DNA of 64,000 nucleotides. Source: a virus. Every line of letters starts with the position of its first letter. Positions within the stretch are counted from its first letter, which is position 1. The stretch spans positions 20,312 through 84,311 of the IMG/VR virus record IMGVR_UViG_3300047491_001293; one strand, written 5' to 3'. Under the pieces are notes generated by a model. The model worked only from the letters and a program-made list of their open reading frames with translations, searched no databases and was not told where the DNA came from. The translations under genes and the position numbers were made by a program. Positions 1 through 64,000 of the stretch are shown piece by piece.

Positions 1-66
1 TTTTCTTTGCTCATTTTTACCTTCGATTGTTTTAATTTGCAGCATTTTCATTGAGTAGATTTATTC

Positions 67-879
67 TCAAATATCCAGATTGACGCCATTTAACAAAGCT
101 TCTTCCCTTACCATTTTCAACCATGTCTTGGAATGAATGTGATCATCATATGTTCTCTGCCTGGACATGGTCATATGGCTGATCATCTTTTTGCCCTTAA
201 ATGAATAAAACTCAAATTGTGGATCTTTTGTTCTCATGCTGTCCAACAAAACAGTCCTATATCCATGTTTTGCCATCTCCCGTGGTATCCTGTATCCAGT
301 TTCCATGTAAACTTTAGATCCAACTGGCTTGTTCCAAATTGAGTTGTTTTCATCTGTTACATCAATCCACTTTCCACCCATTTTTTCAGGATCTGTGGTT
401 CTGTCATAGGATGCGCCTATTTCTAAGAATTTTTGCTTAGAAAAAACACAAGCCATGCTGCTTGGATAGCCCCTCCACAAATCATCAATGACTGGTTCTG
501 AGCCACAGGCAATTGTATCACCATTTATCTGGGCTGACATTGTTTGTGCCCAACCTTGGCACAGAAAAGCAACATCAAGGTCAAAAACCCCAGTTATTTC
601 TGATTCGGCCGCCATCCACAGCGCATCCAGCATCGCTCCATGCCTTAGGCTAGTGTATCTGTATGTTTTGTAATTTATATCTGTCGGCAAATTTAAACTT
701 TCAATGATTCTGTATTTTCCAGAAAATGGCTTTAAAGTTTCCATGACTGCGTCAGTGTCAGTCAATGGGTCTAAGATGAATACCCATTTTATTTTTGGCT
801 CAGTAATCGCCGATGAGTGCAATAAAAGTTTCAGATAACCTTCGCTGCCGGGTCCTATTGGCGCTCCAAATTCAAACAT
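67..879 (-). CDS. GT-A-like glycosyltransferase
   Basis: 270 aa; HGAMLD followed by DLD (DxD-like); GAGG SD and TATATA box upstream. Confidence 0.55.
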   Translation of the reverse strand: MFEFGAPIGPGSEGYLKLLLHSSAITEPKIKWVFILDPLTDTDAVMETLKPFSGKYRIIESLNLPTDINYKTYRYTSLRHGAMLDALWMAAESEITGVFDLDVAFLCQGWAQTMSAQINGDTIACGSEPVIDDLWRGYPSSMACVFSKQKFLEIGASYDRTTDPEKMGGKWIDVTDENNSIWNKPVGSKVYMETGYRIPREMAKHGYRTVLLDSMRTKDPQFEFYSFKGKKMISHMTMSRQRTYDDHIHSKTWLKMVREEALLNGVNLDI

Positions 880-978
880 GTTTACCTCAATTTATATATG
901 TTTTTTGAAACAATTTAACATGAGGCAAATTTCAGCAAATTCAAAGACTCACTGGCGTAAATTTTAAAAGAAAAAACT

Positions 979-1012
979 AAAAAAAGGCGACTAAGTTCAT
1001 AACTTAGTCGCC
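979..1012 (-). terminator. Rho-independent terminator of the DUF6745 operon
   Basis: Perfect 12-bp stem GGCGACTAAGTT-cat-AACTTAGTCGCC (986-1012); A-run 979-985 gives the U-tract on the minus strand. Confidence 0.85.
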
Positions 1013-1035
1013 AAAAATTCAAAGTTTTGTGAACA

Positions 1036-1338
1036 TCAATCATCAAGTGTGTGGAAAACCCAGTTTGGCTGGTACACCAACTCCACGGCATTAAGTGATA
1101 TTATCACCGATGAGCCAATTGGATCCTCGCTGTTTGGCCTCTCGCTGGAGCTTGCCCCGGATGACTCAACAGCCCGTGCTTGGGCAAGGACGACGCAATC
1201 GTCACAAACCTTGCTCAGTATGCCACGGTAGTTGAACCGAGCGCACAGTATTGCCACAGGTTGCCCTATGTAATCCTGCATGATCAACGCCATGTTTGCC
1301 CCCGTGGAGTTCTCCGGGGACACTCTCTTCTTCTTCAT
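1036..1338 (-). CDS. Small Sm/LSm-like beta-barrel protein
   Basis: 100 aa from MKKKRV (AAGGA SD); YIGQPVAILCARFNYRGIL...VIISLNAVELV resembles the Sm fold. Confidence 0.55.
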   Translation of the reverse strand: MKKKRVSPENSTGANMALIMQDYIGQPVAILCARFNYRGILSKVCDDCVVLAQARAVESSGASSSERPNSEDPIGSSVIISLNAVELVYQPNWVFHTLDD

Positions 1339-1351
1339 GCTTCTTTCCTTT

Positions 1352-1672
1352 CTAATCCGCCACTCGGCGTTCCCTGTCGGCAGCAAGAGGGTCATACTCC
1401 CTCTGCCTGCTGACACATACCCATTCACCCTGTGGCAACACAATCTGGTCATGCTCGTCATGGCCGATGGTGATGCTTGATTTCATTGAGCGGACATAGA
1501 TGTCACCTCTCTCGTCAATCACGCTTTCCATCTCCGATATCGATGGCGACATGATTTTGTGGGAGTGCCCCGTGACCTCGCCATGGGCAAGGATGTTTGT
1601 CTCATGCTTTTTGTGGTTGCGTGGTGGCGACTTCACCGTCTTGAAAAAGATGTCTCCTTGTCTTGCCTGCAT
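1352..1672 (-). CDS. Conserved His-motif protein, usual partner of DUF6745
   Basis: RQGDIFF, LAHGEVTGHSH, HDEH..IVLPQG, RQREYDP motifs; AGGAGG SD. Confidence 0.75.
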   Translation of the reverse strand: MQARQGDIFFKTVKSPPRNHKKHETNILAHGEVTGHSHKIMSPSISEMESVIDERGDIYVRSMKSSITIGHDEHDQIVLPQGEWVCVSRQREYDPLAADRERRVAD

Positions 1673-1684
1673 AAAAACCTCCTT

Positions 1685-2272
1685 TTAGGTTTCCTGGGTT
1701 GGGTTGTAATCGCTCGCATTAAGTCCGAAAGTCCAAGCCACGGCTTGCTTGCACTTTTTCATGTTTGGCGGCACGCATAGGTAGTAGTTCTTGAAGCTGC
1801 CATCTGGTTCCATGGTGCTGTTCACCACCTTGAGATAACTTACGGGCTCGGATAGGCCGCCATCAAACTGGAATAGGACCATGCCCTTGGATTCATCACT
1901 ATCTATGATTCTGGTCCTCTTATCCGCCATGACCTTCTCAAGGCCAATGATGCGCATGCCAACATAGCGAACCTCGGCATTGGGGTGTGAAAGGACATCA
2001 TCTATGGTAAGGGTCTCTGGCTTTGTGCAGTAGTGCGGTGGAACCCTTATGTTCTCATAGTAGTAGGTTATGGAGCCATGCTTGTCGGCATCAATTCCAT
2101 GCCTCCGCCCATTGATGTAGTGCGCTATCCTCGTGGGCGAAATGTAAGCAGGCCCATCATCACGGTGCAGCCTTCCATCCTCGTTCTTGAATGTTTGCAT
2201 CTGGCCAAACGGGAACTCCTTGCTGAAGTAATCCAGACGACTCCGCCAAGCTTCAAACCCCGAGTTCTTCAT
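1685..2272 (-). CDS. DUF6745-domain protein
   Basis: GRLHRDDGPA, NAEVR, VVNSTMEPDG..YYLCVPP, AVAWTFGL; GGAGG SD. Confidence 0.75.
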   Translation of the reverse strand: MKNSGFEAWRSRLDYFSKEFPFGQMQTFKNEDGRLHRDDGPAYISPTRIAHYINGRRHGIDADKHGSITYYYENIRVPPHYCTKPETLTIDDVLSHPNAEVRYVGMRIIGLEKVMADKRTRIIDSDESKGMVLFQFDGGLSEPVSYLKVVNSTMEPDGSFKNYYLCVPPNMKKCKQAVAWTFGLNASDYNPTQET

Positions 2273-2288
2273 TTACGCCTCCAAAAGA

Positions 2289-2316
2289 AGTATACCACCA
2301 ATGGCGTAGATGTAAA
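2289..2316 (-). promoter_or_regulatory. T4-early/sigma70-type promoter
   Basis: Minus strand (G)TTTACA-N16-TATACT with TG extended -10, just upstream of the DUF6745 SD. Confidence 0.65.
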
Positions 2317-2317
2317 C

Positions 2318-2560
2318 CTATTTTTTTGATCCTGCGATGGCGGACTGCAACTGGAATATCATCTCTTCGGATATTGCATTTTTTCGGCTGCTCTCGTGCA
2401 GATCCTTTTCGAGCGTGAACTTGTCCGAGTAAACCCTGACAAGTTCATCTTCAAGCTTGATGGCCTTCATGTGGTTTCCTAAGGCCACAAGGGACATGCC
2501 AAGAGTGATAGACAGTGAAGCAAGGGCAACATAAATCCTGTAATCAAAAAATCTTTGCAT
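2318..2560 (-). CDS. Small membrane-anchored coiled-coil protein
   Basis: 80 aa from MQRFF (GAGG SD); N-terminal hydrophobic helix. Confidence 0.6.
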   Translation of the reverse strand: MQRFFDYRIYVALASLSITLGMSLVALGNHMKAIKLEDELVRVYSDKFTLEKDLHESSRKNAISEEMIFQLQSAIAGSKK

Positions 2561-2627
2561 GTCAACCTCTTTGAAAAAGGGCATAATAGAAAAATTGATT
2601 AATGGTGTCAATTGCAAATGAAAAAAC

Positions 2628-3485
2628 CTACAACAATGTTTTTCTTGAAAGTCTTTTTTTATACAAATCCTCAAGCTTGCCAATGGCCTCAATGTTGTTG
2701 ATCTTCTTTGACTGCAACTCCCTAAAGACATGCTGCGATGCTGGGATGCCAAATATTCTGGTCGCCGTCTCCACATCAAAAAAGCCACTCTCAAGGTGGC
2801 CAAGTATTCTTTGTGGTGTGTCGCAGAGACCATATATGAAACTTGATGGGGCATGTTTAACATTGAGGCACTTGCAATGGTGCTCCATCAGCCATTCACT
2901 TATCCACTTTACATTGTGGACCAACAGGTAGTAGTCCATGAGGTCATAGCACGAGCAAAGCTTGTCCATAGTGGCGGAGTCTGACATGAAGCAGTTGTCG
3001 GTCATCATGGCGTGGAAGCAATTTTTCGGGAAGCAAACATCGCCTGGGCTCATCTTGGCGGGTGAAATTTCAAGTATTCTTGCGTCAGGTCTGCTCCTGA
3101 TGACGAGATCGTAAGTCATGAAGTTTTTGTACTCATGCTCCCTCTTGAGGTCGTTTGCCGCACGCATCATGAAGTAGTAGTTGTAGTTGTCGGCGCCACT
3201 TCTGCCCTTGTGGAATCCTGCATCGTAAGGTCTTCTCTGGCGCATGTTGTCGTACTTCATGACATGTGCGCTGTAAACAACATCATAGCAGTAGACCATG
3301 TGCGACTTTGGGTTGAGAACTTCCAGAGCTTCATTTATCCGTGCTGCAGACTTTGAGCCAACATCCTCGTTGTCCCATGTCGCAAGAAAGCAGTCAGCCT
3401 GTACGGTCTCAAAAAATCTCTTGTGGAATGGGGCCATTCTTTGCAACTCACGCAGGTGACCAGACATGCAGATAGCCACTTTCAT
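2628..3485 (-). CDS. Glycosyltransferase-like phage protein
   Basis: MKVAICMSGHLR...YDLVIRSRPD, a family common in phage glycosylation islands; ATGA overlap with upstream gene. Confidence 0.6.
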   Translation of the reverse strand: MKVAICMSGHLRELQRMAPFHKRFFETVQADCFLATWDNEDVGSKSAARINEALEVLNPKSHMVYCYDVVYSAHVMKYDNMRQRRPYDAGFHKGRSGADNYNYYFMMRAANDLKREHEYKNFMTYDLVIRSRPDARILEISPAKMSPGDVCFPKNCFHAMMTDNCFMSDSATMDKLCSCYDLMDYYLLVHNVKWISEWLMEHHCKCLNVKHAPSSFIYGLCDTPQRILGHLESGFFDVETATRIFGIPASQHVFRELQSKKINNIEAIGKLEDLYKKRLSRKTLL

Positions 3486-4090
3486 CTTTTGAACCTCTTC
3501 TTGACGATTACCTGTCCATGTGAGATCCTCAGATGGTCAATGCTTGATACCCCCTGGTTGGGAACCCTGTCGTTCCTGCCAGCCTCATCAACCAGATCCT
3601 TGACGAACCCAACCATCCCAGAGTAATGGCCTTTGGAAAATTGTTTTCCATCTATCCAGTTCGGCCAATAACCAGTGCCCCAGTCCTCAATTATGTAGAG
3701 ACCGCCTGGGCTGGTGAAATTGAAAAGAAAGTTGTATGAAAACCTTGCCACTTCACCAATGTGAGCCGCATCATCTATGATGATGTCGAATTGCTTGTGA
3801 TCATCTACGATTCTGCTGAGCACTTTGATGTCAGATTGGTCTCCGTGATAGAAAGCAGACCTATCCTCAAAGCCTTTTAAATTGGCGATGTTTAGGTTGT
3901 CAAGTCCAACAACAAATGCGTTTGGGAAATATGAAAGCCACATTTTCATGGATGCACCGTCATAGACACCGATCTCAAGAATTCTTACACTCTTCTCCCT
4001 GAGAGGCTCAAACAAGTCGGCATACACATCAATATACGACGCTATTTTGCCGTAACCATAGACTCTTGCTATGTCATGAAGTTTCTGCAT
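3482..4090 (-). CDS. Class I SAM-dependent (sugar O-)methyltransferase
   Basis: ILEIGVYDGAS, GDQSD, DIIIDDAAH, GGLYIIED. Confidence 0.85.
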   Translation of the reverse strand: MQKLHDIARVYGYGKIASYIDVYADLFEPLREKSVRILEIGVYDGASMKMWLSYFPNAFVVGLDNLNIANLKGFEDRSAFYHGDQSDIKVLSRIVDDHKQFDIIIDDAAHIGEVARFSYNFLFNFTSPGGLYIIEDWGTGYWPNWIDGKQFSKGHYSGMVGFVKDLVDEAGRNDRVPNQGVSSIDHLRISHGQVIVKKRFKR

Positions 4091-4297
4091 GAAATATCTA
4101 CATTGCCATGTTTATTTTTCATGTTGGATGATTACTTAACCACAAAAATTTCAAAGTAAAACAGCTATGTATAATCGTAAAAATAACACCAAAACATGAG
4201 GCGTTAGAGCGGTCAGACGACCTTGGGAGCATATATACATCAAGAATTGAATACAAGTGAAATGAAAGATGGGCATCCTTGATCGCAGGAGGCGAAA

Positions 4298-4903
4298 ATG
4301 GCTCTCAGATACTTTCTTTTCGATTTGGATGGCGTTCTCATAAACGCATGCGACTGGCATTATGAGTGCCTCAACATGGCCATGGAGCAGGTCGTCGGAT
4401 TCTCCATAAGCAGACAAGACCATGAAACAAAGTTCAATGGGCTTCCATCACAAACCAAGCTGAAAATGCTTGGTGTCATGCCACACCACCGAGAGATGAT
4501 ATGCGCCGAGAAAAGGCGGTTCATCCAGAAGAAGATAGACATGTACAAACAAGACCAATCAAAGATTGATCTTTTGAGCCACCTTTCTGGCATTGGCAAG
4601 GTGGCATGCGTGACAAACTCAATAAGAAGCAGTACAATAGCCATGCTTCGTGCGGTGGGTGTTGTGTCCAGCATGTCTCTGCTTGTGACAAACGAGGATG
4701 TCAAAAACCACAAGCCAAGCCCAGAGCCATACAACATGGCAATGGAAATGCTTGGTGCAAACCCAGAGGAGACCCTTATCGTTGAGGACTCTCCATTTGG
4801 GTTGCAAGCTGCGGTGTGCAGCCGTGCATCGGTGATCTGGAAGGTCAAAGATGCAAGTGAGGTAAACTTGAATGGATTCAAATCAAGGTTTGGAGGCCTA
4901 TGA
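4298..4903 (+). CDS. HAD-family phosphatase
   Basis: FDLDGVL motif I, VTNS, KPSPEPY, IVEDS; AGGAGG SD. Confidence 0.9.
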   Translation: MALRYFLFDLDGVLINACDWHYECLNMAMEQVVGFSISRQDHETKFNGLPSQTKLKMLGVMPHHREMICAEKRRFIQKKIDMYKQDQSKIDLLSHLSGIGKVACVTNSIRSSTIAMLRAVGVVSSMSLLVTNEDVKNHKPSPEPYNMAMEMLGANPEETLIVEDSPFGLQAAVCSRASVIWKVKDASEVNLNGFKSRFGGL

Positions 4904-5628
4904 AACTTGTAATACCAATGGCTGGCGATGGGACCAGGTTCTCCCAATGTGGTTACGATCTGCCAAAGCCTCTGATAGATGCGTGCGGCAAACCAATCAT
5001 ATCCCATGTTATTGGCAATTTCAACTCATTGGCAATAGACGAGGTGGTGTTCATATGTCGCCAAGAGCATGAGGACAAGTATGGCATCTCTTCAAGGCTT
5101 GAGGTTCTATGCGGCAGGCGCAAGTCAAGATTTGTTTTCGTGAACAAGCTCACTGAGGGGGCTGCCTGCTCCCTGCTGTTAGCCAAGGATTACATCGACA
5201 TTGATGATTCGATCATAATCGCAAACTCAGACCAGTATGTGTCATGGGACATCAACAAGTTCCTGTCCTCATGCCAGGGTCTGGATGGGTGCATCCTCAC
5301 ATTTAGGTCAAGTGACCCAAAATGGAGCTATGCAAAATTGGGCAGCAACGGCCTGGTCAAGTGTGTTGCTGAGAAGGTCGCCATAAGCGACATGGCAACC
5401 GTTGGAATATACCACTGGGCTAGGGGCTGTGAGTTCGTCTCATGCGCCGAGCAGATGATAAGGAAGAACATAAGGACAAGGAATGAGTTCTATCTGTGCC
5501 CAGTGTACAATGAGGCGGTTGAGGCTGGTCTTTCGATAGGGATACACGAGATAGACAGCCATGACATGTGGGGGCTGGGAACTCCAGAGGATCTGGAAAA
5601 ATTCAAGTCAGGCTTCTGTGGGTCATGA
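4900..5628 (+). CDS. Sugar-phosphate nucleotidyltransferase (dTDP-glucose pyrophosphorylase-like)
   Basis: IPMAGDGTRF..PKPLI, ANSDQ, AEK, GLGTPEDL; ATGA overlap. Confidence 0.88.
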   Translation: MKLVIPMAGDGTRFSQCGYDLPKPLIDACGKPIISHVIGNFNSLAIDEVVFICRQEHEDKYGISSRLEVLCGRRKSRFVFVNKLTEGAACSLLLAKDYIDIDDSIIIANSDQYVSWDINKFLSSCQGLDGCILTFRSSDPKWSYAKLGSNGLVKCVAEKVAISDMATVGIYHWARGCEFVSCAEQMIRKNIRTRNEFYLCPVYNEAVEAGLSIGIHEIDSHDMWGLGTPEDLEKFKSGFCGS

Positions 5629-6454
5629 GGGTAACAATATATGTCATCACCTATAGGAATGACAGGATCCTGAATGAGTGGTTTCTTGCGTCCCTAGCAA
5701 AATCAAGCTACCCAAGGGAAAAGGTATGTTTGCAGATCCAGAACAACTTTTCCGACAAAGTCAGCATTGATGACGCACACAGGACGCTCATCAACTACAT
5801 CCACCACAACACCATGAGGCTGGATAGGTCTACAGGCCACTTGGCCAGAGACTGGAACCATGGTATCATGAATGGAATGGTCGATCTGGACAGGCCAAAA
5901 TCTGATGTGGTGATGCTTCTCCAGAATGACAATAGGCTTGAGCCAGACTGGTATGAGAGGGTTTGCAAGGCCATGTCAGAAAACACATTCGCCTCCTACG
6001 GCGCAGGCGACCAGTGCATGCTTGTCCGCCCAGCTTGCGTCAAGAGGGTTGGCATGTTTGACGAGAGATTCTGTGACATATACCTTCAAGAGGGTGATTA
6101 CTTCTTGCGGTGCATATGGCGCATACCAATGCACGCATATCGATCAATGACGACTACCATGGTAGGGTTCACAGGCCATCGCCTGACTTCTGCCCAGTGG
6201 TGCGAACCTTGACTGGATCGCAGAGGCGTGGGGGTTACCACATGGCATCTGTTGGCAACCACCAAGTATCGGTCGGCTTTTGGAGAAAGAAATGGCCATT
6301 CCATGACAGGGGTTGGAGATCAACCTGGAACCTTGCCAAGTCGGTGGCGCACAGTGGAGCCCCATTTGTACTCATGTACATGATGTACCCATACTTTGAA
6401 AGGGCGATTGATCGTAGCGTCTATGAGAAATGGTCGCCCTTCAAGCTGCAATAG
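5625..6454 (+). pseudogene. Frameshifted GT-A glycosyltransferase paralog (copy 1)
   Basis: ORFs 5625-6212 and 6110-6454 together align with the intact paralog 6465-7289; 2 extra nt near 6138-6140. Confidence 0.8.
6048..6138. repeat. 91-bp exact direct repeat, second copy at 6888-6978
   Basis: GTTGGCATGTTTGACGAGAG...CCAATGCACGCAT identical in two otherwise divergent paralogs. Confidence 0.95.
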
Positions 6455-6464
6455 GTAACTAACC

Positions 6465-7289
6465 ATGAACATCACGGTCTATGTCGTAACATACAAAAAC
6501 GACATAATCTTGAATGAATGGCTACTTGCATCACTAGCAGAATCAAGATACCCAAAGGGCAAGGTGCGCCTACACATACAGAACAACTTTTCTGGCATGG
6601 TTGCAATTGACGAGCCATATAGATCACTCATAGATCACATCCACCACAACACCGTCAGGCTCGATCGCTCTCTAGGGCATCTGGCCAGGGACTGGAACCA
6701 TGGAATCATGCATGGGTTTGTCGATCTGAAAAATCCAAGGTCAGACATGGTTATGCTTTTACAGAATGACACCAAGCTGACAAGTGACTGGTATGAAAAG
6801 GTGTGCGGTGTCATGCGTGGCAACTATTTCGCATCATACGGGGCTGGTGACCAGTGCGTTCTAATCAGGCCAGAATGCATAAAGAAAGTTGGCATGTTTG
6901 ACGAGAGATTCTGTGACATATACCTTCAAGAGGGTGATTACTTCTTGCGGTGCATATGGCGCATACCAATGCACGCATCTATAAATGATGATCACCATGT
7001 CAGGACGCATAGGCCAATGCCAGATTCATGCCCAGTAGTCAAAACGGAAACTGGCTTGCAGAGGCGTGAGGAGTACCACACATACTCACCAGAGAAAAAA
7101 ATATCAGCTGAATTTTGGAACAAGAAATGGCCTTTTTATGACAGGCCATGGGGGTCAAGCTGGGAATTGGCAAAGTCTGTGTCTCAGAGCGGTTCGCCAC
7201 TCGTCCCCATGCACATCATGTACCCATACTTTGAGAGGGACATTGACAAAAATGTTTATGAAAATTGGTCTTCTTTCAAACTACAATAA
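6465..7289 (+). CDS. GT-A (GT2-like) glycosyltransferase paralog (copy 2)
   Basis: VTYKND, GHLARDWNHG, LLQND, VGMFDERF..EGDYFLR. Confidence 0.8.
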   Translation: MNITVYVVTYKNDIILNEWLLASLAESRYPKGKVRLHIQNNFSGMVAIDEPYRSLIDHIHHNTVRLDRSLGHLARDWNHGIMHGFVDLKNPRSDMVMLLQNDTKLTSDWYEKVCGVMRGNYFASYGAGDQCVLIRPECIKKVGMFDERFCDIYLQEGDYFLRCIWRIPMHASINDDHHVRTHRPMPDSCPVVKTETGLQRREEYHTYSPEKKISAEFWNKKWPFYDRPWGSSWELAKSVSQSGSPLVPMHIMYPYFERDIDKNVYENWSSFKLQ

Positions 7290-7300
7290 GTAATTAAATC

Positions 7301-8122
7301 ATGAAAATTACAATTTATGTTATAACTTATAAAAATGACAAAATTTTAAATGAATGGCTCCTTGCATCTTTGGCAAATTCAAACTATCCAAAAGATAAAA
7401 TTTGTTTACATATACAGAATAATTTTTCTGATAAAGTTGTTATTGATAAAGAATTTGAAACTTATGTAAATTACATTCACCATAATACAATAAGATTAAG
7501 TAGATCATTTGGTCATTTATCAAGAGATTGGAATCATGGAATCATGAATGGTTTTGTTGATTTAAACAAACCAAGATCTGACATGGTGATGCTTTTGCAA
7601 AATGATACAAAATTAACAAGTGATTGGTATGAAAAAACATGTGATGTTATGCAAGATAATTATTTTGTATCTTTTGGAGCTGGCGATCAGTGCATGATTA
7701 TTCGTCCAGAGTGTGTTAAAAAAGTTGGAATGTTTGAAGAAAGATTTTGTAGTCTCTCATGGCAAGAATATGATTATTTTTTGCGTTGTATTTTAAGAAT
7801 ACCAATGAAAACATCGATAAATGATGAATATCATCAAAGATTGCATAGACCATTAAATTATCTTTGCCCAATTAAAAAAACAGAAACTGGTATGGAGAGA
7901 AAAGAAAATTATTTTTTGGCTGGGACACATTACGAATCTGAAAATTTTTTAAAGAAAAAATGGCCTTGTCGAGATATGTGGGGCGAATCATCATGGCTTC
8001 TTGCAAAAAAAATTTCTCAAAGCGGGGCGCCACTCGTCCCCATGTACATCATGTATCCATACTTTGAGAAAGACATTGATCAAAGCGTCTACAAGCAATG
8101 GTCACTATTCAGGTTGGCCTAA
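7301..8122 (+). CDS. GT-A (GT2-like) glycosyltransferase paralog (copy 3)
   Basis: Same motifs as copy 2; visibly AT-richer codon usage. Confidence 0.8.
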   Translation: MKITIYVITYKNDKILNEWLLASLANSNYPKDKICLHIQNNFSDKVVIDKEFETYVNYIHHNTIRLSRSFGHLSRDWNHGIMNGFVDLNKPRSDMVMLLQNDTKLTSDWYEKTCDVMQDNYFVSFGAGDQCMIIRPECVKKVGMFEERFCSLSWQEYDYFLRCILRIPMKTSINDEYHQRLHRPLNYLCPIKKTETGMERKENYFLAGTHYESENFLKKKWPCRDMWGESSWLLAKKISQSGAPLVPMYIMYPYFEKDIDQSVYKQWSLFRLA

Positions 8123-8535
8123 AGATCCTGCCAATCACCATAGTATAGGACATCACCCTTGAACTCATAGAACCGACCAATCCTAAGGTTTTTCTCCCTG
8201 CTTCCATAGTAAACTATGATGTACGGCTCATCTGTCAGTAAAAGGTCACGCCCATCGGCGACAATGATGTACTCCAGCAGCGATCCATCCTCAAGTCCCT
8301 GGTATTTGGACTCAAAGCTCTCATCGAGCAGTTCCTTGGTGCTGATGTTCATGGGGGCCTGCCACATTAGCCCATCGTGCATCCTGACAAAACACATGGG
8401 CACAAGGGTTTTGTTCTTGGCTAGGTAATTGCAAGCTTGATTCTGTATATTGACCAAGTCCTCCAGAAGTGTCTCTGGGTATGGAAGGTCGCCCTTGCCA
8501 TTGCCATCCTTCCTTCCCTCAATTCTCCGTCCCAT
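8119..8535 (-). CDS. Hypothetical protein
   Basis: 138 aa, tightly packed behind the upstream gene, SD-like AAGGAAG. Confidence 0.6.
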   Translation of the reverse strand: MGRRIEGRKDGNGKGDLPYPETLLEDLVNIQNQACNYLAKNKTLVPMCFVRMHDGLMWQAPMNISTKELLDESFESKYQGLEDGSLLEYIIVADGRDLLLTDEPYIIVYYGSREKNLRIGRFYEFKGDVLYYGDWQDL

Positions 8536-8536
8536 C

Positions 8537-8851
8537 TTAATCTTCCTTGCGAGATATTTTGGGGAAGCTTTTTCCGAGGGCTTGCCACGCCAAGCTCTTC
8601 AAATAATGGACATTCTCCGACTTCTGCTGGAACTCATCTGGGTCAGATTTGGGAAGATTCTTCTGCGCAAATGAGATTGGATCTGCAATTTGCTCCAAGG
8701 CTGTGCGCAGCCTGGCTATCTCTGCGTACATGGCCTTGATGTCCTGCTCAAGATATTTGACCCTTTGGGACACATCACCATAAATGGTCACTTGCCCCCT
8801 CAGTTCCATGTAATAATCATCAAAAAACTCACTGACTGATTTTTCAAGCAT
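8537..8851 (-). CDS. Hypothetical coiled-coil protein
   Basis: 104 aa from MLEKS (GGAGG SD); TG-n-TACAAT -10 upstream. Confidence 0.6.
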   Translation of the reverse strand: MLEKSVSEFFDDYYMELRGQVTIYGDVSQRVKYLEQDIKAMYAEIARLRTALEQIADPISFAQKNLPKSDPDEFQQKSENVHYLKSLAWQALGKSFPKISRKED

Positions 8852-8933
8852 GATCAACCTCCAAATCAAGATTGTAACAAATTTGTGGAAATAGGCAAAC
8901 AATTGGTTGCTATATACATTACTGAGGTGAAAC

Positions 8934-9452
8934 ATGGGTGGGATTAGATTCAAGGGTTTTCTGCTACATCAAGAAGTCAAGGCCATTCTTGAGAATGTCT
9001 GGGCAAGCATTCATGACCAGCCGGCTCCAAGCCCGAAGATCCCATTGCAGACACAGATCAAAAATCTACAAGACTTCATTAAGAAGAGGGAAGAAAACCA
9101 GAATCTTCTGAGGCTGCAAATAAAGAGACTGGAGAGATATTCAAGTGAATTTCCTTCGGATAAGCAGTCATCTGATTTGCAGATTGCAGACGCCAACAGA
9201 ACCATAGGTGAATTATACAGCCAAATAACCAAGGCCAAAAAGGAACTTGAGAAGATAAGTTCTGGAGCCGCAACCCCACAACAAAGCGGTGACTGGACGG
9301 CATATGACGACAAAAAGGCAAAAGGCATATTTGGTGACATATCAAGAAATCTTAAGACTGGCGCCTTTGGAAGGACTGAAACTGGCGAGTACATAACCAA
9401 AGCCGACCCTCGTTGGGCAAATTACAACATTGTAAGAGGCAACAAAAGATAG
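8934..9452 (+). CDS. Hypothetical late protein with coiled coil
   Basis: TATATA box 8911-8916, GAGG SD; N-terminal RFKGFLLHQE motif. Confidence 0.65.
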   Translation: MGGIRFKGFLLHQEVKAILENVWASIHDQPAPSPKIPLQTQIKNLQDFIKKREENQNLLRLQIKRLERYSSEFPSDKQSSDLQIADANRTIGELYSQITKAKKELEKISSGAATPQQSGDWTAYDDKKAKGIFGDISRNLKTGAFGRTETGEYITKADPRWANYNIVRGNKR

Positions 9453-9454
9453 GA

Positions 9455-10126
9455 TCAGATAAGCTTAACCAATGACAGCCACTGTATTGGCAAATCAATG
9501 CCTCCCGGTCTGTTGCTGTAGTCCAAATTTTTCATTGGGTATTTTCTCATGTCAAATCTGACATCATTAAATTGTTTTTTGTTGGCAAGAGTTATCTCCA
9601 CAGCAACAGGCACCATGCAATCAACATGACCATAATTGTTTCCATGGACATGAACAACATGGTGCGTTTCAAGCATCTTTTCCATAACTGAAATTGGAAT
9701 TCTTTTTGGATTCATGTGAAAGTGCAATTCAAAAGCAAAGCATGAAACATGTTTTGAAAAATGCTCTTGGTCTAGGGTGTCGAAGAAAGTCCATTCGGAT
9801 CCTTCGGTGTCTATTTTAAGTATGACATTATTTGATTTTGAAACCTCTTCAAGGCTTGAGAAATCACTATAACATTTCAATGTTTTCTGCCTTGCCCATG
9901 GGATATTGCGTTTGGCATGCATGTCGAAACCTATTACATTTATACCCCTTTTGATGATATCATTCTCAAATGTCACATTGTTGCCGAGACCGTATGACAC
10001 ACAAATGTCGGAGTTTTTTAGGCATTTTTCCGGGAAGACATAACCACCATCACAATTGTTTCCAAGACGAACCTTGTTTGTTTTGATTGGCCTTATGTGT
10101 TGCATCATCCATAAAAATCTTTCCAT
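9455..10126 (-). CDS. FkbM/Methyltransf_22-like methyltransferase
   Basis: RLGNNCDGGY, SYGLG, LKIDTEGSEW, HVHGNN; start MERFL after GAGG; TAAATA at 10159-10164. Confidence 0.75.
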   Translation of the reverse strand: MERFLWMMQHIRPIKTNKVRLGNNCDGGYVFPEKCLKNSDICVSYGLGNNVTFENDIIKRGINVIGFDMHAKRNIPWARQKTLKCYSDFSSLEEVSKSNNVILKIDTEGSEWTFFDTLDQEHFSKHVSCFAFELHFHMNPKRIPISVMEKMLETHHVVHVHGNNYGHVDCMVPVAVEITLANKKQFNDVRFDMRKYPMKNLDYSNRPGGIDLPIQWLSLVKLI

Positions 10127-10204
10127 GGCATCCTCATCCTTAAAAATCAGCCTAACACTATTTAAGGCAGTTTGACACTCTTTTGCATAGATAAAATGTG
10201 AACC

Positions 10205-11071
10205 ATGAAGATAACACTGTTTGTTGTGACATATAAAAATGACAAAGTTTTGAATGAGATGGTGCTCAAGTCTCTGCATGATTCCAAATACCCACATGAT
10301 CTAGTAAATGTCAAAATACTGAACAATTTTGGAGACAGAATTGAGATAGATGACAAATTCAAGCCACTCATCAATGAGATTCACCACAACACCATAAGAT
10401 TAGACAATTCAACTGGTCACTTGGCGAGAGATTGGAACCATGGCATCATGAATGCATTTGTAAGCCTTAAAAAGCCAAGGTGTGATGCCGTCATCCTTCT
10501 GCAAAATGACACCATCATGAAAGAAGACTGGTACCTCATAGCAAAAAAATGCGTGAATGAATTTTCATATTGCTCCTTTGGATGTGGTGACCAGTGCCAG
10601 ATAGTTAGACCTGACGCAATAGCCAGAATAGGCATGTTTGATGAGAGATTCTGCAACATTGGCTTTCAAGAGTGCGATTATTTCATTCGTGCAGTATTAA
10701 GGGAGAAAGAAAGGTGCTCAATCAATGACCCAAGCCATGGTAGAATTTTCAACCAAAGAAGTGATTTAAACCCAATAGTACCAACAATTTCAGGTTTTTT
10801 AAGAAGAGATTCACACCATATGGAATCCTTTAATTTTCATCATGTTTCCAAAAGTTTTTTGATAGAGAAATGGGGAGCGCCTATAGTTCCACCATGGGGC
10901 AACACAAAGGATCTGGCAAGATTGCTGTTGGAGTCAAAGGCGCCTTTCAGAAAAATGTGGAAAATGTACCCATACTTTGAGAATGACATAGATCAAAATG
11001 CCTATTTAACCGATAATTATTTCCATGGAAAAAGTATTGAAAACGAAAAGAAAAGAATAAAACTTATATGA
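10205..11071 (+). CDS. GT-A glycosyltransferase paralog (copy 4)
   Basis: Same motifs as 6465-7289 (GHLARDWNHG, LLQND, GMFDERF). Confidence 0.8.
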   Translation: MKITLFVVTYKNDKVLNEMVLKSLHDSKYPHDLVNVKILNNFGDRIEIDDKFKPLINEIHHNTIRLDNSTGHLARDWNHGIMNAFVSLKKPRCDAVILLQNDTIMKEDWYLIAKKCVNEFSYCSFGCGDQCQIVRPDAIARIGMFDERFCNIGFQECDYFIRAVLREKERCSINDPSHGRIFNQRSDLNPIVPTISGFLRRDSHHMESFNFHHVSKSFLIEKWGAPIVPPWGNTKDLARLLLESKAPFRKMWKMYPYFENDIDQNAYLTDNYFHGKSIENEKKRIKLI

Positions 11072-11088
11072 CCACATTAATTTAATTC

Positions 11089-11643
11089 ATGGAAACACTA
11101 CTTGGATACGACAGAAGAGACAAACTTAGACTTTACACTCAACTTGCCAATTTTTTACCTGGGAACATTGCAGAGGTTGGCGTTTACAAGGGTGGAAGTG
11201 CCGAGATAATCGCTGAAAAAAAACTACCAAAGAAAAAGCTTTTTCTGTTCGACACCTTCTGTGGCATGCCAGAGACCAGCCCAGAGGACAACTATCACAA
11301 AAAGGGCAACTTTTCCGATACAAGCTACGAGGCAGTACTCGGTGGCATGAGTAAGTTTGAAAATGTCCATGTCTTCAAGGGTGTCTTCCCTGAGGAAAAC
11401 AGCGATGTCGTCGCCTCGGAGTCCTTCTGCATGGTTCATATCGATGTTGACATCTACAAGTCATACATGGAATGCCTCAACTTTTTCTGGCCTAGGCTCG
11501 TCAAGAATGGGATCATGGTCCTCGATGATTATCACGAAAAGAACTGCCTTGGCGCAAAAAAGGCGGTCAATGAGTTCTTTGCCGACAAAATAGAGAAGCC
11601 AATCTGGCCATGCCATTCGCAGGTTTGCCTGATAAAATCCTAA
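11089..11643 (+). CDS. TylF/MycF-family O-methyltransferase
   Basis: AEVGVYKGGS, FDTFCGMP, VHIDVDIY, VLDDY. Confidence 0.88.
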   Translation: METLLGYDRRDKLRLYTQLANFLPGNIAEVGVYKGGSAEIIAEKKLPKKKLFLFDTFCGMPETSPEDNYHKKGNFSDTSYEAVLGGMSKFENVHVFKGVFPEENSDVVASESFCMVHIDVDIYKSYMECLNFFWPRLVKNGIMVLDDYHEKNCLGAKKAVNEFFADKIEKPIWPCHSQVCLIKS

Positions 11644-11671
11644 TTGATTTAATTTGTGAACTACCCACCCA

Positions 11672-12679
11672 ATGAAAAGACCAACATCAATAGATCTGTT
11701 CGCTGGCTGTGGCGGTTTGACTCTTGGGTTCGAGATGGCAGGATTTGAGTGCATTGCCTGCAATGAGATTGACAAAAACACCTGTGATACCCTTCGTGCG
11801 AATCGGCCATCATGCAATCTCATAGATGGCGACATATGCATGGTCAACTTCAAGGAATTTAAAGGTGAGGCTGACATTGTGACTGGGGGTTTTCCATGCC
11901 AATCATTCAGCTCCGCCGGCAAAAGGCTGGGACTCGATGACATCCGTGGCACCATGTTCTACCAGTTTGCCAGGGCCATCGATGAGATAAGGCCGAGAAT
12001 GGCAATTGGCGAGAATGTCCGTGGCCTTCTGAGCCATGACAATGGAAAAACCCTTGAGACCATGCTTTCTGTTCTGGACTCGATTGGGTATCGGGTTGAA
12101 CAACCATACCTACTCAAGGCCGTTGATTATGATGTCCCACAGAAGAGGGAGCGCCTATTCATCATCGCCATCAGGAAAGATTTGGACATACAATTCAAGC
12201 CTCCACAAAAATCTACAAAAAAATGGACACTGTATGATGCCCTAAGATCAGGGGGGCTTTTCGCAACTGATGTGCCACCATCGGCTGGATCCAAATACCC
12301 AGAATCAAGAAGAAGTGTCTTGGACATGGTGCCACCTGGTGGCTGCTGGCGTAATCTTCCTCTGGACATACAAAAATCCTACATGAAAGGTTGTTTCTAC
12401 AACGATGGTGGCAAGACCGGCATAGCCAGGAGGCTGAGCTGGGATGAGCCAAGCCTAACACTGCTTTGCAGCCCGATTCAGAAACAGACAGAGAGATGCC
12501 ATCCAGATGAAACAAGGCCGTTGACAATAAGGGAATACGCAAGGATACAGACATTCCCGGACAGCTACACATTCTGCGGCCCTAACTCAAGCCAGTACAA
12601 GCAGATTGGCAATGCGGTTCCTGTGAACCTAGCCATGGCCGTTGGCAAGGCGGTTAGATCGTCACTTGGCGTGTTTTAG
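11672..12679 (+). CDS. dcm: DNA (cytosine-5)-methyltransferase
   Basis: DLFAGCGG, GGFPCQ, ENV, QKRER, RIQTFP, QIGNAVP. Confidence 0.95.
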   Translation: MKRPTSIDLFAGCGGLTLGFEMAGFECIACNEIDKNTCDTLRANRPSCNLIDGDICMVNFKEFKGEADIVTGGFPCQSFSSAGKRLGLDDIRGTMFYQFARAIDEIRPRMAIGENVRGLLSHDNGKTLETMLSVLDSIGYRVEQPYLLKAVDYDVPQKRERLFIIAIRKDLDIQFKPPQKSTKKWTLYDALRSGGLFATDVPPSAGSKYPESRRSVLDMVPPGGCWRNLPLDIQKSYMKGCFYNDGGKTGIARRLSWDEPSLTLLCSPIQKQTERCHPDETRPLTIREYARIQTFPDSYTFCGPNSSQYKQIGNAVPVNLAMAVGKAVRSSLGVF

Positions 12680-12706
12680 TTGCCATTGAAAAGCATAAAT
12701 AGACAC

Positions 12707-13348
12707 ATGGTCATAAACGACAGCCAAAAACTAATTTTTTTTATGACGCCACGATGCTCGTCCACCACCCTCCATGAACTGATAACAAGTAATTTCACGG
12801 GTTGTAGGACGATAACATCGACCACCAGCGCCGGGGTTGTGCACCACCACACCAGAATGGCTGGCATGTGGGAAAGCAAGTACTACAAATACACAGCAGT
12901 CGTGCCAACGAGGCCACTGCTGGAATGGGCGGTGTCTTGTTACAACAACTTCGTTGGCAACTTCCCGCACCACAACTTCTCGTCTTCTTTTGATGACTTT
13001 GTTGTCAACATGCGTGGCATCGACACTAGATATGGCGATGAAATGACTGGATTCAACTGGTTCCAGCATTCTCCACAGAACATGATTGCCCTTGGGCGTG
13101 GAAGGCTGCCGAATTTCACGAGAATAGTGACATTAAGGCATGATCACCTTCTGGAGGACATGTGGCAGATCATAGAGAGTGGGTTCCACAAGAACATGTT
13201 CATTCCCAATGTTCGAAGAAATTCATGCCATCCAGTCGCAAAGGTGAACATATCCGATGATGTCAAAAGAACCATCGTCAAGCTTTGCTGCCCATTTGGC
13301 GAAGACTGGGATGAAAAGCAAAGGGCAAAAATAGCAAAATTACCATGA
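12707..13348 (+). CDS. Sulfotransferase-like protein (divergent)
   Basis: FFMTPRCSSTTL resembles the 5'-PSB loop; RPLLEWAVSCY resembles the 3'-PB motif; TAAATA 5 nt upstream. Confidence 0.55.
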   Translation: MVINDSQKLIFFMTPRCSSTTLHELITSNFTGCRTITSTTSAGVVHHHTRMAGMWESKYYKYTAVVPTRPLLEWAVSCYNNFVGNFPHHNFSSSFDDFVVNMRGIDTRYGDEMTGFNWFQHSPQNMIALGRGRLPNFTRIVTLRHDHLLEDMWQIIESGFHKNMFIPNVRRNSCHPVAKVNISDDVKRTIVKLCCPFGEDWDEKQRAKIAKLP

Positions 13349-13360
13349 GAGGTTCAACCC

Positions 13361-13810
13361 ATGAAAATCATATCTCACAGAGGCAACTTGATCGGACCAG
13401 ATCCAAGCACTGAAAACACATTGAGGCAATTTGAGATAGCCATATCAAAAGGGTTTGAGATTGAGATCGATGTCTGGAAAATCGTTGAAGGAACCGTGTG
13501 GATTGGCCATGACCAGGGAGACAGCGTGATGCCAAAATCTTTCCTTGAGGACAACTCAAGCAGAATATGGGTTCATGCCAAAAGCCTACAGGCTGTAGAG
13601 TCTCTGCGTTTCATGCATGGCATAAACTGGTTCTGGCACGAAAACGACAGAATGACCATCACAAGCAAGGGTTACATATGGTGCTATCCAGGAACATACA
13701 TTGATGGCGGCATTAGCGTTGTAAACCAGAAGGATTTCCAGACCGATCATGACATACTTGGCATATGCACTGATTTCCCAGAAAACTTCAAGAGGTTTCA
13801 ATCTTTGTGA
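13361..13810 (+). CDS. GDPD/PLC-like phosphodiesterase-family protein
   Basis: IISHRGN, EIDVW, WIGHD, WVHAK, GICTD; GAGG SD. Confidence 0.8.
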   Translation: MKIISHRGNLIGPDPSTENTLRQFEIAISKGFEIEIDVWKIVEGTVWIGHDQGDSVMPKSFLEDNSSRIWVHAKSLQAVESLRFMHGINWFWHENDRMTITSKGYIWCYPGTYIDGGISVVNQKDFQTDHDILGICTDFPENFKRFQSL

Positions 13811-14103
13811 TTTGATATTTTTTCAACGAACTTGGATATCACAGTATCAAAAAAACCATCACTTACATCCATGTGCATGGCGTGTTTGAACTCATCGCTG
13901 AGCATCTTCGACAAAACATGCCAGTCATCTTCATATACGCAAATTGGCGGCTTTCTGCTGGACAAGGCATTTTGCAATCTATCACTCAACATCCTAAACC
14001 CCTCCAAAAGACCATGACAAAGCGACTTAATGTCGCCCTCAAAAACCTCACCTGGGGTAATTTTTTCAAAAAATAATTTGCCCATGCTCATGAACGCCAG
14101 CAT
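13798..14103 (-). CDS. Hypothetical protein
   Basis: 101 aa ORF converging on the GDPD gene. Confidence 0.5.
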   Translation of the reverse strand: MLAFMSMGKLFFEKITPGEVFEGDIKSLCHGLLEGFRMLSDRLQNALSSRKPPICVYEDDWHVLSKMLSDEFKHAMHMDVSDGFFDTVISKFVEKISNHKD

Positions 14104-14320
14104 ACGAAAAACGAGTTGCTTGTGTCAACACCTAAGCCTTTTTTTGCAAACGATTTATAACTTTTCTAAATGAAAATATGGGCAAAAAAACAAGGTCTTG
14201 GATATGTGGGCATTATGGGAAAATAAACTGCGAACAAGGTAAAACAGCTTGTTTTTTTGAAATGGTTAAGACATAGTAAGTTTGAGTTTTGTTTTTTTTA
14301 GCTCACAACAAGGGGAAAAG

Positions 14321-14725
14321 ATGAAGACTAACCTTTCGGTGGAAATGCGTGAGAAGTGCTTTAAGGCGCTTTCTGAACTGCGCTTCAAGATGGCTGTGGT
14401 GATGGCCTACCCAAACCACAAAAACAATGAGATAAAGCTGATCAGGACAACTGGCAAGTCAATTGACATGCTTGACATAACGGACGATGAGACATTCTGG
14501 GAGGTTGACAAGTACAAGGACTTCTTGCTTGAATGTCTTCCATGCCCATATTACCAGAAGAACAAGGTCATATTCACCGATGAGCACCTCAGCAAGAATG
14601 CCATCTTCTTCCTTGATCACGCCAAGATAGTTTGGAATGTGGTCGACAGGTCAATTACCATGTACGACATGGGAACCAGAGAGACAAAGGTCATTTATGC
14701 CGATCCAGTCAAACTGGAGGCGTAG
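14321..14725 (+). CDS. Hypothetical protein
   Basis: 134 aa from MKTNL with AGGGG SD. Confidence 0.65.
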   Translation: MKTNLSVEMREKCFKALSELRFKMAVVMAYPNHKNNEIKLIRTTGKSIDMLDITDDETFWEVDKYKDFLLECLPCPYYQKNKVIFTDEHLSKNAIFFLDHAKIVWNVVDRSITMYDMGTRETKVIYADPVKLEA

Positions 14726-15266
14726 GGCTTTTGCATGTTGAAATGGCAATCACCGACTTTGGGTCAAAAACAAAGTGCAGACCCTGCTGTACGATGGTTC
14801 TCGCCCACTTGTCAGAGCTAATGCAATTGGGATGCAAGGGGTAGCGTGCAAAGACATCACGCCTGATGAAACAGAAGTCCATGCAAAAATCAAAAGCAGT
14901 GGTCTGTTCGCCCCTTAAGTTTTTTACAACCTCGATGCGTTCTGATTCAGAGCTTGAATCGCAGTTCAAGCATGCTCCAGTGACTGCAAAACATGCGTCA
15001 TCCTCAAAATGCTTAAGTACAGCGCTCCAGTCGATTCTAACCACATCAAAATCAAAGGATGAGAAGAAGCACAATATGTCAGAGGAACCGTTTTTTACCG
15101 CCATGCCATATTCATGCAATGTCGGCCTTTGACCATGGGGAACGCATGAAGATTTACCCTTTACATTTTCAATCAAATTACACAACAAGCAAAAAACAAA
15201 ATCTGTCTCTGTGTCGTTTTTAAAAATGTGAACATCAACGGTGGGCGATTCACCAAGTGTTCTCAT
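14709..15266 (-). CDS. Degenerate GT2-like protein
   Basis: AVTGACL and FCFIRRDVF resemble GT2 segments; start MRTLG after GAGG. Confidence 0.4.
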   Translation of the reverse strand: MRTLGESPTVDVHIFKNDTETDFVFCLLCNLIENVKGKSSCVPHGQRPTLHEYGMAVKNGSSDILCFFSSFDFDVVRIDWSAVLKHFEDDACFAVTGACLNCDSSSESERIEVVKNLRGEQTTAFDFCMDFCFIRRDVFARYPLHPNCISSDKWARTIVQQGLHFVFDPKSVIAISTCKSPTPPV

Positions 15267-15909
15267 CAAGTAAATCCTCCCCATCGTAAAGCTCAAACTT
15301 GGCTGCTATTGGTATCGAGTCATATGGGACAAACACAAGCACCTTGTAGTAAACGGATGTGTCAGTTCCCTCGTCAATTTTAAACCATGACTCGACACCA
15401 CTATCTGCCCTGTGTATTTTCACAGACCTATTGCGGAACTTCAAAGCTCTTGCGACAAGGTTAGAAACAAATTCTTGTGAGAAGTTGAAGCTGGACACCT
15501 CTTGAGCGGCCATGGATTTGACCACCTTTGTCGGTGCCACTATAACTTTTCGCTTGTCAGAGGAAAGGCAGCAATAATACTGCGATTGCGTCCTGCAATC
15601 CCTGCCATCTATGGTCTCAAACCCGCCAGGTATCGGGTAAAATCTCATGGCCTCAAATATGATGTCTGACCTATTGTCACGGCACTTGAACTGCGCCGTC
15701 CTATTGTGCTTTGCGCAGCGGAAGTCTATCATCTCCCGCATATCCTCCTCCAGTGAGACCTCCTCAAACTGGTAGCCGAACCTTTTATTCATGTATCTGG
15801 CAAGTGTCGATGCAATTCCATTGCCAAACTTTATTCTGGATGATATTGAGTCGCTTTTCATTTTTGAATCGTAATTCCTTTTTGGAAAATTTTCAATAGT
15901 TGTTACCAA
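15250..15909 (-). CDS. Putative PD-(D/E)xK nuclease-fold protein
   Basis: EEDMREMIDF...AQFKCRD pattern (D...Q-x-K); GAGG SD. Confidence 0.45.
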   Translation of the reverse strand: MVTTIENFPKRNYDSKMKSDSISSRIKFGNGIASTLARYMNKRFGYQFEEVSLEEDMREMIDFRCAKHNRTAQFKCRDNRSDIIFEAMRFYPIPGGFETIDGRDCRTQSQYYCCLSSDKRKVIVAPTKVVKSMAAQEVSSFNFSQEFVSNLVARALKFRNRSVKIHRADSGVESWFKIDEGTDTSVYYKVLVFVPYDSIPIAAKFELYDGEDLLDENTW

Positions 15910-16510
15910 GAACCTCTGCTATGTGCTCCCACTTATTTCTGGAGCATATGTGCTCATAGATCTCACCATCGGATTGTTCATAGGTCAATGACCAGAAGCC
16001 AATGCTTGCCCAGACATCACGGTGAGCGACCATCTGCATTGCGTCTATATTGTATTGCTTTGGTGGAACACCAGCAAAGTAGGCTGGCGTTTCCATTTTG
16101 ACGCCACCGGGTTTGTAATGGTTTATGGAAAAAACTACGACATCAGAATTTGTGGCTTCAATCTTTTCATTTATCGTTTCTAGGGCATTGGGGAAGAGGT
16201 AATTGTCTATATTGAAATGGATGTAGTATTCGCAATCGGTGTTGGCATAGGCAAACCGCATGGCAGCATCTCTGGAGCTGTGCCCCCAATTTGCCATGCG
16301 GACACTTGTGTTCAGAAAGTAAGTATTCATTTTCAAGTCAACACCTGCAAGCTCATCAGAGTATGGTGTTGATTTATAGCCATCATGGCATATGAATACA
16401 TCAAAGCATCTGTAGGTCTGGGCTGATAAAGATTTCAAGCCGTTAACCATGCCATCCCTTGGCACATGGCCTTCGTAGTCAACAGCAATTATGCCAAACT
16501 TGACGCCCAT
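15893..16510 (-). CDS. GT2-family glycosyltransferase
   Basis: ICHDG, NWGHSSRD, HFNIDN, IDAMQMV, SDG. Confidence 0.7.
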   Translation of the reverse strand: MGVKFGIIAVDYEGHVPRDGMVNGLKSLSAQTYRCFDVFICHDGYKSTPYSDELAGVDLKMNTYFLNTSVRMANWGHSSRDAAMRFAYANTDCEYYIHFNIDNYLFPNALETINEKIEATNSDVVVFSINHYKPGGVKMETPAYFAGVPPKQYNIDAMQMVAHRDVWASIGFWSLTYEQSDGEIYEHICSRNKWEHIAEVLGNNY

Positions 16511-16681
16511 AAAATTTATTTCTGAGATAATGAGATAACTTAGTTACTCTCATCTGTTTTTTTGGGTTGTGTTCATTCGGTTCATTTCGGCCATGATGGA
16601 TTCCATTTTCTTATTTAGCCCAATGATTTCTTTGAAACTTTTGATGGAAATACTGATTTTTCACTGTTGGTGAGGTGCAAA

Positions 16682-16709
16682 TTTACAAAAAAATCATTTT
16701 CAATATCAT
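16682..16709 (+). promoter_or_regulatory. T4-early/sigma70-type promoter
   Basis: TTTACA-N16-TATCAT upstream of a GGAGG SD. Confidence 0.6.
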
Positions 16710-16726
16710 GTGATTGGAGGATTGAA

Positions 16727-17884
16727 ATGGCAAGTAAAGAAGAAAAGACAAGGAAGAAGAATGAATCCCAGGTTCTGGGAAGGTATCCAGGCTTGTCAAT
16801 TGTTGGTGAAGAGCATGTTGACCAACAGATCATATCCTCAATCAAAAAGGCCTACAAAAGCATCATTCTAACAGTTGACTCAAAAAGGAAGAGCGAAAGT
16901 GAGCTCATCGTCTGTGATTTTCTCAAACACATAAAAAAACATGGTTTCCACAGCCAGCAAAAAAGCAACAATGTGGTAAACAAGTTCTGGGACATTTACA
17001 AGCCGGGGGCTGGTAAACTTTTGAATGACATCTACGAAAGCATCAAGAGTAAGGAGAATGACAAGCTTGGCTTCTTCATATCAGCCGTGCACTACACAAC
17101 CACCATATTGACAAACAAGATATTCAAGTGCTGCAAGCTTGAAAGCATACTGCCGGACACATTCATGCTCTGCTCACTGTATAAGGATGTATTGCTCCTT
17201 AGGTTCCACCAAATACCAAGCAGAGCCACGCCATCTGGCAGGGTGTACAAGCACGAAAAAAGCATAGTGGTTGACGGGAAGGAATATGAAATATGGTTCA
17301 CCAAGCATGCACTGGAGCGGATCATGCAGAGGGTGGCAAGTTTCGATGTGATGAAAATCATGGGCGAATTCATGTTCCATGCCCATTTTGAGTTCAGTGG
17401 ATTCGGAAAGTTCCAGCACCTTCTTTGTGCCTATCTGGCAACAACCATATCTGGAAGTGTGGCACTCACGGATGAGGACGACATACCAACCATGAGTGGG
17501 CAGAATCCAGTTGACATGATATCCAAGTATTTGTACTTCCCATTTGTTGTCGAGGACAACAGGATCATATGCAAGAGCGGCTTGATACCTGGATTTTATG
17601 GCACCCCAGAGTTTTTGCTCAGGCAGGCCATAGAGAAGAACAATGTCGTGTTTGAAGGCGAGATGGTTGATCTTGACAAACCCATAAAAACCAATGGTGG
17701 CAAGATGATCACGCCATCGAAGGTTGTCAGGGATTTTTACGAGAAAAACTGCGATGGTCAAATGGTGAACACCAACAACTTCTATTTCATATCTTATATT
17801 TTCCACAAGCTTGGCATGACGCAGTACTACATGGGCGAGATGGAGAGCTTCTTCCCGATAATATCAAGAAATATCAAGGAATAA
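16727..17884 (+). CDS. Hypothetical protein
   Basis: 385 aa from MASKE with GGAGG SD; FTKHALERI segment. Confidence 0.75.
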   Translation: MASKEEKTRKKNESQVLGRYPGLSIVGEEHVDQQIISSIKKAYKSIILTVDSKRKSESELIVCDFLKHIKKHGFHSQQKSNNVVNKFWDIYKPGAGKLLNDIYESIKSKENDKLGFFISAVHYTTTILTNKIFKCCKLESILPDTFMLCSLYKDVLLLRFHQIPSRATPSGRVYKHEKSIVVDGKEYEIWFTKHALERIMQRVASFDVMKIMGEFMFHAHFEFSGFGKFQHLLCAYLATTISGSVALTDEDDIPTMSGQNPVDMISKYLYFPFVVEDNRIICKSGLIPGFYGTPEFLLRQAIEKNNVVFEGEMVDLDKPIKTNGGKMITPSKVVRDFYEKNCDGQMVNTNNFYFISYIFHKLGMTQYYMGEMESFFPIISRNIKE

Positions 17885-17900
17885 TTCATGCAATTGAAGA

Positions 17901-18197
17901 TTACATCCAGTCGTACCAAGTCAAACTCTTGCCATCAGCAAGCTTTTGAAGATGACGGATGTCAACATGATTACTATTGAAGTTGGAAACACTGGAATTA
18001 AAAGAATTTGGATTTTCTTGTTTGAATTTCTCAATTTTTGGCAGCAAGTCAGGGTTCTGGTTCAATATATCGGTAATTATTTTCATGCTTTGCTGATCTG
18101 TAACAGCCGAAAAAAGATCAGGAGGAATTTGTTCATTTAAAACATTGTCCTTAACTATCAAATTTTCACGAATCAAAAAATCATGGAAACTTATCAT
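17901..18197 (-). CDS. Hypothetical protein with capsid-targeting-like N-terminus
   Basis: MISFHDFLIRE; GAGG SD. Confidence 0.6.
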   Translation of the reverse strand: MISFHDFLIRENLIVKDNVLNEQIPPDLFSAVTDQQSMKIITDILNQNPDLLPKIEKFKQENPNSFNSSVSNFNSNHVDIRHLQKLADGKSLTWYDWM

Positions 18198-18220
18198 TTC
18201 AACCTCTTTATTCAAATGAA

Positions 18221-18955
18221 TTAATCAGATTTACCACCGTTATTTTTTATTCTCTCGATCCTCTCAATGTGCTTCAGCCCGCTTTTTTTTATGTGGCCAA
18301 TTGTATCATCGACCTCTTTATCCGCATTCATTATACTGATTGCCTGCTTGTCCTTGAATGTGTTTATGCCGAAGTTGAAATCCTTGCCCTTGAGCCTTCC
18401 AGTCCTGTCCATCAATATAAAGGTGACAAGGAGCTTTGGCCTCCTCTCATTCCTTATCATGCCCTTGCCATCGTACATGGTGTTGTAGAGCTTCCTAGGG
18501 AATCCACTCTCTGGCTGCAGTGACATGTGGTTGTCTATGACAAAATGCAAGGTTTCCATGTCCTCGGGAGACAAGGATAGGTACATGTCCTTTATTGGCC
18601 CAGTCAGCTTTTCGATCATTGGCATGTAATGCTTTGGAGACTCGTGCCCGTGCGATTTCACCTTTCCGTCATCGCCAAACTTGCTGGCGCTGGCTTTGCC
18701 GATGTCATGGAACCACGCAGCAAGCTTGAGAACCCTAAGGTCTGAATCGGAAAGGTTCATGTCAAGATTTTTGAAAACACTGTCTGGATTTTCCTTGTCC
18801 CTTGCGATAAAATTCAAGGCCAGTGGGAGCCGGCTACGAACCATCCTGGTGTGCGTGAACACATCGCCCTCGGCGTGATGCTCGGGGTTCTGTGGCACTG
18901 GCTTCAAAATTTGCCTCAAGGAAACTTCTTTAATTAGGAACTGCTTGAAATTCAT
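18221..18955 (-). CDS. HD-domain phosphohydrolase (type seen in CCA-adding enzymes)
   Basis: PQNPEHHAEGDVFTHT, AAWFHDIGK, GHE, NHM; N-terminus MNFKQFLIKE. Confidence 0.85.
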   Translation of the reverse strand: MNFKQFLIKEVSLRQILKPVPQNPEHHAEGDVFTHTRMVRSRLPLALNFIARDKENPDSVFKNLDMNLSDSDLRVLKLAAWFHDIGKASASKFGDDGKVKSHGHESPKHYMPMIEKLTGPIKDMYLSLSPEDMETLHFVIDNHMSLQPESGFPRKLYNTMYDGKGMIRNERRPKLLVTFILMDRTGRLKGKDFNFGINTFKDKQAISIMNADKEVDDTIGHIKKSGLKHIERIERIKNNGGKSD

Positions 18956-18985
18956 GGTAACCTATATATCCAAAGGTGCAACAAT

Positions 18986-19354
18986 ATGAGCGTTTTTGAA
19001 TTGATATCCGACATCCAAAAGAAGTTTGAGAACCTTGACAAGACATGGGTTCGATTCGAGTCAAGGGAAAGGAACGCACTTCTATCAGAGGTGACATCCA
19101 AGATATCAATCCTTCAGAAAATCAGCCTTGCCGAGGATAATTGCATTGGTGACCAATCCATCACCATAAGCCCTCAAAACAGCCAGCCAGTTGCCCACGA
19201 CCCAGACTCCCAAGTGTTTGATAGGCTCTTGCAATGTGTCAAGATGCTCGCCTACAGTGGCAAGTTCGACCTCAACGCCATAGCAACATACCTTGACATC
19301 AATGTGGACAAGGCAAAATTGCTGATGGATCAGTGGAAATCGGAAAAGAATTAG
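18986..19354 (+). CDS. Hypothetical protein, possible C-terminal HTH
   Basis: 122 aa; DLNAIATYLDINVDKAK. Confidence 0.6.
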   Translation: MSVFELISDIQKKFENLDKTWVRFESRERNALLSEVTSKISILQKISLAEDNCIGDQSITISPQNSQPVAHDPDSQVFDRLLQCVKMLAYSGKFDLNAIATYLDINVDKAKLLMDQWKSEKN

Positions 19355-19950
19355 CTTGGTAGGCGCAATATCTTCTTGAAGGATTGCGCCATCTCATCCA
19401 TGGCAATCTTGCTTGCCTGGCTGGTTGGCATGCCTTGCTGCAGCTCATCAAACCTTGAAACATATCGTGAATATTGTCTCATGATGATTTGCTTGTCCAG
19501 ATTGTTGAAATCGGCAAGGTCATTGTCACTGAAATCACAAAGTTTTGTCAATATGGAGTAAACAAGACCAAGTGTGTACTCGCCGCCATCTCTTATGACA
19601 AGCGATTTACCGATGTCCATGAAAGATATGCTCTCTCGAATTTCATCAATCTGATCCTCAAAAAAACCAAATGTTTCATTTCTCATCGCAATGAGGACGG
19701 TCTCGTTGTGGCCGACATGCTCAAACTTCAAAATCGCAAAACCACTGTCGCTTTTTGTTTTTTTGAAAAACTTGTCAATGAGCATAACCGTGCGCTCATG
19801 GTCTACGCACACATCAACAATCTCTTCGCTTGAGTCATTGAACACACAAACATGCATCATCTCGCCATGGTATCTCTCGAGCACAAAGCTCTTTGCGTCT
19901 GAGCAAGCCTCAGATGGACTGGCATGCTTAATTATTGTCATGTCGCTCAT
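19351..19950 (-). CDS. Hypothetical protein
   Basis: 199 aa ORF. Confidence 0.65.
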   Translation of the reverse strand: MSDMTIIKHASPSEACSDAKSFVLERYHGEMMHVCVFNDSSEEIVDVCVDHERTVMLIDKFFKKTKSDSGFAILKFEHVGHNETVLIAMRNETFGFFEDQIDEIRESISFMDIGKSLVIRDGGEYTLGLVYSILTKLCDFSDNDLADFNNLDKQIIMRQYSRYVSRFDELQQGMPTSQASKIAMDEMAQSFKKILRLPS

Positions 19951-19988
19951 AATGGTAGTTTACTTGAAAAATCACTTGTGTAAAGTGA

Positions 19989-20663
19989 TCACCATGTAAA
20001 TATGCCTTTTCTGACACTTTGCGGCTTTGTCGCAGTTGATGGACTTTCCCTCTTCTGAGCCTTTAGCTGTTTCTTACGATCAACATCCTTGGCCGAAAAT
20101 TTTGACATTTCAAACTCAAACCTTGCCCCCAGAAGCTCTTGCAGCAAGTCGGTGTGGACATAGTAATCCATACCAAGAGAATTTTCAACCAGTTGGTAGC
20201 CAGCTGGACGCAAGAAAATTGTGTACAGCTTGTGGTATACGGACTTTTGGTCAACTGTCGATCCATAAAACTGTAGGACTTTTGGCCTTTCAACCTCAAT
20301 CAAGGTTTTCACGGCACTGATCACCTCGGTTATGACATGGGTCGGACTTGCGCTTTTTCCAGTAGGCAGGTAGGCACGAACTGGGTGTGAATCGGATTCT
20401 TCCTTGAATGAAATGTTGAAACCCTTGACGCTTTTTATTTTTGACAATGCCTCATGGCCACGGATGCCAAGGTCATGACCCAAGTCGGCAGCCATAAATG
20501 CTTTTGGTATTGGCTGGATCATGACCTCAAAATATCCCATCTTGCCAGACTTGCTTGGTGAGCTGAATGTGTGCGTGAGGACATCACCATGCCTCTGCAG
20601 CGCAACGGGACTGCTGGATGCAATCACCTCGACAATGTGAAAAAACTCAAAGAAACGAATCAT
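19989..20663 (-). CDS. Hypothetical late protein sharing a domain with 25257-27542
   Basis: Start MIRFFEFF 4 nt after TATATA; FNISF...VISAVKTLIEVERP...VY segment. Confidence 0.65.
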   Translation of the reverse strand: MIRFFEFFHIVEVIASSSPVALQRHGDVLTHTFSSPSKSGKMGYFEVMIQPIPKAFMAADLGHDLGIRGHEALSKIKSVKGFNISFKEESDSHPVRAYLPTGKSASPTHVITEVISAVKTLIEVERPKVLQFYGSTVDQKSVYHKLYTIFLRPAGYQLVENSLGMDYYVHTDLLQELLGARFEFEMSKFSAKDVDRKKQLKAQKRESPSTATKPQSVRKGIFTW

Positions 20664-20714
20664 AATGTATATATGGGGACATAAATATTTCATCCATTAC
20701 AGTTAGGGGAAGAT

Positions 20715-21554
20715 ATGAAAGGCTTTACACATTTTATAGAGACACAAGAGTTGGCCCAAGAACTTTTAAAAATGGGACTGAACCCTTCAAATTATGATTT
20801 GGACAGGATGATAAATGAGGTCGACTGGAAAAAAGCCATTGCGACTGGGGTCTTGGCAGTGGCTCCATTCATAAGTGGCGCAAAACACAAGGATATTCCA
20901 GACAAGCAGCCACAGCCATACACATACAACATCCAGAGATCCTACGAGGATGAACTTTCCATAAAGGCAAAGCAGGATGACAAGAAATACCTTGCAGCCG
21001 GCGGCCCAAGGTTTGAGGGATCGGTTCCAGGCGCCAATCAATTCGTAAAGTTCAGGAAATCAGAGGCTCACCGTGACATTATCGAAAAGGCCGGTCTTGA
21101 TGCCGATTACATACCATCAAATGTGAAGGAATTCGTGTTTGGCTCAAAAATCCAAAGCGTGCACAAGCACTCGGAGACAAGCGGGAGGATTGAAGATTTC
21201 AAGAGCGGAGTGGTCAAGACCCTTGGAAGAGACAGCTTCGTTGAGATAATCAAATCAGAGAAATTGAAAAATGGTGGATCCTTCATATCCGCCAACATAA
21301 GCGGTGTCATCATGGCCATGGACCAGCAGGATGCCGAAAGAAGGGTGGAAAGCCAAATCGAGAACATAATCAGAGCGAATGGATTTGACTTGAATGGCAT
21401 GTCAGTGAAGGTCCATCGTGAATTCAAGCATGTTGAGCCAGCGCCAAGAAGCACCATAGACTACAAACAAGCACGAGAATGGTACACCGAGTCAAATGGT
21501 GTCAACAAGTTCAAATACAATGCAAGTGTGAGTTTCACCATCAAGCCAAACTAA
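20715..21554 (+). CDS. Hypothetical late protein
   Basis: MKGFTHFIE; NEVDWKKAIATGVLA; TAAATA at 20682-20687 and AGGGG SD. Confidence 0.7.
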   Translation: MKGFTHFIETQELAQELLKMGLNPSNYDLDRMINEVDWKKAIATGVLAVAPFISGAKHKDIPDKQPQPYTYNIQRSYEDELSIKAKQDDKKYLAAGGPRFEGSVPGANQFVKFRKSEAHRDIIEKAGLDADYIPSNVKEFVFGSKIQSVHKHSETSGRIEDFKSGVVKTLGRDSFVEIIKSEKLKNGGSFISANISGVIMAMDQQDAERRVESQIENIIRANGFDLNGMSVKVHREFKHVEPAPRSTIDYKQAREWYTESNGVNKFKYNASVSFTIKPN

Positions 21555-22363
21555 AACATTTTATCAAGCCAGAGCATGGCTGGAAGATATTGTTTTGGCC
21601 ACAGATAATACCCGAATGCATTCAAGAATTCAACTTTTGGATTCCTGGATTTTTTTATTGTGTCTTTTATGTTCTTGAGATTTTCAAATTTCAAATATGG
21701 ATGCCTTTTCAATAGTCTTTCCCAGAAAACATCTGGATCAAATTTATCCTCTGGCATGAAAAGCTTATCTGATTTCTGCCCAGATCCATATTCATTGGCA
21801 AATTCATCTGGTGTGATTTTTTTACCTTTAACATAAAAAGCTTTTATTCTACTTGGATTCAAGTCGCCAACAAACAAGGCTTGGTTTTCCGTGGAAACGA
21901 AAAGCAAATAGGCCATGTATGGGTTGTCACTTTCCCTGACAAAGCTAGGCAAATCTTTGTTCTGCTTGAATTCCATCTCAAACTTTTTCTTTGCTTTTAT
22001 TCTTTCAATATTGCCCTTGAAAACTTGCACATACTGGCCTTGGATTCCATATGAACCACTTGGCCACACTGGCGGCTCAAGCTCTTCGTATTTGGCAACA
22101 AACTCAACAACAACACCATCAGAACCAATAAACTTCTCCGCCGTTTTTACATCAAGAGTCACGAAAAGACCTTTGGGGTTGGTGGCCGCCTCATAAGAGT
22201 ATCTTCTCTTGGCTCTGACTTTACCTGACAATCCTTGAGTTGCCAAATTGATGGCATCATTGATGTCGTTGAAACCATGATACACAGTCAGAGTGTCGCC
22301 TTTCTTCAAGGGTTCAGTGGAGTCAAGCTGGTGATGGGTTTCAAGCCATAGTTTAAAGTTCAT
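21551..22363 (-). CDS. Putative ADP-ribosyltransferase-fold protein
   Basis: VYHGF...GLFVTLD.KTAEKF...VVVEF...ENQALF; N-terminus MNFKLWLE. Confidence 0.5.
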   Translation of the reverse strand: MNFKLWLETHHQLDSTEPLKKGDTLTVYHGFNDINDAINLATQGLSGKVRAKRRYSYEAATNPKGLFVTLDVKTAEKFIGSDGVVVEFVAKYEELEPPVWPSGSYGIQGQYVQVFKGNIERIKAKKKFEMEFKQNKDLPSFVRESDNPYMAYLLFVSTENQALFVGDLNPSRIKAFYVKGKKITPDEFANEYGSGQKSDKLFMPEDKFDPDVFWERLLKRHPYLKFENLKNIKDTIKKSRNPKVEFLNAFGYYLWPKQYLPAMLWLDKMF

Positions 22364-22456
22364 GATTTATTTACCCAACAACGGTTAACACCTGAATGTT
22401 TTATTGAGGTTTTCACAAAAAAGACGATAAATACCATCAACGACAAAGGAAAAACC

Positions 22457-23230
22457 ATGGCGAACTTTCTGCGAAAAGAATACATCTATGATGATGGCTA
22501 CTTAATGGATGCCGACAGCGACATCGACAAGGGTCATGAGGAGCATGTGATTGATGCCATCTGTAGGATGTATGCCTATGATTTTGCTGAAATCGCAGAA
22601 GAAATATTGGATAAAAAATTCAACAGAGAAGACCTAAGTGGTGATGAAAACAAAATAAAGATGGAAATTGAAGATTACATAAATCAAATAAAAGAATACG
22701 GGGAAGGACAAGAACCCGGCGCAATATACGGAATTTACAAAATCATAAGATCTATAGAACCAAGACTAGTTTCAAACCCAAAACTGCAGGAGGCCATGAA
22801 TGCATTGTACGGCGACTCAAGGATGTTTGGGTGCAAACATCTTGGATACATAATCATCCGTGGCAACAATTTTGAGGTCTGGAGACTTGATCCGGGAACA
22901 TCGAAAAAAATCGTTGATGCCGTTCACGAAATTGCCAATCAGGATGGATATGGGGTCAGTGACGATGAGATTTCAGAACAAGAAATAAATGTATACTCAT
23001 ATGAGACAGAAAAATCAAGAACCTACACGGTAGGAGAATTACAAGGGGGCGGCCTTTTAAAGACAGCATCAATACCAAGCACAAAGGCAAATGTGTACAT
23101 ACCACCGCTCAAAAAGAAACAATCATTCACCACGAAAAGATTGGGCGGAATGCCTCAAAGCATGTATCATAGCATGGTAAGCACGAGCGAATGGCTATCA
23201 TTCAAAGAATGGATTTCAAGGTTTGAGTAA
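22457..23230 (+). CDS. Hypothetical late protein
   Basis: TAAATA at 22428-22433, AAGGA SD; C-terminal LSFKEWI..E. Confidence 0.7.
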   Translation: MANFLRKEYIYDDGYLMDADSDIDKGHEEHVIDAICRMYAYDFAEIAEEILDKKFNREDLSGDENKIKMEIEDYINQIKEYGEGQEPGAIYGIYKIIRSIEPRLVSNPKLQEAMNALYGDSRMFGCKHLGYIIIRGNNFEVWRLDPGTSKKIVDAVHEIANQDGYGVSDDEISEQEINVYSYETEKSRTYTVGELQGGGLLKTASIPSTKANVYIPPLKKKQSFTTKRLGGMPQSMYHSMVSTSEWLSFKEWISRFE

Positions 23231-23231
23231 A

Positions 23232-23993
23232 TTACAAACCGTTGCCGCCATTGTTGAAACCACCACCAAAACCGAATTGATTGTTGCCAAATTGGTTGTT
23301 CCCAAACTGGTTATTGCCAAACCCACCATTGTTAAATTGTCCAAATTGACCATATCCAAACTGCCCACCGCCAAATTGTCCACCACTTGAAAAAGCACTT
23401 CCGCTTACTCCGGCGGTAATTCCTTGCATTGCCATCTGATAATATGGATTGTCAAAACCAATTGGCCTTCCACTCATGCCCATGCCATTTCCTTGAAAAA
23501 AACCACCATTGTTTTGATTAAATCCTCCACCAAACTGACCACCTCCAAATACGCCTTGGTTTAATACACCACCAAACTGACCTCCAAATCCACCTTGATT
23601 GAATCCCCCTCCAAATTGATTGCCTTGATTAAACACGCCTCCAGACTGGACGAATCCAGTAGACAGTGGAATTTGGTAAAGCTGATGTATTCTCATGCCA
23701 GGCGTGTTGTTTTGTGTGTACTGTATTGTCCCCTGGACACCACCTGAATTTTGGCTAAAAACACCGCCACCAATACCAGTGGAGCCACCAATTATGCTGT
23801 TCCCTGTGTTGAAATTTACATTCTGGTTGGCGATCTGTGGCTGAACTGTGTTGTTTAAAGGCGGTGGCATAAGCGGCGCTGGCGGCAGAATCATTCTGTA
23901 GCGCTGAGCCAATGTTGCCTTGTTTGTGCCAAACAATAAGGTAAAAAGAACCAAAATTTTCAGTATTGCTTTGATTGTGTTATTTGCATGCAT
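23232..23993 (-). CDS. Secreted Gly/Phe/Gln/Asn low-complexity protein
   Basis: Signal-peptide-like KILVLFTLLFG..ATLA; GGQFG, GGFNQ and GNNQF repeats; start uncertain. Confidence 0.6.
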   Translation of the reverse strand: MHANNTIKAILKILVLFTLLFGTNKATLAQRYRMILPPAPLMPPPLNNTVQPQIANQNVNFNTGNSIIGGSTGIGGGVFSQNSGGVQGTIQYTQNNTPGMRIHQLYQIPLSTGFVQSGGVFNQGNQFGGGFNQGGFGGQFGGVLNQGVFGGGQFGGGFNQNNGGFFQGNGMGMSGRPIGFDNPYYQMAMQGITAGVSGSAFSSGGQFGGGQFGYGQFGQFNNGGFGNNQFGNNQFGNNQFGFGGGFNNGGNGL

Positions 23994-24022
23994 TTTGCCC
24001 CATGTTGCTGTAAATGTGTCTA

Positions 24023-24568
24023 TCACGACCCGAGGCCGCAAAGACTGTAAAGGTTTTCAAAAGCCAATTGGTCTGCATTCTCAATTATGTGCAGGCCACC
24101 ACCAATGTATTTACTCAGGAAGCCATCCATCCTCAATCGCAGTTCGTCAAGCTGGGCCTCATTGTGGTGCCTCCCAGAGGCGCTGTACGAGCTGTTGCTG
24201 TTCTTGCGTATGTAAAAATTGACACTGGGAAATGTGGACTCAAAGATTGCATGGAGGTCGATCAGTGGCTCAAGGAATTTACTGTTGTGAATGTCTGAAT
24301 AGAATGCGTTCAACAGAATTGGTGAGTCTGTTATCACAAATTCAACCTTATTGCGGTGAAGAAGCGTGTCCTCACGGTGCATCTGGCTGGCGGTCAAGTA
24401 TATCTGGTCAAATGACTTTATCTGCCTGTCTGTGTACGCCCAATCCCTTGCAAGCTCAGAAATGAGCTCACAGATGTGCCCATTTGACTTGCAGAAATGG
24501 AAGAAACCCGTGGCCACGGTTGTCTTGCCAACCGATGGAACGCCAAAAAAATTGATGCGCTTAACCAT
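24023..24568 (-). CDS. P-loop kinase/ATPase (NadR/AAA_28-like)
   Basis: INFFGVPSVGKTT, ELARD, ITDSPILL, GRHH; GGAG SD. Confidence 0.8.
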   Translation of the reverse strand: MVKRINFFGVPSVGKTTVATGFFHFCKSNGHICELISELARDWAYTDRQIKSFDQIYLTASQMHREDTLLHRNKVEFVITDSPILLNAFYSDIHNSKFLEPLIDLHAIFESTFPSVNFYIRKNSNSSYSASGRHHNEAQLDELRLRMDGFLSKYIGGGLHIIENADQLAFENLYSLCGLGS

Positions 24569-24666
24569 TTTAACCGCTCCCCCTTAGATGATAACCAGAT
24601 AATAGCAAAAACTTGCAAAGTCAACAAATGATATAAAAATTTATAAATGAAACATAAATAGGGCAA

Positions 24667-24713
24667 GGTCTGGACCTGAGTAGGACGGACCAACTGGGCG
24701 TAAAACGACAGTT
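24667..24713 (+). promoter_or_regulatory. Twin hairpins in the hsp20 5' leader
   Basis: GGUCUG-GA-CCU-GAGU-AGG-A-CGGACC then AACUG-GG-CGU-AAA-ACG-A-CAGUU, following TAAATA at 24655-24660. Confidence 0.5.
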
Positions 24714-24737
24714 TAACCAACAAAAAGGAGGTGCGCA

Positions 24738-25208
24738 ATGCACTTGTTACCGTCACGCCGAGATGATTTTCTTTTCCCAATCGAAGCCCACTTCAACAAG
24801 ATTTTTGACCAGTTCCTCACTGGGAGCAGCCTCAAGGACTCGCTAAAGGCGACACAAGGCTACCCCAAGATGGACATGTATGAGGATGGCGAATCCCTCA
24901 CCGTAAAGGTTGCCGTTCCTGGCCTCAAGCTTGAGGATCTATCCGTTGATCTGGACAGGTCAAAGGGTCTGGCTGAGCTAACCATAGCCGGCAAGCTGTC
25001 CGAGGTTTCAAGATCAAAGGCATCGGCATTCTATGTCAAGGAGCTTCGCCAGTCCGCCTTCAAGAGGACGGTGGCGCTGCCAGACTATGTCAAGGATGAC
25101 CCAGATGCAATTCTTGAGGATGGTATCCTGACCCTGCGGTGGGATCTGCCAGAGAGGCAAAAAGATGTCGAGGTTAAGAGGATTACCATCAAGCAGAAGC
25201 CAAAATAG
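24738..25208 (+). CDS. Small heat-shock protein (Hsp20/alpha-crystallin)
   Basis: YPKMDMYED, VAVPGL, FKRTVALP, AILEDGILTL; AAGGAGG SD. Confidence 0.93.
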   Translation: MHLLPSRRDDFLFPIEAHFNKIFDQFLTGSSLKDSLKATQGYPKMDMYEDGESLTVKVAVPGLKLEDLSVDLDRSKGLAELTIAGKLSEVSRSKASAFYVKELRQSAFKRTVALPDYVKDDPDAILEDGILTLRWDLPERQKDVEVKRITIKQKPK

Positions 25209-25229
25209 GTTTCATAGTAGAAATTTGCA

Positions 25230-25258
25230 CGGGCGCCAGGATGGTGCCCGTTTTTTTT
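25230..25258 (+). terminator. Rho-independent terminator after hsp20
   Basis: CGGGCGCC-N5-GGTGCCCG followed by T8. Confidence 0.85.
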
Positions 25259-27542
25259 ACAATGTAGATCCAATGTTCTGACTGGTGGACACGACTGGAA
25301 TCAGCGTGGACACCTTGGCTGTGAACTGCTGCCCATCATCTGTGGATATCACGGCGGATTGTGCGCCACGGATCATTCTGAATGAAGCGATCCTTCCACT
25401 TTTTCCATAGTTCAATCCACTGGAAACAAAAACCTTATCGCCAATCCCAAAGTTTCCACCGTCCAAACCTTGCTGCCTCTCACTTGGCTGGTTTGCAGCA
25501 CTGGATGTATCCCTCTGAATGTATGTCACTGGCAGCTCAACAGCTCTTGACACACCTGGTCCTGATCTTGCGTTAAGGACCCTCAGCGATGCATAAAGAA
25601 TGTTGTTCTTTATTCTCATGCTGGTAATGACACCCTTCTTCTTGTTGCCAACAGAGAAATGCGAAACTATGAAGTGATCACCAGGCTTTAACCTCTCCCT
25701 ATTGTGCGGGTGCGAAAGTATTGCATCAAGGTTTGCCGGGGTTTGAATCTTTATCTCCTCTTTTTCACCGTCATCCATATTTTCAATGTCGTCCCTCTTG
25801 GCTCTCCTATCTTCCTTCTTTTCCTTTCTCAAGAGATCGGCATCGATTTCGGCGTCTGAACTCAAAAACCTTGGCCACATCTTGACAGTCTCATCATCCC
25901 ACTGGACCTTGACTCTCAAATCAAACACAATGTCGTCCAGTGAACCAACGCCTCTTGTGCGCAGCGAGAACGACAAAACCTTGCCCCTTTGCTTCAATTC
26001 CCTCCGCATTGGATCAATCGACCCAATCACGGTGTCGCCTTCCTTGTAGTCGATTCCTTCTGACCTCCTCTTCTCCTCAATCTTGCCCTTGTACCATTTG
26101 ATGTGATCTCGGACAGAATCAACCTTGGTCAATAGCAACAAATCAACCTGATTGTCAGACTCCTCCTCAATGTCAAACTCGGCGCTGGTTGGGTTTTTTT
26201 GGAACTGCAGTTTGGCCATGACCTGATCTGATCTCTCGTTGATGATTGAAAACCCAAGAACCTTGAAGCACTTCAATGCATATGGGGCGAACTCACGCCT
26301 TATATAGTTGAAACGGGCAATGTCGCCAACCTTGATTCCACTTGGATTGTTGGCTCTGTCCGCAGCAAGCGCATTGGCACGAGCCGCCATGCGTTCAGCC
26401 CTGTTGCGCCGTGCGACTTGCATTGACCTCTCAATGTCATCGTCAATGTCCTGCATCATATCCGTGCGTATTCTTGAGAGCAATCCAAATGGGTTGCTCA
26501 TGGAGTTTATCTTTTGGCTCAGCACCTCAAATGCCTTTGACTTGACGAAGCCGTCACTGTCTGCGTTGACATCGATGCTGCTGTACACTGTTTCGCCAGA
26601 GTCATTCTTGACTATGTCGCCATCCTTGTTCCTCTTGGGGATCAAGATAGTTTTTGGAACCTCTGGGAAACCTTGAGGTACAAAATTTTTGTCATACGCA
26701 TCACGGTTGATCCAATTGCCAAAGATGCCAACAAACTTGTCGGGGAAAAGGTTCTTTATGCTCCATGTCTCATACACATTTTTTCTTGCCGAAACTGTCT
26801 GGCTCCTAAACTTATCAATCTGCTCTGGCGTCCTTTTTATCTTTGCTGCACGCACGGCCCCAGATATGTCGGTCTTTTCGACTGGCGTCCAAGACATGCT
26901 AACAGGTTTCAATGTCTTTATGTACTCACCAACGGCATGCATGACCCCGGCAAAGACACCTGGGCCGATTGGAACCTTTATGGTCTCCACGGATCCATCA
27001 CTCTTCTTTCGGTACATCTTCCTTGTGATCTTCATATCCGTGTATTCACCGCCACGGAAGAATGATATTGACACGACACGCCTTGGGTCGCCAGATATGT
27101 TGACTGAGTAACAGGTGGGATTGTGGCCTCGGTAGCTAAGGCACCGACATGGATTCTCATTTCTTTCACTACATCCATCACCAAGAACATTGAACCTATA
27201 TGTGTAACTGTTACTTGGCACGACCTCACCAGAGTCAATGTCTGATCTTTTTGGCAGTGGCTCCAGCCAGTGTCCATCGTAAAACTTTTTGTCAAACTCC
27301 AGATCGCCAACCTTGGCCATGACGACATCGCCAGAATCCCTGTATACCTCCGCATCGTCACCATCTATGGACTTTATCACCCCATGGATCGTCTCGCCAT
27401 CAGCCTTGGCAATGACATCATCGCCAACCGCAAAGCTGCCAGATTTTTCCTCATGAAGGAGGCGCATCTGGCAATCAATAACTTCGGCAAGAAAATCAAA
27501 CTTTGACTCTTCGTTGGCGAGGAATTTCCTGAAATCACGCAT
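25257..27542 (-). CDS. Large protein with repeated SH3/KOW-like beta-barrels
   Basis: Repeats FAVGDDV, IKVGDIA, YKEGDTV, LKPGDHF, FGIGDKVFVSSGLNYGKSGRI; N-terminus MRDFRKFLANEE. Confidence 0.7.
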   Translation of the reverse strand: MRDFRKFLANEESKFDFLAEVIDCQMRLLHEEKSGSFAVGDDVIAKADGETIHGVIKSIDGDDAEVYRDSGDVVMAKVGDLEFDKKFYDGHWLEPLPKRSDIDSGEVVPSNSYTYRFNVLGDGCSERNENPCRCLSYRGHNPTCYSVNISGDPRRVVSISFFRGGEYTDMKITRKMYRKKSDGSVETIKVPIGPGVFAGVMHAVGEYIKTLKPVSMSWTPVEKTDISGAVRAAKIKRTPEQIDKFRSQTVSARKNVYETWSIKNLFPDKFVGIFGNWINRDAYDKNFVPQGFPEVPKTILIPKRNKDGDIVKNDSGETVYSSIDVNADSDGFVKSKAFEVLSQKINSMSNPFGLLSRIRTDMMQDIDDDIERSMQVARRNRAERMAARANALAADRANNPSGIKVGDIARFNYIRREFAPYALKCFKVLGFSIINERSDQVMAKLQFQKNPTSAEFDIEEESDNQVDLLLLTKVDSVRDHIKWYKGKIEEKRRSEGIDYKEGDTVIGSIDPMRRELKQRGKVLSFSLRTRGVGSLDDIVFDLRVKVQWDDETVKMWPRFLSSDAEIDADLLRKEKKEDRRAKRDDIENMDDGEKEEIKIQTPANLDAILSHPHNRERLKPGDHFIVSHFSVGNKKKGVITSMRIKNNILYASLRVLNARSGPGVSRAVELPVTYIQRDTSSAANQPSERQQGLDGGNFGIGDKVFVSSGLNYGKSGRIASFRMIRGAQSAVISTDDGQQFTAKVSTLIPVVSTSQNIGSTL

Positions 27543-27545
27543 GAA

Positions 27546-27752
27546 CTATATATTTTTTTTGCCAGAAGATTTGCGAATATATTTGCGAAGGAAGAAAAAT
27601 GCCTGGTCAATTGTCATTCTCTCCTCATCTTTTCCAGACCTGTGCTCTGGCATGATTATGTAAAAGCCATCGGAGTCAACCGTGGCGATGCCACGGCCAA
27701 CTAGGAATGAGTCAACCACGCTTTTCCTCACACTGTCAATCATGCTTTCCAT
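27546..27752 (-). CDS. Hypothetical protein
   Basis: 68 aa from MESMID, overlapping the upstream gene. Confidence 0.5.
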   Translation of the reverse strand: MESMIDSVRKSVVDSFLVGRGIATVDSDGFYIIMPEHRSGKDEERMTIDQAFFFLRKYIRKSSGKKNI

Positions 27753-27975
27753 TGTTGCGCCCACTGAGATCAAATCTGTACTTGTCTGAGAACACGCTTG
27801 GCGCCATTTCCCCAGCATTCTCTATGTCCAATGGGGTCGGGAAATGGCGCAAGGCATCCGCAGCTCTCTTCCTGATCTCCCTTGGAACCCTTGGAGTGGC
27901 CTTGGTGTCAAGAAGCTCAATCAAGAATTGCCTTGCCTTCAATATGCTGTTTGTTCTCTCATGCGGAAGGGTCAT
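27736..27975 (-). CDS. BPSL0761-like small protein
   Basis: MTLPHERT...RQFL...PRVP..IR..A...LRHFP. Confidence 0.7.
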   Translation of the reverse strand: MTLPHERTNSILKARQFLIELLDTKATPRVPREIRKRAADALRHFPTPLDIENAGEMAPSVFSDKYRFDLSGRNNGKHD

Positions 27976-27978
27976 GCT

Positions 27979-28230
27979 TCACTCCCATAGCCTGTACTTG
28001 TTGTATATGAGTTCCTCGCAATCCATCACAGCGGTTCTTTTTGCGTACTTCACTGGTGTGTAGAATTGCATGCCAGACTCATCGGTGTAATCTGGCTTTG
28101 TTTCACGCTCATGTATATAAAGTATGTCAATTATCTCAAGAGCAGTTCGCTTCCTAATGTGCGAAAGCTTGTAGAAATGGTATGATATAAGGCCAAAAAC
28201 CAGGACACCAAGCGTCACGACCCTGATCAT
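27979..28230 (-). CDS. Small membrane protein
   Basis: 83 aa from MIRVVTLG; N-terminal TM helix. Confidence 0.55.
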   Translation of the reverse strand: MIRVVTLGVLVFGLISYHFYKLSHIRKRTALEIIDILYIHERETKPDYTDESGMQFYTPVKYAKRTAVMDCEELIYNKYRLWE

Positions 28231-28231
28231 G

Positions 28232-28366
28232 TTACCACCCATCATTCTTGCTGCGAAACCATGTGTTCTGCCTATCGGAGATCCGACGCAACAGTATGCA
28301 GGTTCCAATGAATGCAAAAAAAACAGCACAAGAAGCACCCAGCAAAAAGCCAATGATGAATTCCAT
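28232..28366 (-). CDS. 44-aa membrane micropeptide (absent from ORF track)
   Basis: MEFIIGFLLGASCAVFFAFIGTCILLRRISDRQNTWFRSKNDGW; GAGGAG SD. Confidence 0.6.
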   Translation of the reverse strand: MEFIIGFLLGASCAVFFAFIGTCILLRRISDRQNTWFRSKNDGW

Positions 28367-28380
28367 GTCATCTCCTCAGA

Positions 28381-28680
28381 TCAAACAACCAGACCTTCCA
28401 TGATTCCATATATTGTTTTGCTATTTAGGAACTTGGGATTTATGTGGCTTGGAATTTTTATGCCACGGAAGAAATACTCCACCTTGCCACCCTTTGTCAA
28501 ATGCAAACCATGTTTGAGTCCGTGGCAATACCAAGTCGCCGTTGTGTCGGTCACAAGTGCTGGCTCTGTGTCGGAATGGAGACGGCCTTCTTCATCATAA
28601 ATTTCACGATTCTGGCCAAATGGGTATTCTAGGAAGCATGGGGCTACTCTTTCCTTCCATGACTCAATAATTTCATCCAT
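28381..28680 (-). CDS. GRLH..PA motif protein
   Basis: GRLHSDTEPAL..WYCHGLKHG resembles the N-terminus of 1685-2272; GAGG SD and TATAAT upstream. Confidence 0.65.
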   Translation of the reverse strand: MDEIIESWKERVAPCFLEYPFGQNREIYDEEGRLHSDTEPALVTDTTATWYCHGLKHGLHLTKGGKVEYFFRGIKIPSHINPKFLNSKTIYGIMEGLVV

Positions 28681-28744
28681 GATTCACCTCACTTCACAAA
28701 AATTATACTACACAAAGTGAAAATATAAAGTACATGATGGCTCT

Positions 28745-29038
28745 CTAAGCGAAATTGACTTCACCAGACTTTACATTCGCTATCGTGGCTATCTCTTGAA
28801 GCTTGATTTCAAGTACTTGATTTGTTGTCTCAAGGCTGGAAACCTTTTCACGCAATTTTTTGGACTCATTTTGAGATTTTAACACTTGTTGCTGCAAGTT
28901 TCCATTGTCATTGGTCAAAAGATTGATTTCATTCTGCAAATCTAAAATTTGCTTCTCAAGTTTGAAAACCTTGTCTTCAAAATCCAATATGACATTGTTT
29001 GCTGTGTTTTTTTCAAAAACCTTAAATATGTTGAACAT
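28745..29038 (-). CDS. Coiled-coil protein
   Basis: Heptad-rich 97 aa; AGGGGG SD. Confidence 0.6.
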   Translation of the reverse strand: MFNIFKVFEKNTANNVILDFEDKVFKLEKQILDLQNEINLLTNDNGNLQQQVLKSQNESKKLREKVSSLETTNQVLEIKLQEIATIANVKSGEVNFA

Positions 29039-29054
29039 ACAATCCCCCTTTTAA

Positions 29055-29219
29055 TTAAAGGAGTTTGTCGTCCAAATCTTCCACGATGTTTTCATCTGAG
29101 GCGAACCCATAAGGGCAGTTTTTACAGCCACCATGGCAACACCTTCCCCTGCGGAGGAGGAATTCACTCGTCAAAACCATGAGGCCATCCTCGTAATAAA
29201 AATCAATGCCCTCAACCAT
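29055..29219 (-). CDS. DUF5522-family Cys-rich protein
   Basis: EGIDFYYEDGLMVLT...RGRCCHGGCKNCPY. Confidence 0.8.
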   Translation of the reverse strand: MVEGIDFYYEDGLMVLTSEFLLRRGRCCHGGCKNCPYGFASDENIVEDLDDKLL

Positions 29220-29274
29220 ATTGATTTTCCCATGCGTCAAGAGTATCATGTCCCTAGAAAGAAGGGAGTCTGAC

Positions 29275-29559
29275 ATGTACATTTTTTCGGCAATTCTTTT
29301 CCTTGTTGGCCTATTGAGCGTCCCAATGGCTCTTGCATGCGTTTATGCCTCACATGGTCTCCTTGAGAGGAAAGATGGGAGTTTAAACTTCACACACATC
29401 ACAGTGTGGCTCTGTACCACACCACTGCCAGCGATATGCTTCATTGGGATGGCAGAGTGCTTGCTGAACGGGTCTTTCTATGTTGGGTGCTTTGGGGCCA
29501 TATTGGCTATAGTTGATGCGGCCATCATAGCGCCACTGTTGATAAGCAAAGAAATGTGA
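29275..29559 (+). CDS. Small multi-TM membrane protein
   Basis: 94 aa from MYIFS (GGGAG SD); three hydrophobic segments. Confidence 0.6.
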   Translation: MYIFSAILFLVGLLSVPMALACVYASHGLLERKDGSLNFTHITVWLCTTPLPAICFIGMAECLLNGSFYVGCFGAILAIVDAAIIAPLLISKEM

Positions 29560-29586
29560 AACAGCGGGTAAAAACCCGCTGTTTCA
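29557..29586. terminator. Terminator hairpin between convergent genes
   Basis: Perfect 13-bp stem TGAAACAGCGGGT-aaaa-ACCCGCTGTTTCA. Confidence 0.8.
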
Positions 29587-29610
29587 AAAAATAACTGGAT
29601 AAAATTAAAA

Positions 29611-30051
29611 TTAGGGCTTTACGCCAGATGGATCAAAATCCGCACCAGGTGCTGGTTTGGCAGCCGTGGTCGGTATGGTTCCAGGCATCTGTTTGTTCTG
29701 GACTTGTGATGCTTGGCTTTCCAGTTCCTTGATAGTTTGATCAAGCCATCTGACCATTGGCATTGCTTTAACGCCACCGGCAACACCAGTGGTGGTTGAA
29801 TCCTTCCAATTAGGATCTTTACTTATAGCATCCAAGGCCTTTTTCAATGCGTCAACGGCATTGTCATATTTCACCTTGGGGCCAGCCACTTGGCTATAGG
29901 CAGCTTGGCTGCCCTGCTTAACACCTTGCCAAAGCTGCTTTGCGCCCTGCCAAAGGTTTTTGCCAAAGTCCATGAGTCCAGCCTCATCAATGCCAATGCT
30001 TTCATACAACTTCGGATCACGATGTTCAAGATATTCACTAAATTTGTACAT
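29611..30051 (-). CDS. Hypothetical late protein
   Basis: MYKFSEYLEHRDPKLYE..IDEAG; GGAG SD. Confidence 0.7.
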   Translation of the reverse strand: MYKFSEYLEHRDPKLYESIGIDEAGLMDFGKNLWQGAKQLWQGVKQGSQAAYSQVAGPKVKYDNAVDALKKALDAISKDPNWKDSTTTGVAGGVKAMPMVRWLDQTIKELESQASQVQNKQMPGTIPTTAAKPAPGADFDPSGVKP

Positions 30052-30197
30052 GTTATTTCTCCAATTCTTGGAACTAAAGCTAGTTATGGTTCCTCACGCA
30101 AAAATAGTTTAATTTATAAAAAAATATCACTTGATTTTTGACCCAAAAAGAATTTTGATGAAGTGGCATATTTCATCAATCCATGGAGGTCAATGTC

Positions 30198-31004
30198 ATG
30201 AAAAGAGGATATGTGCGTGAAGATGGAATGGTGTACGCAAGGATGCTCGATGGTAAACCTCTCTGGCTCACAAGAGAGCAGTACGACAAGAGAGAGGTGG
30301 CCAGAAAGAAGTATGTCAAGGAATGTTTCGCCATGTACAAGAGGAGAAGGCAGTGCGTCAGGAAGATAGGCGAGTATGATCACAGGAGGAACCTCTATTT
30401 TGTTGGGGTGTCATCCTCTGGCAAAGAGGTTTGGAGGGGTCGTGCCTTTTACGAGAGATTTCTTGACAAGGTCAAGAGAAGCAAGTCAAGGTACAACCAG
30501 AGGTGCAAGGATCTGCCACCAACAGACCTTGTCATAGGTTCGCCACACCCAACAAAACCGGGCATTTTCGTTACAAACAAGGTTGGGAACAAATGCTTCT
30601 TCGGCAACAAGGCAAAACTGCAGAAGCGCCTTGAGAGCATTAGGATGGCATACACAAAGAGGCACTACAAGGCCAAGAAGCGCCGTGCTCTGGCCCTTGA
30701 GGGAATAGTCAGAAAAAGGCGTGGTGAGACTCGATTAGAGGACAGCAAGATTTTCTTCGAGTATGACAGGATCGGCAAGGAGATATGGCTTGACCCAGTG
30801 GAATTCCACAGAAGAAGAAACAAGGACTGTGAGCGTCGAAGGCAATATCGTAAATTGCGGAAGCAGAAAACATGCCAGGAATCGAACTCCCAAGCATCAT
30901 CACCCCTCCATTCAGTGGATTTGCTGTCTCCAAGCACAACGGGCAGCTCATGTTTGTCGAAGGAAGAAACTATGAGCAGCGCAACCAGTGCACAAGGCAG
31001 CTGA
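30198..31004 (+). CDS. Highly basic repeat protein, probably nucleic-acid binding
   Basis: Four G...F...GK.xW units separated by R/K-rich helices; GGAGG SD. Confidence 0.6.
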   Translation: MKRGYVREDGMVYARMLDGKPLWLTREQYDKREVARKKYVKECFAMYKRRRQCVRKIGEYDHRRNLYFVGVSSSGKEVWRGRAFYERFLDKVKRSKSRYNQRCKDLPPTDLVIGSPHPTKPGIFVTNKVGNKCFFGNKAKLQKRLESIRMAYTKRHYKAKKRRALALEGIVRKRRGETRLEDSKIFFEYDRIGKEIWLDPVEFHRRRNKDCERRRQYRKLRKQKTCQESNSQASSPLHSVDLLSPSTTGSSCLSKEETMSSATSAQGS

Positions 31005-31726
31005 TCGCAGATGTAGTTTCCAAGTTCCAAGTGCCAGACTTCGGGTGGACAATAGTCAACACCGATGACATGGACCTCTACAAGACCTACTTTGGCTACA
31101 GGGTCTTGTGCTTCTCGACATTCAATGGTGACTTCAGCCAGACCGTCCCGGACTTCACATATGGTGGGTGGCCAGAGGTTGGCATAGACAGCTTTGAGGG
31201 AACCTGCGCCAGCATGGAGGCCGGTGGCATGGATCCATATGCAATGAACGCAATCGGCTGGCGTGGGGCTCTTACACATTACAACAGGCGCCTAATTGTC
31301 CAGATGCACGATGGAGCAAACATAGACGCCATCTGGATCGAGTGGGACACGACAAACCCAGAGAGGCTGGTGTGCAGGAACAACTTTGTCAGCCTCCCAG
31401 ACCACCCAAGGCGCTGGAGGTTCCTCATCGATGTTGAGGCGCATGGTTGGAGTGGCAGGCTAAAGTTCTTTTTCTTTGCCAACAGGCCAGTGTTTATACA
31501 GGACAGGCCGTACAAAGAGTGGTACTTCCAGCACTTGAAGCCATGGGTGCACTATGTGCCAGTTGCAAGGGACATGTCAGACTTGCGTGCCAACATGGAA
31601 AGGGTCAGAGCAGACCATGCCCTTGAGATGTCACTACGCCGCAACGCCCTTGAGTTCGCCAAAACAAGACTGTCACGGGATGCTGCACATGAGCGATGGG
31701 CAGAGGCCCTAAGGTCACTTGCTTAA
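30872..31726 (+). CDS. Glycosyltransferase family 90 (CAP10/KDELC-like)
   Basis: VPDF..GWPE, WRGA, RFLIDVEAHGWSGRLK, LKPWVHYVPV..DMSDL. Confidence 0.85.
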   Translation: MPGIELPSIITPPFSGFAVSKHNGQLMFVEGRNYEQRNQCTRQLIADVVSKFQVPDFGWTIVNTDDMDLYKTYFGYRVLCFSTFNGDFSQTVPDFTYGGWPEVGIDSFEGTCASMEAGGMDPYAMNAIGWRGALTHYNRRLIVQMHDGANIDAIWIEWDTTNPERLVCRNNFVSLPDHPRRWRFLIDVEAHGWSGRLKFFFFANRPVFIQDRPYKEWYFQHLKPWVHYVPVARDMSDLRANMERVRADHALEMSLRRNALEFAKTRLSRDAAHERWAEALRSLA

Positions 31727-31875
31727 TTGAAATATTTAAACAATTTTTGCTAGAATAATATCAACTTCAAACTTAACGATCATTGTTTCACATAAATTTG
31801 CCTTATGTTAAATTTGAGAAGTAAATTCAATTGTTGAAACCAAACCATTCAGAGATTGATTTTTAGCATCGTTCA

Positions 31876-31883
31876 TATAAATA
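31876..31883 (+). promoter_or_regulatory. T4-type late promoter
   Basis: Exact TATAAATA upstream of a GAGGAG SD. Confidence 0.7.
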
Positions 31884-31899
31884 AAAAGAGGAGATAATC

Positions 31900-33543
31900 A
31901 TGTCAAATGGAATAACAAGTCAATCTGGACCAGCATATAAATCAGTTGTAGTTGAATACAAAGACGGGGCATCCAACATAACCGTAACTCCAGAAACACC
32001 CTTGCCAGTTACTGGGACTATTACAACTGGAGATTCTGGTTTACCAGAAGCAGATCCGCTTCCAGTATTTCAACCAGTTTCACAAGGAGCTTTTGGTGAT
32101 CAAATAGTAGCAAATCTAAGTCAAGAAATTTCATTAATGTTTAATTATCATGTAGATTCAGATGTGTTAAGCACTTTAACACAGAGCAGTGCCAGTGTAA
32201 CCACAGCTAATTCAAAAATGATTTTAGCAACTGGTGGTGTTATGGGGTCTTTAGCCGTTGTAAAAAGCAAAGATTATTTAAGATACAGACCCGGATATGG
32301 TGGACTGGCTAGATTTACTTTGGGAGTAACAACAGGATACACTGGCACCGAACAAACTGCTGGAGTTGGAAATGAAGAGGATGGCTTTTTTTTCAGCTAC
32401 AGAGATCATGATGAGTCTGGAAATCCAGATATGTGTATTGTAAGAAGATCTTTTGGTGCAAGAGAAATAAGATACCTTACGATAACAAATGGATCAAGCT
32501 CCGCTGCCAACACAACAATTACTCTTAATAGTGTTGCTGTAACCGTTGCTGTAAGCAACAATTCTAATGCAGTAAATCAAACTGCAACCAATATAGCAAA
32601 TAATTTTACCTCTACTGACTGGACAGCTTCAGCACATGGCAACATAGTTGTGTTTCGTGCTGTGCATGCTGGTGTAAAAAGTGGAACATATAGCTTTTCC
32701 GCTGGCACATCTGGAATTACCACAAGTCCATCTGGAGAACTCACTCAAAAAGTAGCTGGTGTCAACAAAAACGAAGAAGTCATTTCAAGTGCCAACTGGA
32801 ATTATGATAAAGCTGATGGTACGGGAACTTTGCCAGATTTAGATTGGAGCAAAGGAAATGTGTACCAGATCAAATATCAGTGGTTGGGATATGGTATGAT
32901 TCAGTTTTATATTGAAGATCCAACTTTGGGAAGATTTATTAGAGTTCACGCTATAGAATATGCAAATACAAGCACCATTCCAACCGTGGGCAATCCCACA
33001 TTTCCATTTTACTTTCACGCAAGTAATTCCAATTCAGTACAAAATATAAGCATGTTTACTTCATCATGTGGTGGTTTTGTGGAAGGAAATACTGGCAGAA
33101 GCACTGGAGGAAATCAAAAAACATATACTGTATCAGATAGTTGTGGAGATTCTGGGACCCTAATAGCAACTCTGTTTAATCCAAATAACTTTAAAAGTAA
33201 AAATTCCAGAGTTCAAGTGTCCATTTCTGATATTTCTGCTTCGGCTGCCTCGCCAGTAACATTTAGATTTTACAGAAATGCAGCTTTGACTGGGACAGCA
33301 AGTTGGACTTCTATAGGAACCAACAGTTGCATGTATTATGACGAGGGATCTACAAGTTTTTCTGGTGGTGATTTAGCCTGTGCGATACGAGTAGAACATC
33401 AATCAAACAATAATTTAACTGCCAGAGACATTAGCGATGGCATTTTAACATTACATCCGGGTGACACATTAAGCATTGTCGCCACTTCAGATTCTGGCAC
33501 CGTTAAAGTTGGATGTTCAATCAACTGGGTTGAATACTTATAA
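31900..33543 (+). CDS. Putative virion structural protein (beta-rich)
   Basis: 547 aa Ser/Thr/Gly/Asn-rich; RYRPG and YQWLGYG motifs; late promoter. Confidence 0.6.
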   Translation: MSNGITSQSGPAYKSVVVEYKDGASNITVTPETPLPVTGTITTGDSGLPEADPLPVFQPVSQGAFGDQIVANLSQEISLMFNYHVDSDVLSTLTQSSASVTTANSKMILATGGVMGSLAVVKSKDYLRYRPGYGGLARFTLGVTTGYTGTEQTAGVGNEEDGFFFSYRDHDESGNPDMCIVRRSFGAREIRYLTITNGSSSAANTTITLNSVAVTVAVSNNSNAVNQTATNIANNFTSTDWTASAHGNIVVFRAVHAGVKSGTYSFSAGTSGITTSPSGELTQKVAGVNKNEEVISSANWNYDKADGTGTLPDLDWSKGNVYQIKYQWLGYGMIQFYIEDPTLGRFIRVHAIEYANTSTIPTVGNPTFPFYFHASNSNSVQNISMFTSSCGGFVEGNTGRSTGGNQKTYTVSDSCGDSGTLIATLFNPNNFKSKNSRVQVSISDISASAASPVTFRFYRNAALTGTASWTSIGTNSCMYYDEGSTSFSGGDLACAIRVEHQSNNNLTARDISDGILTLHPGDTLSIVATSDSGTVKVGCSINWVEYL

Positions 33544-34320
33544 AAGTTTTATCGGCCTTGCGGGTATCTCGGCGACAATTCCACGCTTGTGCATCCTGAA
33601 ATTTGGGTACATGAACTTGTAAGCGACCTCGACGCTGTCGCTGAACTGGTTTGTGGTGGCCTGTATGATTATATCGCCATCAACACCAAGAGTTCCACTA
33701 AGGTGCGACATTCCAGAGTCTATCCCAAAGAATGACTTACAAGAAAGAAGGAATTTTGCTTGCTCATAAAGTGTAGTGAAGTTAACTGGCATGTCGGGAA
33801 AGAAATTCCTGCTTCCAGGTCCGCCAATTGCATAGGTGTTGCCTCCACTGAACTTTTTTATGGCCCTCTCCATCTCTTGTAGTGTGAACCTTGGCTTGTC
33901 ATGCCTGGGTGAATGACCATTCAATTGGAAGCATTTGTGCCCCCTTTTTTCTGGCATTGGAATGCGTGGCCTTGGAAGCGAAAATGTTTCCAGCGGGTCT
34001 GGCCTGCATGATGAGTGCCCGAAATTTAGTGCGCACCAATAGGCAGTTCCAAGGCGGCCAAGGTTGAGCATCCTGCCAAATCTAAAGTCATGCTTCAAAC
34101 CATCGACCTTCGTTACTGGCTCTATGTAACCCTCATAGTCAAATATGCTCATTATCTGTCTGCCGATCTCTTGCCTTACGAAGTGTATCTTGGCCTTGAA
34201 GCCATCCCTCTTTGCGCAGTTGTAGACAATGTTGGTGAACACCTGGATGTCGCCATAGTGGACGGGCTCTATCTTGAACATTTCAACTCTGTCGCACTGC
34301 AAATCGATGTCTTGGTTCAT
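33538..34320 (-). CDS. GT9-like (GT-B) glycosyltransferase
   Basis: N-terminal HYGD; CKSFFGIDSGMSHLSGTLG. Confidence 0.7.
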   Translation of the reverse strand: MNQDIDLQCDRVEMFKIEPVHYGDIQVFTNIVYNCAKRDGFKAKIHFVRQEIGRQIMSIFDYEGYIEPVTKVDGLKHDFRFGRMLNLGRLGTAYWCALNFGHSSCRPDPLETFSLPRPRIPMPEKRGHKCFQLNGHSPRHDKPRFTLQEMERAIKKFSGGNTYAIGGPGSRNFFPDMPVNFTTLYEQAKFLLSCKSFFGIDSGMSHLSGTLGVDGDIIIQATTNQFSDSVEVAYKFMYPNFRMHKRGIVAEIPARPIKLL

Positions 34321-34341
34321 AGATATTCCGAAGGATTAAAA

Positions 34342-34653
34342 ATGAGCGCCCGTGAAAACACATTTTTTTGGCTTGTATTCACCATCGTACTAAGTGTAAG
34401 CACAGTAGACCTGTATCTCCTGATCAGGTTCCAAAATGTCATAGCCGAGGAGGAGAAGAACATAGTCGGACTGTGGCTGATCCACCTAGATAGTGGTTCA
34501 ACCGCTCTATTTTCAGCCGTCAAGATGTTTGGGACATGCCTCAGCCTCATGCTCTTGAAGAAGATATTTCTGGCGCACCGAAGGATTGGCTATATTGTCG
34601 GGAGCCTCATGGCCACCTTCCAGATCTGCCTGATCATATACCTTCTGAGTTGA
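34342..34653 (+). CDS. Three-TM membrane protein
   Basis: D..L...E.N..G.WL...KMFGT pattern; AAGGA SD. Confidence 0.6.
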   Translation: MSARENTFFWLVFTIVLSVSTVDLYLLIRFQNVIAEEEKNIVGLWLIHLDSGSTALFSAVKMFGTCLSLMLLKKIFLAHRRIGYIVGSLMATFQICLIIYLLS

Positions 34654-34655
34654 TG

Positions 34656-34979
34656 TCATTTTCCAGAAAACTTTATCATGCAAAAGCCGACAAATATGAC
34701 GGCCATGCCGGCGATCTGAAGTGCTGTCAGTCTAAAGCCAAATATGGCCATCGGCAGTATGTAGCCTATGAACATGATCATCATGTCCCAGTATGCGCTA
34801 TTCAAGAGGACGGCCTCCTTGTCTGGGAGGCTTTTTGCAAGTGTGTACCAGAGAAGGCATGCGACTATGTTGCATGCAGTGCTTGCTGGTATGTAATAGT
34901 TCGATGACCTAGCCGTGTCAAGGAAGGTCAACATCATGATAACCAGATATAGCATGGCAGCCGTGATGTAGAAACTCAT
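34656..34979 (-). CDS. Four-TM DMT/SMR-like membrane protein
   Basis: 107 aa; LTALQIAGMAVIFVG. Confidence 0.6.
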   Translation of the reverse strand: MSFYITAAMLYLVIMMLTFLDTARSSNYYIPASTACNIVACLLWYTLAKSLPDKEAVLLNSAYWDMMIMFIGYILPMAIFGFRLTALQIAGMAVIFVGFCMIKFSGK

Positions 34980-34994
34980 GCCATATCTATGGCA

Positions 34995-36068
34995 TCAGAC
35001 TCCTATATCGAGCCTATGCCTCGCTTGCTCAAGTGTGTCACCCTGTGATTTAAACTCGGATATCCTCAAGAGCTGGTCGAGGTTCACGCCATCAAGCGAT
35101 TGCGCCCATGAGCCAACAATTGATTCACGCATGACAATGTCTGGGTTGTCAAAGTTCCTGACAAACTTGAACCTGCTTGGCCTCTGCTTGAGGGCTATGT
35201 CAACCTTGCCTATGTCATTGGCCGTCAAGAAGAAGGCGACCTTGTTGTAACTGTTGTAAACCCCATCAAGGCAATTCAATATGCTGTCAAATGTGAACTT
35301 GATTCCCATGTTGTTGGTGCCACCTGGGCTCTCGCCGATGATGCAGCGCCGACAGCAAAAGTAGTTGTCAAAGTCCTCCAGAAGGACAATGCACCTCTCA
35401 GGAACATTGGAGAACATGAACATGATGTCCATGTTGGAAAACTCTGGCGAAAATGTGATTATGACAATTGGAACCTTGTGCTTGACAGCAAGGTACCTTA
35501 TCAACGATGTCTTGCCGTTGCCTGGCTTTCCATAGAGTATAGCACCAGTTCTTGGCTTCTTGCCGTCCATGACCATGGAAACATCCATTTCTATGTCGTT
35601 CCACAGTGACTTGTCAAGGATGGGATCATCGGCACCCTTGATGGATCCTATCTTGTCGGTGTGCCATGGCGTCGCAACAAGGACTGGTATGCCAAATTTC
35701 TCAAGTTGAACGGCGTGCAACTGGTTGACAAGAAATGATTTTATCGATTTGTATGACCATCGGAAGCAAATTATGACCGTGGTGAAGTCCTTGCCCTGGA
35801 ATCCAGCTTGAAGCATGCGCTCTTGATGAGCCAAATAAAACAATGGTGTGCCATCATACTTGCAAAAAGCCTTGTAAACCACTGGGTGCCTTGATTCCGT
35901 GAAAAACTCCTCCTCCATGACAAACTTGGTCACATCATCAAGCGTCTCATAGATCGTCCTAAATGTATTCTGGTCAACCCTAAGATCAACAAGGATGACG
36001 AACCGCAATACAGCCCATATGCCGACCAAAGTTCCACCAACAGCAAGCAAACCAGTAATCCAAGACAT
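34995..36068 (-). CDS. Membrane-anchored AAA+ ATPase (BCS1-like)
   Basis: N-terminal TM; ILYGKPGNGKTS, VLLEDFD, LNCLDG, TAN, RPSRF. Confidence 0.85.
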   Translation of the reverse strand: MSWITGLLAVGGTLVGIWAVLRFVILVDLRVDQNTFRTIYETLDDVTKFVMEEEFFTESRHPVVYKAFCKYDGTPLFYLAHQERMLQAGFQGKDFTTVIICFRWSYKSIKSFLVNQLHAVQLEKFGIPVLVATPWHTDKIGSIKGADDPILDKSLWNDIEMDVSMVMDGKKPRTGAILYGKPGNGKTSLIRYLAVKHKVPIVIITFSPEFSNMDIMFMFSNVPERCIVLLEDFDNYFCCRRCIIGESPGGTNNMGIKFTFDSILNCLDGVYNSYNKVAFFLTANDIGKVDIALKQRPSRFKFVRNFDNPDIVMRESIVGSWAQSLDGVNLDQLLRISEFKSQGDTLEQARHRLDIGV

Positions 36069-36114
36069 TAAAATTCCTCTCAAAATGACACTAGATAATG
36101 TAAGAGGTGAACAA

Positions 36115-36504
36115 ATGAGAAGTATAAATGAATTCAAGGCTGGCAACAAGATTAAAGGTTTTTTAAACAAGCTTTTTGAGGCTCGACAAGTGGCGCATAT
36201 AGCCCACCTTCAAACCAAGAGTTATGCCGAGCACAAGGCTTTGAACTCATTCTATGACAGCATCTTGGATCTCACTGATGGTTTCATTGAGGCCTACCAG
36301 GGGCAATATGGCATCGTGACTGGGTATGAATCCATATCATCAACAGCGCCAGATTCGATAGACAAATACATCTCAGATTTTGCCGACGATGTCAAGGCCG
36401 CAAGAAAAAATCTTGATGAAAATGACACTCATCTCCAGAACATGCTTGACGAGATTATCAGCCTTGCCTATTCAACAGTTTACAAATTAAGGTATTTGAA
36501 ATAA
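36115..36504 (+). CDS. DUF5856/Dps-like ferritin-fold protein
   Basis: HLQTKSYAEHKAL..FYD..D.FIEAYQG, YKL; TAGATA box and GAGG SD. Confidence 0.8.
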   Translation: MRSINEFKAGNKIKGFLNKLFEARQVAHIAHLQTKSYAEHKALNSFYDSILDLTDGFIEAYQGQYGIVTGYESISSTAPDSIDKYISDFADDVKAARKNLDENDTHLQNMLDEIISLAYSTVYKLRYLK

Positions 36505-37196
36505 TGTCCTATGATGACCTCATTGCCGAGATTGGCATAGGACATCCTTGCCAAAAATTCAATGATGCCTGGTCTAGGGTGGAGATGGCGCTTAGCCAAC
36601 ATTATGTGAAAACCTTGACCCAAGAAGAGGCTGCTATAGCTTGGTTGGTGGTCATGCGTGTCCGACCAAAACTTTTTGTAGAGCTTGGAGGACAGCATGG
36701 CCACTCCAGCATGATATTCTCGGAGGCCATGAAGGTTGTTGGCGGCAGGTTCATTAGTGTCGAGCTTGGCATTTCCCCAGAAAACAAGTACCCACCAGAG
36801 GTCTGCGGAACCTTGAAATTTTTGCCAGAGGAAGGCCATGTCACAAAGATATTTGGCAATGCCGAGGTTGAGCTCCCAAGGATTTTGGAAAACAACAAGG
36901 TTGACATGGTGTTCCACGATTGCGCCCACACATGGGACCATGTGGAATTCTGCCTAAATGCCGCAGAGAGGTCAAACCCAGATGTCGTTCAGATGTGCCA
37001 TGATTGCGCAAGCTTCATGTGGAACCCAGAGAGGGAAACACAGTATGGGGTCATCTGCGCTGAGAGGCCTGTCTTTGACAAGCACTTCCTCAACAACGAT
37101 AGATACATGTACCGTGTCTATGAGGGCAAGTATGGGTTAGGATTTGCCATACCGAAAACTAGATTAGTTAATGATTGTGCCACCAAAAAGGATTGA
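36504..37196 (+). CDS. Class I SAM methyltransferase (Methyltransf_24-like)
   Basis: VELGGQHGHSS, DMVFHDCAHT, CHD. Confidence 0.7.
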   Translation: MSYDDLIAEIGIGHPCQKFNDAWSRVEMALSQHYVKTLTQEEAAIAWLVVMRVRPKLFVELGGQHGHSSMIFSEAMKVVGGRFISVELGISPENKYPPEVCGTLKFLPEEGHVTKIFGNAEVELPRILENNKVDMVFHDCAHTWDHVEFCLNAAERSNPDVVQMCHDCASFMWNPERETQYGVICAERPVFDKHFLNNDRYMYRVYEGKYGLGFAIPKTRLVNDCATKKD

Positions 37197-38022
37197 TTGG
37201 AAGATACATGTGCCCGTGCCAGATGGCATAGGAAATGCAGATTTCACGCCGCCATCACTTAGATCACAGCCAAAAGTGAATTTCATAATATCAACTTGCG
37301 ACAGGCCAGCGGCATATATCCACAAAATGCTTGCGACAATGTTCATGGGTGGATTCCCAATTGAATACAAACTAAACCTTGTCGTATCTGGAGACGAAAC
37401 AAAATACCTTGACTGCTACAAGCACATGCCAAACATCAGGATATACAAGTGGAACTCGGATGAATGGGGCAGAGTTAAGTCGTTGCCGGTAAAGTTCAGG
37501 GCGAGCTACAACTACCTGCAGTGCTTAGGCATAAACGATTACGAGAACAGCTTGATATTTGAGGATGACTTGGTTTTCCAGCACAATTGGCTTGGCAAGC
37601 TATTCAAGTGCATCACTGCCGCAGAGATTGATGGATACGACAATTACATGATGACACTGTTCTGCCAAAACAAATGCAGAACCACAAAATTATACGCAAA
37701 GGTTCCACGCATAACATGGGCTGGAACACAGGCAATGTACTACCCAGAGAAAGTGCTGCGGGTCATAAGGCCATTCGTGCAGCAAGTCACTGAAATTGTT
37801 TCAAAGGTCCAGTCTGAGCCCAGCAACCCACTCTACCTCAACGCATACGACATGCTTGTTAAGGAGTGCGCCATAATGGATGGTGTTGACATACTTGCCC
37901 CATGCGAGTCTCTGGTGCAACACATAGGCTCACAAACAGCGGGCGGCACTGGCCAAGATATAATGAAAAGCCCAATTTTCCATTCATGCAAGCTTGATGG
38001 TGTCGGTGGCGATGCCCCTTGA
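37171..38022 (+). CDS. GT-A glycosyltransferase-like protein
   Basis: LIFEDD, GTQAMYY, D..V, LVQHIG. Confidence 0.7.
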   Translation: MIVPPKRIDWKIHVPVPDGIGNADFTPPSLRSQPKVNFIISTCDRPAAYIHKMLATMFMGGFPIEYKLNLVVSGDETKYLDCYKHMPNIRIYKWNSDEWGRVKSLPVKFRASYNYLQCLGINDYENSLIFEDDLVFQHNWLGKLFKCITAAEIDGYDNYMMTLFCQNKCRTTKLYAKVPRITWAGTQAMYYPEKVLRVIRPFVQQVTEIVSKVQSEPSNPLYLNAYDMLVKECAIMDGVDILAPCESLVQHIGSQTAGGTGQDIMKSPIFHSCKLDGVGGDAP

Positions 38023-38883
38023 CCATTGAAAGCTCTTGAAGCTTACTGGTGGGTTGCTTCTGTTGACAAAACCAAAAGGCTTCTTCTCATAGTACAGCCA
38101 TGCTGGATTCTCTTTTGATTTCTGGCTCGTCACAAAATGAAAACCCTCCATTTCGTCTGTTCTTTCTTTTATTCTGTAAATGTGCTCTGGATACTTTGAG
38201 AAATATGTGGTCAATATGCCTGGTTCAGAGTTGTGATAGTTGAAGATTACGGGATCTGGTATGACATAGTGATCTATTGTCATTACAAGTCTTGCCGTAA
38301 GACCCTGCTCATCAAACCAATTGTCCCAGTTGTTGGAGTTCTCAATGATAGCACCAGTTATGTCATAATTTGGAGGAAAGCCAAAAATCCCTGCATTGAT
38401 CGGTTGCATAGGGATATTTTTTTTTATCATGTCCAAGGTGTTGGATCCAAGACTCGTGTTGATTCCCCTATTTGCAAAAGCCTTGTTTGAGGAAAAAAAC
38501 TTGTTGATATGGCTTCCACGAGCCAGAAGAACAAGGTCTGAGTCAATGTAAACCTCATGGCTCTGCATGCGAAGTCTGGGTGGGTAAAATTTCCATCCCG
38601 TATTCTTTGGAGCTAGTGGAAGGCTGCCAGTGTCTGCAGCAACACAAGAAACTCCATACTTACCAAGCTCATCTTGGAACCTTGCAAGCGCATCTGGCCT
38701 AAAGCAAGTGTTGAATACAGCGACACCGTCGGCGATGTCGCCGTAAAGAACGCTGAATGTTCGGCAGCTTTCAAATAATATTTTGTTTCCAAATGGACTT
38801 GGTCCAACCGTCCACCTAAAAAGAGGTCTATTGTTGCCCTTGTTTTTTTCTATGAACTCTGATGCCGAAAATTTATGTGGCAT
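37984..38883 (-). CDS. GT-A (GT8-like) glycosyltransferase-like protein
   Basis: WKFYPPR, YIDSDLVL, INAGIFG, DEQG, HF. Confidence 0.65.
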   Translation of the reverse strand: MPHKFSASEFIEKNKGNNRPLFRWTVGPSPFGNKILFESCRTFSVLYGDIADGVAVFNTCFRPDALARFQDELGKYGVSCVAADTGSLPLAPKNTGWKFYPPRLRMQSHEVYIDSDLVLLARGSHINKFFSSNKAFANRGINTSLGSNTLDMIKKNIPMQPINAGIFGFPPNYDITGAIIENSNNWDNWFDEQGLTARLVMTIDHYVIPDPVIFNYHNSEPGILTTYFSKYPEHIYRIKERTDEMEGFHFVTSQKSKENPAWLYYEKKPFGFVNRSNPPVSFKSFQWSRGIATDTIKLA

Positions 38884-38886
38884 CAA

Positions 38887-39333
38887 CTATTTAGATTCTA
38901 TGTTGTACTTTTCCTTGAGATAGGAAATTAAGACTTTTTGTTCAGTGTCCATGTCCTTGTGTTGATCATAAAGATCTTGGTATCTTTTTTGCAAGTTGTC
39001 CATTTTCTCCCTCTGCTTCCTCAGTGGGAATTCAGTCTTAAAAAAATCATCCGAACCAATCTTTATTGACTCAAGAAAATCGGCATACTCAGTTGCCAGC
39101 TTGATCCGCTTCTCACTGTACATCAACACAAGGGAATCAACATTTTTTGTTGACATTGATCGTATTTTTGCGATGGCATTCTTTATTTCCATAGATGCCA
39201 TTGATGGCTTAGAATTAACCGCTGTGTTGAACTTGTGTATTATGTCATTTAGGCCAATCCAGTACCTTTTTGTGGCTATCTCTTGCTCTGGCGTAATTGC
39301 AAACATCACCAATTGAAACAATAAAACTGTCAT
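38887..39333 (-). CDS. Hypothetical helical protein
   Basis: 148 aa; GGGAGG SD. Confidence 0.6.
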   Translation of the reverse strand: MTVLLFQLVMFAITPEQEIATKRYWIGLNDIIHKFNTAVNSKPSMASMEIKNAIAKIRSMSTKNVDSLVLMYSEKRIKLATEYADFLESIKIGSDDFFKTEFPLRKQREKMDNLQKRYQDLYDQHKDMDTEQKVLISYLKEKYNIESK

Positions 39334-39470
39334 TTTATGATCCTCCCTATAGATAATACTTGGATCTTAGCATGAATTGCTAAAAAAAATCAATAGCGAT
39401 ATCACCATCAATATGCCTTATCAAATGGGAGGCATGGATAATATATAATGAACGAACCATGAGGTGAAAA

Positions 39471-40019
39471 ATGAAATTTGAAGAATATGCTGCCATGAGG
39501 GAGGCGACCACTCCCATGATCCTAAAAGAAAGTACAAATGGCCTTTCAGAGAACATAAAATACCATCTGGAAAACAATTTGTCTCTTTCGGACAGTGTAT
39601 TTAGAATTGGTTCCACCGCATACTTAGATCTTGTCAATGAGGTGCGTGACTTGCACCTTGATGGCAAACTGGAACTCAATGAAAATGATCTATTCATCAT
39701 CATGACTGAGGCTGGGCGTACTGGCGTATATCAAGGAAAACAAGTTCCACTCGACAGCCCAAAAAGAGGCGGATCAAAGAAATTCTATGTTTTTGTCAAT
39801 AGCGGCAGAAAAAACGCAGATGGCCGTGTTGTGGCCAAAAAAGTCAGTTGGGGAGACCGAAAACTTTCAGTCAAAAACCAAAGCGACAAGGCCAGAAAGA
39901 GCTTTTTGGCACGGCACAAATGCTCACAGAAATCAGATAGGAAAACCGCTGGATGGTGGGCATGCAATGTAAACAGATATGCCAAACAGCTCGGTCTTGT
40001 AAGCACAAAAAAATGGTGA
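39471..40019 (+). CDS. Conserved large-phage hypothetical protein
   Basis: KKFYVFV..KKVSWGD..RKSFLARHKC..AGWWAC; TATATA box. Confidence 0.75.
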   Translation: MKFEEYAAMREATTPMILKESTNGLSENIKYHLENNLSLSDSVFRIGSTAYLDLVNEVRDLHLDGKLELNENDLFIIMTEAGRTGVYQGKQVPLDSPKRGGSKKFYVFVNSGRKNADGRVVAKKVSWGDRKLSVKNQSDKARKSFLARHKCSQKSDRKTAGWWACNVNRYAKQLGLVSTKKW

Positions 40020-40023
40020 TCAA

Positions 40024-40296
40024 ATGCTGCCATTCAAGCAAAAGAAAGTTTCCAGTGATAAGGTCATAAGGACATTCAGCCAGGACACACCCAGCGAGGA
40101 ATTCAAGTGGCATAGAGATGCCGAAGACAGGATCATAAAACCACTGCAGGAAACAGATTGGAAAATTCAAATTGACAATCAATTGCCAGTGGCCATCAAA
40201 GGCATCATGGAAATACCAGCGGGTGTATATCATAGGGTCATCAAGGGCACTGGAAACCTGCACCTTGAGATAGAAATGAATCCAAAAGAGGTTTGA
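40024..40296 (+). CDS. Small cupin-like phage protein
   Basis: WHRDAEDR, IPAGVYHRVIKG. Confidence 0.75.
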   Translation: MLPFKQKKVSSDKVIRTFSQDTPSEEFKWHRDAEDRIIKPLQETDWKIQIDNQLPVAIKGIMEIPAGVYHRVIKGTGNLHLEIEMNPKEV

Positions 40297-40964
40297 TGTT
40301 CAAGCCTGGGCCGCTCTACAACAAGCGATACCACATCATGGAGCGACTGAGAAAAGTTTCGCTTGAGACTGGCGATGTCTTTTACAATGGCTCAAATGTC
40401 CGTGGGCCACTTGGAATTCCATTTGGTGGTCTCATACAGTTGTTCACAAAATCCGTCTACAGCCACGCAACAGTAGCTCTTGTTGAAGAGGGTGAATACT
40501 ACGCCATAGATGTCTCAGATTATGGGTGCAGGAAGTTACGCATCATTGACTGGTTTGACAACTGGGGGGTTGAGGACTTTTGTGTGGTTCGTTTGAAGGA
40601 AAAAAAGACTGATGATGAGGAAAGATTTAAAGTCGCCATCAAGAAATTTCTTGATGAAGACCCAAGCTATGATTTCACCTTCAACGACCCAAAAGCATAC
40701 TACTGCACCGAGTCGGTCAAGCGCATATATGGCGAGCTTGGCTATGATCTTGGAGGTAGCTATCTCATCAAAGACATAGTTCCATGGTGGTTCTACCCGC
40801 TGTTGCGAATTGGCTCAGTGATGACAAAAATTGCAAGCGGTGCATCGCTGCCAACCGATGTCAAAATATCGATAGTCGGCAATGAAGAAAAAGGCATGCT
40901 CGCAAGTACGCTTACTAGGAAACTGATCGCATATGATGGCAAAGATTTCACTTATTTTTCTTAG
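40296..40964 (+). CDS. Permuted NlpC/P60 (YiiX/YebB-like) amidase
   Basis: LETGD, YSHA, YDFTF, YYCTE. Confidence 0.8.
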   Translation: MFKPGPLYNKRYHIMERLRKVSLETGDVFYNGSNVRGPLGIPFGGLIQLFTKSVYSHATVALVEEGEYYAIDVSDYGCRKLRIIDWFDNWGVEDFCVVRLKEKKTDDEERFKVAIKKFLDEDPSYDFTFNDPKAYYCTESVKRIYGELGYDLGGSYLIKDIVPWWFYPLLRIGSVMTKIASGASLPTDVKISIVGNEEKGMLASTLTRKLIAYDGKDFTYFS

Positions 40965-41418
40965 TGCCATGCTGGCAGCTGGCTGCCCGAGTCACCAAGA
41001 CACTAGCTGGAAAGACATCAAGCCTTGGGACGAAAGCGCACCAGGCCACGATGATGCGGCCAAGGATGGCACAAGTTCCAAGCTTTTGTCACTTCACAAC
41101 AAGCAGAGGGAATTGCGTGGCAGGACAGGACTTGCAATCGACAGCTACCTTGAGAAATATGCGCAAAAGCACGCAGAGTGGATGGCAAACAAGCATAACC
41201 TACAGCATTCTGACATATCGGTTCTGATGGGGAGATACCACACAGCCGGTGAAAACATAGCTTGGAACCAAGAGGATGAGCTGGAAGTTGTCAACGCATG
41301 GATGAAATCGCCTGGCCACAGGGATAACATTATGAATAGGCAGTTCAGCAAGGTTGGTTTCGGTGTGGCGCAAGCTGGCGATGGAAGCCTATTCTGGTGT
41401 ACGGTATTCGGAGACTGA
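40936..41418 (+). CDS. CAP-domain lipoprotein
   Basis: Lipobox LAAGC; HN..R, GENIA, WMKSPGHRDNI, FW. Confidence 0.9.
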   Translation: MAKISLIFLSAMLAAGCPSHQDTSWKDIKPWDESAPGHDDAAKDGTSSKLLSLHNKQRELRGRTGLAIDSYLEKYAQKHAEWMANKHNLQHSDISVLMGRYHTAGENIAWNQEDELEVVNAWMKSPGHRDNIMNRQFSKVGFGVAQAGDGSLFWCTVFGD

Positions 41419-41850
41419 AACCATCTGCAAGTAGAGCGTGCTTGGTGGCTCTGGGTAGTAAAACCGTATGTAGGGACAAAGCCATGTCTGTTGGCCTGGC
41501 ATAACGCCAGAAAGGTTCTCGGAGTGGACATCATAGATCCACCCGTCATAGAGCGGCTCCTTGTAGGTTATCCTGACATCACATCCAGGGAAATACCCAT
41601 CAGACACCAGCAGCACAAAGCCCTTTTCATAGTTCTCTATGCTTTTAATTTTACAACCGTGATTAATGAGCCTATCGGCGCCAATGATGACAGGGCTCAG
41701 TGCCGCATCTGTCATCCCGGCTGGCGCAAAATCATAAAGCTCATCCTCATGCTCAAAGACCCATCTGTCCTTGGATTTGAGGACAAAGAAAGGCTTTATT
41801 CCCATTTTCTCATAGTCGCTGCGTGTGTCTGAATTTTCAAAGAATCCCAT
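41389..41850 (-). CDS. DUF6717-like protein
   Basis: WVF..GAD..GF.L..S..FPG..GWIY..WLCP..Y..PP. Confidence 0.6.
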   Translation of the reverse strand: MGFFENSDTRSDYEKMGIKPFFVLKSKDRWVFEHEDELYDFAPAGMTDAALSPVIIGADRLINHGCKIKSIENYEKGFVLLVSDGYFPGCDVRITYKEPLYDGWIYDVHSENLSGVMPGQQTWLCPYIRFYYPEPPSTLYLQMVSVSEYRTPE

Positions 41851-41852
41851 AT

Positions 41853-42269
41853 TCACACCTTGCCATGGTTTTTGCTTTTTATTTTCATAGACATTGTCAT
41901 TGCCTTAACAGGGGCGGTGAACAAGTGAAGCAGCATGTTTGACCTGCCATTCTTGATCTCAAATGCAATGGCCGGGCACTCAAATTGGTTCTTGCCACGA
42001 CTTAGCAGAACAATGTCCTTAACAATTATTCCTTTAGACTTGCACGCCTTTGTGAACTTATTGATCCCAAACAGAAATGAGAAATACCCAGTCTTTCCAT
42101 CCTTGGGACCGCCAACAATCTCATGCCTCATTGGGCAAACAAAAATGTGTGTAAGCCCATCAAACGACTGGACTGAATGTGGCAGAAAGTTTACTTTTTT
42201 TTCCCTTTTTGTAAACCAACACTCAGACAGTGTTGACAAAATTGCCTTTATCGCTTGTTTCTTTTTCAT
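41853..42269 (-). CDS. Hypothetical protein
   Basis: 138 aa; HEIVGGPKDG. Confidence 0.6.
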   Translation of the reverse strand: MKKKQAIKAILSTLSECWFTKREKKVNFLPHSVQSFDGLTHIFVCPMRHEIVGGPKDGKTGYFSFLFGINKFTKACKSKGIIVKDIVLLSRGKNQFECPAIAFEIKNGRSNMLLHLFTAPVKAMTMSMKIKSKNHGKV

Positions 42270-42280
42270 TTATGCATTCC

Positions 42281-42514
42281 CTAAAATGGTAGTTCTGGGT
42301 CTTGTATATCGTAAATAATTGGGGCAGCAACCTTATAGTCACGGCCTATCGCCTCAACAATCTTTTGTTTCTCATGGTCATCAACTTGCTCCAAAGCGAC
42401 AATGAACATGTCCAAAATGGCGTTTTTCTCATCCTCTGGATATGTCGAAGCGCTTTTGGCAACCTTTGAAAGAAATTCAATCAAAATCTTTTTGTGTCGC
42501 AGAGAAACTTTCAT
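42281..42514 (-). CDS. Hypothetical protein
   Basis: From MKVSL (AAGGGG SD); TG-C-TATAAT upstream. Confidence 0.55.
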   Translation of the reverse strand: MKVSLRHKKILIEFLSKVAKSASTYPEDEKNAILDMFIVALEQVDDHEKQKIVEAIGRDYKVAAPIIYDIQDPELPF

Positions 42515-42580
42515 AGGCGGTGCCCCTTCGGACACATTATAGCATCAATTGCAAATTGCTAAAGTACATTTGGAAAAAAC

Positions 42581-43417
42581 TCACCAAACAATTGATTCGC
42601 CCTTGCAAAGGTCATGTTTGTAGTCAAATATCTTACGGTGCAAAAGTTCGGCAAAAACAGCCGGGTTCACAAATTCATTCATATTGCACTGTTTTGAATT
42701 CTCTGCGATAAGACTCTCAACTTGATGGATGAAGCTTGTCTTGCCGAGAAAACTCTGTGTGGATATCAATCTGCCATGCAAGTCATTGTTTATCCATTTT
42801 TTTCTCAACAAATCATCACAAATCATTACGAGTTTTTCACTTGCATCAACCCATTCTGGATGCATTGGCGAAATAAGGTCAATGACATAAATTTCTGGAT
42901 TTTTTTCAAGATAAGAAAAGACAAATCTCAAACTGTGAAAATAATTTCTTTGCTGGGTAAAACCAAGGCTCTTGCCAATGTCCTCTATCTCATCCATCTG
43001 CGGGTTCGTGTGGAGAATGACTTGGTATTTGGCCCACGGTGAGCAATCAAGAACCTCATGCTCTTGCCCCCACTCCAACTGCCCAGGATCCACAAATGAA
43101 TATGGGAAAATCCTTAACTCAAGTGATTCTGGCTGTACCTTGAGAACCGAAAGGCTTTCGCCGGCACAGTTTGTCCTAATGTCTCCATCAACACCAATCG
43201 CAAATGATTTAATGCCAGCACCAGTGCGCAAAGCCCTGGCTGTTGTCTCAATTAAATCATTTGATTTCAAAAGAATTATCGCATTGCAAACACCTTCTGA
43301 TGTGATCAAGATGAAGGAAGGAATAATCTTGCTGCCAGAGTGCTCACTCCAGTAGACCTTGAATAATCTGGAAAACTCAAAAACATCCTTTTCTAACTTA
43401 TCACGAAGACGAAACAT
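42581..43417 (-). CDS. Hypothetical protein
   Basis: 278 aa from MFRLR (AAGGAAGG SD). Confidence 0.65.
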   Translation of the reverse strand: MFRLRDKLEKDVFEFSRLFKVYWSEHSGSKIIPSFILITSEGVCNAIILLKSNDLIETTARALRTGAGIKSFAIGVDGDIRTNCAGESLSVLKVQPESLELRIFPYSFVDPGQLEWGQEHEVLDCSPWAKYQVILHTNPQMDEIEDIGKSLGFTQQRNYFHSLRFVFSYLEKNPEIYVIDLISPMHPEWVDASEKLVMICDDLLRKKWINNDLHGRLISTQSFLGKTSFIHQVESLIAENSKQCNMNEFVNPAVFAELLHRKIFDYKHDLCKGESIVW

Positions 43418-43459
43418 AGATTCCTTCCTTGGTAGTGCACCCAAGGAATTATAAAGGTT

Positions 43460-43756
43460 TTATCGCATTTGTACATAGATCATTTGTGGCCACATGCCAA
43501 ATTTCTTCAAAAAATTAATTGGCATGAAAAACTTATCGCTTGGCTTTCCACCAAGTATACTATATTCATTGTCAGCATCATGTTTCTCGAGCACAAAATC
43601 AGTGCTGGGTAATTTTCCAGCACTTACCACCATGCAGCCTCGATTATCGCAACCATTGATTAATTTAGCCAAGTTTTTTGGCACAATTGACTGCCACTCG
43701 GAGAATGTCAATTGGCAACCTTCAGACTTCAATGGGATAACAACAAGACTATTCAT
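43460..43756 (-). CDS. Hypothetical protein
   Basis: 98 aa, overlapping the upstream gene. Confidence 0.55.
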   Translation of the reverse strand: MNSLVVIPLKSEGCQLTFSEWQSIVPKNLAKLINGCDNRGCMVVSAGKLPSTDFVLEKHDADNEYSILGGKPSDKFFMPINFLKKFGMWPQMIYVQMR

Positions 43757-44675
43757 TGCTCAAACCCATGTAGTTCCTAATGGCCTCAATTGCCGATTTT
43801 AAATTGTTGTTGATGCTCATTTTTGAGTATGGCTTTCCAGTCTCTGGATTTATCGTCTCAGATGCAAGCCTAGTCTGCCATCCCCATTCACAGTGCATGA
43901 ACGCATTGATTGACCTGCGTTGGAGATCGGTGAGTGGCACATCACTTAAATTAATTCCAAGATTTGGAATTTGCTCGGAAACCTTGTCTTGAATGACCCT
44001 GTCACAATCGGACATGCTCATTGTTGATGTTATTTCAATCTGCTGTTTGAGGTTGTTTTTCTGCTTCTTTGTCAGACCCATGGAGTTCATAACCTCTTCG
44101 ACGGACATGGTTGGGTTTTTGCACATGTTCTCATCAAACCGCAAACGCAAAAGATTCCACTTCTCAGGGTATTTGATGATACCACTTTCCTCTGCGGTGA
44201 ACCTTGTCGACATCGATCTGTGGCACTTTTTCAAATACTCTATCAAACTCAAGCGTGGCTTGGTGTAGAGGTAGATTGAATCCATAATCTTGAGTATAAA
44301 CTCAGATAACTTATCTTGGTTGCCATTGCACCAGGATGTGAAAAGTGGAATGTAGCCAGAGACCAAGGCATCTTCAATAGTTTGGCCATCCAGCATCTGA
44401 TGTGGGCTTTTAACGATGTAAACCGTCTTGAGATCCTCAAGAAATTGCTCATGTTCAGAAAATGGCACAACATCCAGAGCCTTGGCGAGCCTATCCATGT
44501 CAATTGACCCATTGCGCCATGCGCTCAAGACAATGGCTCTAAACTGGACTCTTTCCTTCTTTTTAACCATGGCTGTGTATTTCTTTAAAGCTCTTGCGCT
44601 CTTGGATAAATGTTTGCGGATGTAAAGAAATTGTTCTTTTGTCAATTTTTTATACTTAATTATGTTAGCAATCAT
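43749..44675 (-). CDS. Divergent sigma-factor-like / HTH protein
   Basis: C-terminal LTDLQRR...QTRLA...YSKMSINNNLKSAIEAIR resembles sigma region 4; AGGAG SD. Confidence 0.45.
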   Translation of the reverse strand: MIANIIKYKKLTKEQFLYIRKHLSKSARALKKYTAMVKKKERVQFRAIVLSAWRNGSIDMDRLAKALDVVPFSEHEQFLEDLKTVYIVKSPHQMLDGQTIEDALVSGYIPLFTSWCNGNQDKLSEFILKIMDSIYLYTKPRLSLIEYLKKCHRSMSTRFTAEESGIIKYPEKWNLLRLRFDENMCKNPTMSVEEVMNSMGLTKKQKNNLKQQIEITSTMSMSDCDRVIQDKVSEQIPNLGINLSDVPLTDLQRRSINAFMHCEWGWQTRLASETINPETGKPYSKMSINNNLKSAIEAIRNYMGLSNE

Positions 44676-44891
44676 TGCTTTCTCCTACATGGTTTACAAA
44701 TGAAACAACATAGTAAATGTAACAAGTGATTGAATTAAATCAATAGTTTTTTTACAACTATTTTTGTAAACAATGCATTTATTGACATAAATCTTTAAAC
44801 AACAAAGATTTAAAAAAACAAATAAGCTTGCCGAACGATCTTAAAAAGAGATAAAATAGATAATTAGACATGTGTCTAATGAAAGGTTTAT

Positions 44892-45296
44892 ATGAATTCA
44901 ATCCATCTTTACGAATCTACAGTCGGAAGAATCAGTTTTGATTTTGATGATACCCTATGCATGTCCAACGGCAAGCCAAACATGGCCATGGTGGAAAAAC
45001 TCAAAATGCACCATAGGAATGGCCATGAAGTAGTCATAGTTACAGCCAGAAACAGAGATCATGAAAGCGACTCATGGATTAAAGAAAATGAGCCAAATAG
45101 AGTTAAGGTCATGGACTTCATTAAAATTCACAATCTACCCGTAACCTCCGTTTACTTCACCAACCACGCCCCAAAAGGTCCAATACTGCAACAACAAAAC
45201 ATTTTTGCTCATTATGACGACGATAAGGATCAATTGCATTCAACTCAATCGCATGGAGTCCAAGCAATCGGAGTGGGAATAGATGCAAAGAGTTAA
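44892..45296 (+). CDS. Cap-less HAD-superfamily phosphatase
   Basis: SFDFDDTL, VIVTAR, K, HYDDD. Confidence 0.8.
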   Translation: MNSIHLYESTVGRISFDFDDTLCMSNGKPNMAMVEKLKMHHRNGHEVVIVTARNRDHESDSWIKENEPNRVKVMDFIKIHNLPVTSVYFTNHAPKGPILQQQNIFAHYDDDKDQLHSTQSHGVQAIGVGIDAKS

Positions 45297-45972
45297 AACA
45301 ATTGATGGACGCCTTCCAATCATTGTATTTGCGCCGCACGGTTTTGACGGGAATGATGAAAATACCTCAATTGTTGCCGAAGCGATAGCTAAGCAAATAA
45401 ACGCAAGCGCTGTGATCAACCTTGGGTGGGAGCGCTCCGACACAGTTGACTGTCTAAATGACAAGGCGGATTGTAACAATGTGCACCATTGCCACGAAGA
45501 TGTAGTCAAAGATGAAATACTTGACCCGATCATGAGGTTTGTGCAAAGGGCAAAGGCAACAAGTAAATCTGTTTACATATTGAACATACATGGAATGAGT
45601 GACAGTCACAGAATCACGGCGAAGGATAAGCTCGATCTTGTGATAGGATTTGGCGAGGGCGACCCGCCAAGTTTCAGCATGGACATCTGGAGAAAGAACT
45701 TCATGATGTCACGGCTCATGGGCTTTGGAATAAACGCCTATGAAGGCAAGCCAGGTGGCAAGTTTTCTGGATGGGCCAAGTCAAACATGAACCAGCTCTT
45801 CCGTAAGTGGTACCCAGACCAAAGGGTTCAGAGCGTACAAGTTGAGCTGACACACGAGATAAGAAGCACTAAAACCATGTGTTTGCTAACTGCCGACTAT
45901 CTAGCGACTACCATTGAAGACCTCATGAACACAACAAACTTCTCAACCATGACAACATTTAAGTCTTATTAG
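45283..45972 (+). CDS. Zn amidohydrolase (N-formylglutamate amidohydrolase / poly-gamma-glutamate hydrolase-like)
   Basis: FAPHG..DENT, NIHGM, VQVEL. Confidence 0.6.
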   Translation: MQRVKTIDGRLPIIVFAPHGFDGNDENTSIVAEAIAKQINASAVINLGWERSDTVDCLNDKADCNNVHHCHEDVVKDEILDPIMRFVQRAKATSKSVYILNIHGMSDSHRITAKDKLDLVIGFGEGDPPSFSMDIWRKNFMMSRLMGFGINAYEGKPGGKFSGWAKSNMNQLFRKWYPDQRVQSVQVELTHEIRSTKTMCLLTADYLATTIEDLMNTTNFSTMTTFKSY

Positions 45973-46442
45973 TCTGGTTGCTTGCTGTTGTTGTCAATGA
46001 AATCCTTGTCCTCGCCATCAATCTTCAGGTTTTTTGGTGTCCTGCTCATTGTCCAGTCGTGGTTCAGCATGATGAGATCTTTGCCAGAATTAGCACCAAT
46101 TATGCTGAAGTTCTCATTGCTTGTTATCCCCAACACCCCAATTTTTCTTGAATTTTTTTTTAATTCATCTTCGATCTTGCCAATTCTTTCAATGAGACCA
46201 TCATCTTTCTGGCTTTTTTCTAAAAAATCATTGGTTGCTTTCTGAATTTTCTCCAGATGAAAATGCCCAGAAACCCACTGTTTAAAGCCAGAAATTTTTT
46301 TGTATGCGTAAACAGACGCTATGGCCAAAATTAAAATGAAAGCCATGGTCAAGAGGCCACCATTACCACGCCTTTGTTTTTTTATGATGATGATTGGCTG
46401 TTGATCAATTACCTTCTGTAGTTCTTTTTCCCACTTTTCCAT
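45969..46442 (-). CDS. Single-pass membrane protein
   Basis: From MEKWE; TM GLLTMAFILILAIASVYAY. Confidence 0.65.
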   Translation of the reverse strand: MEKWEKELQKVIDQQPIIIIKKQRRGNGGLLTMAFILILAIASVYAYKKISGFKQWVSGHFHLEKIQKATNDFLEKSQKDDGLIERIGKIEDELKKNSRKIGVLGITSNENFSIIGANSGKDLIMLNHDWTMSRTPKNLKIDGEDKDFIDNNSKQPD

Positions 46443-47346
46443 GATTGCCACCTTTAATCTCATTCTGGCCAAGTATTGATCGTGGCAGAGTGACGCTTAC
46501 GCCGCCAACATGACACTCCAAAAGCTGGCCGAAGCAAAACAATGGCAAAACGGCAGTCCCACGCCTAATGTTGCCGATGTATTTGTGCTTAAAAACCTTT
46601 GGGCCAACCAAAGGTCTGCCAAGCAGCCTTGCCCTATCATCCCTATATATTGCCAAGTCGGTCATAGTCACCAAAGCACCATCGCCATGTGTCGCATCTA
46701 AGTGACAATTTATTGGACTTGACAGTTTGTTTCGTGCATCTTCCAGAACCAAATGCAAAACCTTACTGTTAGACTTGCCATTCTTGTCATGGATTTTTTT
46801 GAGTTTTTTCAAATCTTCAAGCCTCAAACTAGAATGTCCCTTAAGGCTGTTGCAGACACTGCACATAGTCTGATAATTACTGATATGGTCCTTGCCGCCA
46901 CGGCACCTTGGATGGATGTGATCCCTAGTCATCAAGACAAGATCTCCACCAGATTCTGCGTACAAATTTAGGTGTGGGCTCTCATCACCATCATGCATCT
47001 CCACAAGAACAACACAACCAGTGACGCCACAGCATACACATTTGTTGTTCTCACGGAAAAGAGAAAACCTATGACTGTTCATCCTTGCCCGTGTTTTCTT
47101 GCCTAACATTGGCACGCCTATAGACAGCTCGCCATCTATTTCTTTGAGCAATTTATTCCATGAAAGCTTTTTAATGCCCTTTGGCTTTTTTCTGCCGCTG
47201 GTAGATTTGACCGATACTTCGGCATGGTGAATGCCAGCAATGCCAAGTGATTCCAATATGGATTCAGTGGCAATCCTATCCATATCCTCACGAGGGCCGG
47301 AAAACCTTGTCCTGTATTTTATGGTTGCCTCGACCAAGTACCTCAT
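46405..47346 (-). CDS. HNH endonuclease
   Basis: CVCCG...TRDHIHPRCRGGKDHISNYQTMCSVCN. Confidence 0.88.
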   Translation of the reverse strand: MRYLVEATIKYRTRFSGPREDMDRIATESILESLGIAGIHHAEVSVKSTSGRKKPKGIKKLSWNKLLKEIDGELSIGVPMLGKKTRARMNSHRFSLFRENNKCVCCGVTGCVVLVEMHDGDESPHLNLYAESGGDLVLMTRDHIHPRCRGGKDHISNYQTMCSVCNSLKGHSSLRLEDLKKLKKIHDKNGKSNSKVLHLVLEDARNKLSSPINCHLDATHGDGALVTMTDLAIYRDDRARLLGRPLVGPKVFKHKYIGNIRRGTAVLPLFCFGQLLECHVGGVSVTLPRSILGQNEIKGGNHGKVGKRTTEGN

Positions 47347-47600
47347 GAGAACATCTCATTCATCATGTCGGCCTCGGCTTGACTGTAAAGAAGCTCATAT
47401 ACCATGAGGCCGCAATAGGCGGTGAGGAGCCTGCTCTTGGATGTCTTTGAAAAGCTTTTTATCCAATTGCTTATGATGGGATTTACCTTTTCTATCTCCT
47501 CAAGGCGACGCTCTATGTACTCGAAGTCATCTGCGTTCTGCAGGTTGCCTATCAAGGAGTATGTCGTCTCCCGCTTGACTATAGGGAGGTATTTGTTCAT
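47343..47600 (-). CDS. Hypothetical protein
   Basis: 85 aa, ATGA-coupled to the HNH gene. Confidence 0.6.
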   Translation of the reverse strand: MNKYLPIVKRETTYSLIGNLQNADDFEYIERRLEEIEKVNPIISNWIKSFSKTSKSRLLTAYCGLMVYELLYSQAEADMMNEMFS

Positions 47601-47611
47601 GTTGCCTTTGC

Positions 47612-48538
47612 TTACGCTCTCACGAGCACATAATCGTTAAAAACTTGCCCCAGTTGATGGTCTGGGAATCCCCTGTTGTATGGCGGCCTCATGATCCTTG
47701 ACTTGACCATTTCATTCTGCTTGAAGAAAGGGTCAATGTCAGACCTCACACAGTCATGCGATATGGCCTTGAGCTTCGCCTGGCCAAACCACCTGTTGTT
47801 GTCAACTTGGGGGAAATATGTCCGTTGCTTTATGTCATTCTCATAGCCAAGCTGCTTTAGCTCATCGTCGGTGAAAACAAGATGAATGTAGGCCTTGTTT
47901 ATCTTCTTGTACAAATGTGTCGCATGCCTTGATGATATGGGATGGCATCGAACATAGATTCTTCCCTGAGGCGCAAGCATATCTCTGGCTGTCGCAAGTA
48001 TGTTGACAGGATCCTCAGAGTGGTCAAGGACATCATACAACAAAATCAAATCATATGGGCCTCCAGCCTTGGCCTTTTCAATGTCCGTTGTAAGCAGGCA
48101 ATTTCCAGTTTGTGAATCCCAGGTTAGCCCGCCCAGCTGCTTGGTGTCGTAGCCTATGGCACTTTCGGCGCCAAGCTCAACAGCCTTCTGAGCCACATGG
48201 CCTTCGCCGCATCCAAAATCCAAGAATTTTTTGCCCTTTATGTCCTGACCCATGTAGGCCAGAATGCCCTCTGCTCTCTCATACTTGTCCTTGTCGGACT
48301 CCTCGCAAATAAGAAAGTCTGGGGCCGCCTGTGGCCACTGCCCACTTCCCAAAAGATCCTTAAGAGCCTCAAATGTGGCAGCCGTAGGCTGCGTTTCTGG
48401 TTTTGTTTCTGGCTTAGTTTTAGACTCTGGCTTTGAATCTTGAGGCGTCTGAATAGACCCTTGATTTGAAGCCCTAGACCCTTCCTTCAAGATCGCAATT
48501 ATTTCCTCGAGCTTTTTTACAAGCAAATCCACATTCAT
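47612..48538 (-). CDS. Class I SAM methyltransferase
   Basis: FLDFGCGEG, YDLILLYDVLDH, LAPQG; AGGAG SD and TAGATA box. Confidence 0.85.
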   Translation of the reverse strand: MNVDLLVKKLEEIIAILKEGSRASNQGSIQTPQDSKPESKTKPETKPETQPTAATFEALKDLLGSGQWPQAAPDFLICEESDKDKYERAEGILAYMGQDIKGKKFLDFGCGEGHVAQKAVELGAESAIGYDTKQLGGLTWDSQTGNCLLTTDIEKAKAGGPYDLILLYDVLDHSEDPVNILATARDMLAPQGRIYVRCHPISSRHATHLYKKINKAYIHLVFTDDELKQLGYENDIKQRTYFPQVDNNRWFGQAKLKAISHDCVRSDIDPFFKQNEMVKSRIMRPPYNRGFPDHQLGQVFNDYVLVRA

Positions 48539-48579
48539 GAAAGTCTCCTAAGTTATCTAAACATATAATAGATACTGCT

Positions 48580-49218
48580 ATGAAATTATTTGTAGTACAC
48601 ACACATGTATGCACCCTTAAGTTTGTGCCAAAGCTGCACTTCATACAAAAGCACGACTTAAATCAGCTTCAAATGGACAGATTCACTGAAAACTGCCTTG
48701 CCGAAAATAGGATGCTGTACTATTTATCGCAGAACATTCATCTTTTGGACGACATCCATGTTGGCCTCGCCAGCGCTAGATGGAATGAAAAATATAGATG
48801 CATGAGGATACACCAGCTTCAGCTGCTAAAACCAGATGAAGAAACTGTTTATGCCGCTGAGCCAACGAACCGATGGTACGATGACAGCGAGTCAAACCAC
48901 CCAGGCATGCAGGGTTACATGCATGAGATAATGGACAGAAATGGGTGGAAAGAAACCAGTGGCATGTCATTTTACTCGAACAACTTTGTGTGCCACAGGA
49001 ACACCATGGTGGCGTTCCTGAAATGGTGGGTTGACAATTTTCAACACTTTTACGCAAAGCACAACAACCAATTCCATTTCAACAACAACTACAGAAGATA
49101 CAACCCAAAATTGCACCAGGCGTACTTCTACGAGCGACTTACCATCTTGTACTTTGCTAACCAAAAATATAAAATCAAGCCGATTGGCAACATTGAAGGC
49201 CACATCAAACTTTTATAG
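48580..49218 (+). CDS. DUF4422-like glycan-modifying protein
   Basis: LAE, FYSNNFV, AYFYERL; TAGATA 5 nt upstream. Confidence 0.5.
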   Translation: MKLFVVHTHVCTLKFVPKLHFIQKHDLNQLQMDRFTENCLAENRMLYYLSQNIHLLDDIHVGLASARWNEKYRCMRIHQLQLLKPDEETVYAAEPTNRWYDDSESNHPGMQGYMHEIMDRNGWKETSGMSFYSNNFVCHRNTMVAFLKWWVDNFQHFYAKHNNQFHFNNNYRRYNPKLHQAYFYERLTILYFANQKYKIKPIGNIEGHIKLL

Positions 49219-49225
49219 GCGAAAA

Positions 49226-50446
49226 ATGAAAGAGTCGCAGGGAAAATTGCTAATTCTTGGCGCAAACTTAGAAACAATACCATTGGTTCAAGTCGCCAAT
49301 GAAGTTGGCGTTTACACAATCGTCACTGACTACGATCCAAACGCACCTGCGAAAAGATTTGCCAAAAAAAGCTTTAATATTGACGGAATGGATATCGAAA
49401 AAATTGTCAATCTTGCCAGAGCAGAAAATATAAACGGAGTTTTGGTTGGAGTTGCCGATTTACTTGTGCCAACTTACCAGAAGGCTTGCCAAATTCTCAA
49501 ACTTCCATGCTATGCCAATACTAGATCCATAACAGTTTTGTCCAACAAGCGCAATTTTAAGATGGCTTGTGAAAAAAATAACATTCATGGTGTGCTTGAG
49601 TTTTCAGAATCGAACATTGAATACCCAGTGCTTGTAAAACCTGTTGATAGCTGTTCAGGTCAAGGCATCACAGTGTGTCGCCAAAAAGAAAGTTTGCCAC
49701 AATCAATAATAAAGGCAAAGTCAGCATCAAGATCTGGACAATTCATAATTGAGAAATACATGAAATGCGACAATGTCGCCCTGTATTACACATTCATGGA
49801 TGGAAAGTGTCACTTATCAGTTATGGGCGACATGAAAACATTGGAGATTGAGAGGGGAAGCCCTGTGAACCTTGGAAATATCTACCCATCAAAGCACACC
49901 AATCTCTATCTTGAAAAATTTCATGATAAATTCAAAAGATTTTTCAGCAATTTGGGCATAGAGAATGGCGTAATGCTCATCCAAGCGTTTGTGGAGAACA
50001 ACGAGTTTTATGTCTATGACCCTGGATTCAGGCTGCAGGGTGAAGCGCCACATATACTTTTGAATGCAATAAATGGATTTGACCATAGAAAGATGCTGGT
50101 AAAATTCGCATTGACTGGTCGTATGGAAGATGCAAATTTTCCTGGTGGCAATGATTGTTACCTAAAAGGAAAAATGGCAGCAACCATCTGGATTTTGTTA
50201 TCAGAGGGAAAAATTGAAAGAATAGAGGGCATGTCAAGTGAAGATCCAAGAGTGGTTCATGTGGCGCAACGCCTTCATGAAGGAGATATAGTTGAAGAAA
50301 AAATGATTGGAACAGAGAAGCAAGTATTTGCAAGATTGTTTGTTGTTTGCGATTCTAGAGAAGAGCTGGAAGATTTAAGAAGCTATTTGAAAGAAAAAAT
50401 CAAAGTGTTCGACAAATTTGGAAATAGCTTGATTTATCCAACATGA
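49226..50446 (+). CDS. ATP-grasp ligase of polysaccharide loci
   Basis: LLILGA, VLVKPVDSCSGQGI, IIEKYM, DPGFRLQG. Confidence 0.85.
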   Translation: MKESQGKLLILGANLETIPLVQVANEVGVYTIVTDYDPNAPAKRFAKKSFNIDGMDIEKIVNLARAENINGVLVGVADLLVPTYQKACQILKLPCYANTRSITVLSNKRNFKMACEKNNIHGVLEFSESNIEYPVLVKPVDSCSGQGITVCRQKESLPQSIIKAKSASRSGQFIIEKYMKCDNVALYYTFMDGKCHLSVMGDMKTLEIERGSPVNLGNIYPSKHTNLYLEKFHDKFKRFFSNLGIENGVMLIQAFVENNEFYVYDPGFRLQGEAPHILLNAINGFDHRKMLVKFALTGRMEDANFPGGNDCYLKGKMAATIWILLSEGKIERIEGMSSEDPRVVHVAQRLHEGDIVEEKMIGTEKQVFARLFVVCDSREELEDLRSYLKEKIKVFDKFGNSLIYPT

Positions 50447-50448
50447 AT

Positions 50449-51150
50449 TTAATTTGGCTTATGTGACAAATGCAGCACTGTTTCTCTCGGGACATGAATT
50501 ATTTTGAAATCATGCAACCTTTCCATCCTTTCCCACAAATCCGCATCGGCTGGCCTATTTTGCCTCACGCAATTTCTAAACCTTAAGTTTGTCTTGTCCA
50601 ATCGCCAACTTACGCTTGAAAACAGCGTGTTTGCGTACATCATTGGGTTGTTTCCGTATTTTATATCACTCACAATTTCACGGGGAACCTTGCCCAATTT
50701 TTTTTCGCTTCCCCTTGTATAGACAAGACAAGCGTCTTGATAATTTTGATATGCAAAAGCCAAACAGGAAAGATGGTTTGGCATCCAAATGTCACAATCT
50801 GTCATCACACAGAGAAAAACAACACCATCAGAAATCATTAAGTCAAAGGCAAAATCGCCAGCATTAATGCCACCACAATGCCACAAGTCGACGCCAGTAT
50901 ACTTATACCTTTCAGATTCGACCTTGGCATTCCTTATGGTTATCTTGTCCTTTGGGACAAATGAAGAAATTTCATAAAGCTCATCTATTGGATCATAATT
51001 GTCGCCTATGAGGTATATGTGCCAATTCTTATAAATCTGCGCACATACCGAGGCAAGCGTCTTGGAGAGAAAATTTTTATTTGTCCCATTTCTCGGATAA
51101 GTAAGTATCCTCACATGAAACTTTATTTCATTAGTGTAAATTTTTAGCAT
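50449..51150 (-). CDS. GT2-family glycosyltransferase
   Basis: LASVCAQIYKNW, IGD, DCDIWMPNHL, DADLW. Confidence 0.75.
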   Translation of the reverse strand: MLKIYTNEIKFHVRILTYPRNGTNKNFLSKTLASVCAQIYKNWHIYLIGDNYDPIDELYEISSFVPKDKITIRNAKVESERYKYTGVDLWHCGGINAGDFAFDLMISDGVVFLCVMTDCDIWMPNHLSCLAFAYQNYQDACLVYTRGSEKKLGKVPREIVSDIKYGNNPMMYANTLFSSVSWRLDKTNLRFRNCVRQNRPADADLWERMERLHDFKIIHVPRETVLHLSHKPN

Positions 51151-51167
51151 ACAAAGGTATTAGAGTC

Positions 51168-52274
51168 ATGATAGGAATTTCATCATCATCGTGCGAACCA
51201 CATGATTTCGACCACATCAATGAAGTTGTTGAAAGTGGCTGGCTTGGCCCTGGGAAGTATGTCAATGCTGTTGAGAGCCTCATGGAGAAAAGACTTGGAC
51301 GCCCGTTCGTTCTGGTCAACAATGGAACGAATGCCATACAACTATCTTTGAGAATGCTTGGATTGCCACATGGCTCAAAGGTTATAGTGCCAAGCTTTAC
51401 ATTTGTCGGTTGCGTTAACGCTATAATCCTTGAGGGTTTAATCCCAGTATTCTGTGATGTATCTGAAGATGATGGCAATATCACAAAGAAAACCGTAAAG
51501 GACTCTTGGCGACGGGGCGTCCGAGCAATTCTTGCCGTTCATTATGGCGGCAAGCCATGTTGCGTATCAGACATATCCAGCCTTGGAGTACCAATTATAG
51601 AGGATGTGGCACACGCCATTGACAGCAAAATTGGAGACAAATTTTGTGGAACAATTGGTGATTCCGGATGCTTTTCTTTCGATCCCATAAAAAATGTATC
51701 AAGTCCTGACGCTGGTGGGATCGTCTTTAAAGATGAGAAATCAGCATCCATGGCAAGATCGTTAAGGCACTGCGGTTTGAATCAAACCTCTTATGACGCA
51801 TCCCTAAAAAAGAAAATATGGTGGCAACATGAAGTTGTTGGCACTTTTCAGAAATGCATACCTAACGATATTTCAGCTGGTGTAATATTATCTCAAATGA
51901 AGAGACTTAATGAACTTCAAAAAAAAAGGAAAGCCATATGGAATTTTTACCAAGAAAATTTAAATGGGACAAAAATTAGGCTTCCTTCTCCACCTGAAAA
52001 AGGAACACAGCATAGTTATTTCACATATCTTATAAGGCACAATAAAAGAAACGAACTGGCGAGTTTTTTGCTGAAGAACAACATATACTCAACACTACGG
52101 TGGTATCCTCTCCACAAACAAAAAATATTTAAAAGTTTTTCTTATTCTGATCTTAAAGCCACCAATAGACTTTCGCAGACTGGCTTGAATATACCAGTCC
52201 ACACAAGAATGACGGAAAATGACGCACTTAAAGTTGTTCGTGCCATAAAAATGTTTTTGGGGAATGTTTCATGA
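51168..52274 (+). CDS. DegT/DnrJ/EryC1/StrS sugar aminotransferase
   Basis: VNNGT, PSFTF, VHYGG, IEDVAHA, FSFDPIKN. Confidence 0.92.
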   Translation: MIGISSSSCEPHDFDHINEVVESGWLGPGKYVNAVESLMEKRLGRPFVLVNNGTNAIQLSLRMLGLPHGSKVIVPSFTFVGCVNAIILEGLIPVFCDVSEDDGNITKKTVKDSWRRGVRAILAVHYGGKPCCVSDISSLGVPIIEDVAHAIDSKIGDKFCGTIGDSGCFSFDPIKNVSSPDAGGIVFKDEKSASMARSLRHCGLNQTSYDASLKKKIWWQHEVVGTFQKCIPNDISAGVILSQMKRLNELQKKRKAIWNFYQENLNGTKIRLPSPPEKGTQHSYFTYLIRHNKRNELASFLLKNNIYSTLRWYPLHKQKIFKSFSYSDLKATNRLSQTGLNIPVHTRMTENDALKVVRAIKMFLGNVS

Positions 52275-52978
52275 AAATAGCATCAACCATGATAGTCAGA
52301 AATGAAGCCGACATAATATCAACTTGTGTAGAAAACACTCTTGAACAATGTGACAAAATAATGGTTGCCAACAATGGCTCAAACGATGAAACATTGTCCA
52401 TACTAGGAAATTACAAAGAAGTTGAAGTTTACGAATTTGATGGTTTATACAAGCATGGCGAGGCGCACAACATGCTAATAAGCAAATGCTCCGAATACGA
52501 CTGGGTGGTTCCAATTGATGCCGATGAGATATGGCATGGCATAGTCAATGCCTGTTCATCGGCAAGCACACACACGCTTGTTGTGCCAACCATAAAGCAC
52601 TACATGGCAATGGTTGATGAATGCATATTCAAGCAAGAAAACTTCCCTTACTTTAAGATGGAGGGAATACTTGAATACCCAAGGCTAATATTCAAGCCTA
52701 CACACATGGGAAGGCCAGTTTGCGTTGACGATGGATGCCACAACAATGGCATCAAGGATAGTTCAGTAACCAATTTGGTCGCAATAGATCACTTTCCAAA
52801 GAGATCTTCCAACCAATACCACAAAAAGATAAGCCATGGATATGGCTCATTCATCAAAAGGAAGACACCAGACCAGGTTGGGAGGCACTGGAAACCATGG
52901 TATGAATCCATAGATGATGGGTCGTTTCATGAAAAATTCAAAATGGAATTGAATGCCAACAGAAGTTTGCTTTTATGA
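52271..52978 (+). CDS. GT2-family glycosyltransferase
   Basis: VRNEADII, NNGSNDET, WVVPIDADE, HFPKRS. Confidence 0.85.
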   Translation: MKIASTMIVRNEADIISTCVENTLEQCDKIMVANNGSNDETLSILGNYKEVEVYEFDGLYKHGEAHNMLISKCSEYDWVVPIDADEIWHGIVNACSSASTHTLVVPTIKHYMAMVDECIFKQENFPYFKMEGILEYPRLIFKPTHMGRPVCVDDGCHNNGIKDSSVTNLVAIDHFPKRSSNQYHKKISHGYGSFIKRKTPDQVGRHWKPWYESIDDGSFHEKFKMELNANRSLLL

Positions 52979-53023
52979 GGCGCATAAATTTGCCCAATTA
53001 ATTCTTGAAACTTAAAATATTTC

Positions 53024-53329
53024 ATGAAAAGAAGTTGGGTTTCAAGATATAAGTCTACGATGAGTTGTGTGTATTGCGGCATAAGCAATCCAGTGCTGCT
53101 CGACTTCCACCATCTTGACCCAGGCAAAAAGACCAGAAACATATCCAGTATCAAAGACAAGCATGGAATCATGGATGAGGCATCCAGGTGCGAGCCTGTG
53201 TGCGCAAATTGCCACAGGAAGATACATAGTGGGGTTAACCTATGCCGTTCAAAGACATCGAAAAAAGAAGAAAGTACCACAGCGAATACAACAAGGAGTG
53301 GTACATTAAGAACAAGAAATCAAGAATAA
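53024..53329 (+). CDS. HNH endonuclease-like protein
   Basis: CVYCG..LDFHH..CEPVCANCHR. Confidence 0.7.
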   Translation: MKRSWVSRYKSTMSCVYCGISNPVLLDFHHLDPGKKTRNISSIKDKHGIMDEASRCEPVCANCHRKIHSGVNLCRSKTSKKEESTTANTTRSGTLRTRNQE

Positions 53330-53577
53330 AAAGAATTAGGGAACGCAAAAGAGAGATAAGGGAAGAGCTCAAGAGATACAAGCATGAAAACAAATGCGAG
53401 GTTTGCCGTGAGGATCACCCAAGCGCACTGGACTTCCACCATGTAGGCGACAAGAGTCACCTTGTGAGCGTCATGATTGGGGATGGTTACAGCATTGAGT
53501 CAATAATGAAGGAAGTCGCAAAGTGCAAGCTCTTGTGCGCAAACTGCCATCGTTTGGAACACTACAACAAGCAATGA
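53242..53577 (+). CDS. HNH endonuclease-like protein
   Basis: CEVC..LDFHH..KCKLLCANCHR. Confidence 0.8.
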   Translation: MPFKDIEKRRKYHSEYNKEWYIKNKKSRIKRIRERKREIREELKRYKHENKCEVCREDHPSALDFHHVGDKSHLVSVMIGDGYSIESIMKEVAKCKLLCANCHRLEHYNKQ

Positions 53578-53587
53578 TCTTATAGAT

Positions 53588-54334
53588 CTATAGATCATCA
53601 TCATTTTTAGAGAATTTAAAACCAGAATTTATTGCGGCAATACGAATTTGACTCACATATTGGTTTGAAACCCTCATATCTTTGGCTATATCAGACCCAC
53701 GCTCGCCATCAAGCATGCGCCTAACTATCTCCAATGTCCTGTTTGGTTTGTCCTTGCGTGGGTACTGCGATAAAACTCTGTTAATTGTTCGCCCACTCTC
53801 AATAACTGCGGAGTGGACTGTAACCTTTGTGACATGGTATTTGGCGCATAGCTGATCGACACTAGCGCCAGCATTGTATTCATCCGCAATTGCCTTTCTG
53901 CGATTGGCTCTCTGTTCATGTGAAAGCTGCGGTATGGTGTCCTTGACAGTACCCTTGCAAACAGAGTGTTTTTTGCATATCTCATCAATTGGAATGCCCT
54001 GTATGTAATCATTCACAATCTTAGATCTTCTGACAGACCTATCTTTCCTACTCATCCTAGGGATCGCAAGGTGTTTGACATATTCTTTTGATACCGAAAA
54101 TTTTTTTGCTATTTCATCAATTTTCATTCCACAATTGAAAGCTTGAACAATCTCAAGCCTTCTCTTGGCTCTCTCTGGATGGGAAAGTTTTTTTGGTTTT
54201 ACACAAGAAATGATCTTGTTGATCATCGCAAGCGGTACCTTGTGTTTTTTGACCAAAACATCAATCGTCATGCCATTTTGACAATCAGAAACAATGGCAT
54301 CATGGATTGCCTTCGTGACTTGGTAGTTAGGCAT
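53588..54334 (-). CDS. Multi-HTH DNA-binding protein
   Basis: Five units of the type I...Y/F..G..IDEIA.K..VS...V. Confidence 0.75.
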   Translation of the reverse strand: MPNYQVTKAIHDAIVSDCQNGMTIDVLVKKHKVPLAMINKIISCVKPKKLSHPERAKRRLEIVQAFNCGMKIDEIAKKFSVSKEYVKHLAIPRMSRKDRSVRRSKIVNDYIQGIPIDEICKKHSVCKGTVKDTIPQLSHEQRANRRKAIADEYNAGASVDQLCAKYHVTKVTVHSAVIESGRTINRVLSQYPRKDKPNRTLEIVRRMLDGERGSDIAKDMRVSNQYVSQIRIAAINSGFKFSKNDDDL

Positions 54335-55047
54335 TAGGATCTCCGCAGTGAAGAGATTACCTCTTCAAGTTCCTTATTGGTTTTGTTGAATACCTTGAAC
54401 AGCCTTTTGCCAGATGTCTTCTTTGATCTTCTCAAACGCTTGACAAATCCAAATGAATCTAAAAACCGAACTGCTAATGCATGATTGCCAGATATAAGTG
54501 GAACCGTCTTTTCACCAATTATGGCAGGTTCCTCTTGTGTGGACTTTCTCATGGCATTGATTAAGTCAGTAAAATTAAAAAGACCAATTTGCCTAAGGAA
54601 GCCCCAGGTTTTGATGACTGTTTCAATCGAAATGGATTTATTTCCCTTCCTTGAAACAAATATTACTTTGTCATTATCCATAGTCCAACAGTTCTTGGAA
54701 AACCGTCTCACCGAACGACCATGGAATCTTGTCCCATTGCTTGAATTGACCATTTTCCTTGGAGTCTTGGTTTGCTCACGACCTATCTTCCTTGGAATTT
54801 GAATATGCCCATAATTCTCAAATGACTTAAGCTCATTTTCAATCAAATTTAAAATGTTTGTACGCAGATCAGAGACTTTTTCCTCCAGCTCAAGAGCATG
54901 TCTTTGCCCAGCTATCTGGTCGTCAATTGTCCTTGCCTGTTTGATGTGGCCAGCAGCATCCACAAGGATTTTCATCCTCACTTGATTTAAATCTTTGGAC
55001 AGACCATCGACTATGTCACGAATCTTCCTAATCACTTCCTTGGCCAT
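54334..55047 (-). CDS. Hypothetical basic protein
   Basis: 237 aa; AGGAG SD. Confidence 0.65.
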   Translation of the reverse strand: MAKEVIRKIRDIVDGLSKDLNQVRMKILVDAAGHIKQARTIDDQIAGQRHALELEEKVSDLRTNILNLIENELKSFENYGHIQIPRKIGREQTKTPRKMVNSSNGTRFHGRSVRRFSKNCWTMDNDKVIFVSRKGNKSISIETVIKTWGFLRQIGLFNFTDLINAMRKSTQEEPAIIGEKTVPLISGNHALAVRFLDSFGFVKRLRRSKKTSGKRLFKVFNKTNKELEEVISSLRRS

Positions 55048-55059
55048 TTCTAAACTCCT

Positions 55060-55091
55060 AAAAAAAAGGCCACCAAGCTTCCCTAGTGGCC
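55060..55091 (-). terminator. Putative terminator after 55100-55987
   Basis: GGCCAC-N12-GTGGCC with an A8 run giving a U-tract on the minus strand. Confidence 0.5.
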
Positions 55092-55099
55092 GAAACCAA

Positions 55100-55987
55100 T
55101 TAAATGTCAGTGCTGGTACCCAATATCTCTGCAGCAGCTTGGATTTTTCGATCTCCTTGGGCGACAGGAGTGTCGTTCATGGCAAACTTAGGATATGAAG
55201 GGTAAACAACTGGGGAGATGAGTCGAAATATGATCATCAGATCATTGACGCTCTTGGCATAGCCACACACTCTTTCCAGAAACCCTGGACGGACAGTCAC
55301 ACCACTGTCACGCTGGATTGCAGCAATTTTTTCTTCATCGGTAAGCAACTCTAAGGAAGATGTGCCACTGAGGAACGCAGCAATCTTCATGCCAGCTGAT
55401 TTTTCCGTGTCCGTGGCCGGCACAAACTCCCGACCATGACCAAAATGACCATTTAACAGATCGTTCAACGGCTTGATGCCAATGACTGGATTGAGAATCA
55501 GCTCTTGATGTATGAGCTTTTCAGCGTCAGTTTGGTGCAGCCCAGCCTCAACAAACGCCTCAATGTAGACAGTCCTTGCGTCGTGGCCTTCTGGAACCTC
55601 TGGAAAACGAAACTTGAACTTGTCTGTGAAAATCCAAGAGGCAGTGTGATCATCCTTGCCGTCCTTTTGGCTGACAAGCTGCGGATTGCTTGGCTTGTTC
55701 TTTTGCTCAAAATATTTTTGGGCAAATTTTGTCAGACAGATTTCATTCAGCGTGTCCTTGGTGTGCTCAAGCCTTTGCATCACAGGCTCACTAACTGTCT
55801 TTGCCTCGATCCAACGGGCGAATGCGGCCTCCTCTGTCGGTGTAAAATCAAGTCTCCATTTCGCAACCTTACCCTTGGGCGCTGGGGTAGCCTTTGGCAG
55901 ATTGTCCATGAGATTTTCAAGCACATTGGTCGCTGTCTGAACAGCGGAAGTAGACTTGGCCTTCTTAGTAGCCATGATGTTCTCCAT
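55100..55987 (-). CDS. Hypothetical protein, probably early
   Basis: 295 aa (start may be MATKK at 55975); early-type promoter upstream. Confidence 0.75.
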   Translation of the reverse strand: MENIMATKKAKSTSAVQTATNVLENLMDNLPKATPAPKGKVAKWRLDFTPTEEAAFARWIEAKTVSEPVMQRLEHTKDTLNEICLTKFAQKYFEQKNKPSNPQLVSQKDGKDDHTASWIFTDKFKFRFPEVPEGHDARTVYIEAFVEAGLHQTDAEKLIHQELILNPVIGIKPLNDLLNGHFGHGREFVPATDTEKSAGMKIAAFLSGTSSLELLTDEEKIAAIQRDSGVTVRPGFLERVCGYAKSVNDLMIIFRLISPVVYPSYPKFAMNDTPVAQGDRKIQAAAEILGTSTDI

Positions 55988-56032
55988 TTCTTTCCATTCT
56001 TTGAGCTGAGCCCACTGCCCCGCTCTGAAACA

Positions 56033-56060
56033 AGTTTACGACTGTTATGTAAACTGTAAA
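56033..56060 (-). promoter_or_regulatory. T4-early/sigma70-type promoter
   Basis: Minus strand TTTACA-N16-TAAACT. Confidence 0.55.
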
Positions 56061-56069
56061 GTAAAAATT

Positions 56070-56387
56070 TTAAATTTGTTTAAGTTCCATTTTAAATTTT
56101 GGAAATTCATCGTAAGTCCTTCCAAGTAAAAGCCTTCCGTTTTTCTTTTTGTTCTTTCCTCCCCATTGCTTGAAGAAAAATGCAATGTTTTTTTCTTCAC
56201 ATTGGCTTTTGATCGACAAAACCCAAGATTCATGCATTGGTCTTGATTTGGCGCCACTTTCACCACCAACTATTACCCAGTCTATACCACTAAAATCAAC
56301 TACACCAAGATCCTCAAGCAATGGCTCTATGGACAGAAATTTCACGCTTGCTGGTGTGTTTTTCAAGTCTTCAATCCGTGGCAGACC
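56070..56387 (-). pseudogene. C-terminal fragment of a DUF5131 (phage Gp37/Gp68) gene, fused in frame to a microprotein cassette
   Basis: [43 protein letters not shown]. Confidence 0.85.
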
Positions 56388-56597
56388 ATCATTCTGCCAA
56401 TGATATGATAAGCTACCTTTCCAAGTATCATGCCACAATTTATTTGTAGACCAATTTCTCGACACATAAACAAATGAATTAAATGGCAAAAAATTTACTG
56501 TCGTATATCTGACTATGTGATTTTTCCAATTACATGACAAATCAAAACTAATATTCCAGCATTCAATGTCAGAACAGTTATTTTGTTTTAATATCAT
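56388..56597 (-). CDS. W/C/S-rich microprotein cassette reading into the DUF5131 fragment
   Basis: [27 protein letters not shown]; close paralog of 57045-57251. Confidence 0.55.
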
Positions 56598-56645
56598 CTT
56601 TTTTATACCATTCATCCAGACAAATAAACTTTACACGACTATCCA

Positions 56646-56828
56646 TCACGCATGCCTCCTTTCGTAAGCATGAGCATTCATATAAAAAGCCGCCTCTTCC
56701 GCTGTAAGAAACAGCTTGCAATTATTGGATTCAGTAAAAATTCTAGCTTGCTTAATGTCTTTATAATTAGCACTTAACAACCGAAAATTGCTAAATTTAT
56801 CCCCAAAAACAAAATAACACCTAATCAT
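56646..56828 (-). CDS. Small hypothetical protein within the array
   Basis: 60 aa MIRCYF; AGGA SD. Confidence 0.5.
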   Translation of the reverse strand: MIRCYFVFGDKFSNFRLLSANYKDIKQARIFTESNNCKLFLTAEEAAFYMNAHAYERRHA

Positions 56829-56838
56829 GACTCAAATC

Positions 56839-57048
56839 CTAAACATATTGTGAAAAAAGTGAAAACCTACAGCCACTAGAAAACATTTTTGATCTCCATG
56901 CTATTTTTGCATTAAAAATACACCTGTCTCTTCTTGATGCCCAACAAATCGAACTAGGATGGCAATTATTCCAACATTCATCGTTGCGATATCCAAGCCT
57001 ATTCCAGCAAACCTTGTCACCATCGTTTGAAATGTTTTTAAAGATCAT
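56839..57048 (-). CDS. W/C/S-rich microprotein cassette
   Basis: MIFKNISNDGDKVCW, 69 aa; ATGA overlap. Confidence 0.55.
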   Translation of the reverse strand: MIFKNISNDGDKVCWNRLGYRNDECWNNCHPSSICWASRRDRCIFNAKIAWRSKMFSSGCRFSLFSQYV

Positions 57049-57251
57049 ATGTTCCGCATCCAACAAAGTGACCAAAAATTCTTTTTATCCCAAAGTTCAG
57101 ACCAAGGTCCAGACCAAGACACGGACCAAGAAAAACAAATAGAAAAAGACAAATGCCAAGACCAAGCCATATGATTTTTCCAATGATGCGATAAATCAAA
57201 ATTATCATTCCAACATCGAATGTGAGAAAAATTATTTTGTTTTAATATCAT
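57045..57251 (-). CDS. W/S-rich microprotein cassette
   Basis: MILKQNNFSHIRCW...CWMRNI, 68 aa; ATGA overlap. Confidence 0.6.
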   Translation of the reverse strand: MILKQNNFSHIRCWNDNFDLSHHWKNHMAWSWHLSFSICFSWSVSWSGPWSELWDKKNFWSLCWMRNI

Positions 57252-57454
57252 ATGTTTTTGTTCCAACAAAATGATTTACAACTGGACGCAGACAAAGACG
57301 AAGACCAAGGTCCAGACCAAGGTCCAGACCAAGACCAAGACCTAGACCAATACTTACACCAAGGCTTAGAACCAAAACCAGACCAAGATACAGACATAGA
57401 CCTAGACAAAGACCAACATTTTACAGAAGAAAAAATATTAGTTTTGATAATCAT
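57248..57454 (-). CDS. W/S-repeat microprotein cassette
   Basis: MIIKTNIFSSVKCW...WSRSWSWSGPWSGPWS...CWNKNI, 68 aa; ATGA overlap. Confidence 0.6.
   Translation of the reverse strand: MIIKTNIFSSVKCWSLSRSMSVSWSGFGSKPWCKYWSRSWSWSGPWSGPWSSSLSASSCKSFCWNKNI
57302..57349. repeat. Hexamer/12-mer tandem repeat encoding W-S and G-P units
   Basis: AGACCAAGGTCC x2 then AGACCA AGACCA AGACCT AGACCA; 57313-57335 is identical to 57098-57120. Confidence 0.85.
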
Positions 57455-57672
57455 ATTGCTTGATTCCAATGTTCAGATCGTGTGCTTGGAAAAGTCCAGC
57501 AAATACTTGCTATATCATTATCTCTACCAAACTTAGAAGTTCCAAAATATCCTGTATTTCCATCAAAATCATAACTGGACAGGCACATACCATCTCTCGT
57601 AACTGGATGTGTCTTAATCCAATCGTTTGCAAATATTTGCACCAATGATGAAGACCAGATTTTTAAAATCAT
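57451..57672 (-). CDS. Microprotein cassette
   Basis: MILKIWS...HWNQAI, 73 aa; ATGA overlap. Confidence 0.55.
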   Translation of the reverse strand: MILKIWSSSLVQIFANDWIKTHPVTRDGMCLSSYDFDGNTGYFGTSKFGRDNDIASICWTFPSTRSEHWNQAI

Positions 57673-57857
57673 GTCGTCTTCTTTATATTACTATCCCTTT
57701 GCTCCAAAAAGATTTTACTCACCCTTTCATGTCTTTTCCAAAATTGCTCACGATTGCCATAATATTCTCCGTTTTCTTTAACCATTTCTAAAGCACAAAT
57801 GATATGATCCAACTCTGACAAGGTTAATTTAATGTTCCACGATAATTTAATGGTCAT
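57669..57857 (-). CDS. Small hypothetical protein
   Basis: 62 aa; GEYYGNREQFWKR; AGGAG SD. Confidence 0.6.
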   Translation of the reverse strand: MTIKLSWNIKLTLSELDHIICALEMVKENGEYYGNREQFWKRHERVSKIFLEQRDSNIKKTT

Positions 57858-58254
57858 TTCTCCTATATCTTAAAATGTTGTCTAATTTGTGATCAAATGA
57901 TGAATGCCAGCTATTGTGTGCAATTTTGACTGCATTTGGCAAGTGATCATATTCATCTTTGTCCAAATCAACAATATCATCAGGATGGTTGATAGATCCA
58001 TTCAATTTACTACCCATTGCTATTCTGATGATTCCTTCAGGAGCAAAGCGTAATCTATCTGCTCCACGACTATGACCAATCCACACATCAGCAGATACAT
58101 CGGGAATAGTGAAAGGCAACCCTTCGTCAAAAAACACATGATATCCTCTTTTTCTCATGAATTTTTCTAAATTGGCATACAGGTTCCCTGCTATAACTCT
58201 GTCTGGATTTCCTTTTATAATGACGACAGTCTTACCGATTCCATCTATACTCAT
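57847..58254 (-). CDS. Minimal alpha/beta-hydrolase-like protein
   Basis: WIGHSRGA nucleophile elbow; C-terminal D and H; GGAGG SD. Confidence 0.6.
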   Translation of the reverse strand: MSIDGIGKTVVIIKGNPDRVIAGNLYANLEKFMRKRGYHVFFDEGLPFTIPDVSADVWIGHSRGADRLRFAPEGIIRIAMGSKLNGSINHPDDIVDLDKDEYDHLPNAVKIAHNSWHSSFDHKLDNILRYRRNDH

Positions 58255-58402
58255 ATATATTCATCCTCCAATTAGAACAACCAAACGGATTATTGCATAC
58301 TTTTTCTTTCCAATTCATTGACATTGTAATGCCACCATTAATTTTCCAAAAAATAGTAGGCCAATTATAAGATCGTGGATAGGAATGATTTTTATGTATC
58401 AT
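58232..58402 (-). CDS. Microprotein cassette (absent from ORF track)
   Basis: MIHKNHSYPRSYNWPTIFWK...CSNWRMNIYEYRWNR, 56 aa. Confidence 0.4.
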   Translation of the reverse strand: MIHKNHSYPRSYNWPTIFWKINGGITMSMNWKEKVCNNPFGCSNWRMNIYEYRWNR

Positions 58403-58438
58403 GTCATAACCCAGTGTCGTGAGTGAACATTTTGAAGA

Positions 58439-58651
58439 TCATATATTAAACTTCCAATTGCGTGATCGTGGATTATTACTTGCATTGATAGATTCAGCTT
58501 TGTCCTCACGCCAAACTCCAGATAAATACATATAATTCCAGCAAGGAAAACAAATTTCACCAAACCAAAGATCCTTAGCACTACCAAAAGTATTGGAACC
58601 ACCTTGATGGCTAAAAACTTCAATTATAGAATTGGGTGTTTTAATATTCAT
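58439..58651 (-). CDS. Microprotein cassette
   Basis: MNIKTPN...RNWKFNI, 70 aa; ATGA overlaps at both ends. Confidence 0.5.
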   Translation of the reverse strand: MNIKTPNSIIEVFSHQGGSNTFGSAKDLWFGEICFPCWNYMYLSGVWREDKAESINASNNPRSRNWKFNI

Positions 58652-58809
58652 GGTAACCTTTCAAAAATAAAACATAGCCGATCCCAGCTATAATCATCTG
58701 TTTTGTTTTGGCTCCAACATGCAGATGACCATATGTTATAGGCTGGAAAGCAAAAACATCTTCTGTAATTAGATTTAAAAATCTCAGACCTACAAGAGGT
58801 TGTTCTCAC
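58648..58809 (-). CDS. Microprotein cassette (absent from ORF track)
   Basis: GTG start, 53 aa; CFCFPAYNIWSSACWSQNK. Confidence 0.4.
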   Translation of the reverse strand: MRTTSCRSEIFKSNYRRCFCFPAYNIWSSACWSQNKTDDYSWDRLCFIFERLP

Positions 58810-58814
58810 TTTGA

Positions 58815-58952
58815 CTACCTAAAAAGTAGAGAGCCATACATGTAAAAATCAAACAATACTGATCTTTTTGCCACAAACCACATCGTACTGCAATGCCATG
58901 GTCTGGCTAATTCATGGTGTTTCGACCAACAATGACTTTTATCAACTATCAT
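58815..58952 (-). CDS. Microprotein cassette (absent from ORF track)
   Basis: MIVDKSHCWSKHHELARPWHCSTMWF, 45 aa; GGAG SD. Confidence 0.45.
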   Translation of the reverse strand: MIVDKSHCWSKHHELARPWHCSTMWFVAKRSVLFDFYMYGSLLFR

Positions 58953-58972
58953 CTAAAAAAATCTCCATAATT

Positions 58973-59122
58973 TCAGAATAGTACGCAGTAATATCCACCA
59001 AAAAGTCTAGTTCCATGCCATGACATAATATGACCACCCCAACATAAACAATGAGATTGACCTGTAAAATGTCCATCAAATGCATAGGAACATAACATCT
59101 TGTTTTTATTTGCAAATATCAT
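58973..59122 (-). CDS. Microprotein cassette (absent from ORF track)
   Basis: [30 protein letters not shown], 49 aa; ATGA overlap. Confidence 0.45.
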   Translation of the reverse strand: MIFANKNKMLCSYAFDGHFTGQSHCLCWGGHIMSWHGTRLFGGYYCVLF

Positions 59123-59343
59123 GATTTTAAAATCCATGCCTTTCGCAACCATGCTTTGTTAAAATCAGAACTCATAAAATCATAAATATGATACGAACAA
59201 CAAAAACCAAATACCCCAAAATCGCAAGAATAACAATCCTTTATATTGCGACTGTGACAAAATTCATCAAAAAAACATCTTGAACTATCAAGATTATTTT
59301 GCCAAAAATCTGCATCAGAATAATAAAATGATTTAAACAACAT
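59119..59343 (-). CDS. Cys/aromatic-rich microprotein cassette
   Basis: MLFKSFYY...AWILKS, 74 aa. Confidence 0.5.
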
Positions 59344-59464
59344 TTTGAAAACTCATGTTTTGTTGCCAATTAAGTGACCGGGCGCATCCAGGCGAAACCT
59401 TGGTGCAGCCACGAACTGGGTTCCAGGTTGCGCTGGTCCATTCAATTGTGCTTTTCTCAGACAT
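59333..59464 (-). pseudogene. N-terminal fragment of the DUF5131 (Gp37/Gp68) gene
   Basis: [28 protein letters not shown] then unrelated residues and a stop; AAGGAG SD. Confidence 0.85.
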
Positions 59465-59502
59465 AGTCAGTCTCCTTTTTTCTTGAATTTTCATTCAATT
59501 TA

Positions 59503-59530
59503 AGGTTACCGACATATTCCGATTTGTAAA
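59503..59530 (-). promoter_or_regulatory. T4-early/sigma70-type promoter of the DUF5131/cassette locus
   Basis: Minus strand TTTACA-N16-TAACCT. Confidence 0.55.
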
Positions 59531-59535
59531 ATTGG

Positions 59536-60399
59536 CTAAATCAAATTGTTGGAGATGAGAGTTAGATTTTGCTCAGCCATGAGATTGTAGGTTGTCAAAA
59601 AGAAGGCATGTGGCATGCCACGATTCTCAAAGTGCGGAAGCATTTCCTTGCCACGCTTCAAGGTCTTGGCAAGAAGCTCCGCATCTTTGCAACCCAAAAG
59701 TATCTTGATTGTGTCAACAAGGTCATAGTATGAAAGCAACAGGGATTCATGTGTCTCCTGTGGATCCAAGAAGAAATACTTGAGTGTCCTTTCAACGGCG
59801 TCATTGCTAAAGATGGTTCCATCGGTGTGATGCAGCCAGCCAGCGCATATGAGGTCAACCTTCTCGGATTCCTTGAGGCCATAGTCATAGGCAACCTCCT
59901 GGGTGGTTGACATGAGGTGGGAGACAACCGTGGTGCCGCCAAACAATTTCTCGTCTCCATGGTATTCAATTGCCTTGTACTTGCTGAAATGTATGTCCTT
60001 GTTCAGCATCAGCTCTGGAATCATAATCCCACACTTGGAGCATCTGGCATCACCACCCATCCCATCATCACACCTCTGAAACTTGTGTGCGCAATTGGAT
60101 ATGTCCACAAGCCTAGAAGCCGCCGACATCTCCGACTGCCCAAGCGTTTCACCATAGCCAACAACCCACATCCTTGGCCGCTGCCACTTTCCAAACATGA
60201 AACTGTCTGGCATCTCTATGTTTTCGCTCACAGGATGGAAAACGGAAAACATATACCTCTCTGATGTTGGCTTTTTTGAAACCACCATTTTGTCTTTGAG
60301 GCATGAAATCTCTGGCTCAGAAATCTGTATCATGCATTCTTTTGGCCATTCATGAATGCAATCATAGAACTCGCCATTGTGCTGAACTCTAAATGACAT
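59536..60399 (-). CDS. Hypothetical protein with Zn-ribbon and degenerate HD-like domain
   Basis: CAHKF..CSKCG; AIEYH..SHL..AGWLHH; GGAGG SD. Confidence 0.55.
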   Translation of the reverse strand: MSFRVQHNGEFYDCIHEWPKECMIQISEPEISCLKDKMVVSKKPTSERYMFSVFHPVSENIEMPDSFMFGKWQRPRMWVVGYGETLGQSEMSAASRLVDISNCAHKFQRCDDGMGGDARCSKCGIMIPELMLNKDIHFSKYKAIEYHGDEKLFGGTTVVSHLMSTTQEVAYDYGLKESEKVDLICAGWLHHTDGTIFSNDAVERTLKYFFLDPQETHESLLLSYYDLVDTIKILLGCKDAELLAKTLKRGKEMLPHFENRGMPHAFFLTTYNLMAEQNLTLISNNLI

Positions 60400-61315
60400 C
60401 GAGATCACCTCCAGAACGCTTCAAGGTCTCACGCATGGCCCTAAGGAACTTTTCCTTGAGCTGGCGAACCCTCTCTTTTGTTATTCCAAGGGTCGAGCTT
60501 ATCTGTTCAAGGTTTTTCCTTTTTCTGCCGTTGATTCCATAGTATTCTTCAATGATCCTTATCTGGCGGGCTATGTCATTGCACTTGACCACCTTCTTGA
60601 CCATGCCTATGACCATGTTTATGAAATTTGCATTCTCACGCTGGTGCATCTCAATGCATTCAGAGCTATCCTCCGATTGTGGAAGATTGTCCTCGTAATT
60701 ATCATCAAGTGATATGTGTTTTCCACCCTTGATCCTCTTCATCTTAACCCCACGGAAGAAATTCTTTTTCAGCACCCATACACAATATGTGCAGAACTTG
60801 TTGCCTAGTGTGTAATTGAAATAGTCAACACTCTTAAGAACATCAAAGTAAGCATCGGAAAGTGAAAGATCTGGGGTTGCCTCGCCAGAGTGTCTGAAAT
60901 CACTCTTTAATATCATCCCAGCCAGCCTGAAGTTGCTGCTGGCAAGCTGATTCCTTATGGAGTAAATGTCGTTCAGCATGGATTCAACCTTTGCCACCAA
61001 TGACTTATCGGGTCGTGATGGCCTTATCTTCTTTCTAAGCCTTCCTGCCATAAACTTTAGGTAATTCATTTTCTTGAAAAGATGGTACTCTTGTTCCCTC
61101 GTGAGAAGTGGCTCCTCATAACAAGGCCTCATCGCCGGAAGCTTGTTTCTGACCCTTAGATTCTCAACCTTGCGTCGTTCTTGGTCATATCTATCCTTGT
61201 CTGGCATTTCTGCCAGTATTTTCCCTGCCAAGGATGGTCTGTCAAAGTCTGGATGGTGGAAATGCTTGAGCTTGCATGAAAGGATAGCGACGAAACTGCC
61301 AGGTGCTTTACCCAT
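60389..61315 (-). CDS. Sigma-70 family factor, planctomycete type
   Basis: EEPLLTREQEYHLFKKMNYLKF, SNFRLA, VDYFNYTLGNKFCTYCVW, LEQISSTLGITKERVRQL. Confidence 0.9.
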   Translation of the reverse strand: MGKAPGSFVAILSCKLKHFHHPDFDRPSLAGKILAEMPDKDRYDQERRKVENLRVRNKLPAMRPCYEEPLLTREQEYHLFKKMNYLKFMAGRLRKKIRPSRPDKSLVAKVESMLNDIYSIRNQLASSNFRLAGMILKSDFRHSGEATPDLSLSDAYFDVLKSVDYFNYTLGNKFCTYCVWVLKKNFFRGVKMKRIKGGKHISLDDNYEDNLPQSEDSSECIEMHQRENANFINMVIGMVKKVVKCNDIARQIRIIEEYYGINGRKRKNLEQISSTLGITKERVRQLKEKFLRAMRETLKRSGGDLDVI

Positions 61316-61375
61316 AATATAGTCCCCAGAAAGGAGTTATGGGTAAAGTTTAATTTATAAAATAAATTATTTCAA
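61306..61375 (-). promoter_or_regulatory. SD/AUG-masking hairpin overlapping a sigma70 promoter
   Basis: 12-bp inverted repeat 61306-61317 / 61337-61348; minus strand TTGAAA-N17-TAAACT; 8-3-8 palindrome at 61351-61369. Confidence 0.7.
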
Positions 61376-61399
61376 TGCCAATATATGTACATTCATTCA

Positions 61400-61570
61400 T
61401 TAATTTGGTGGGCCACCCCAGTAGAAGTAACTGTACTGGTTGGTGTCATGCACATAGGACCATATATATGAATCGTTCCACTCAGATAGACCTCTGAAGT
61501 CCTTGAATGAGTATGAGAACTGCTGGTTAATCCATGTGGATTCTTGCAAGTGATGAATTTTGAAAATCAT
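61400..61570 (-). CDS. W/Y/S-rich MIFK microprotein (absent from ORF track)
   Basis: MIFKIHHLQESTWINQQFSYSFKDFRGLSEWNDSYIWSYVHDTNQYSYFYWGGPPN, 56 aa, fills an operon gap. Confidence 0.55.
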   Translation of the reverse strand: MIFKIHHLQESTWINQQFSYSFKDFRGLSEWNDSYIWSYVHDTNQYSYFYWGGPPN

Positions 61571-61580
61571 TTGCGACTAT

Positions 61581-61913
61581 TTAGCCAAGGTCTTCAAGGC
61601 TGCCCCTGATCTTTTCACGGACAATCTCCGCCGATTTCTCAAGGATTTGCACGGATAAGGCCGGTGGTATGTTGAAGCAGTCAACCAGGATCCCGCCCTC
61701 TACCATCTTGACAAGGATCACTGGCATGTTATCACGCTTGTTGATCTCATCGCATAGCTGGTCGGTGGTTGCGAGCTCAAGGTATTCTGGGAGGCTCTTG
61801 TTGACAACGGAATTGAGCTTCTGAACCTCAAGTGTAAGGCTTGTGATTAACAGATATGATATGGAAATGACAAGCAGCAGAAAGCAAACCAGGAGGACAA
61901 ACACTGCGTCCAC
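61581..61913 (-). CDS. Single-pass membrane protein
   Basis: GTG start after GAGG (alternative start 61943); LELATTDQLCDEI. Confidence 0.6.
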   Translation of the reverse strand: MDAVFVLLVCFLLLVISISYLLITSLTLEVQKLNSVVNKSLPEYLELATTDQLCDEINKRDNMPVILVKMVEGGILVDCFNIPPALSVQILEKSAEIVREKIRGSLEDLG

Positions 61914-61915
61914 AG

Positions 61916-62332
61916 TCACCTCGATGACCAGAAGATGCCACAATCCTTTTTGTCAGACACGCTCCTGAGATATATGTATGCCAACGCAACCTTCCTTTGG
62001 AGCGCTTGAAAAGTACTGCTATATAGGGGCAGAGCGACTATATTGACCTCATCAAGGATTATCTCCTCCCTGGAATAAAGGCCGTGCTCAACACCCTCTA
62101 TCTGGTCAAGCTGCTGCATGCACTCATCGCTGACCTCGTACAGCTCCCCATAAACACGCTTTCCGGCAGCCTTGTCAGGTGTGGCATGCACAAGACCTGG
62201 ATAGCCCCCAAGGTTGAACATGGCGAATTTGCCATCAGTTCGTCCCACCCCAAGATATTTCTGGTCTGAAAGCGCAAGCTCACGGCTATGACCCTGCTTG
62301 AGTGTGCCATAAACAAATAAAAGATTTCCCAT
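61916..62332 (-). CDS. Gamma-glutamylcyclotransferase (AIG2/YtfP-like)
   Basis: LFVYGTLK, YPGL, VYGELYEV, LDQIEG, Y.R. Confidence 0.9.
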   Translation of the reverse strand: MGNLLFVYGTLKQGHSRELALSDQKYLGVGRTDGKFAMFNLGGYPGLVHATPDKAAGKRVYGELYEVSDECMQQLDQIEGVEHGLYSREEIILDEVNIVALPLYSSTFQALQRKVALAYIYLRSVSDKKDCGIFWSSR

Positions 62333-62339
62333 AACAACC

Positions 62340-62873
62340 TCATATCTTAGTCACACTATAATCATAAAGTGAGATGCACATGTTTATCAATAGGTTAAGG
62401 TAATTTGCGTCCGGCATGGCAAGTCTTTCACGGATCAGCCTAGCGTGAATCATGAATATTTTTCCCCAGAAATCACCATGCGCAACCATTGTCTGCACCG
62501 CAATTATATCACGATTTGAATTCATTAGCTCCTTGGCTACAAGCGCCCGCATCTTAAGGTTGACAAGGGATAGAACTATAGTGTCAACCTCAAGGTTATT
62601 CAGCGAAGAAACATACACAGTCTTTCCAGACGGTTTCAAGTCCCAGATTTTTGCGCCATTTCCCACAATGGCCATGTAATCTGAATGCAGGCTGTTCATG
62701 ATCGTGATAATGTCGCCGCTGAAAAAACTGTACTTCTCCGTCAATCCCTTGCGGCTGCTTTCCAAGCCATGCCTTGAAACCATGGCGCACTTCCACCCAG
62801 ACTCGACCGCATCATGGAGTGAGACCTCAAGTCCATATTCAACTGGTGAATCAATGTTGAAAAATGCATTCAT
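62340..62873 (-). CDS. Hypothetical protein
   Basis: 177 aa from MNAFF, ATGA-coupled to clpX. Confidence 0.6.
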
Positions 62874-63958
62874 GCTGCTGTGTCTCGATTGGTGGTCTTG
62901 TCTACATACTGCTTGTCGACCATGATTTTCTTTCCAAGTTCGCAAGCCTCAAACATCAAATCGTTCATCACCGTCTCAACAACGGATCTGAGAGCCCTTG
63001 CGCCAGTTCCCTTGGTAAAGGCTATTTTTGCCATCTGGCGTATCGCATCATCACTAAATTGGAGATCAACATCCTCAAGAAACATGAGTTTTTGATACTG
63101 GCGTAAAAGTGCGTTTTTTGGCTCGATGAGGATCTTGCACAATGCATCCTCCGTCATGGGATGCAAAGAAACCTGAACTGGAACCCTGCCTATAAATTCC
63201 GGTATCATGCCAAACTCAATCAAGTCCTCTCCTGTTATGTTGTTAAGTATCTCGACCTCATCAAATTCTTTTCTGCCTGATCCAATGAACCCTATCGATG
63301 ATTCCCCGGACTGTTTGCGGAGCCTATTGGATACAATCTTGTCTATGCCAACGAATGTTCCACCACAGATAAAAAGTATGTTGGTTGTGTCAACAGGAAT
63401 AAAGCTCTGCTCTGGGTGCTTTCTGCCGCCCTTTGGAGGAACATTGCTGACTGTTCCATCAATCATCTTCAAAAGCGCTTGCTGCACACCCTCGCCACTC
63501 ACATCACGGCTGATTGAAACATTGTTTCCAGACTTTGCAATCTTGTCCACCTCATCAATGTACACAATCCCGTGTTGAGCTTTGACAACATTAAATTCTG
63601 ACTCGACCAAAAGTTTTGTAAGAAGATTCTCTACATCTTCCCCAACATAACCAGCCTGCGTCAAGACTGTTGCGTCACCAATCGCAAACGGAACATCAAG
63701 AAATTCAGCCAGGCTTTTTGCCAGAAGTGTCTTACCACAGCCAGTCGGCCCAACCATGATGATGTTCGATTTCTCAATGACAACATCTTGGAGATTCTTG
63801 GGAAATGCCGAGTTATTTGCATCATTGATTCGCTTATGATGGTTGCATATTGCCACAGCAAGCCTTTTCTTGGCTGTTTCTTGGCCAATAACATACTGGT
63901 CCAGATGTGCCACAACAGTCCGTGGGCTTATGGAAATCTTTGTTACAGTCGTTTGCAT
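62870..63958 (-). CDS. clpX: ClpX AAA+ unfoldase lacking the N-terminal zinc-binding domain
   Basis: [52 protein letters not shown] loop, TGARALR. Confidence 0.95.
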
Positions 63959-64000
63959 CTTTGAACTTTTGCCTTTTTTTTCAAAAATGCACCCATAAAT

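What the first reader, a model, noticed from the sequence alone, without database searches (positions are those of the whole stretch)
2628..52978. Shared C-terminal K-L-x tag on unrelated glycan-modifying enzymes
Seen: eight proteins end in K-L-x-stop: FKLQ (6454), FKLQ (7289), VKLI (9455, methyltransferase), IKLI (11071), AKLP (13348, sulfotransferase-like), IKLL (33538, GT9-like), IKLA (37984, GT8-like), IKLL (49218, DUF4422-like). Near variants: FRLA (8122), KTLL (2628), SLLL (52978). They span at least six families and are scattered over 50 kb on both strands. Among the other genes I find KLx-stop only on the DUF5522 peptide (DKLL). Inference: a convergently added docking or sorting signal that recruits late-expressed enzymes to a common scaffold such as a virion-glycosylation site, or a degron for the phage ClpX. 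I know of no description of such a tag.
Basis: partly seen in the sequence, partly recalled or inferred. Interest (0 to 1): 0.8.

Follow-up and report, generated by a model that had tools for sequence, protein, structure and literature searches.

The report
Shared K-L-x tail on phage sugar enzymes
In a giant freshwater phage, six or seven unrelated sugar-handling enzymes all end in the same short peptide (hydrophobic-Lys-Leu-any), which is kept in related phages and looks like a docking tag whose reader is still unknown.

Summary
All 11 quoted termini read as stated. In the 84-kb record, which CheckV rates 19% complete, 9 of 133 ORFs end K-L-x against 0.76 expected. Eight of these are hydrophobic-K-L-x and lie on sugar-enzyme-like proteins; the ninth is an HNH endonuclease. 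The count survives a look-elsewhere test.

Corrections: four carriers are paralogs of one GT2-like family. ORF 6110-6454 is the 3' half of a frameshifted copy. That leaves 6-7 independent tails.

The motif acts at protein level:
- Codons vary, and no DNA box occurs at other offsets.
- Relatives of 60-85% identity keep K-L in 5 of 5 cases, while linkers diverge and the last residue drifts.
- Relatives below 40% carry it at background rate, 3 of 239.
- The tails are low-confidence ends of two AF2 models with GT-A folds.

Best reading: a lineage-specific C-terminal docking peptide for a shared partner not yet identified (0.5). Rivals: a glycosyltransferase lid or acceptor tail, a degron for the phage's canonical ClpX, or chance.

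The scan noted a comparable LSFSL tail on sugar enzymes in another freshwater giant-phage lineage. I did not test that note.

The parts
5625..6454 (+). Frameshifted fourth copy of the GT2-like paralog family. Its 3' half (ORF 6110-6454) ends FKLQ.
   Evidence: tblastn of the 6465 protein: residues 1-171 match in one frame (74% identity) and 172-274 in another (63%). Tail read.
6465..7289 (+). GT2-like glycosyltransferase ending FKLQ.
   Evidence: The family search gave 126 relatives; 15 of the 120 listed carry PF00535 and one is named a GT2 protein of Vibrio sonorensis. Members of its 90% cluster end FKLA, FKLQ, FRLA or FKLI.
7301..8122 (+). GT2-like paralog ending FRLA, a Lys-to-Arg variant of the tail.
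   Evidence: Its 90% cluster holds FRLA (2) and FKLA (2).
9455..10126 (-). Possible FkbM-like methyltransferase ending VKLI.
   Evidence: Pfam Methyltransf_21 scores E 0.013, below the cut-off. The 223-aa form is the one on record. Cluster tails are VKLI (8) and VKLL (3).
10205..11071 (+). GT2-like paralog whose linker is 12 residues longer, ending IKLI.
   Evidence: The 67% relative P0025 ends KIKLL.
12707..13348 (+). Sulfotransferase-like protein (a lead only) ending AKLP.
   Evidence: In the Atlas feature search, 18 of 30 hits fall in a Sulfotransfer_2 set. Cluster tails are AKLQ (8) and AKLP (7).
33538..34320 (-). GT9-like protein (a weak lead) ending IKLL.
   Evidence: Relatives end PIKLL (83% identity) and DIKIL (54%). 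The L003 ortholog keeps IKLL through synonymous changes (AAA CTT TTA to AAG CTT CTT). Atlas: 2 of 30 hits are in a Glyco_transf_9 set.
37984..38886 (-). GT-A-fold, GT8-like glycosyltransferase ending IKLA.
   Evidence: AF2 model: pLDDT 71.8, with residues 277-300 below 50. Foldseek hits WbbM, UGGT, GT8, glycogenin and LgtC. Relatives of 70-72% identity end SIKLT and AIKLI; relatives of 46-48% end SILF, VSMI, VSLI, AILF and SNLI.
48580..49218 (+). GT-A-like protein (closest to WbbM and GT6) ending IKLL.
   Evidence: AF2 model: pLDDT 95.8, falling to 69 and then 46 over the last 12 residues. Foldseek hits WbbM 6u4b, then GTA/GTB. Relatives end NIKLK, HTKLL, NSKLF and YFKLI. The L003 ortholog ends HVKLS.
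2628..3485 (-). Near variant ending KTLL, with Lys at -4 and Leu at -2. Membership of the tag set is uncertain.
   Evidence: Cluster tails are RKTLL (7) and RKILI (2). The only family hit is an unnamed PHROG.
52271..52978 (+). GT2 glycosyltransferase ending SLLL, a near variant without Lys. Probably not a member of the tag set.
   Evidence: Cluster tails are RSLLL (10) and KSLLL (5).
62870..64000 (-). Phage ClpX, the candidate reader in the degron rival. It runs off the contig end.
   Evidence: NCBIfam ClpX equivalog: E 3e-151, 504 bits against a cut-off of 359, covering profile positions 47-404 of 418. GYVG, RKH and IGF are conserved against E. coli ClpX.
29055..29282 (-). 75-aa Cys-rich peptide ending DKLL. 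Taken as a chance KLx, because position -4 is acidic.
   Evidence: It has no PHROG family.

Best explanation
The tail hydrophobic-Lys-Leu-any-COOH is a selected, lineage-specific short linear motif. A clade of freshwater giant phages has added it, on flexible linkers of varying length, to the C-termini of at least six unrelated transferase-type sugar enzymes. These are GT2-like, GT8-like and WbbM/GT6-like GT-A enzymes, a possible GT9-like protein, a possible FkbM-like methyltransferase and a possible sulfotransferase.

Most likely it is a docking peptide. Leu at -2, the hydrophobic residue at -4, Lys at -3 and the free carboxylate would fit into a pocket of one shared partner, and the last side chain would point away. 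This would gather the glycan-tailoring enzymes at one site, either an assembly line or a common acceptor.

Shown here: the motif, its enrichment, its conservation at protein level, its absence from distant relatives, and its position on a low-confidence tail.
Inferred only: that it docks, that there is a single partner, and what the gathering achieves. The partner is not identified. It may lie in the roughly 81% of the genome that is not in this record, or in the host.
For: Enrichment:
- 9 of 133 ORFs end KLx against 0.76 expected. The count survives a look-elsewhere test (8 or more in 3 of 5000 trials, never 9).
- Hydrophobic-K-L-x occurs in 8 of 107 ORFs of 100 aa or more, all of them sugar-enzyme-like.

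Protein level, not DNA level:
- Lys is coded by AAA or AAG, and Leu by CTT, CTG, CTA or TTA.
- AARCTT falls exactly on codons -3 and -2 five times, and at most twice at any other offset from -30 to +60.
- The 33538 ortholog in sister contig L003 keeps IKLL through two synonymous changes.

Conservation with distance, over 293 relatives of four families:
- KLx in 3 of 3 at 85% identity or more, 5 of 5 at 60-85%, 3 of 13 at 45-60%, 2 of 33 at 40-45%, and 3 of 239 below 40%.
- Fisher test, 10 of 51 against 3 of 239: p 2.4e-6.

K-L fixed while its neighbours drift:
- Clusters at 90% identity show FKLA/FKLQ/FKLI/FRLA, AKLP/AKLQ and VKLI/VKLL.
- Orthologs show IKLA/SIKLT/AIKLI and HIKLL/HVKLS/NIKLK/HTKLL.

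Anchored to the terminus, not to the fold:
- Paralog 10205 has 12 extra linker residues yet still ends KLx.
- P0148 has about 36 residues after the domain, against 12 in the window protein, and still ends KLx.

Flexible tail: pLDDT is below 50 for residues 277-300 of the 37984 model, and falls from 98 to 46 at the end of the 48580 model.

Unrelated carriers: among 10 tagged or near-tagged proteins, only the three GT2-like paralogs match each other at E 1 or better.
Against: - No reader was found. The 84-kb record has no PDZ_2 or TPR_16 match, but it is only 19% of the genome.
- Fifteen of the 23 sugar-related ORFs lack the tail, including GT2, GT90, TylF and other methyltransferases. The tag is therefore not a general label of the pathway.
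- In the more distant clade member L004, the 37984 ortholog ends SNLI and 0 of 12 ORFs end KLx. Relatives of 45-60% identity keep the tail in only 3 of 13 cases.
- Lys at -3 is raised in this genome in general.
- The two proteins modelled have GT-A folds, and the C-terminal tail of GT-A enzymes is known to act within the enzyme itself (PMC6591795, PMC7185993, passages read). An intramolecular role cannot be excluded for them.
- All evidence is computational.
Confidence: 0.5

Rival explanations
1. The tail works within each enzyme, or on its substrate. It would be a mobile C-terminal lid, or an arm that binds the acceptor or the membrane. Its Lys would contact a phosphate of the nucleotide sugar or of a lipid-linked acceptor, and its Leu would pack on top. 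It would have converged because the enzymes share one acceptor.
For: - 37984 and 48580 have GT-A folds closest to GT8, WbbM and GT6.
- In GTA/GTB the C-terminal tail is visible only in the closed form and is locked by Arg352 (PMC6591795, passages read).
- The GT-A C-terminal tail (HV3) is a hypervariable region that carries family-specific acceptor motifs (PMC7185993, passages read).
- Low pLDDT of the tails fits a lid as well as it fits a docking peptide.
- The tagged set is made of transferases, while the nucleotide-sugar enzymes (HAD, NTP transferase, DegT) are untagged.
Against: - The linker differs by 12 residues between paralogs and by about 24 between homologs, while the motif stays at the very end.
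- Proteins that do not look like GT-A enzymes (9455, 12707, 33538) carry the motif in the same register.
- Relatives below 40% identity, presumably with the same chemistry, lack it.
- The known membrane-targeting tail of TagA is 49 residues long, not 3-4 (PMC8784642, passage read).
Confidence: 0.2
2. The tail is a C-terminal degron read by the phage's own ClpX, working with a ClpP from the phage or the host. This would time the removal of the sugar enzymes during the infection cycle.
For: - The record encodes a canonical ClpX (E 3e-151). Its GYVG pore loop, RKH loop and ClpP-docking IGF loop are conserved.
- ClpX reads unstructured C-terminal degrons of two classes, represented by the ssrA and MuA tags (PMC12723719, passages read).
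- Some tails have a MuA-like run of basic residues before a hydrophobic end: EKKRIKLI, RAKIAKLP, KKRLSRKTLL.
Against: - The last residue varies freely and includes K, P, Q, S and T. From my recall of ssrA mutagenesis, ssrA-type recognition depends on the terminal Ala-Ala and the carboxylate.
- Most tails have no basic cluster.
- No ClpP is present in the 84 kb, though most of the genome is missing.
- This idea gives no reason why only transferase-type sugar enzymes would be marked.
Confidence: 0.15
3. The pattern reflects chance, paralogy, composition or a DNA-level signal at gene ends, with no function of its own.
For: - Four carriers are paralogs and one of those is broken.
- Lys is generally enriched at -3.
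- Five of eight tails use AARCTT, and both IKLL tails use AAA CTT TTA.
- About one KLx end is expected by chance. The HNH endonuclease (REKLG) and the DKLL peptide look like those chance cases.
Against: - After the four paralogs are collapsed to one, 7 tails remain. The look-elsewhere null reached 7 or more in 25 of 5000 trials.
- K-L is kept in relatives while flanks and synonymous sites change.
- AARCTT shows no excess at other offsets near stop codons.
- The sequence after the stop differs from gene to gene.
Confidence: 0.05

Closest known systems
HbYX motif (hydrophobic-Tyr-any) at the C-termini of proteasome activators
   Same: It has the same grammar: a hydrophobic residue, one conserved residue next to the end, a free-choice last residue and a required free C-terminus. 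It is used by several different proteins to dock on one partner (abstracts of PMC11475706 and PMC10349882, seen in the search listing).
   Different: The conserved residue is Tyr at the penultimate position. There is no Lys, and the partner is the 20S proteasome, for which nothing speaks here. The resemblance is in form only.
ClpX C-terminal degrons (C-motif-1, ssrA AANDENYALAA; C-motif-2, MuA CILEQNRRKKAI)
   Same: They are short unstructured C-terminal tags read by one machine, and the phage encodes a canonical ClpX (PMC12723719, passages read).
   Different: Neither ends in K-L-x. The last residue is free here. Most of these tails lack the basic run seen in MuA.
Mobile C-terminal tails of GT-A glycosyltransferases (GT6 GTA/GTB Arg352; the HV3 region)
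   Same: They are flexible C-terminal tails with a basic residue close to the end, on enzymes of the same fold as 37984 and 48580 (PMC6591795 and PMC7185993, passages read).
   Different: Those tails are inherited within a family and sit at a fixed distance from the core. This one is shared across unrelated folds, varies in linker length and is absent from distant family members.
Peroxisomal targeting signal PTS1 (SKL or AKL at the C-terminus)
   Same: It is a C-terminal tripeptide containing Lys and Leu that sorts many unrelated enzymes through one receptor (abstract start of PMC2120261; the rest is from my recall).
   Different: The register differs: Lys-Leu are the last two residues in PTS1 and the second and third from the end here. 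PTS1 belongs to eukaryotic organelles, and nothing suggests homology.
LSFSL tail on sugar enzymes of another freshwater giant-phage lineage (scan notes e1-6019437 and e1-6019442)
   Same: One glycosyltransferase and two kinds of methyltransferase share a conserved, flexible C-terminal peptide that was read as a docking tag with an unknown partner.
   Different: The peptide is different and the carriers are fewer. These are AI notes that I did not check. No sequence link to this phage was found.

Membership tests
ClpX C-motif-1 (ssrA-like) degron | The C-terminus ends in small nonpolar residues (Leu-Ala-Ala-COOH) | tested here: not met
   The last residue is Q, I, P, L, A, K, S, T, M or F across the window and its relatives. 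The ssrA tag sequence is taken from PMC12723719.
ClpX C-motif-2 (MuA-like) degron | A run of basic residues just before a short hydrophobic end (RRKKAI) | tested here: inconclusive
   A basic run is present in 10205 (EKKRIKLI), 12707 (RAKIAKLP) and 2628 (KKRLSRKTLL). It is absent from 33538, 37984, 48580, 9455 and 6465.
ClpX degron (either class) | Degradation by ClpXP that depends on the tag | not testable with these tools
   This needs a degradation assay.
HbYX docking motif | A penultimate Tyr preceded by a hydrophobic residue | tested here: not met
   The penultimate residue is Leu in all 8 tails.
PTS1 | [SA]-K-L as the last three residues | tested here: not met
   K-L sits at positions -3 and -2, followed by one further residue, in all 8 tails.
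PDZ-binding C-terminal peptide (classes I-III; classes recalled) | A hydrophobic last residue and a class-defining residue two positions before it | tested here: not met
   The last residue is not constrained. There is no PDZ_2 match in the 84 kb.
Small heat-shock protein I-x-I/V groove ligand (motif recalled) | Hydrophobic-x-hydrophobic tripeptide in a flexible C-terminal extension | tested here: met
   Positions -4 and -2 are hydrophobic in 8 of 8 tails. The phage has an Hsp20 whose own tail contains ITI. The pattern alone is weak evidence, and it explains neither the conserved Lys nor the fixed distance from the end.
Small heat-shock protein I-x-I/V groove ligand | Binding to the alpha-crystallin domain groove | not testable with these tools
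   This needs a binding experiment.
GT-A C-terminal lid (HV3) | A flexible tail after the last core element | tested here: met
   The last 24 residues of 37984 and the last 12 of 48580 have low pLDDT.
GT-A C-terminal lid (HV3) | The motif is conserved within the enzyme family and keeps its spacing from the core | tested here: not met
   Only 3 of 239 relatives below 40% identity carry KLx. The linker length varies by 12 to about 24 residues.
Beta-clamp-binding motif QL[SD]LF / QLxLxL (recalled) | A leading Gln and Leu at fixed positions | tested here: not met
   No tail has Gln at the required position.

The most novel reading that the evidence does not exclude
Giant freshwater phages may run a private protein-sorting code. 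Lineage-specific C-terminal peptides (hydrophobic-K-L-x here, LSFSL in another lineage noted by this scan) would collect the transferases of a glycan pathway onto a dedicated hub. The hub, encoded by the phage or the host, would read the free C-terminus, and the result would be a phage 'glycosylation factory'. The tag and its reader would co-evolve, which would explain why the peptide differs between lineages and fades with distance.
Probability: 0.35. Interest if true: 0.8.

Novelty: new variant of a known kind. Interest (0 to 1): 0.62.

Why it matters
Short C-terminal tags that sort many proteins through one reader are well known in cells, for example ssrA, PTS1, HbYX and clamp-binding tails. 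The full-text searches turned up no description of such a tag on phage sugar enzymes.

If the tail docks these enzymes on one partner, it would show how a giant phage organises a multi-enzyme glycan pathway inside the host. It would also provide a handle to find that partner by pull-down with a four-residue tag. A third use would be a sequence rule for finding co-operating enzymes in uncultured phage genomes.

A comparable tail in another lineage was noted by this scan, though I did not check it. That hints the principle may be general.

Tried and rejected
DNA-level signal (promoter, terminator, recombination box): rejected. AARCTT falls only at the in-frame offset, codons vary, the sequence after each stop differs, and the L003 ortholog carries synonymous changes.

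Chance or composition: rejected by the internal-window and column-shuffle nulls and by the position-specific counts.

Family assignment of the tagged proteins by HMM:
- Pfam gave 0 families for 10 of 10 at E 0.01 or better. In a second run at E 1 or better, only a weak FkbM hit and GT2 on 52271 appeared.
- PHROGs gave one weak galactosyltransferase hit for 6465 (E 0.0022); 2628 matched an unnamed PHROG and 52271 matched glycosyltransferase PHROGs; the other 7 of the 10 scanned had none.
- NCBIfam gave nothing for the four tagged or near-tagged proteins scanned (9455, 12680, 33538, 2628).
- Pfam on the 66 members of the 48580-family alignment gave no GT family.
- Profile searches of the PDB with A4 and A5 gave 0 matches.

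Relatives in IMG/VR:
- Three scans found none.
- A fourth found one locus of 29% identity.
- The single metagenome scan gave 5 loci.
- GenBank phages gave no megablast match and no tblastn match for 33538.

A search for a reader in the 84 kb found no ClpP, PDZ_2 or TPR_16.

The answer was 'no answer', with a score of 0.01 against a mark of 0.34. This is no evidence either way.

Scan look-up by sequence for 37984 found nothing.

Supplementary files of papers were not consulted, because they were closed. They might hold motif tables for huge-phage proteins that bear on the novelty claim.

Full report
WHAT THE DNA IS. The window is the last 64 kb of an 84,311-bp IMG/VR virus record that CheckV rates 19% complete. 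It is therefore a fragment of a phage of roughly 400 kb or more. The closest GenBank relative of its virion protein (31900-33543) is the 485-kb uncultured phage LR745208, at 31% amino-acid identity. The record encodes the following:
- a large set of sugar-pathway genes: HAD phosphatase, nucleotidyltransferase, DegT aminotransferase, ATP-grasp ligase, TylF and other methyltransferases, and GT2 and GT90 glycosyltransferases;
- a C5 DNA methylase and HNH endonucleases;
- an Hsp20, two AAA ATPases and a canonical ClpX.

THE OBSERVATION. Three corrections apply.
- 6465, 7301 and 10205 are paralogs of one GT2-like family, at 49-68% identity.
- ORF 6110-6454 is the 3' half of a fourth, frameshifted copy spanning 5625-6454.
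- The genes at 9455 and 12680 start further in, at 10126 and 12707.
This leaves 6-7 independent tails. A ninth KLx ORF lies upstream of the window. It ends REKLG and is an HNH endonuclease.

IS IT MORE THAN CHANCE?
- A greedy, non-overlapping set of 133 ORFs of 60 aa or more has 9 KLx ends, against 0.76 expected from the internal KL dipeptide frequency. IKLx occurs 4 times against 0.07 expected.
- The motif was chosen after looking, so I asked how often any dipeptide at any of four end offsets reaches such a count. With random internal windows of the same proteins, the maximum was 8 or more in 3 of 5000 trials, 7 or more in 25 of 5000, and never 9. A column shuffle, which keeps the excess of Lys and Leu that the motif itself creates, reached 9 or more in 42 of 5000.
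- Lys at -3 is raised in general (24 of 107 ORFs of 100 aa or more, against 7.9 expected). Leu at -2 is raised only through the motif (17 in all, 9 of them KLx). With these position-specific rates about 1.3 KLx ends are expected.
- Eight of the nine have a hydrophobic residue at -4. The exceptions are the HNH endonuclease (Glu) and, among shorter ORFs, the 75-aa DKLL peptide (Asp). These fit the one or so expected by chance.
- In 150 kb of LR745208, 0 of 127 ORFs of 100 aa or more end KLx. This is a weak control, because that genome has 54% GC.

PROTEIN LEVEL OR DNA LEVEL?
- The eight tails use AAA or AAG for Lys, and CTT (five times), CTG, CTA or TTA for Leu.
- CTT is the commonest Leu codon in this genome anyway, at 28%.
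- AARCTT lies at the in-frame offset five times, and at most twice at any other offset between -30 and +60 of stop codons.
- The sequence after each stop differs. Three of the tagged genes (9455, 33538 and 37984) lie on the minus strand, and two of these (33538, 37984) overlap a convergent neighbour at the stop.
- In the sister contig L003, the ortholog of 33538 keeps IKLL with AAA CTT TTA changed to AAG CTT CTT, among many synonymous changes nearby.
The constraint is therefore on the peptide.

CONSERVATION.
- Sister contig. L003 (Ga0049081_10000005; 20.9 kb of its 88 kb are held) is syntenic with window 27.7-49.2 kb at 55-94% protein identity. Its three orthologs of tagged genes end PIKLL, SIKLT and HVKLS.
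- 33538 family (3 relatives): PIKLL at 99% and 83% identity, DIKIL at 54%.
- 37984 family (20 relatives): IKLA, SIKLT and AIKLI at 70-99% identity. The six relatives at 46-48% end SILF, VSMI (twice), VSLI, AILF and SNLI. They keep Leu or Met at -2 and a hydrophobic end but not the Lys. The eleven shorter relatives at 26-36% lack this region.
- GT2-like family (120 listed of 126): KIKLL at 67%, PFKLA and SLKLM at 47-49%. Two others at 46-49% have no such tail. Of the 114 at 42% or less, one ends KLx (LEKLS); the commonest endings there are of the ..KYIVY kind.
- 48580 family (150 representatives): NIKLK at 60%, HTKLL at 46%, NSKLF at 40%, YFKLI at 44%, and two distant cases. Most alignments stop near residue 196 of 212.
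- Pooled by identity band: 3 of 3 at 85% or more, 5 of 5 at 60-85%, 3 of 13 at 45-60%, 2 of 33 at 40-45%, and 3 of 239 below 40%. Fisher test for 40-85% against below 40%: p 2.4e-6. One caveat: P0027, counted at 49% to 10205, is a near-identical relative of 6465.
- Clusters at 90% identity. K-L is fixed while the last residue changes: FKLA (5), FKLQ (3), FRLA (3), FKLI (1) and one truncated member; AKLQ (8) and AKLP (7); VKLI (8) and VKLL (3).
- Summary. The consensus is hydrophobic-K-L-x-COOH with a free last residue. It is specific to a lineage and fades with distance.

WHERE THE TAIL SITS.
- AF2 models built on alignments give 37984 a GT-A fold. Mean pLDDT is 71.8, and residues 277-300 are below 50. 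Foldseek finds WbbM, the UGGT catalytic domain, GT8 proteins, glycogenin and LgtC.
- 48580 gets a very confident fold (pLDDT 95.8). The last 12 residues fall to 69 and then 46. The best hits are WbbM and then the GT6 enzymes GTA/GTB.
- Linker length is not conserved. 10205 has 12 more residues than its paralogs before the same end. P0148 has about 36 residues after the domain, against 12 in the window protein.
- A motif that stays at the very end while the linker stretches is what one expects of a peptide read together with its free carboxylate.

WHO CARRIES IT.
- Among 10 tagged or near-tagged proteins, only the three GT2-like paralogs match each other.
- The labels are of uneven strength. 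GT2-like is supported by relatives. GT8-like and WbbM/GT6-like are supported by fold. Sulfotransferase-like and GT9-like are only language-model leads. FkbM is below threshold.
- I counted as sugar-related the 8 tagged ORFs plus 15 untagged ones: 7301, 2628, 3482, 4298, 4900, 11089, 15893, 30872, 36504, 44892, 47612, 49229, 50449, 51168 and 52271. KLx then occurs in 8 of 23 against 1 of 84 others (Fisher p 1.2e-5).
- This table is approximate. The greedy gene set picked an antisense ORF in place of the HAD gene at 4298.
- The tagged proteins are all transferase-type. The enzymes that make soluble nucleotide sugars are untagged, but so are several glycosyltransferases and methyltransferases.

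MECHANISM. The best-supported reading is a docking peptide for one shared reader (confidence 0.5). Residues at -4 and -2 would lie on one face of an extended peptide and enter a hydrophobic pocket. The Lys and the carboxylate would make polar contacts, and the last side chain would point away. This geometry is inference.
- The closest precedent in grammar is the HbYX motif: hydrophobic, one conserved residue next to the end, any last residue, free terminus (abstracts only).
- No reader was found.

RIVALS.
(a) GT-A lid or acceptor arm (0.2). The tail of GTA/GTB is ordered only in the closed state and locked by Arg352 (PMC6591795). HV3 tails carry acceptor motifs (PMC7185993). Against it stand the varying linker length, the carriers that do not look like GT-A enzymes, and the loss of the tail in distant relatives. 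The known membrane tail of TagA has 49 residues (PMC8784642).
(b) Degron for the phage ClpX (0.15). The ClpX is canonical, with GYVG, RKH and IGF conserved. ClpX reads C-terminal degrons (PMC12723719). Against it, the last residue is free, including K, P and Q, and most tails lack a MuA-like basic run.
(c) Chance, paralogy or a DNA signal (0.05).

COMPARISON AND NOVELTY. The tail fails the defining features of the ssrA-type degron, HbYX, PTS1, PDZ ligands and clamp-binding motifs; the rows are given in the membership test. It matches the bare hydrophobic-x-hydrophobic pattern of small heat-shock protein ligands, but that pattern explains neither the Lys nor the terminal position.

Six full-text searches turned up no description of such a tag on phage sugar enzymes. 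None of them could search for the motif itself.

The scan's own notes describe a shared LSFSL tail on one glycosyltransferase and two methyltransferases in another freshwater giant-phage lineage. I did not test those notes, and they are not independent evidence, but they suggest the principle recurs.

I class the finding as a new variant of a known kind (C-terminal sorting or docking peptides), with interest 0.62. The motif is real and selected, and it is easy to test. Its reader and purpose are open.

Noticed in passing
window 5625-6454: A fourth GT2-like paralog is split by a frameshift near 6138-6140. Its two halves still match the 6465 protein at 74% and 63% identity, and it still ends FKLQ. 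It could be a pseudogene, an assembly error or a programmed shift.
   Followed up: partly
window 62870-64000 (minus strand, runs off the contig end): This is a canonical phage ClpX with GYVG, RKH and IGF conserved against E. coli ClpX. The match starts at profile position 47, so the zinc-binding N-domain is either beyond the contig end or absent. No ClpP is present in the 84 kb.
   Followed up: partly
window 24738-25208: A phage Hsp20 whose own C-terminal extension holds an I-T-I motif (..RITIKQKPK).
   Followed up: partly
whole 84-kb record, ORFs of 100 aa or more: Lys is enriched at position -3 from the C-terminus beyond the KLx set: 24 of 107 against 7.9 expected, and 15 of 98 once the KLx ORFs are removed. 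Lys at -2 is also raised (17 of 107).
   Followed up: partly
L006 (Ga0123335_1005299), 1-10568: This contig, at 48% GC, looks bacterial: it holds IS200/IS605-like transposase genes, a radical-SAM protein and a sulfotransferase-like protein. It holds a 34% relative of 37984. 'KL' occurs within the last five residues of 4 of 10 ORFs (QKLFK, KKLII, RKLYV, GKLF), against a null mean of 0.23. I noticed this after looking, so the test is post hoc.
   Followed up: partly
window 9455-10126; protein cluster: One member of the 90% cluster of this protein is deposited as 'MAG: hypothetical protein [Chitinophagaceae bacterium]' on a 1,965-bp contig. It may be a mis-binned phage contig, and it hints at a Bacteroidota host.
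   Followed up: no
window 34995-36170 (minus strand): A classic-clade AAA ATPase, with weak FtsH- and PAN-like matches, carries an unassigned N-terminal part of about 200 residues. It lies between the tagged genes 33538 and 37984 and is 85% conserved in L003.
   Followed up: no
window 49229-50446: An ATP-grasp ligase gene (PylC-like and D-Ala-D-Ala-ligase-like hits) starts about 10 bases after the stop of tagged gene 48580. The Pfam survey also lists a GGACT (gamma-glutamyl cyclotransferase-like) domain somewhere among the window's ORFs, which I did not locate.
   Followed up: no
window 37984-38022: The tail-coding end of 37984 (minus strand) overlaps the end of the convergent gene 37171-38022 by 39 bases. 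The stop of 33538 overlaps the end of 31900-33543 by 6 bases.
   Followed up: no
window 39471-40296; L004 2162-3190; L007 17040-17935: Two adjacent genes with no family assignment, of 182 aa and 90 aa, travel with the 37984 family. They appear in L004 (79% and 73% identity) and in the distant L007 (40% and 46%), so they are better conserved than the glycosyltransferase itself.
   Followed up: no

Follow-up and report, generated by a model that had tools for sequence, protein, structure and literature searches.

Organization of the array

The window analysed here is a 64,000-nt stretch of a freshwater/lake phage (positions 20,312 to 84,311 of the record IMGVR_UViG_3300047491_001293). Between positions 56388 and 59380 its minus strand carries about twelve related ORFs of 45-74 codons, the cassettes, together with three unrelated small genes in a gap-free arrangement. 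This co-oriented chain of Trp/Cys/Ser-rich ORFs had been noted in a preliminary description made from the letters alone, and our analysis recovered it on the same strand with ~12 units. The block, referred to as array 1, lies between the N- and C-terminal remnants of a DUF5131 gene, and within these borders the distance between consecutive ORFs never exceeds 20 nt. Its GC content is 0.35-0.38, compared to 0.40-0.48 elsewhere in the window.

Read along the minus strand, the block begins with the 3'-end motif of a cassette, S-L-x-W-x-x-N-M (59333..59380), which joins the DUF5131 N-remnant in frame, continues for seven extra codons to a stop and is one base short of the canonical ATATGA junction. 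Cassette 1 (59119..59343; 74 aa, start MLFK) is followed by cassette 2 (58973..59122), which starts with MIFA at an ATGA junction and for which a longer ORF begins at 59152, by cassette 3 (58815..58952; 45 aa, start MIVD, HCW motif), and by the cassette-like ORF 4 (58648..58809; 53 aa), which has a GTG start and an ACWSQN motif. Cassette 5 (58439..58651; 70 aa, start MNIK, end NWKFNI) precedes a truncated cassette 6 of 12 codons and a stop with a canonical junction upstream (58404..58442), and cassette 7 (58232..58402; 56 aa) starts with MIHK and has Trp at position 14. Two of the unrelated genes come next, of 135 aa (57847..58254) and 62 aa (57669..57857). The former is a conserved hypothetical gene with a GHSRGA motif (phrog_30942, E 1.5e-9), which has 37 relatives elsewhere at ~50% identity and is without a match in Pfam, NCBIfam, PADLOC and PDB; to the latter, divergent variant contigs map in two runs. 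Cassette 8 (57451..57672; 73 aa, start MILK, end HWNQAI) leads to cassette 9 (57248..57454; 68 aa, start MIIK, end CWNKNI), whose interior largely consists of (TGGTCT)n. This hexanucleotide microsatellite (57290..57416; AGACCA on the plus, TGGTCT on the minus strand) comprises 21 copies with 64% match, and a second, shorter TGGTCT run is found at 57090-57118. Cassette 10 (57045..57251; 68 aa, start MILKQNN, end CWMRNI) has a sister-strain orthologue, P0121, with 91% identity, and cassette 11 (56839..57048; 69 aa, start MIFK) has three CW motifs ~33 nt apart. The third unrelated gene (56646..56828; 60 aa, with a weak phrog match at most, E 0.063) is followed by the 3'-end remnant of a cassette (56578..56652), which includes CLDEWYKKD and has a one-base change in its junction. 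Finally, cassette 12 (56388..56597; start MILKQNN) reads in frame into the DUF5131 C-remnant; its orthologue in another strain, P0126, is a free-standing 62-aa ORF. The interspersed small genes noticed before are real ORFs (58254..57847, 57857..57669 and 56828..56646). A strong terminator-like site appears only beyond the next gene, at 55091-55068.

Start-to-start spacings of 203, 203, 209, 218 and 221 nt, derived from the ATGs at 57454/57251/57048, 58651/58442, 57672/57454 and 59343/59122, agree with those listed previously, while a further spacing of 220 nt was not found. The five junctions of the form TGGA-N10-ATGAT reported before are all located on the minus strand of array 1 and, as proposed, the junction supplies the final Trp codon of one ORF together with its stop, as well as the start of the following one. 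Seven exact matches to this motif occur in the window, five of them in array 1, compared to a mean of 1.38 and a maximum of 6 in 100 dinucleotide shuffles, none of which reached 7; the junction is therefore enriched over background. On the minus strand, 14 ATG-initiated ORFs with a length of 45 aa or more cover 83% of positions 56388-59380, while 500 block shuffles of the same stretch gave a mean of 1.6 such ORFs and a cover of 9% on average and 35% at most.

A family of Trp/Cys-rich microgenes

The cassettes share about 15 conserved codons at the start, M-I-[LITF]-K-x-N-x-x-S-x-x-x-C-W-[SN], and about eight at the end, S-[LF]-C-W-x-x-N-I. Compared to the long ORFs of the record, they are rich in Trp (7.7% v 1.5%), Cys (5.6% v 1.8%) and Ser (13.7% v 7.1%). 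At the DNA level, the units show clear homology to each other only within the first ~60 nt, where it amounts to 83% for the units at 57251 and 56597 and to 60-67% for several other pairs (95th percentile of shuffled sequences, 55%). Beyond that point similarity drops to background, the exception being the two units with the (TGGTCT)n microsatellite; the divergence of the interiors described earlier is thereby borne out, as is the picture of a modular microgene family with conserved ends and unrelated interiors. In the alignments, paralogues differ at all base types, whereas the template and variable repeats of a diversity-generating retroelement would differ at adenines only.

A search of 1.84 billion representative proteins with the cassette family returned six matches, five of which are sister-strain orthologues, and the family is accordingly lineage-restricted. 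Within the record, 10 of the 12 ORFs that start with M[ILM][ILFTVH][KR] (669 ATG-ORFs examined) lie inside array 1 and a second array formed by this family, which is located outside the window and had escaped the preliminary description. The N-terminal motif is common to both arrays. Pfam scans of ten cassettes at E values up to 10 gave no match to PF07505, the profile of the interrupted gene. Neither a homologue nor a fold or a partner pointed to a role for the cassette products. Such a family of tiny Trp/Cys-rich genes had not been seen before.

Coding potential of the cassettes

Trp makes up 7.7% of the cassette residues versus 1.7% expected from base composition, a 4.5-fold excess that is restricted to the ORF frame (the two alternative sense frames have 0.4% and 4.0%), and Leu and Val are 3-fold depleted. 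This frame-specific Trp excess favours real proteins. Where I, K, N, S or C is conserved, the copies use different synonymous codons, and the probability that 68 codons stay open at this base composition is 0.0045. Ten allelic protein variants of cassette 1 in sister strains all have open frames. One cassette of the second array is open from the cassette start in 13 of 15 alleles read, and the remaining two, P0128 and P0148, enter the frame from a different, replaced 5' half. The closest cassette pair has a pN/pS of 0.35 within its first 90 nt. Other results count against this reading. In the pN/pS comparison one antisense frame is equally low at 0.28. Over the first 16 codons of nine copies, third positions are only a little more variable, with 0.55 differences per site versus 0.50 and 0.47 at first and second positions. 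Codon-usage scores, trained on the long genes of the record, range from -0.25 to +0.07 per codon for the cassettes of array 1 and from +0.15 to +0.34 for real neighbour genes, and in both cassettes with microsatellite sequence the ORF frame is outscored by an antisense frame. The sole RNA-library signal in array 1 is one 239-nt contig (56759-56997), for which DNA carry-over is possible.

It might be argued that the units are non-coding repeats, such as structured RNAs, iterons or protein-binding sites, in which the ORFs are incidental. The junction is indeed conserved at the DNA level in both arrays, the relaxation at third positions is weak, and a CATATG junction provides an ATG on both strands, with D/Q-rich antisense ORFs such as that at 57252-57536 on the plus strand. 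However, an Rfam 15 scan of the whole window gave no match at gathering threshold, RNAalifold on seven aligned junctions yielded no consensus pairs, the 83% ORF cover is hard to reach by chance given the shuffle maximum of 35%, and every unit, like each of the strain alleles seen, has an open minus-strand frame. We therefore regard this explanation as very unlikely.

A more serious competitor, to which we assign a real but clearly minor chance, is that the cassettes are mere filler, selfish or neutral: as the stop-start junction lets any in-frame sequence be translated, frames might be kept open merely for ribosome cover, avoiding polarity downstream, while the peptides are inert. Interiors at background similarity, two units made of plain hexanucleotide repeat and codon-usage scores near zero would all be expected, and the whole block is dispensable, as strains with an intact DUF5131 allele exist. 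In addition, where units are truncated or decayed, as several are, the next ORF opens within 20 nt in each case. Strains also differ in cassette residues but not in the DUF5131 remnant alongside (P0001 and P0129, with 1-2 changes in 67 aa of the cassette part and 0 in 105 aa of the remnant). On the other hand, the 4.5-fold frame-specific Trp excess and the 3-fold depletion of Leu and Val are not predicted for just any open frame, the N-terminal motif is kept between both arrays despite synonymous codon differences, and the recurrent C-W-[SN] motif indicates constraint on the peptide. Most likely, the cassette products are real, fast-evolving and dispensable phage microproteins.

The split DUF5131 gene

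The edges of the block, 56388 and 59380, are the exact break points of a split DUF5131/Gp37-Gp68 gene, a feature absent from the preliminary description. The profile PF07505 (243 positions) matches only at its positions 1-26 (E 5.6e-10) and 127-243 (E 6.9e-40), on two ORFs 2,993 nt apart. The N-remnant (59381..59494, minus strand) consists of 38 codons, identical in tblastn to residues 1-38 of the intact allele P0136, and breaks off within the Cys motif, behind its second Cys; the C-remnant (56070..56387, minus strand) consists of 105 codons and a stop and is 100% identical to the intact allele P0134. The gene in the window lacks profile positions 27-126 and, with them, the third Cys of the cluster motif. 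The three-Cys motif of the intact alleles, C-x6-C-x2-C, is hence incomplete in the N-remnant, where a run of ten residues passes directly into cassette sequence at the point where the intact alleles go on with H-C-Y-A-E. The missing residues (29-143 of P0002) occur nowhere in the 84-kb record.

Sister strains carry an intact allele of 248 or 258 aa, which in the best cases is 100% identical over the shared parts; P0002, P0133, P0134 and P0136 match the remnants perfectly over 28-38 residues at the N-terminus and with 99-100% identity over 105 residues at the C-terminus. The cluster with the split allele was found on 12 contigs, that with the intact allele on 14. The intact alleles are full-length members of PF07505, the DUF5131 family, which has been described as a radical-SAM subgroup (PMC9477430), and they match the PADLOC candidate-defence models PDC-M30B (E 1.6e-108) and PDC-M41B (E 8.4e-107). 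As tblastn and comparison with these alleles show, the array block is an insertion-replacement within a radical-SAM gene, in which 2,993 nt took the place of 115 codons (345 nt). With 115 codons overwritten, the DUF5131 gene should be inactivated in this haplotype. The cassettes differ among themselves much more strongly than the flanks differ from the intact alleles, and the array is therefore older than the insertion.

The association with a radical-SAM gene might also point to RiPP-type precursors, in which a conserved leader and follower enclose a variable Trp/Cys/Ser core that is processed by a radical-SAM or other maturase. Conserved ends around a hypervariable W/C/S/N-rich core and the presence of several tandem copies are in line with this. 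However, the sole radical-SAM gene nearby has been destroyed by the array itself, with the third Cys and 115 residues lost, and the second array adjoins DNA methyltransferases and no maturase. Pfam searches of 18 neighbouring or large ORFs revealed no peptidase, transporter, SPASM-type enzyme or maturase-like domain, and microsatellite interiors would be odd for a core peptide. A role as RiPP precursors is hence hardly to be expected.

A second array and stability across samples

The second array (array 2) is located at record positions 15586-14344, ~5 kb before the window and ~60 kb from array 1, and adjoins C5 methyltransferases. One of its cassettes occurs in alleles, some of them 98-100% identical in the body, that are preceded by three different upstream sequences, a comparison that is based on N-terminal extensions of predicted proteins and not on DNA. 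All three differ from the upstream sequence in this genome, and the break is located at the junction; one of them equals the prefix of another cassette located 216 nt, i.e. one period, upstream in this genome. These changes of neighbour would fit a gain and loss of cassettes mediated by the junction. The earlier idea that the junction serves as a shuffling point is thus plausible with regard to array 2, while array 1 provides no change of order in its favour.

Three lake metagenomes contain array 1 in almost unchanged form, with 0-2 differences per contig piece; the order and copy number of its cassettes are the same in three DNA runs from three studies, and the microsatellite has the same length in the three contigs that span it. 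This near-invariance implies that the array is not hypervariable in real time, and the notion of a hypervariable library, as far as ongoing diversification is meant, does not hold. The same data bear on an active diversification device, integron- or shufflon-like or driven by a retroelement, that would rearrange or mutate cassettes during the phage life cycle. Such a device is suggested by the co-oriented cassettes with their conserved junction and by the differences that array 2 shows at the junction between strains. However, in accordance with the earlier observation on the window, neither RVT_1 (PF00078) nor Phage_integrase (PF00589) was matched anywhere in the 84-kb record (19% complete according to CheckV); a control search found the integrase family in 14 of 14 genomes. 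No inverted repeat or hairpin site recurs at the junctions and, as all cassettes are direct repeats, inversion is impossible. Together with the identical order and nearly identical sequence of array 1 in three independent metagenomes, this makes an active device the least probable of the explanations considered.

Proposed origin and function

On balance, we lean slightly towards the view that the 2,993-nt block is an accessory set of paralogous, translationally coupled, Trp/Cys/Ser-rich microgenes that was moved into the DUF5131 gene, that the arrays recombine at their junctions, and that the products are fast-evolving microproteins. According to this model, the block would have been moved ready-made from an older array into the DUF5131/Gp37-Gp68 gene. 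Unequal recombination may add units to the arrays or remove them, with the conserved junctions (last codons, ATGA and first codons) as the sites of exchange, while the presumably unconstrained interiors would diversify by point mutation, mosaic exchange and growth of the TGGTCT hexanucleotide repeat. The cassettes are probably expressed from an operon that starts at a sigma-factor gene. By analogy with the internal proteins of T-even phages, a conserved tag joined to a variable body might be speculated to serve in host interaction or anti-defence.

A bolder and rather improbable extension would be that the fixed scaffold, consisting of the coupling junction, the conserved N- and C-terminal frames and a C-W dyad at each end, acts as a nursery of microgenes, in which new coding sequence is built from microsatellite and exchanged at the junction. 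The resulting library might provide early or injected counter-defence effectors, and pieces of the array could move into other genes and knock them out. The radical-SAM gene split here, whose intact alleles match models of candidate defence systems, would be an example.

Comparison with known systems

The broken gene in this genome departs from other DUF5131 members, and the cassettes have no similarity to that family. With integron cassettes, the units share a co-oriented, promoterless tandem arrangement and a conserved boundary. Unlike integrons, the array has no IntI-type tyrosine recombinase and no attC-like imperfect palindrome, and its units are ~200 nt long and paralogous, while integron cassettes measure 0.5-1 kb and are unrelated.

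The internal proteins IPI, IPII and IPIII of T-even phages and their polymorphic relatives are described as counter-defence proteins that carry a capsid targeting sequence and are injected with the DNA (Rao & Black 2010, PMC3012670). Similar to these, the cassette products are small and have diverse bodies behind a short conserved N-terminal tag, a likeness of design and not of sequence. We take the cassette tag to be unrelated to the T4 capsid tag; Rao and Black also cite Repoila et al. (1994). The T4-type prohead protease cleaves at the motif [LI]-x-E, and a site of this kind is not apparent in the cassettes at first sight. In contrast to the internal proteins, they also carry a conserved C-terminal motif. 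The T4-type prohead protease family PF03420 was not found in the 84-kb record (19% complete), which says little since the control search returned no match anywhere either.

The arrays also have parallels in organization to the hyperplastic regions of T4-type phages, which Comeau et al. (2014) are also said to have treated together with PeSL cassettes. Like the present arrays, these regions are runs of small, non-essential ORFan genes in which very close phages differ by insertion, deletion and replacement, and a short conserved sequence between genes is the point of recombination. According to Arbiol et al. (2010, PMC2839356), they are shuffled via PeSLs, intergenic units of an early promoter of the sigma-70 type and a stem-loop terminator. 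The array junctions differ in that they lack a conserved hairpin and, in a scan for consensus sites, a recurring promoter or terminator; they are coding on both sides, the stop and start overlapping in ATGA without intergenic DNA, and the genes that they join are paralogues of one family.

Organization of the array

The block at 56388-59380 on the minus strand (array 1) is a chain of short, co-oriented open reading frames whose stops and starts overlap or nearly abut, as the preliminary description had stated. ATG-initiated ORFs of at least 45 aa (n = 14) cover 83% of the minus strand of the block, while in 500 block shuffles coverage was 9% on average and 35% at maximum. We count about 12 cassette-derived units, numbered 1-12, and one extra 3'-end remnant, compared with the about 11 initially recognized. 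Trp, Cys and Ser are abundant in the encoded peptides (7.7%, 5.6% and 13.7% versus 1.5%, 1.8% and 7.1% in the long ORFs of the record). Neighboring cassettes are connected by a junction consisting of the last codons of one cassette, an overlapping stop/start ATGA and the first codons of the next. The proposed junction motif TGGA-N10-ATGAT is enriched over background: it occurs seven times in the window, five of these on the minus strand of the array, at a mean shuffle expectation of 1.38, and none of 100 shuffles reached seven. Homology between units at the DNA level is plain for the first ~60 nt only (the closest pair reaches 83% and several others 60-67%, the shuffled 95th percentile being 55%). 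The cassette interiors are as divergent as claimed, with similarity at background, except for two units with a common TGGTCT hexanucleotide repeat. From the CATATG junction two antisense ORFs also start on the plus strand (57252-57536 and 57049-57174), with Asp/Gln/Gly/Pro-rich repeats in their products; both are probably a by-product of the hexanucleotide repeat.

Three unrelated small genes are interspersed in array 1, again as described. One of them (57847-58254, minus strand) encodes a 135-aa protein belonging to phrog_30942, an uncharacterised family, with 37 relatives at about 50% identity; a relative in the PDB was not found. The relatives occur in many metagenomes, Paceibacterota MAGs among them. 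Its G-H-S-R-G-A motif calls a nucleophile elbow to mind, but the protein is much too small to be an alpha/beta hydrolase.

The window corresponds to positions 20312-84311 of an IMG/VR virus record of 84,311 nt. All ORFs of at least 120 aa from 53588 to the end of the window, bar two nested inside others, reside on the minus strand, including, based on domain matches, an HTH gene (53588-54334) and a sigma-factor-like gene (60389-61315). At 56-60 kb the GC content is 0.35-0.38, compared with 0.40-0.48 elsewhere in the window, and G strongly exceeds C on the minus strand. A strong terminator-like hairpin of 10 pairs followed by a T-run (55068-55091, minus strand) is located 3' of a 295-aa gene and probably represents the end of the array-containing operon. 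No tRNA is present, and no Rfam family was matched. Just upstream of the sigma-factor gene lies a solitary 56-aa ORF (61400-61570, minus strand), which is rich in Trp, Ser and Tyr and starts with MIFK; despite this cassette-like flavor it scored only 1.4 bits against the family HMM and was not counted as a member.

Insertion of the block into a DUF5131 gene

Disruption of a predicted DUF5131 gene by insertion of the block is well documented at the sequence level. Positions 1-26 of Pfam DUF5131 (Gp37/Gp68) are matched by ORF 59494..59333, which immediately precedes the array, and the ORF terminating the array (56615..56070) matches positions 127-243 of the same domain, which the available text of a source on the radical-SAM superfamily lists as a subgroup (PMC9477430). 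A protein search identified an intact relative of 248 aa, P0002, whose cluster comprises five alleles from 14 contigs. The split form is likewise common: its cluster has five alleles, from 12 contigs. The intact allele P0136 and the window ORF have the same first eleven residues, ten of which precede the start of the 248-aa alleles, and in the intact allele P0134 the 28 N-terminal and 105 C-terminal residues in common with the window are 100% identical. When P0136 was used in a tblastn search of the whole record, residues 1-38 and 154-258 only were recovered; the 115 residues in between, among them the third cluster-motif Cys, are absent from the 84 kb. By codon counting, identity stops at 59381 and restarts at 56387, so that the coordinates initially proposed turn out to be the exact edges of a block of 2,993 nt in place of 345 nt. 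Since the flanks do not differ from intact alleles but the inner cassettes can hardly be aligned with one another, the array must, by this comparison, be older than the insertion and have arrived as a ready-made piece.

The possibility that the cassettes are diverged copies of the absent middle part of DUF5131 was rejected, as ten cassettes gave no PF07505 match at E values up to 10 and tblastn with the intact allele found nothing in the block. The left edge of the block starts inside a cassette 3'-end motif, and the right edge tentatively appears to end inside a truncated cassette, where 79% of 24 nt agree with an internal motif of another cassette (residues ~20-27). A target duplication, by which both ends would break at the same position relative to a cassette, was tentatively rejected because the two edges resemble different motifs.

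The intact allele P0002 matches the PADLOC candidate-defence models PDC-M30B (E = 1.6e-108) and PDC-M41B (E = 8.4e-107), and a weak match of an intact allele to the model 'radical SAM mobile pair protein A' was also obtained. Among viral, metagenome and genome contig collections, the best DUF5131 relative found with both flanking genes and P0002 as queries was 71% identical. A candidate-defence-like gene that is carried by a phage and lost in some strains may merit a look.

A second array and the reach of the family

With a DNA profile built on four core units, weak matches were obtained about 5 kb before the window, and ORF listing identified there about seven further units, which form a second array on the minus strand at record positions 15586-14344 (array 2, ~4.7-6 kb before the window start). 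Its units have the same start, M-I-[TL]-K-x-N-...-E-C-W-S, and the same end, N-W-x-x-x-I. Array 2 is intergenic, without a split gene around it; its neighbors are a Cys-rich ORF of 170 aa and an intact gene for a C5 cytosine methyltransferase. The methyltransferase is followed by a second similar stretch (record ~12554-14166), and each of the two has a long, similar ORF in another frame. Starts of the type M[ILM][ILFTVH][KR] occur in 12 of 669 ATG-ORFs of at least 30 aa, ten of them in the two arrays, and a family protein profile of nine units found nothing further in the record at E < 0.1.

Beyond this phage, a word-seeded search yielded five matches among 24 candidates. A full profile search of 1,835,955,588 representative proteins resulted in six matches at E up to 0.001, five of which are sister-strain orthologues of particular cassettes (80-98% identical). 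The sixth, P0127, a repeat-containing protein of 1,165 aa, was dismissed as a spurious low-complexity match. Ten, three and two cassettes submitted to Pfam, PHROG and PADLOC, respectively, matched no family there. No cassette relative emerged when the cassette P0138 and the protein P0145 were searched against contig collections of viruses, metagenomes and genomes. No comparable array is described among the entries listed in literature searches on DUF5131, Trp-rich tandem small phage proteins and de novo genes, microsatellites and phage ORFans. The microgene family is new and lineage-restricted; the phage region in which it resides is plastic, and the coding junction of the cassettes is unusual.

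Coding capacity of the cassettes

Several features suggest that the cassettes are translated. At the base composition of the array, the probability of 68 codons staying open is 0.0045. Trp reaches 4.5 times the composition-based expectation, in the ORF frame only, and Leu and Val are three-fold depleted relative to that expectation. Conserved Ile, Lys, Asn, Ser and Cys residues are encoded by differing synonymous codons among copies. The closest pair has a pN/pS of 0.35 over its first 90 nt. The frame of cassette 1 is open in all ten alleles, and that of an array-2 cassette in 13 of the 15 alleles read; the other two, P0128 and P0148, have a different 5' half. Other measures are neutral or speak against coding: an antisense frame has an equally low pN/pS (0.28), and third positions vary hardly more than first and second positions among nine copies. 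The codon-usage score is about zero for array-1 cassettes, the antisense Asp/Gln-rich frame being favored in two. An RNA library contributed two short contigs on 54500-61000, just one of them inside the array.

Purging of stop codons as the cause of the Trp excess was rejected: stops would make up 7.6% of codons in the composition model, and, as we reasoned, too few one-step replacements of stops give Trp to account for an excess of 6 points. Recoding was also rejected, as neither genetic code table 4 nor reading TAG as Gln resulted in a coherent long ORF across the block. No conserved secondary structure was predicted at the junction. Taken together, the cassette products are most likely real but weakly constrained proteins.

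Stability and strain variation

The phage is common in lake and freshwater metagenomes. Part of the stretch was present in 20 of the 23 runs listed, these 20 representing 13 studies, and at least half of the sampled words in 17 of the 23. Contigs of up to 3.2 kb from three DNA runs (three studies) were aligned to 54500-61000 and show 0-2 differences per piece. The array had been proposed to be a hypervariable library; instead, in the covered parts cassette order and almost every base agree across the three runs, which argues that array 1 is not diversified on this time scale. The microsatellite has an unchanged length in the three contigs spanning it, and none of the contigs in these runs skips the block. 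The few differences include an Ile-to-Asp double change that renders cassette 12 more similar to cassette 10, with a synonymous change nearby. In two runs, a number of divergent contigs, with as many as 17 differences over 172 nt, map onto the interspersed 62-aa gene (at 57655-57833), which indicates that a related copy or strain of this gene circulates in the same lakes. In all three runs, contigs from other loci or organisms with unrelated flanks pile up on the AGACCA/TGGTCT repeat at 57295-57350, suggesting that similar hexanucleotide repeats exist elsewhere in these communities.

Between strains, compared by predicted proteins and contigs from metagenome runs, the block as a whole is either present or absent. 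The array-2 cassette starting with MILKTNSF has, in four alleles, a prefix that here precedes a different cassette 216 nt upstream; other alleles have two further prefixes, one of them on a body 100% identical to that of this genome. In P0128 and P0148 the 5' half is replaced by a Gly/Leu-rich stretch similar to what the array-1 microsatellite region would encode in a shifted frame (57232..57375). The cassette-12 orthologue of another strain is a free-standing 62-aa ORF that is not fused to DUF5131. Unequal recombination between junctions would lead to gain and loss of cassettes and to new upstream neighbors, and the strain differences, as read from predicted proteins only, fit such a process. 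The coding junction seems to be a recombination handle; the suggested role as a shuffling point is plausible in light of these polymorphisms between strains, and does not extend to ongoing diversification of array 1.

Discussion

Overall, the original observation was borne out and extended, while its interpretation is supported in part. Phage genomes are full of tiny lineage-restricted genes, the origin and use of which are open questions. Here, four things are found side by side: a family without relatives outside one phage lineage, copies with repeat interiors, a coding junction, and a haplotype pair of knock-out and intact gene. The hexanucleotide-repeat interiors are a possible snapshot of coding sequence arising from non-genic repeats. 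For the radical-SAM gene, natural knock-out and intact haplotypes coexist in the same lakes. Functional microproteins would constitute a new class of phage effectors, built from a tag and a variable body, whereas inert ones would make the locus a clean example of translational coupling that allows junk ORFs to persist and multiply. As the phage is common in freshwater metagenomes, these questions can be addressed with existing samples.

In agreement with the preliminary description, neither a reverse transcriptase nor a tyrosine recombinase was found in the 84 kb, a record that is 19% complete (CheckV). For an interpretation as an integron, DGR or RiPP system, a defining feature is lacking in each case. 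The closest precedent for the design of the proteins is provided by the T-even internal proteins, which the available text of PMC3012670 describes as diverse counter-defence proteins with a capsid-targeting tag as their sole common part. The tag appears unrelated here, and the likeness is one of design; a T4-type prohead protease gave no match in the 84 kb, nor did the control search. With regard to array dynamics, the closest precedent is the hyperplastic regions of T4-type phages, in which, according to the available text of PMC2839356, small ORFan genes are separated by short conserved PeSL units through which insertions, deletions and replacements take place. In contrast to PeSLs, the conserved unit described here has neither promoter nor stem-loop and is itself coding.
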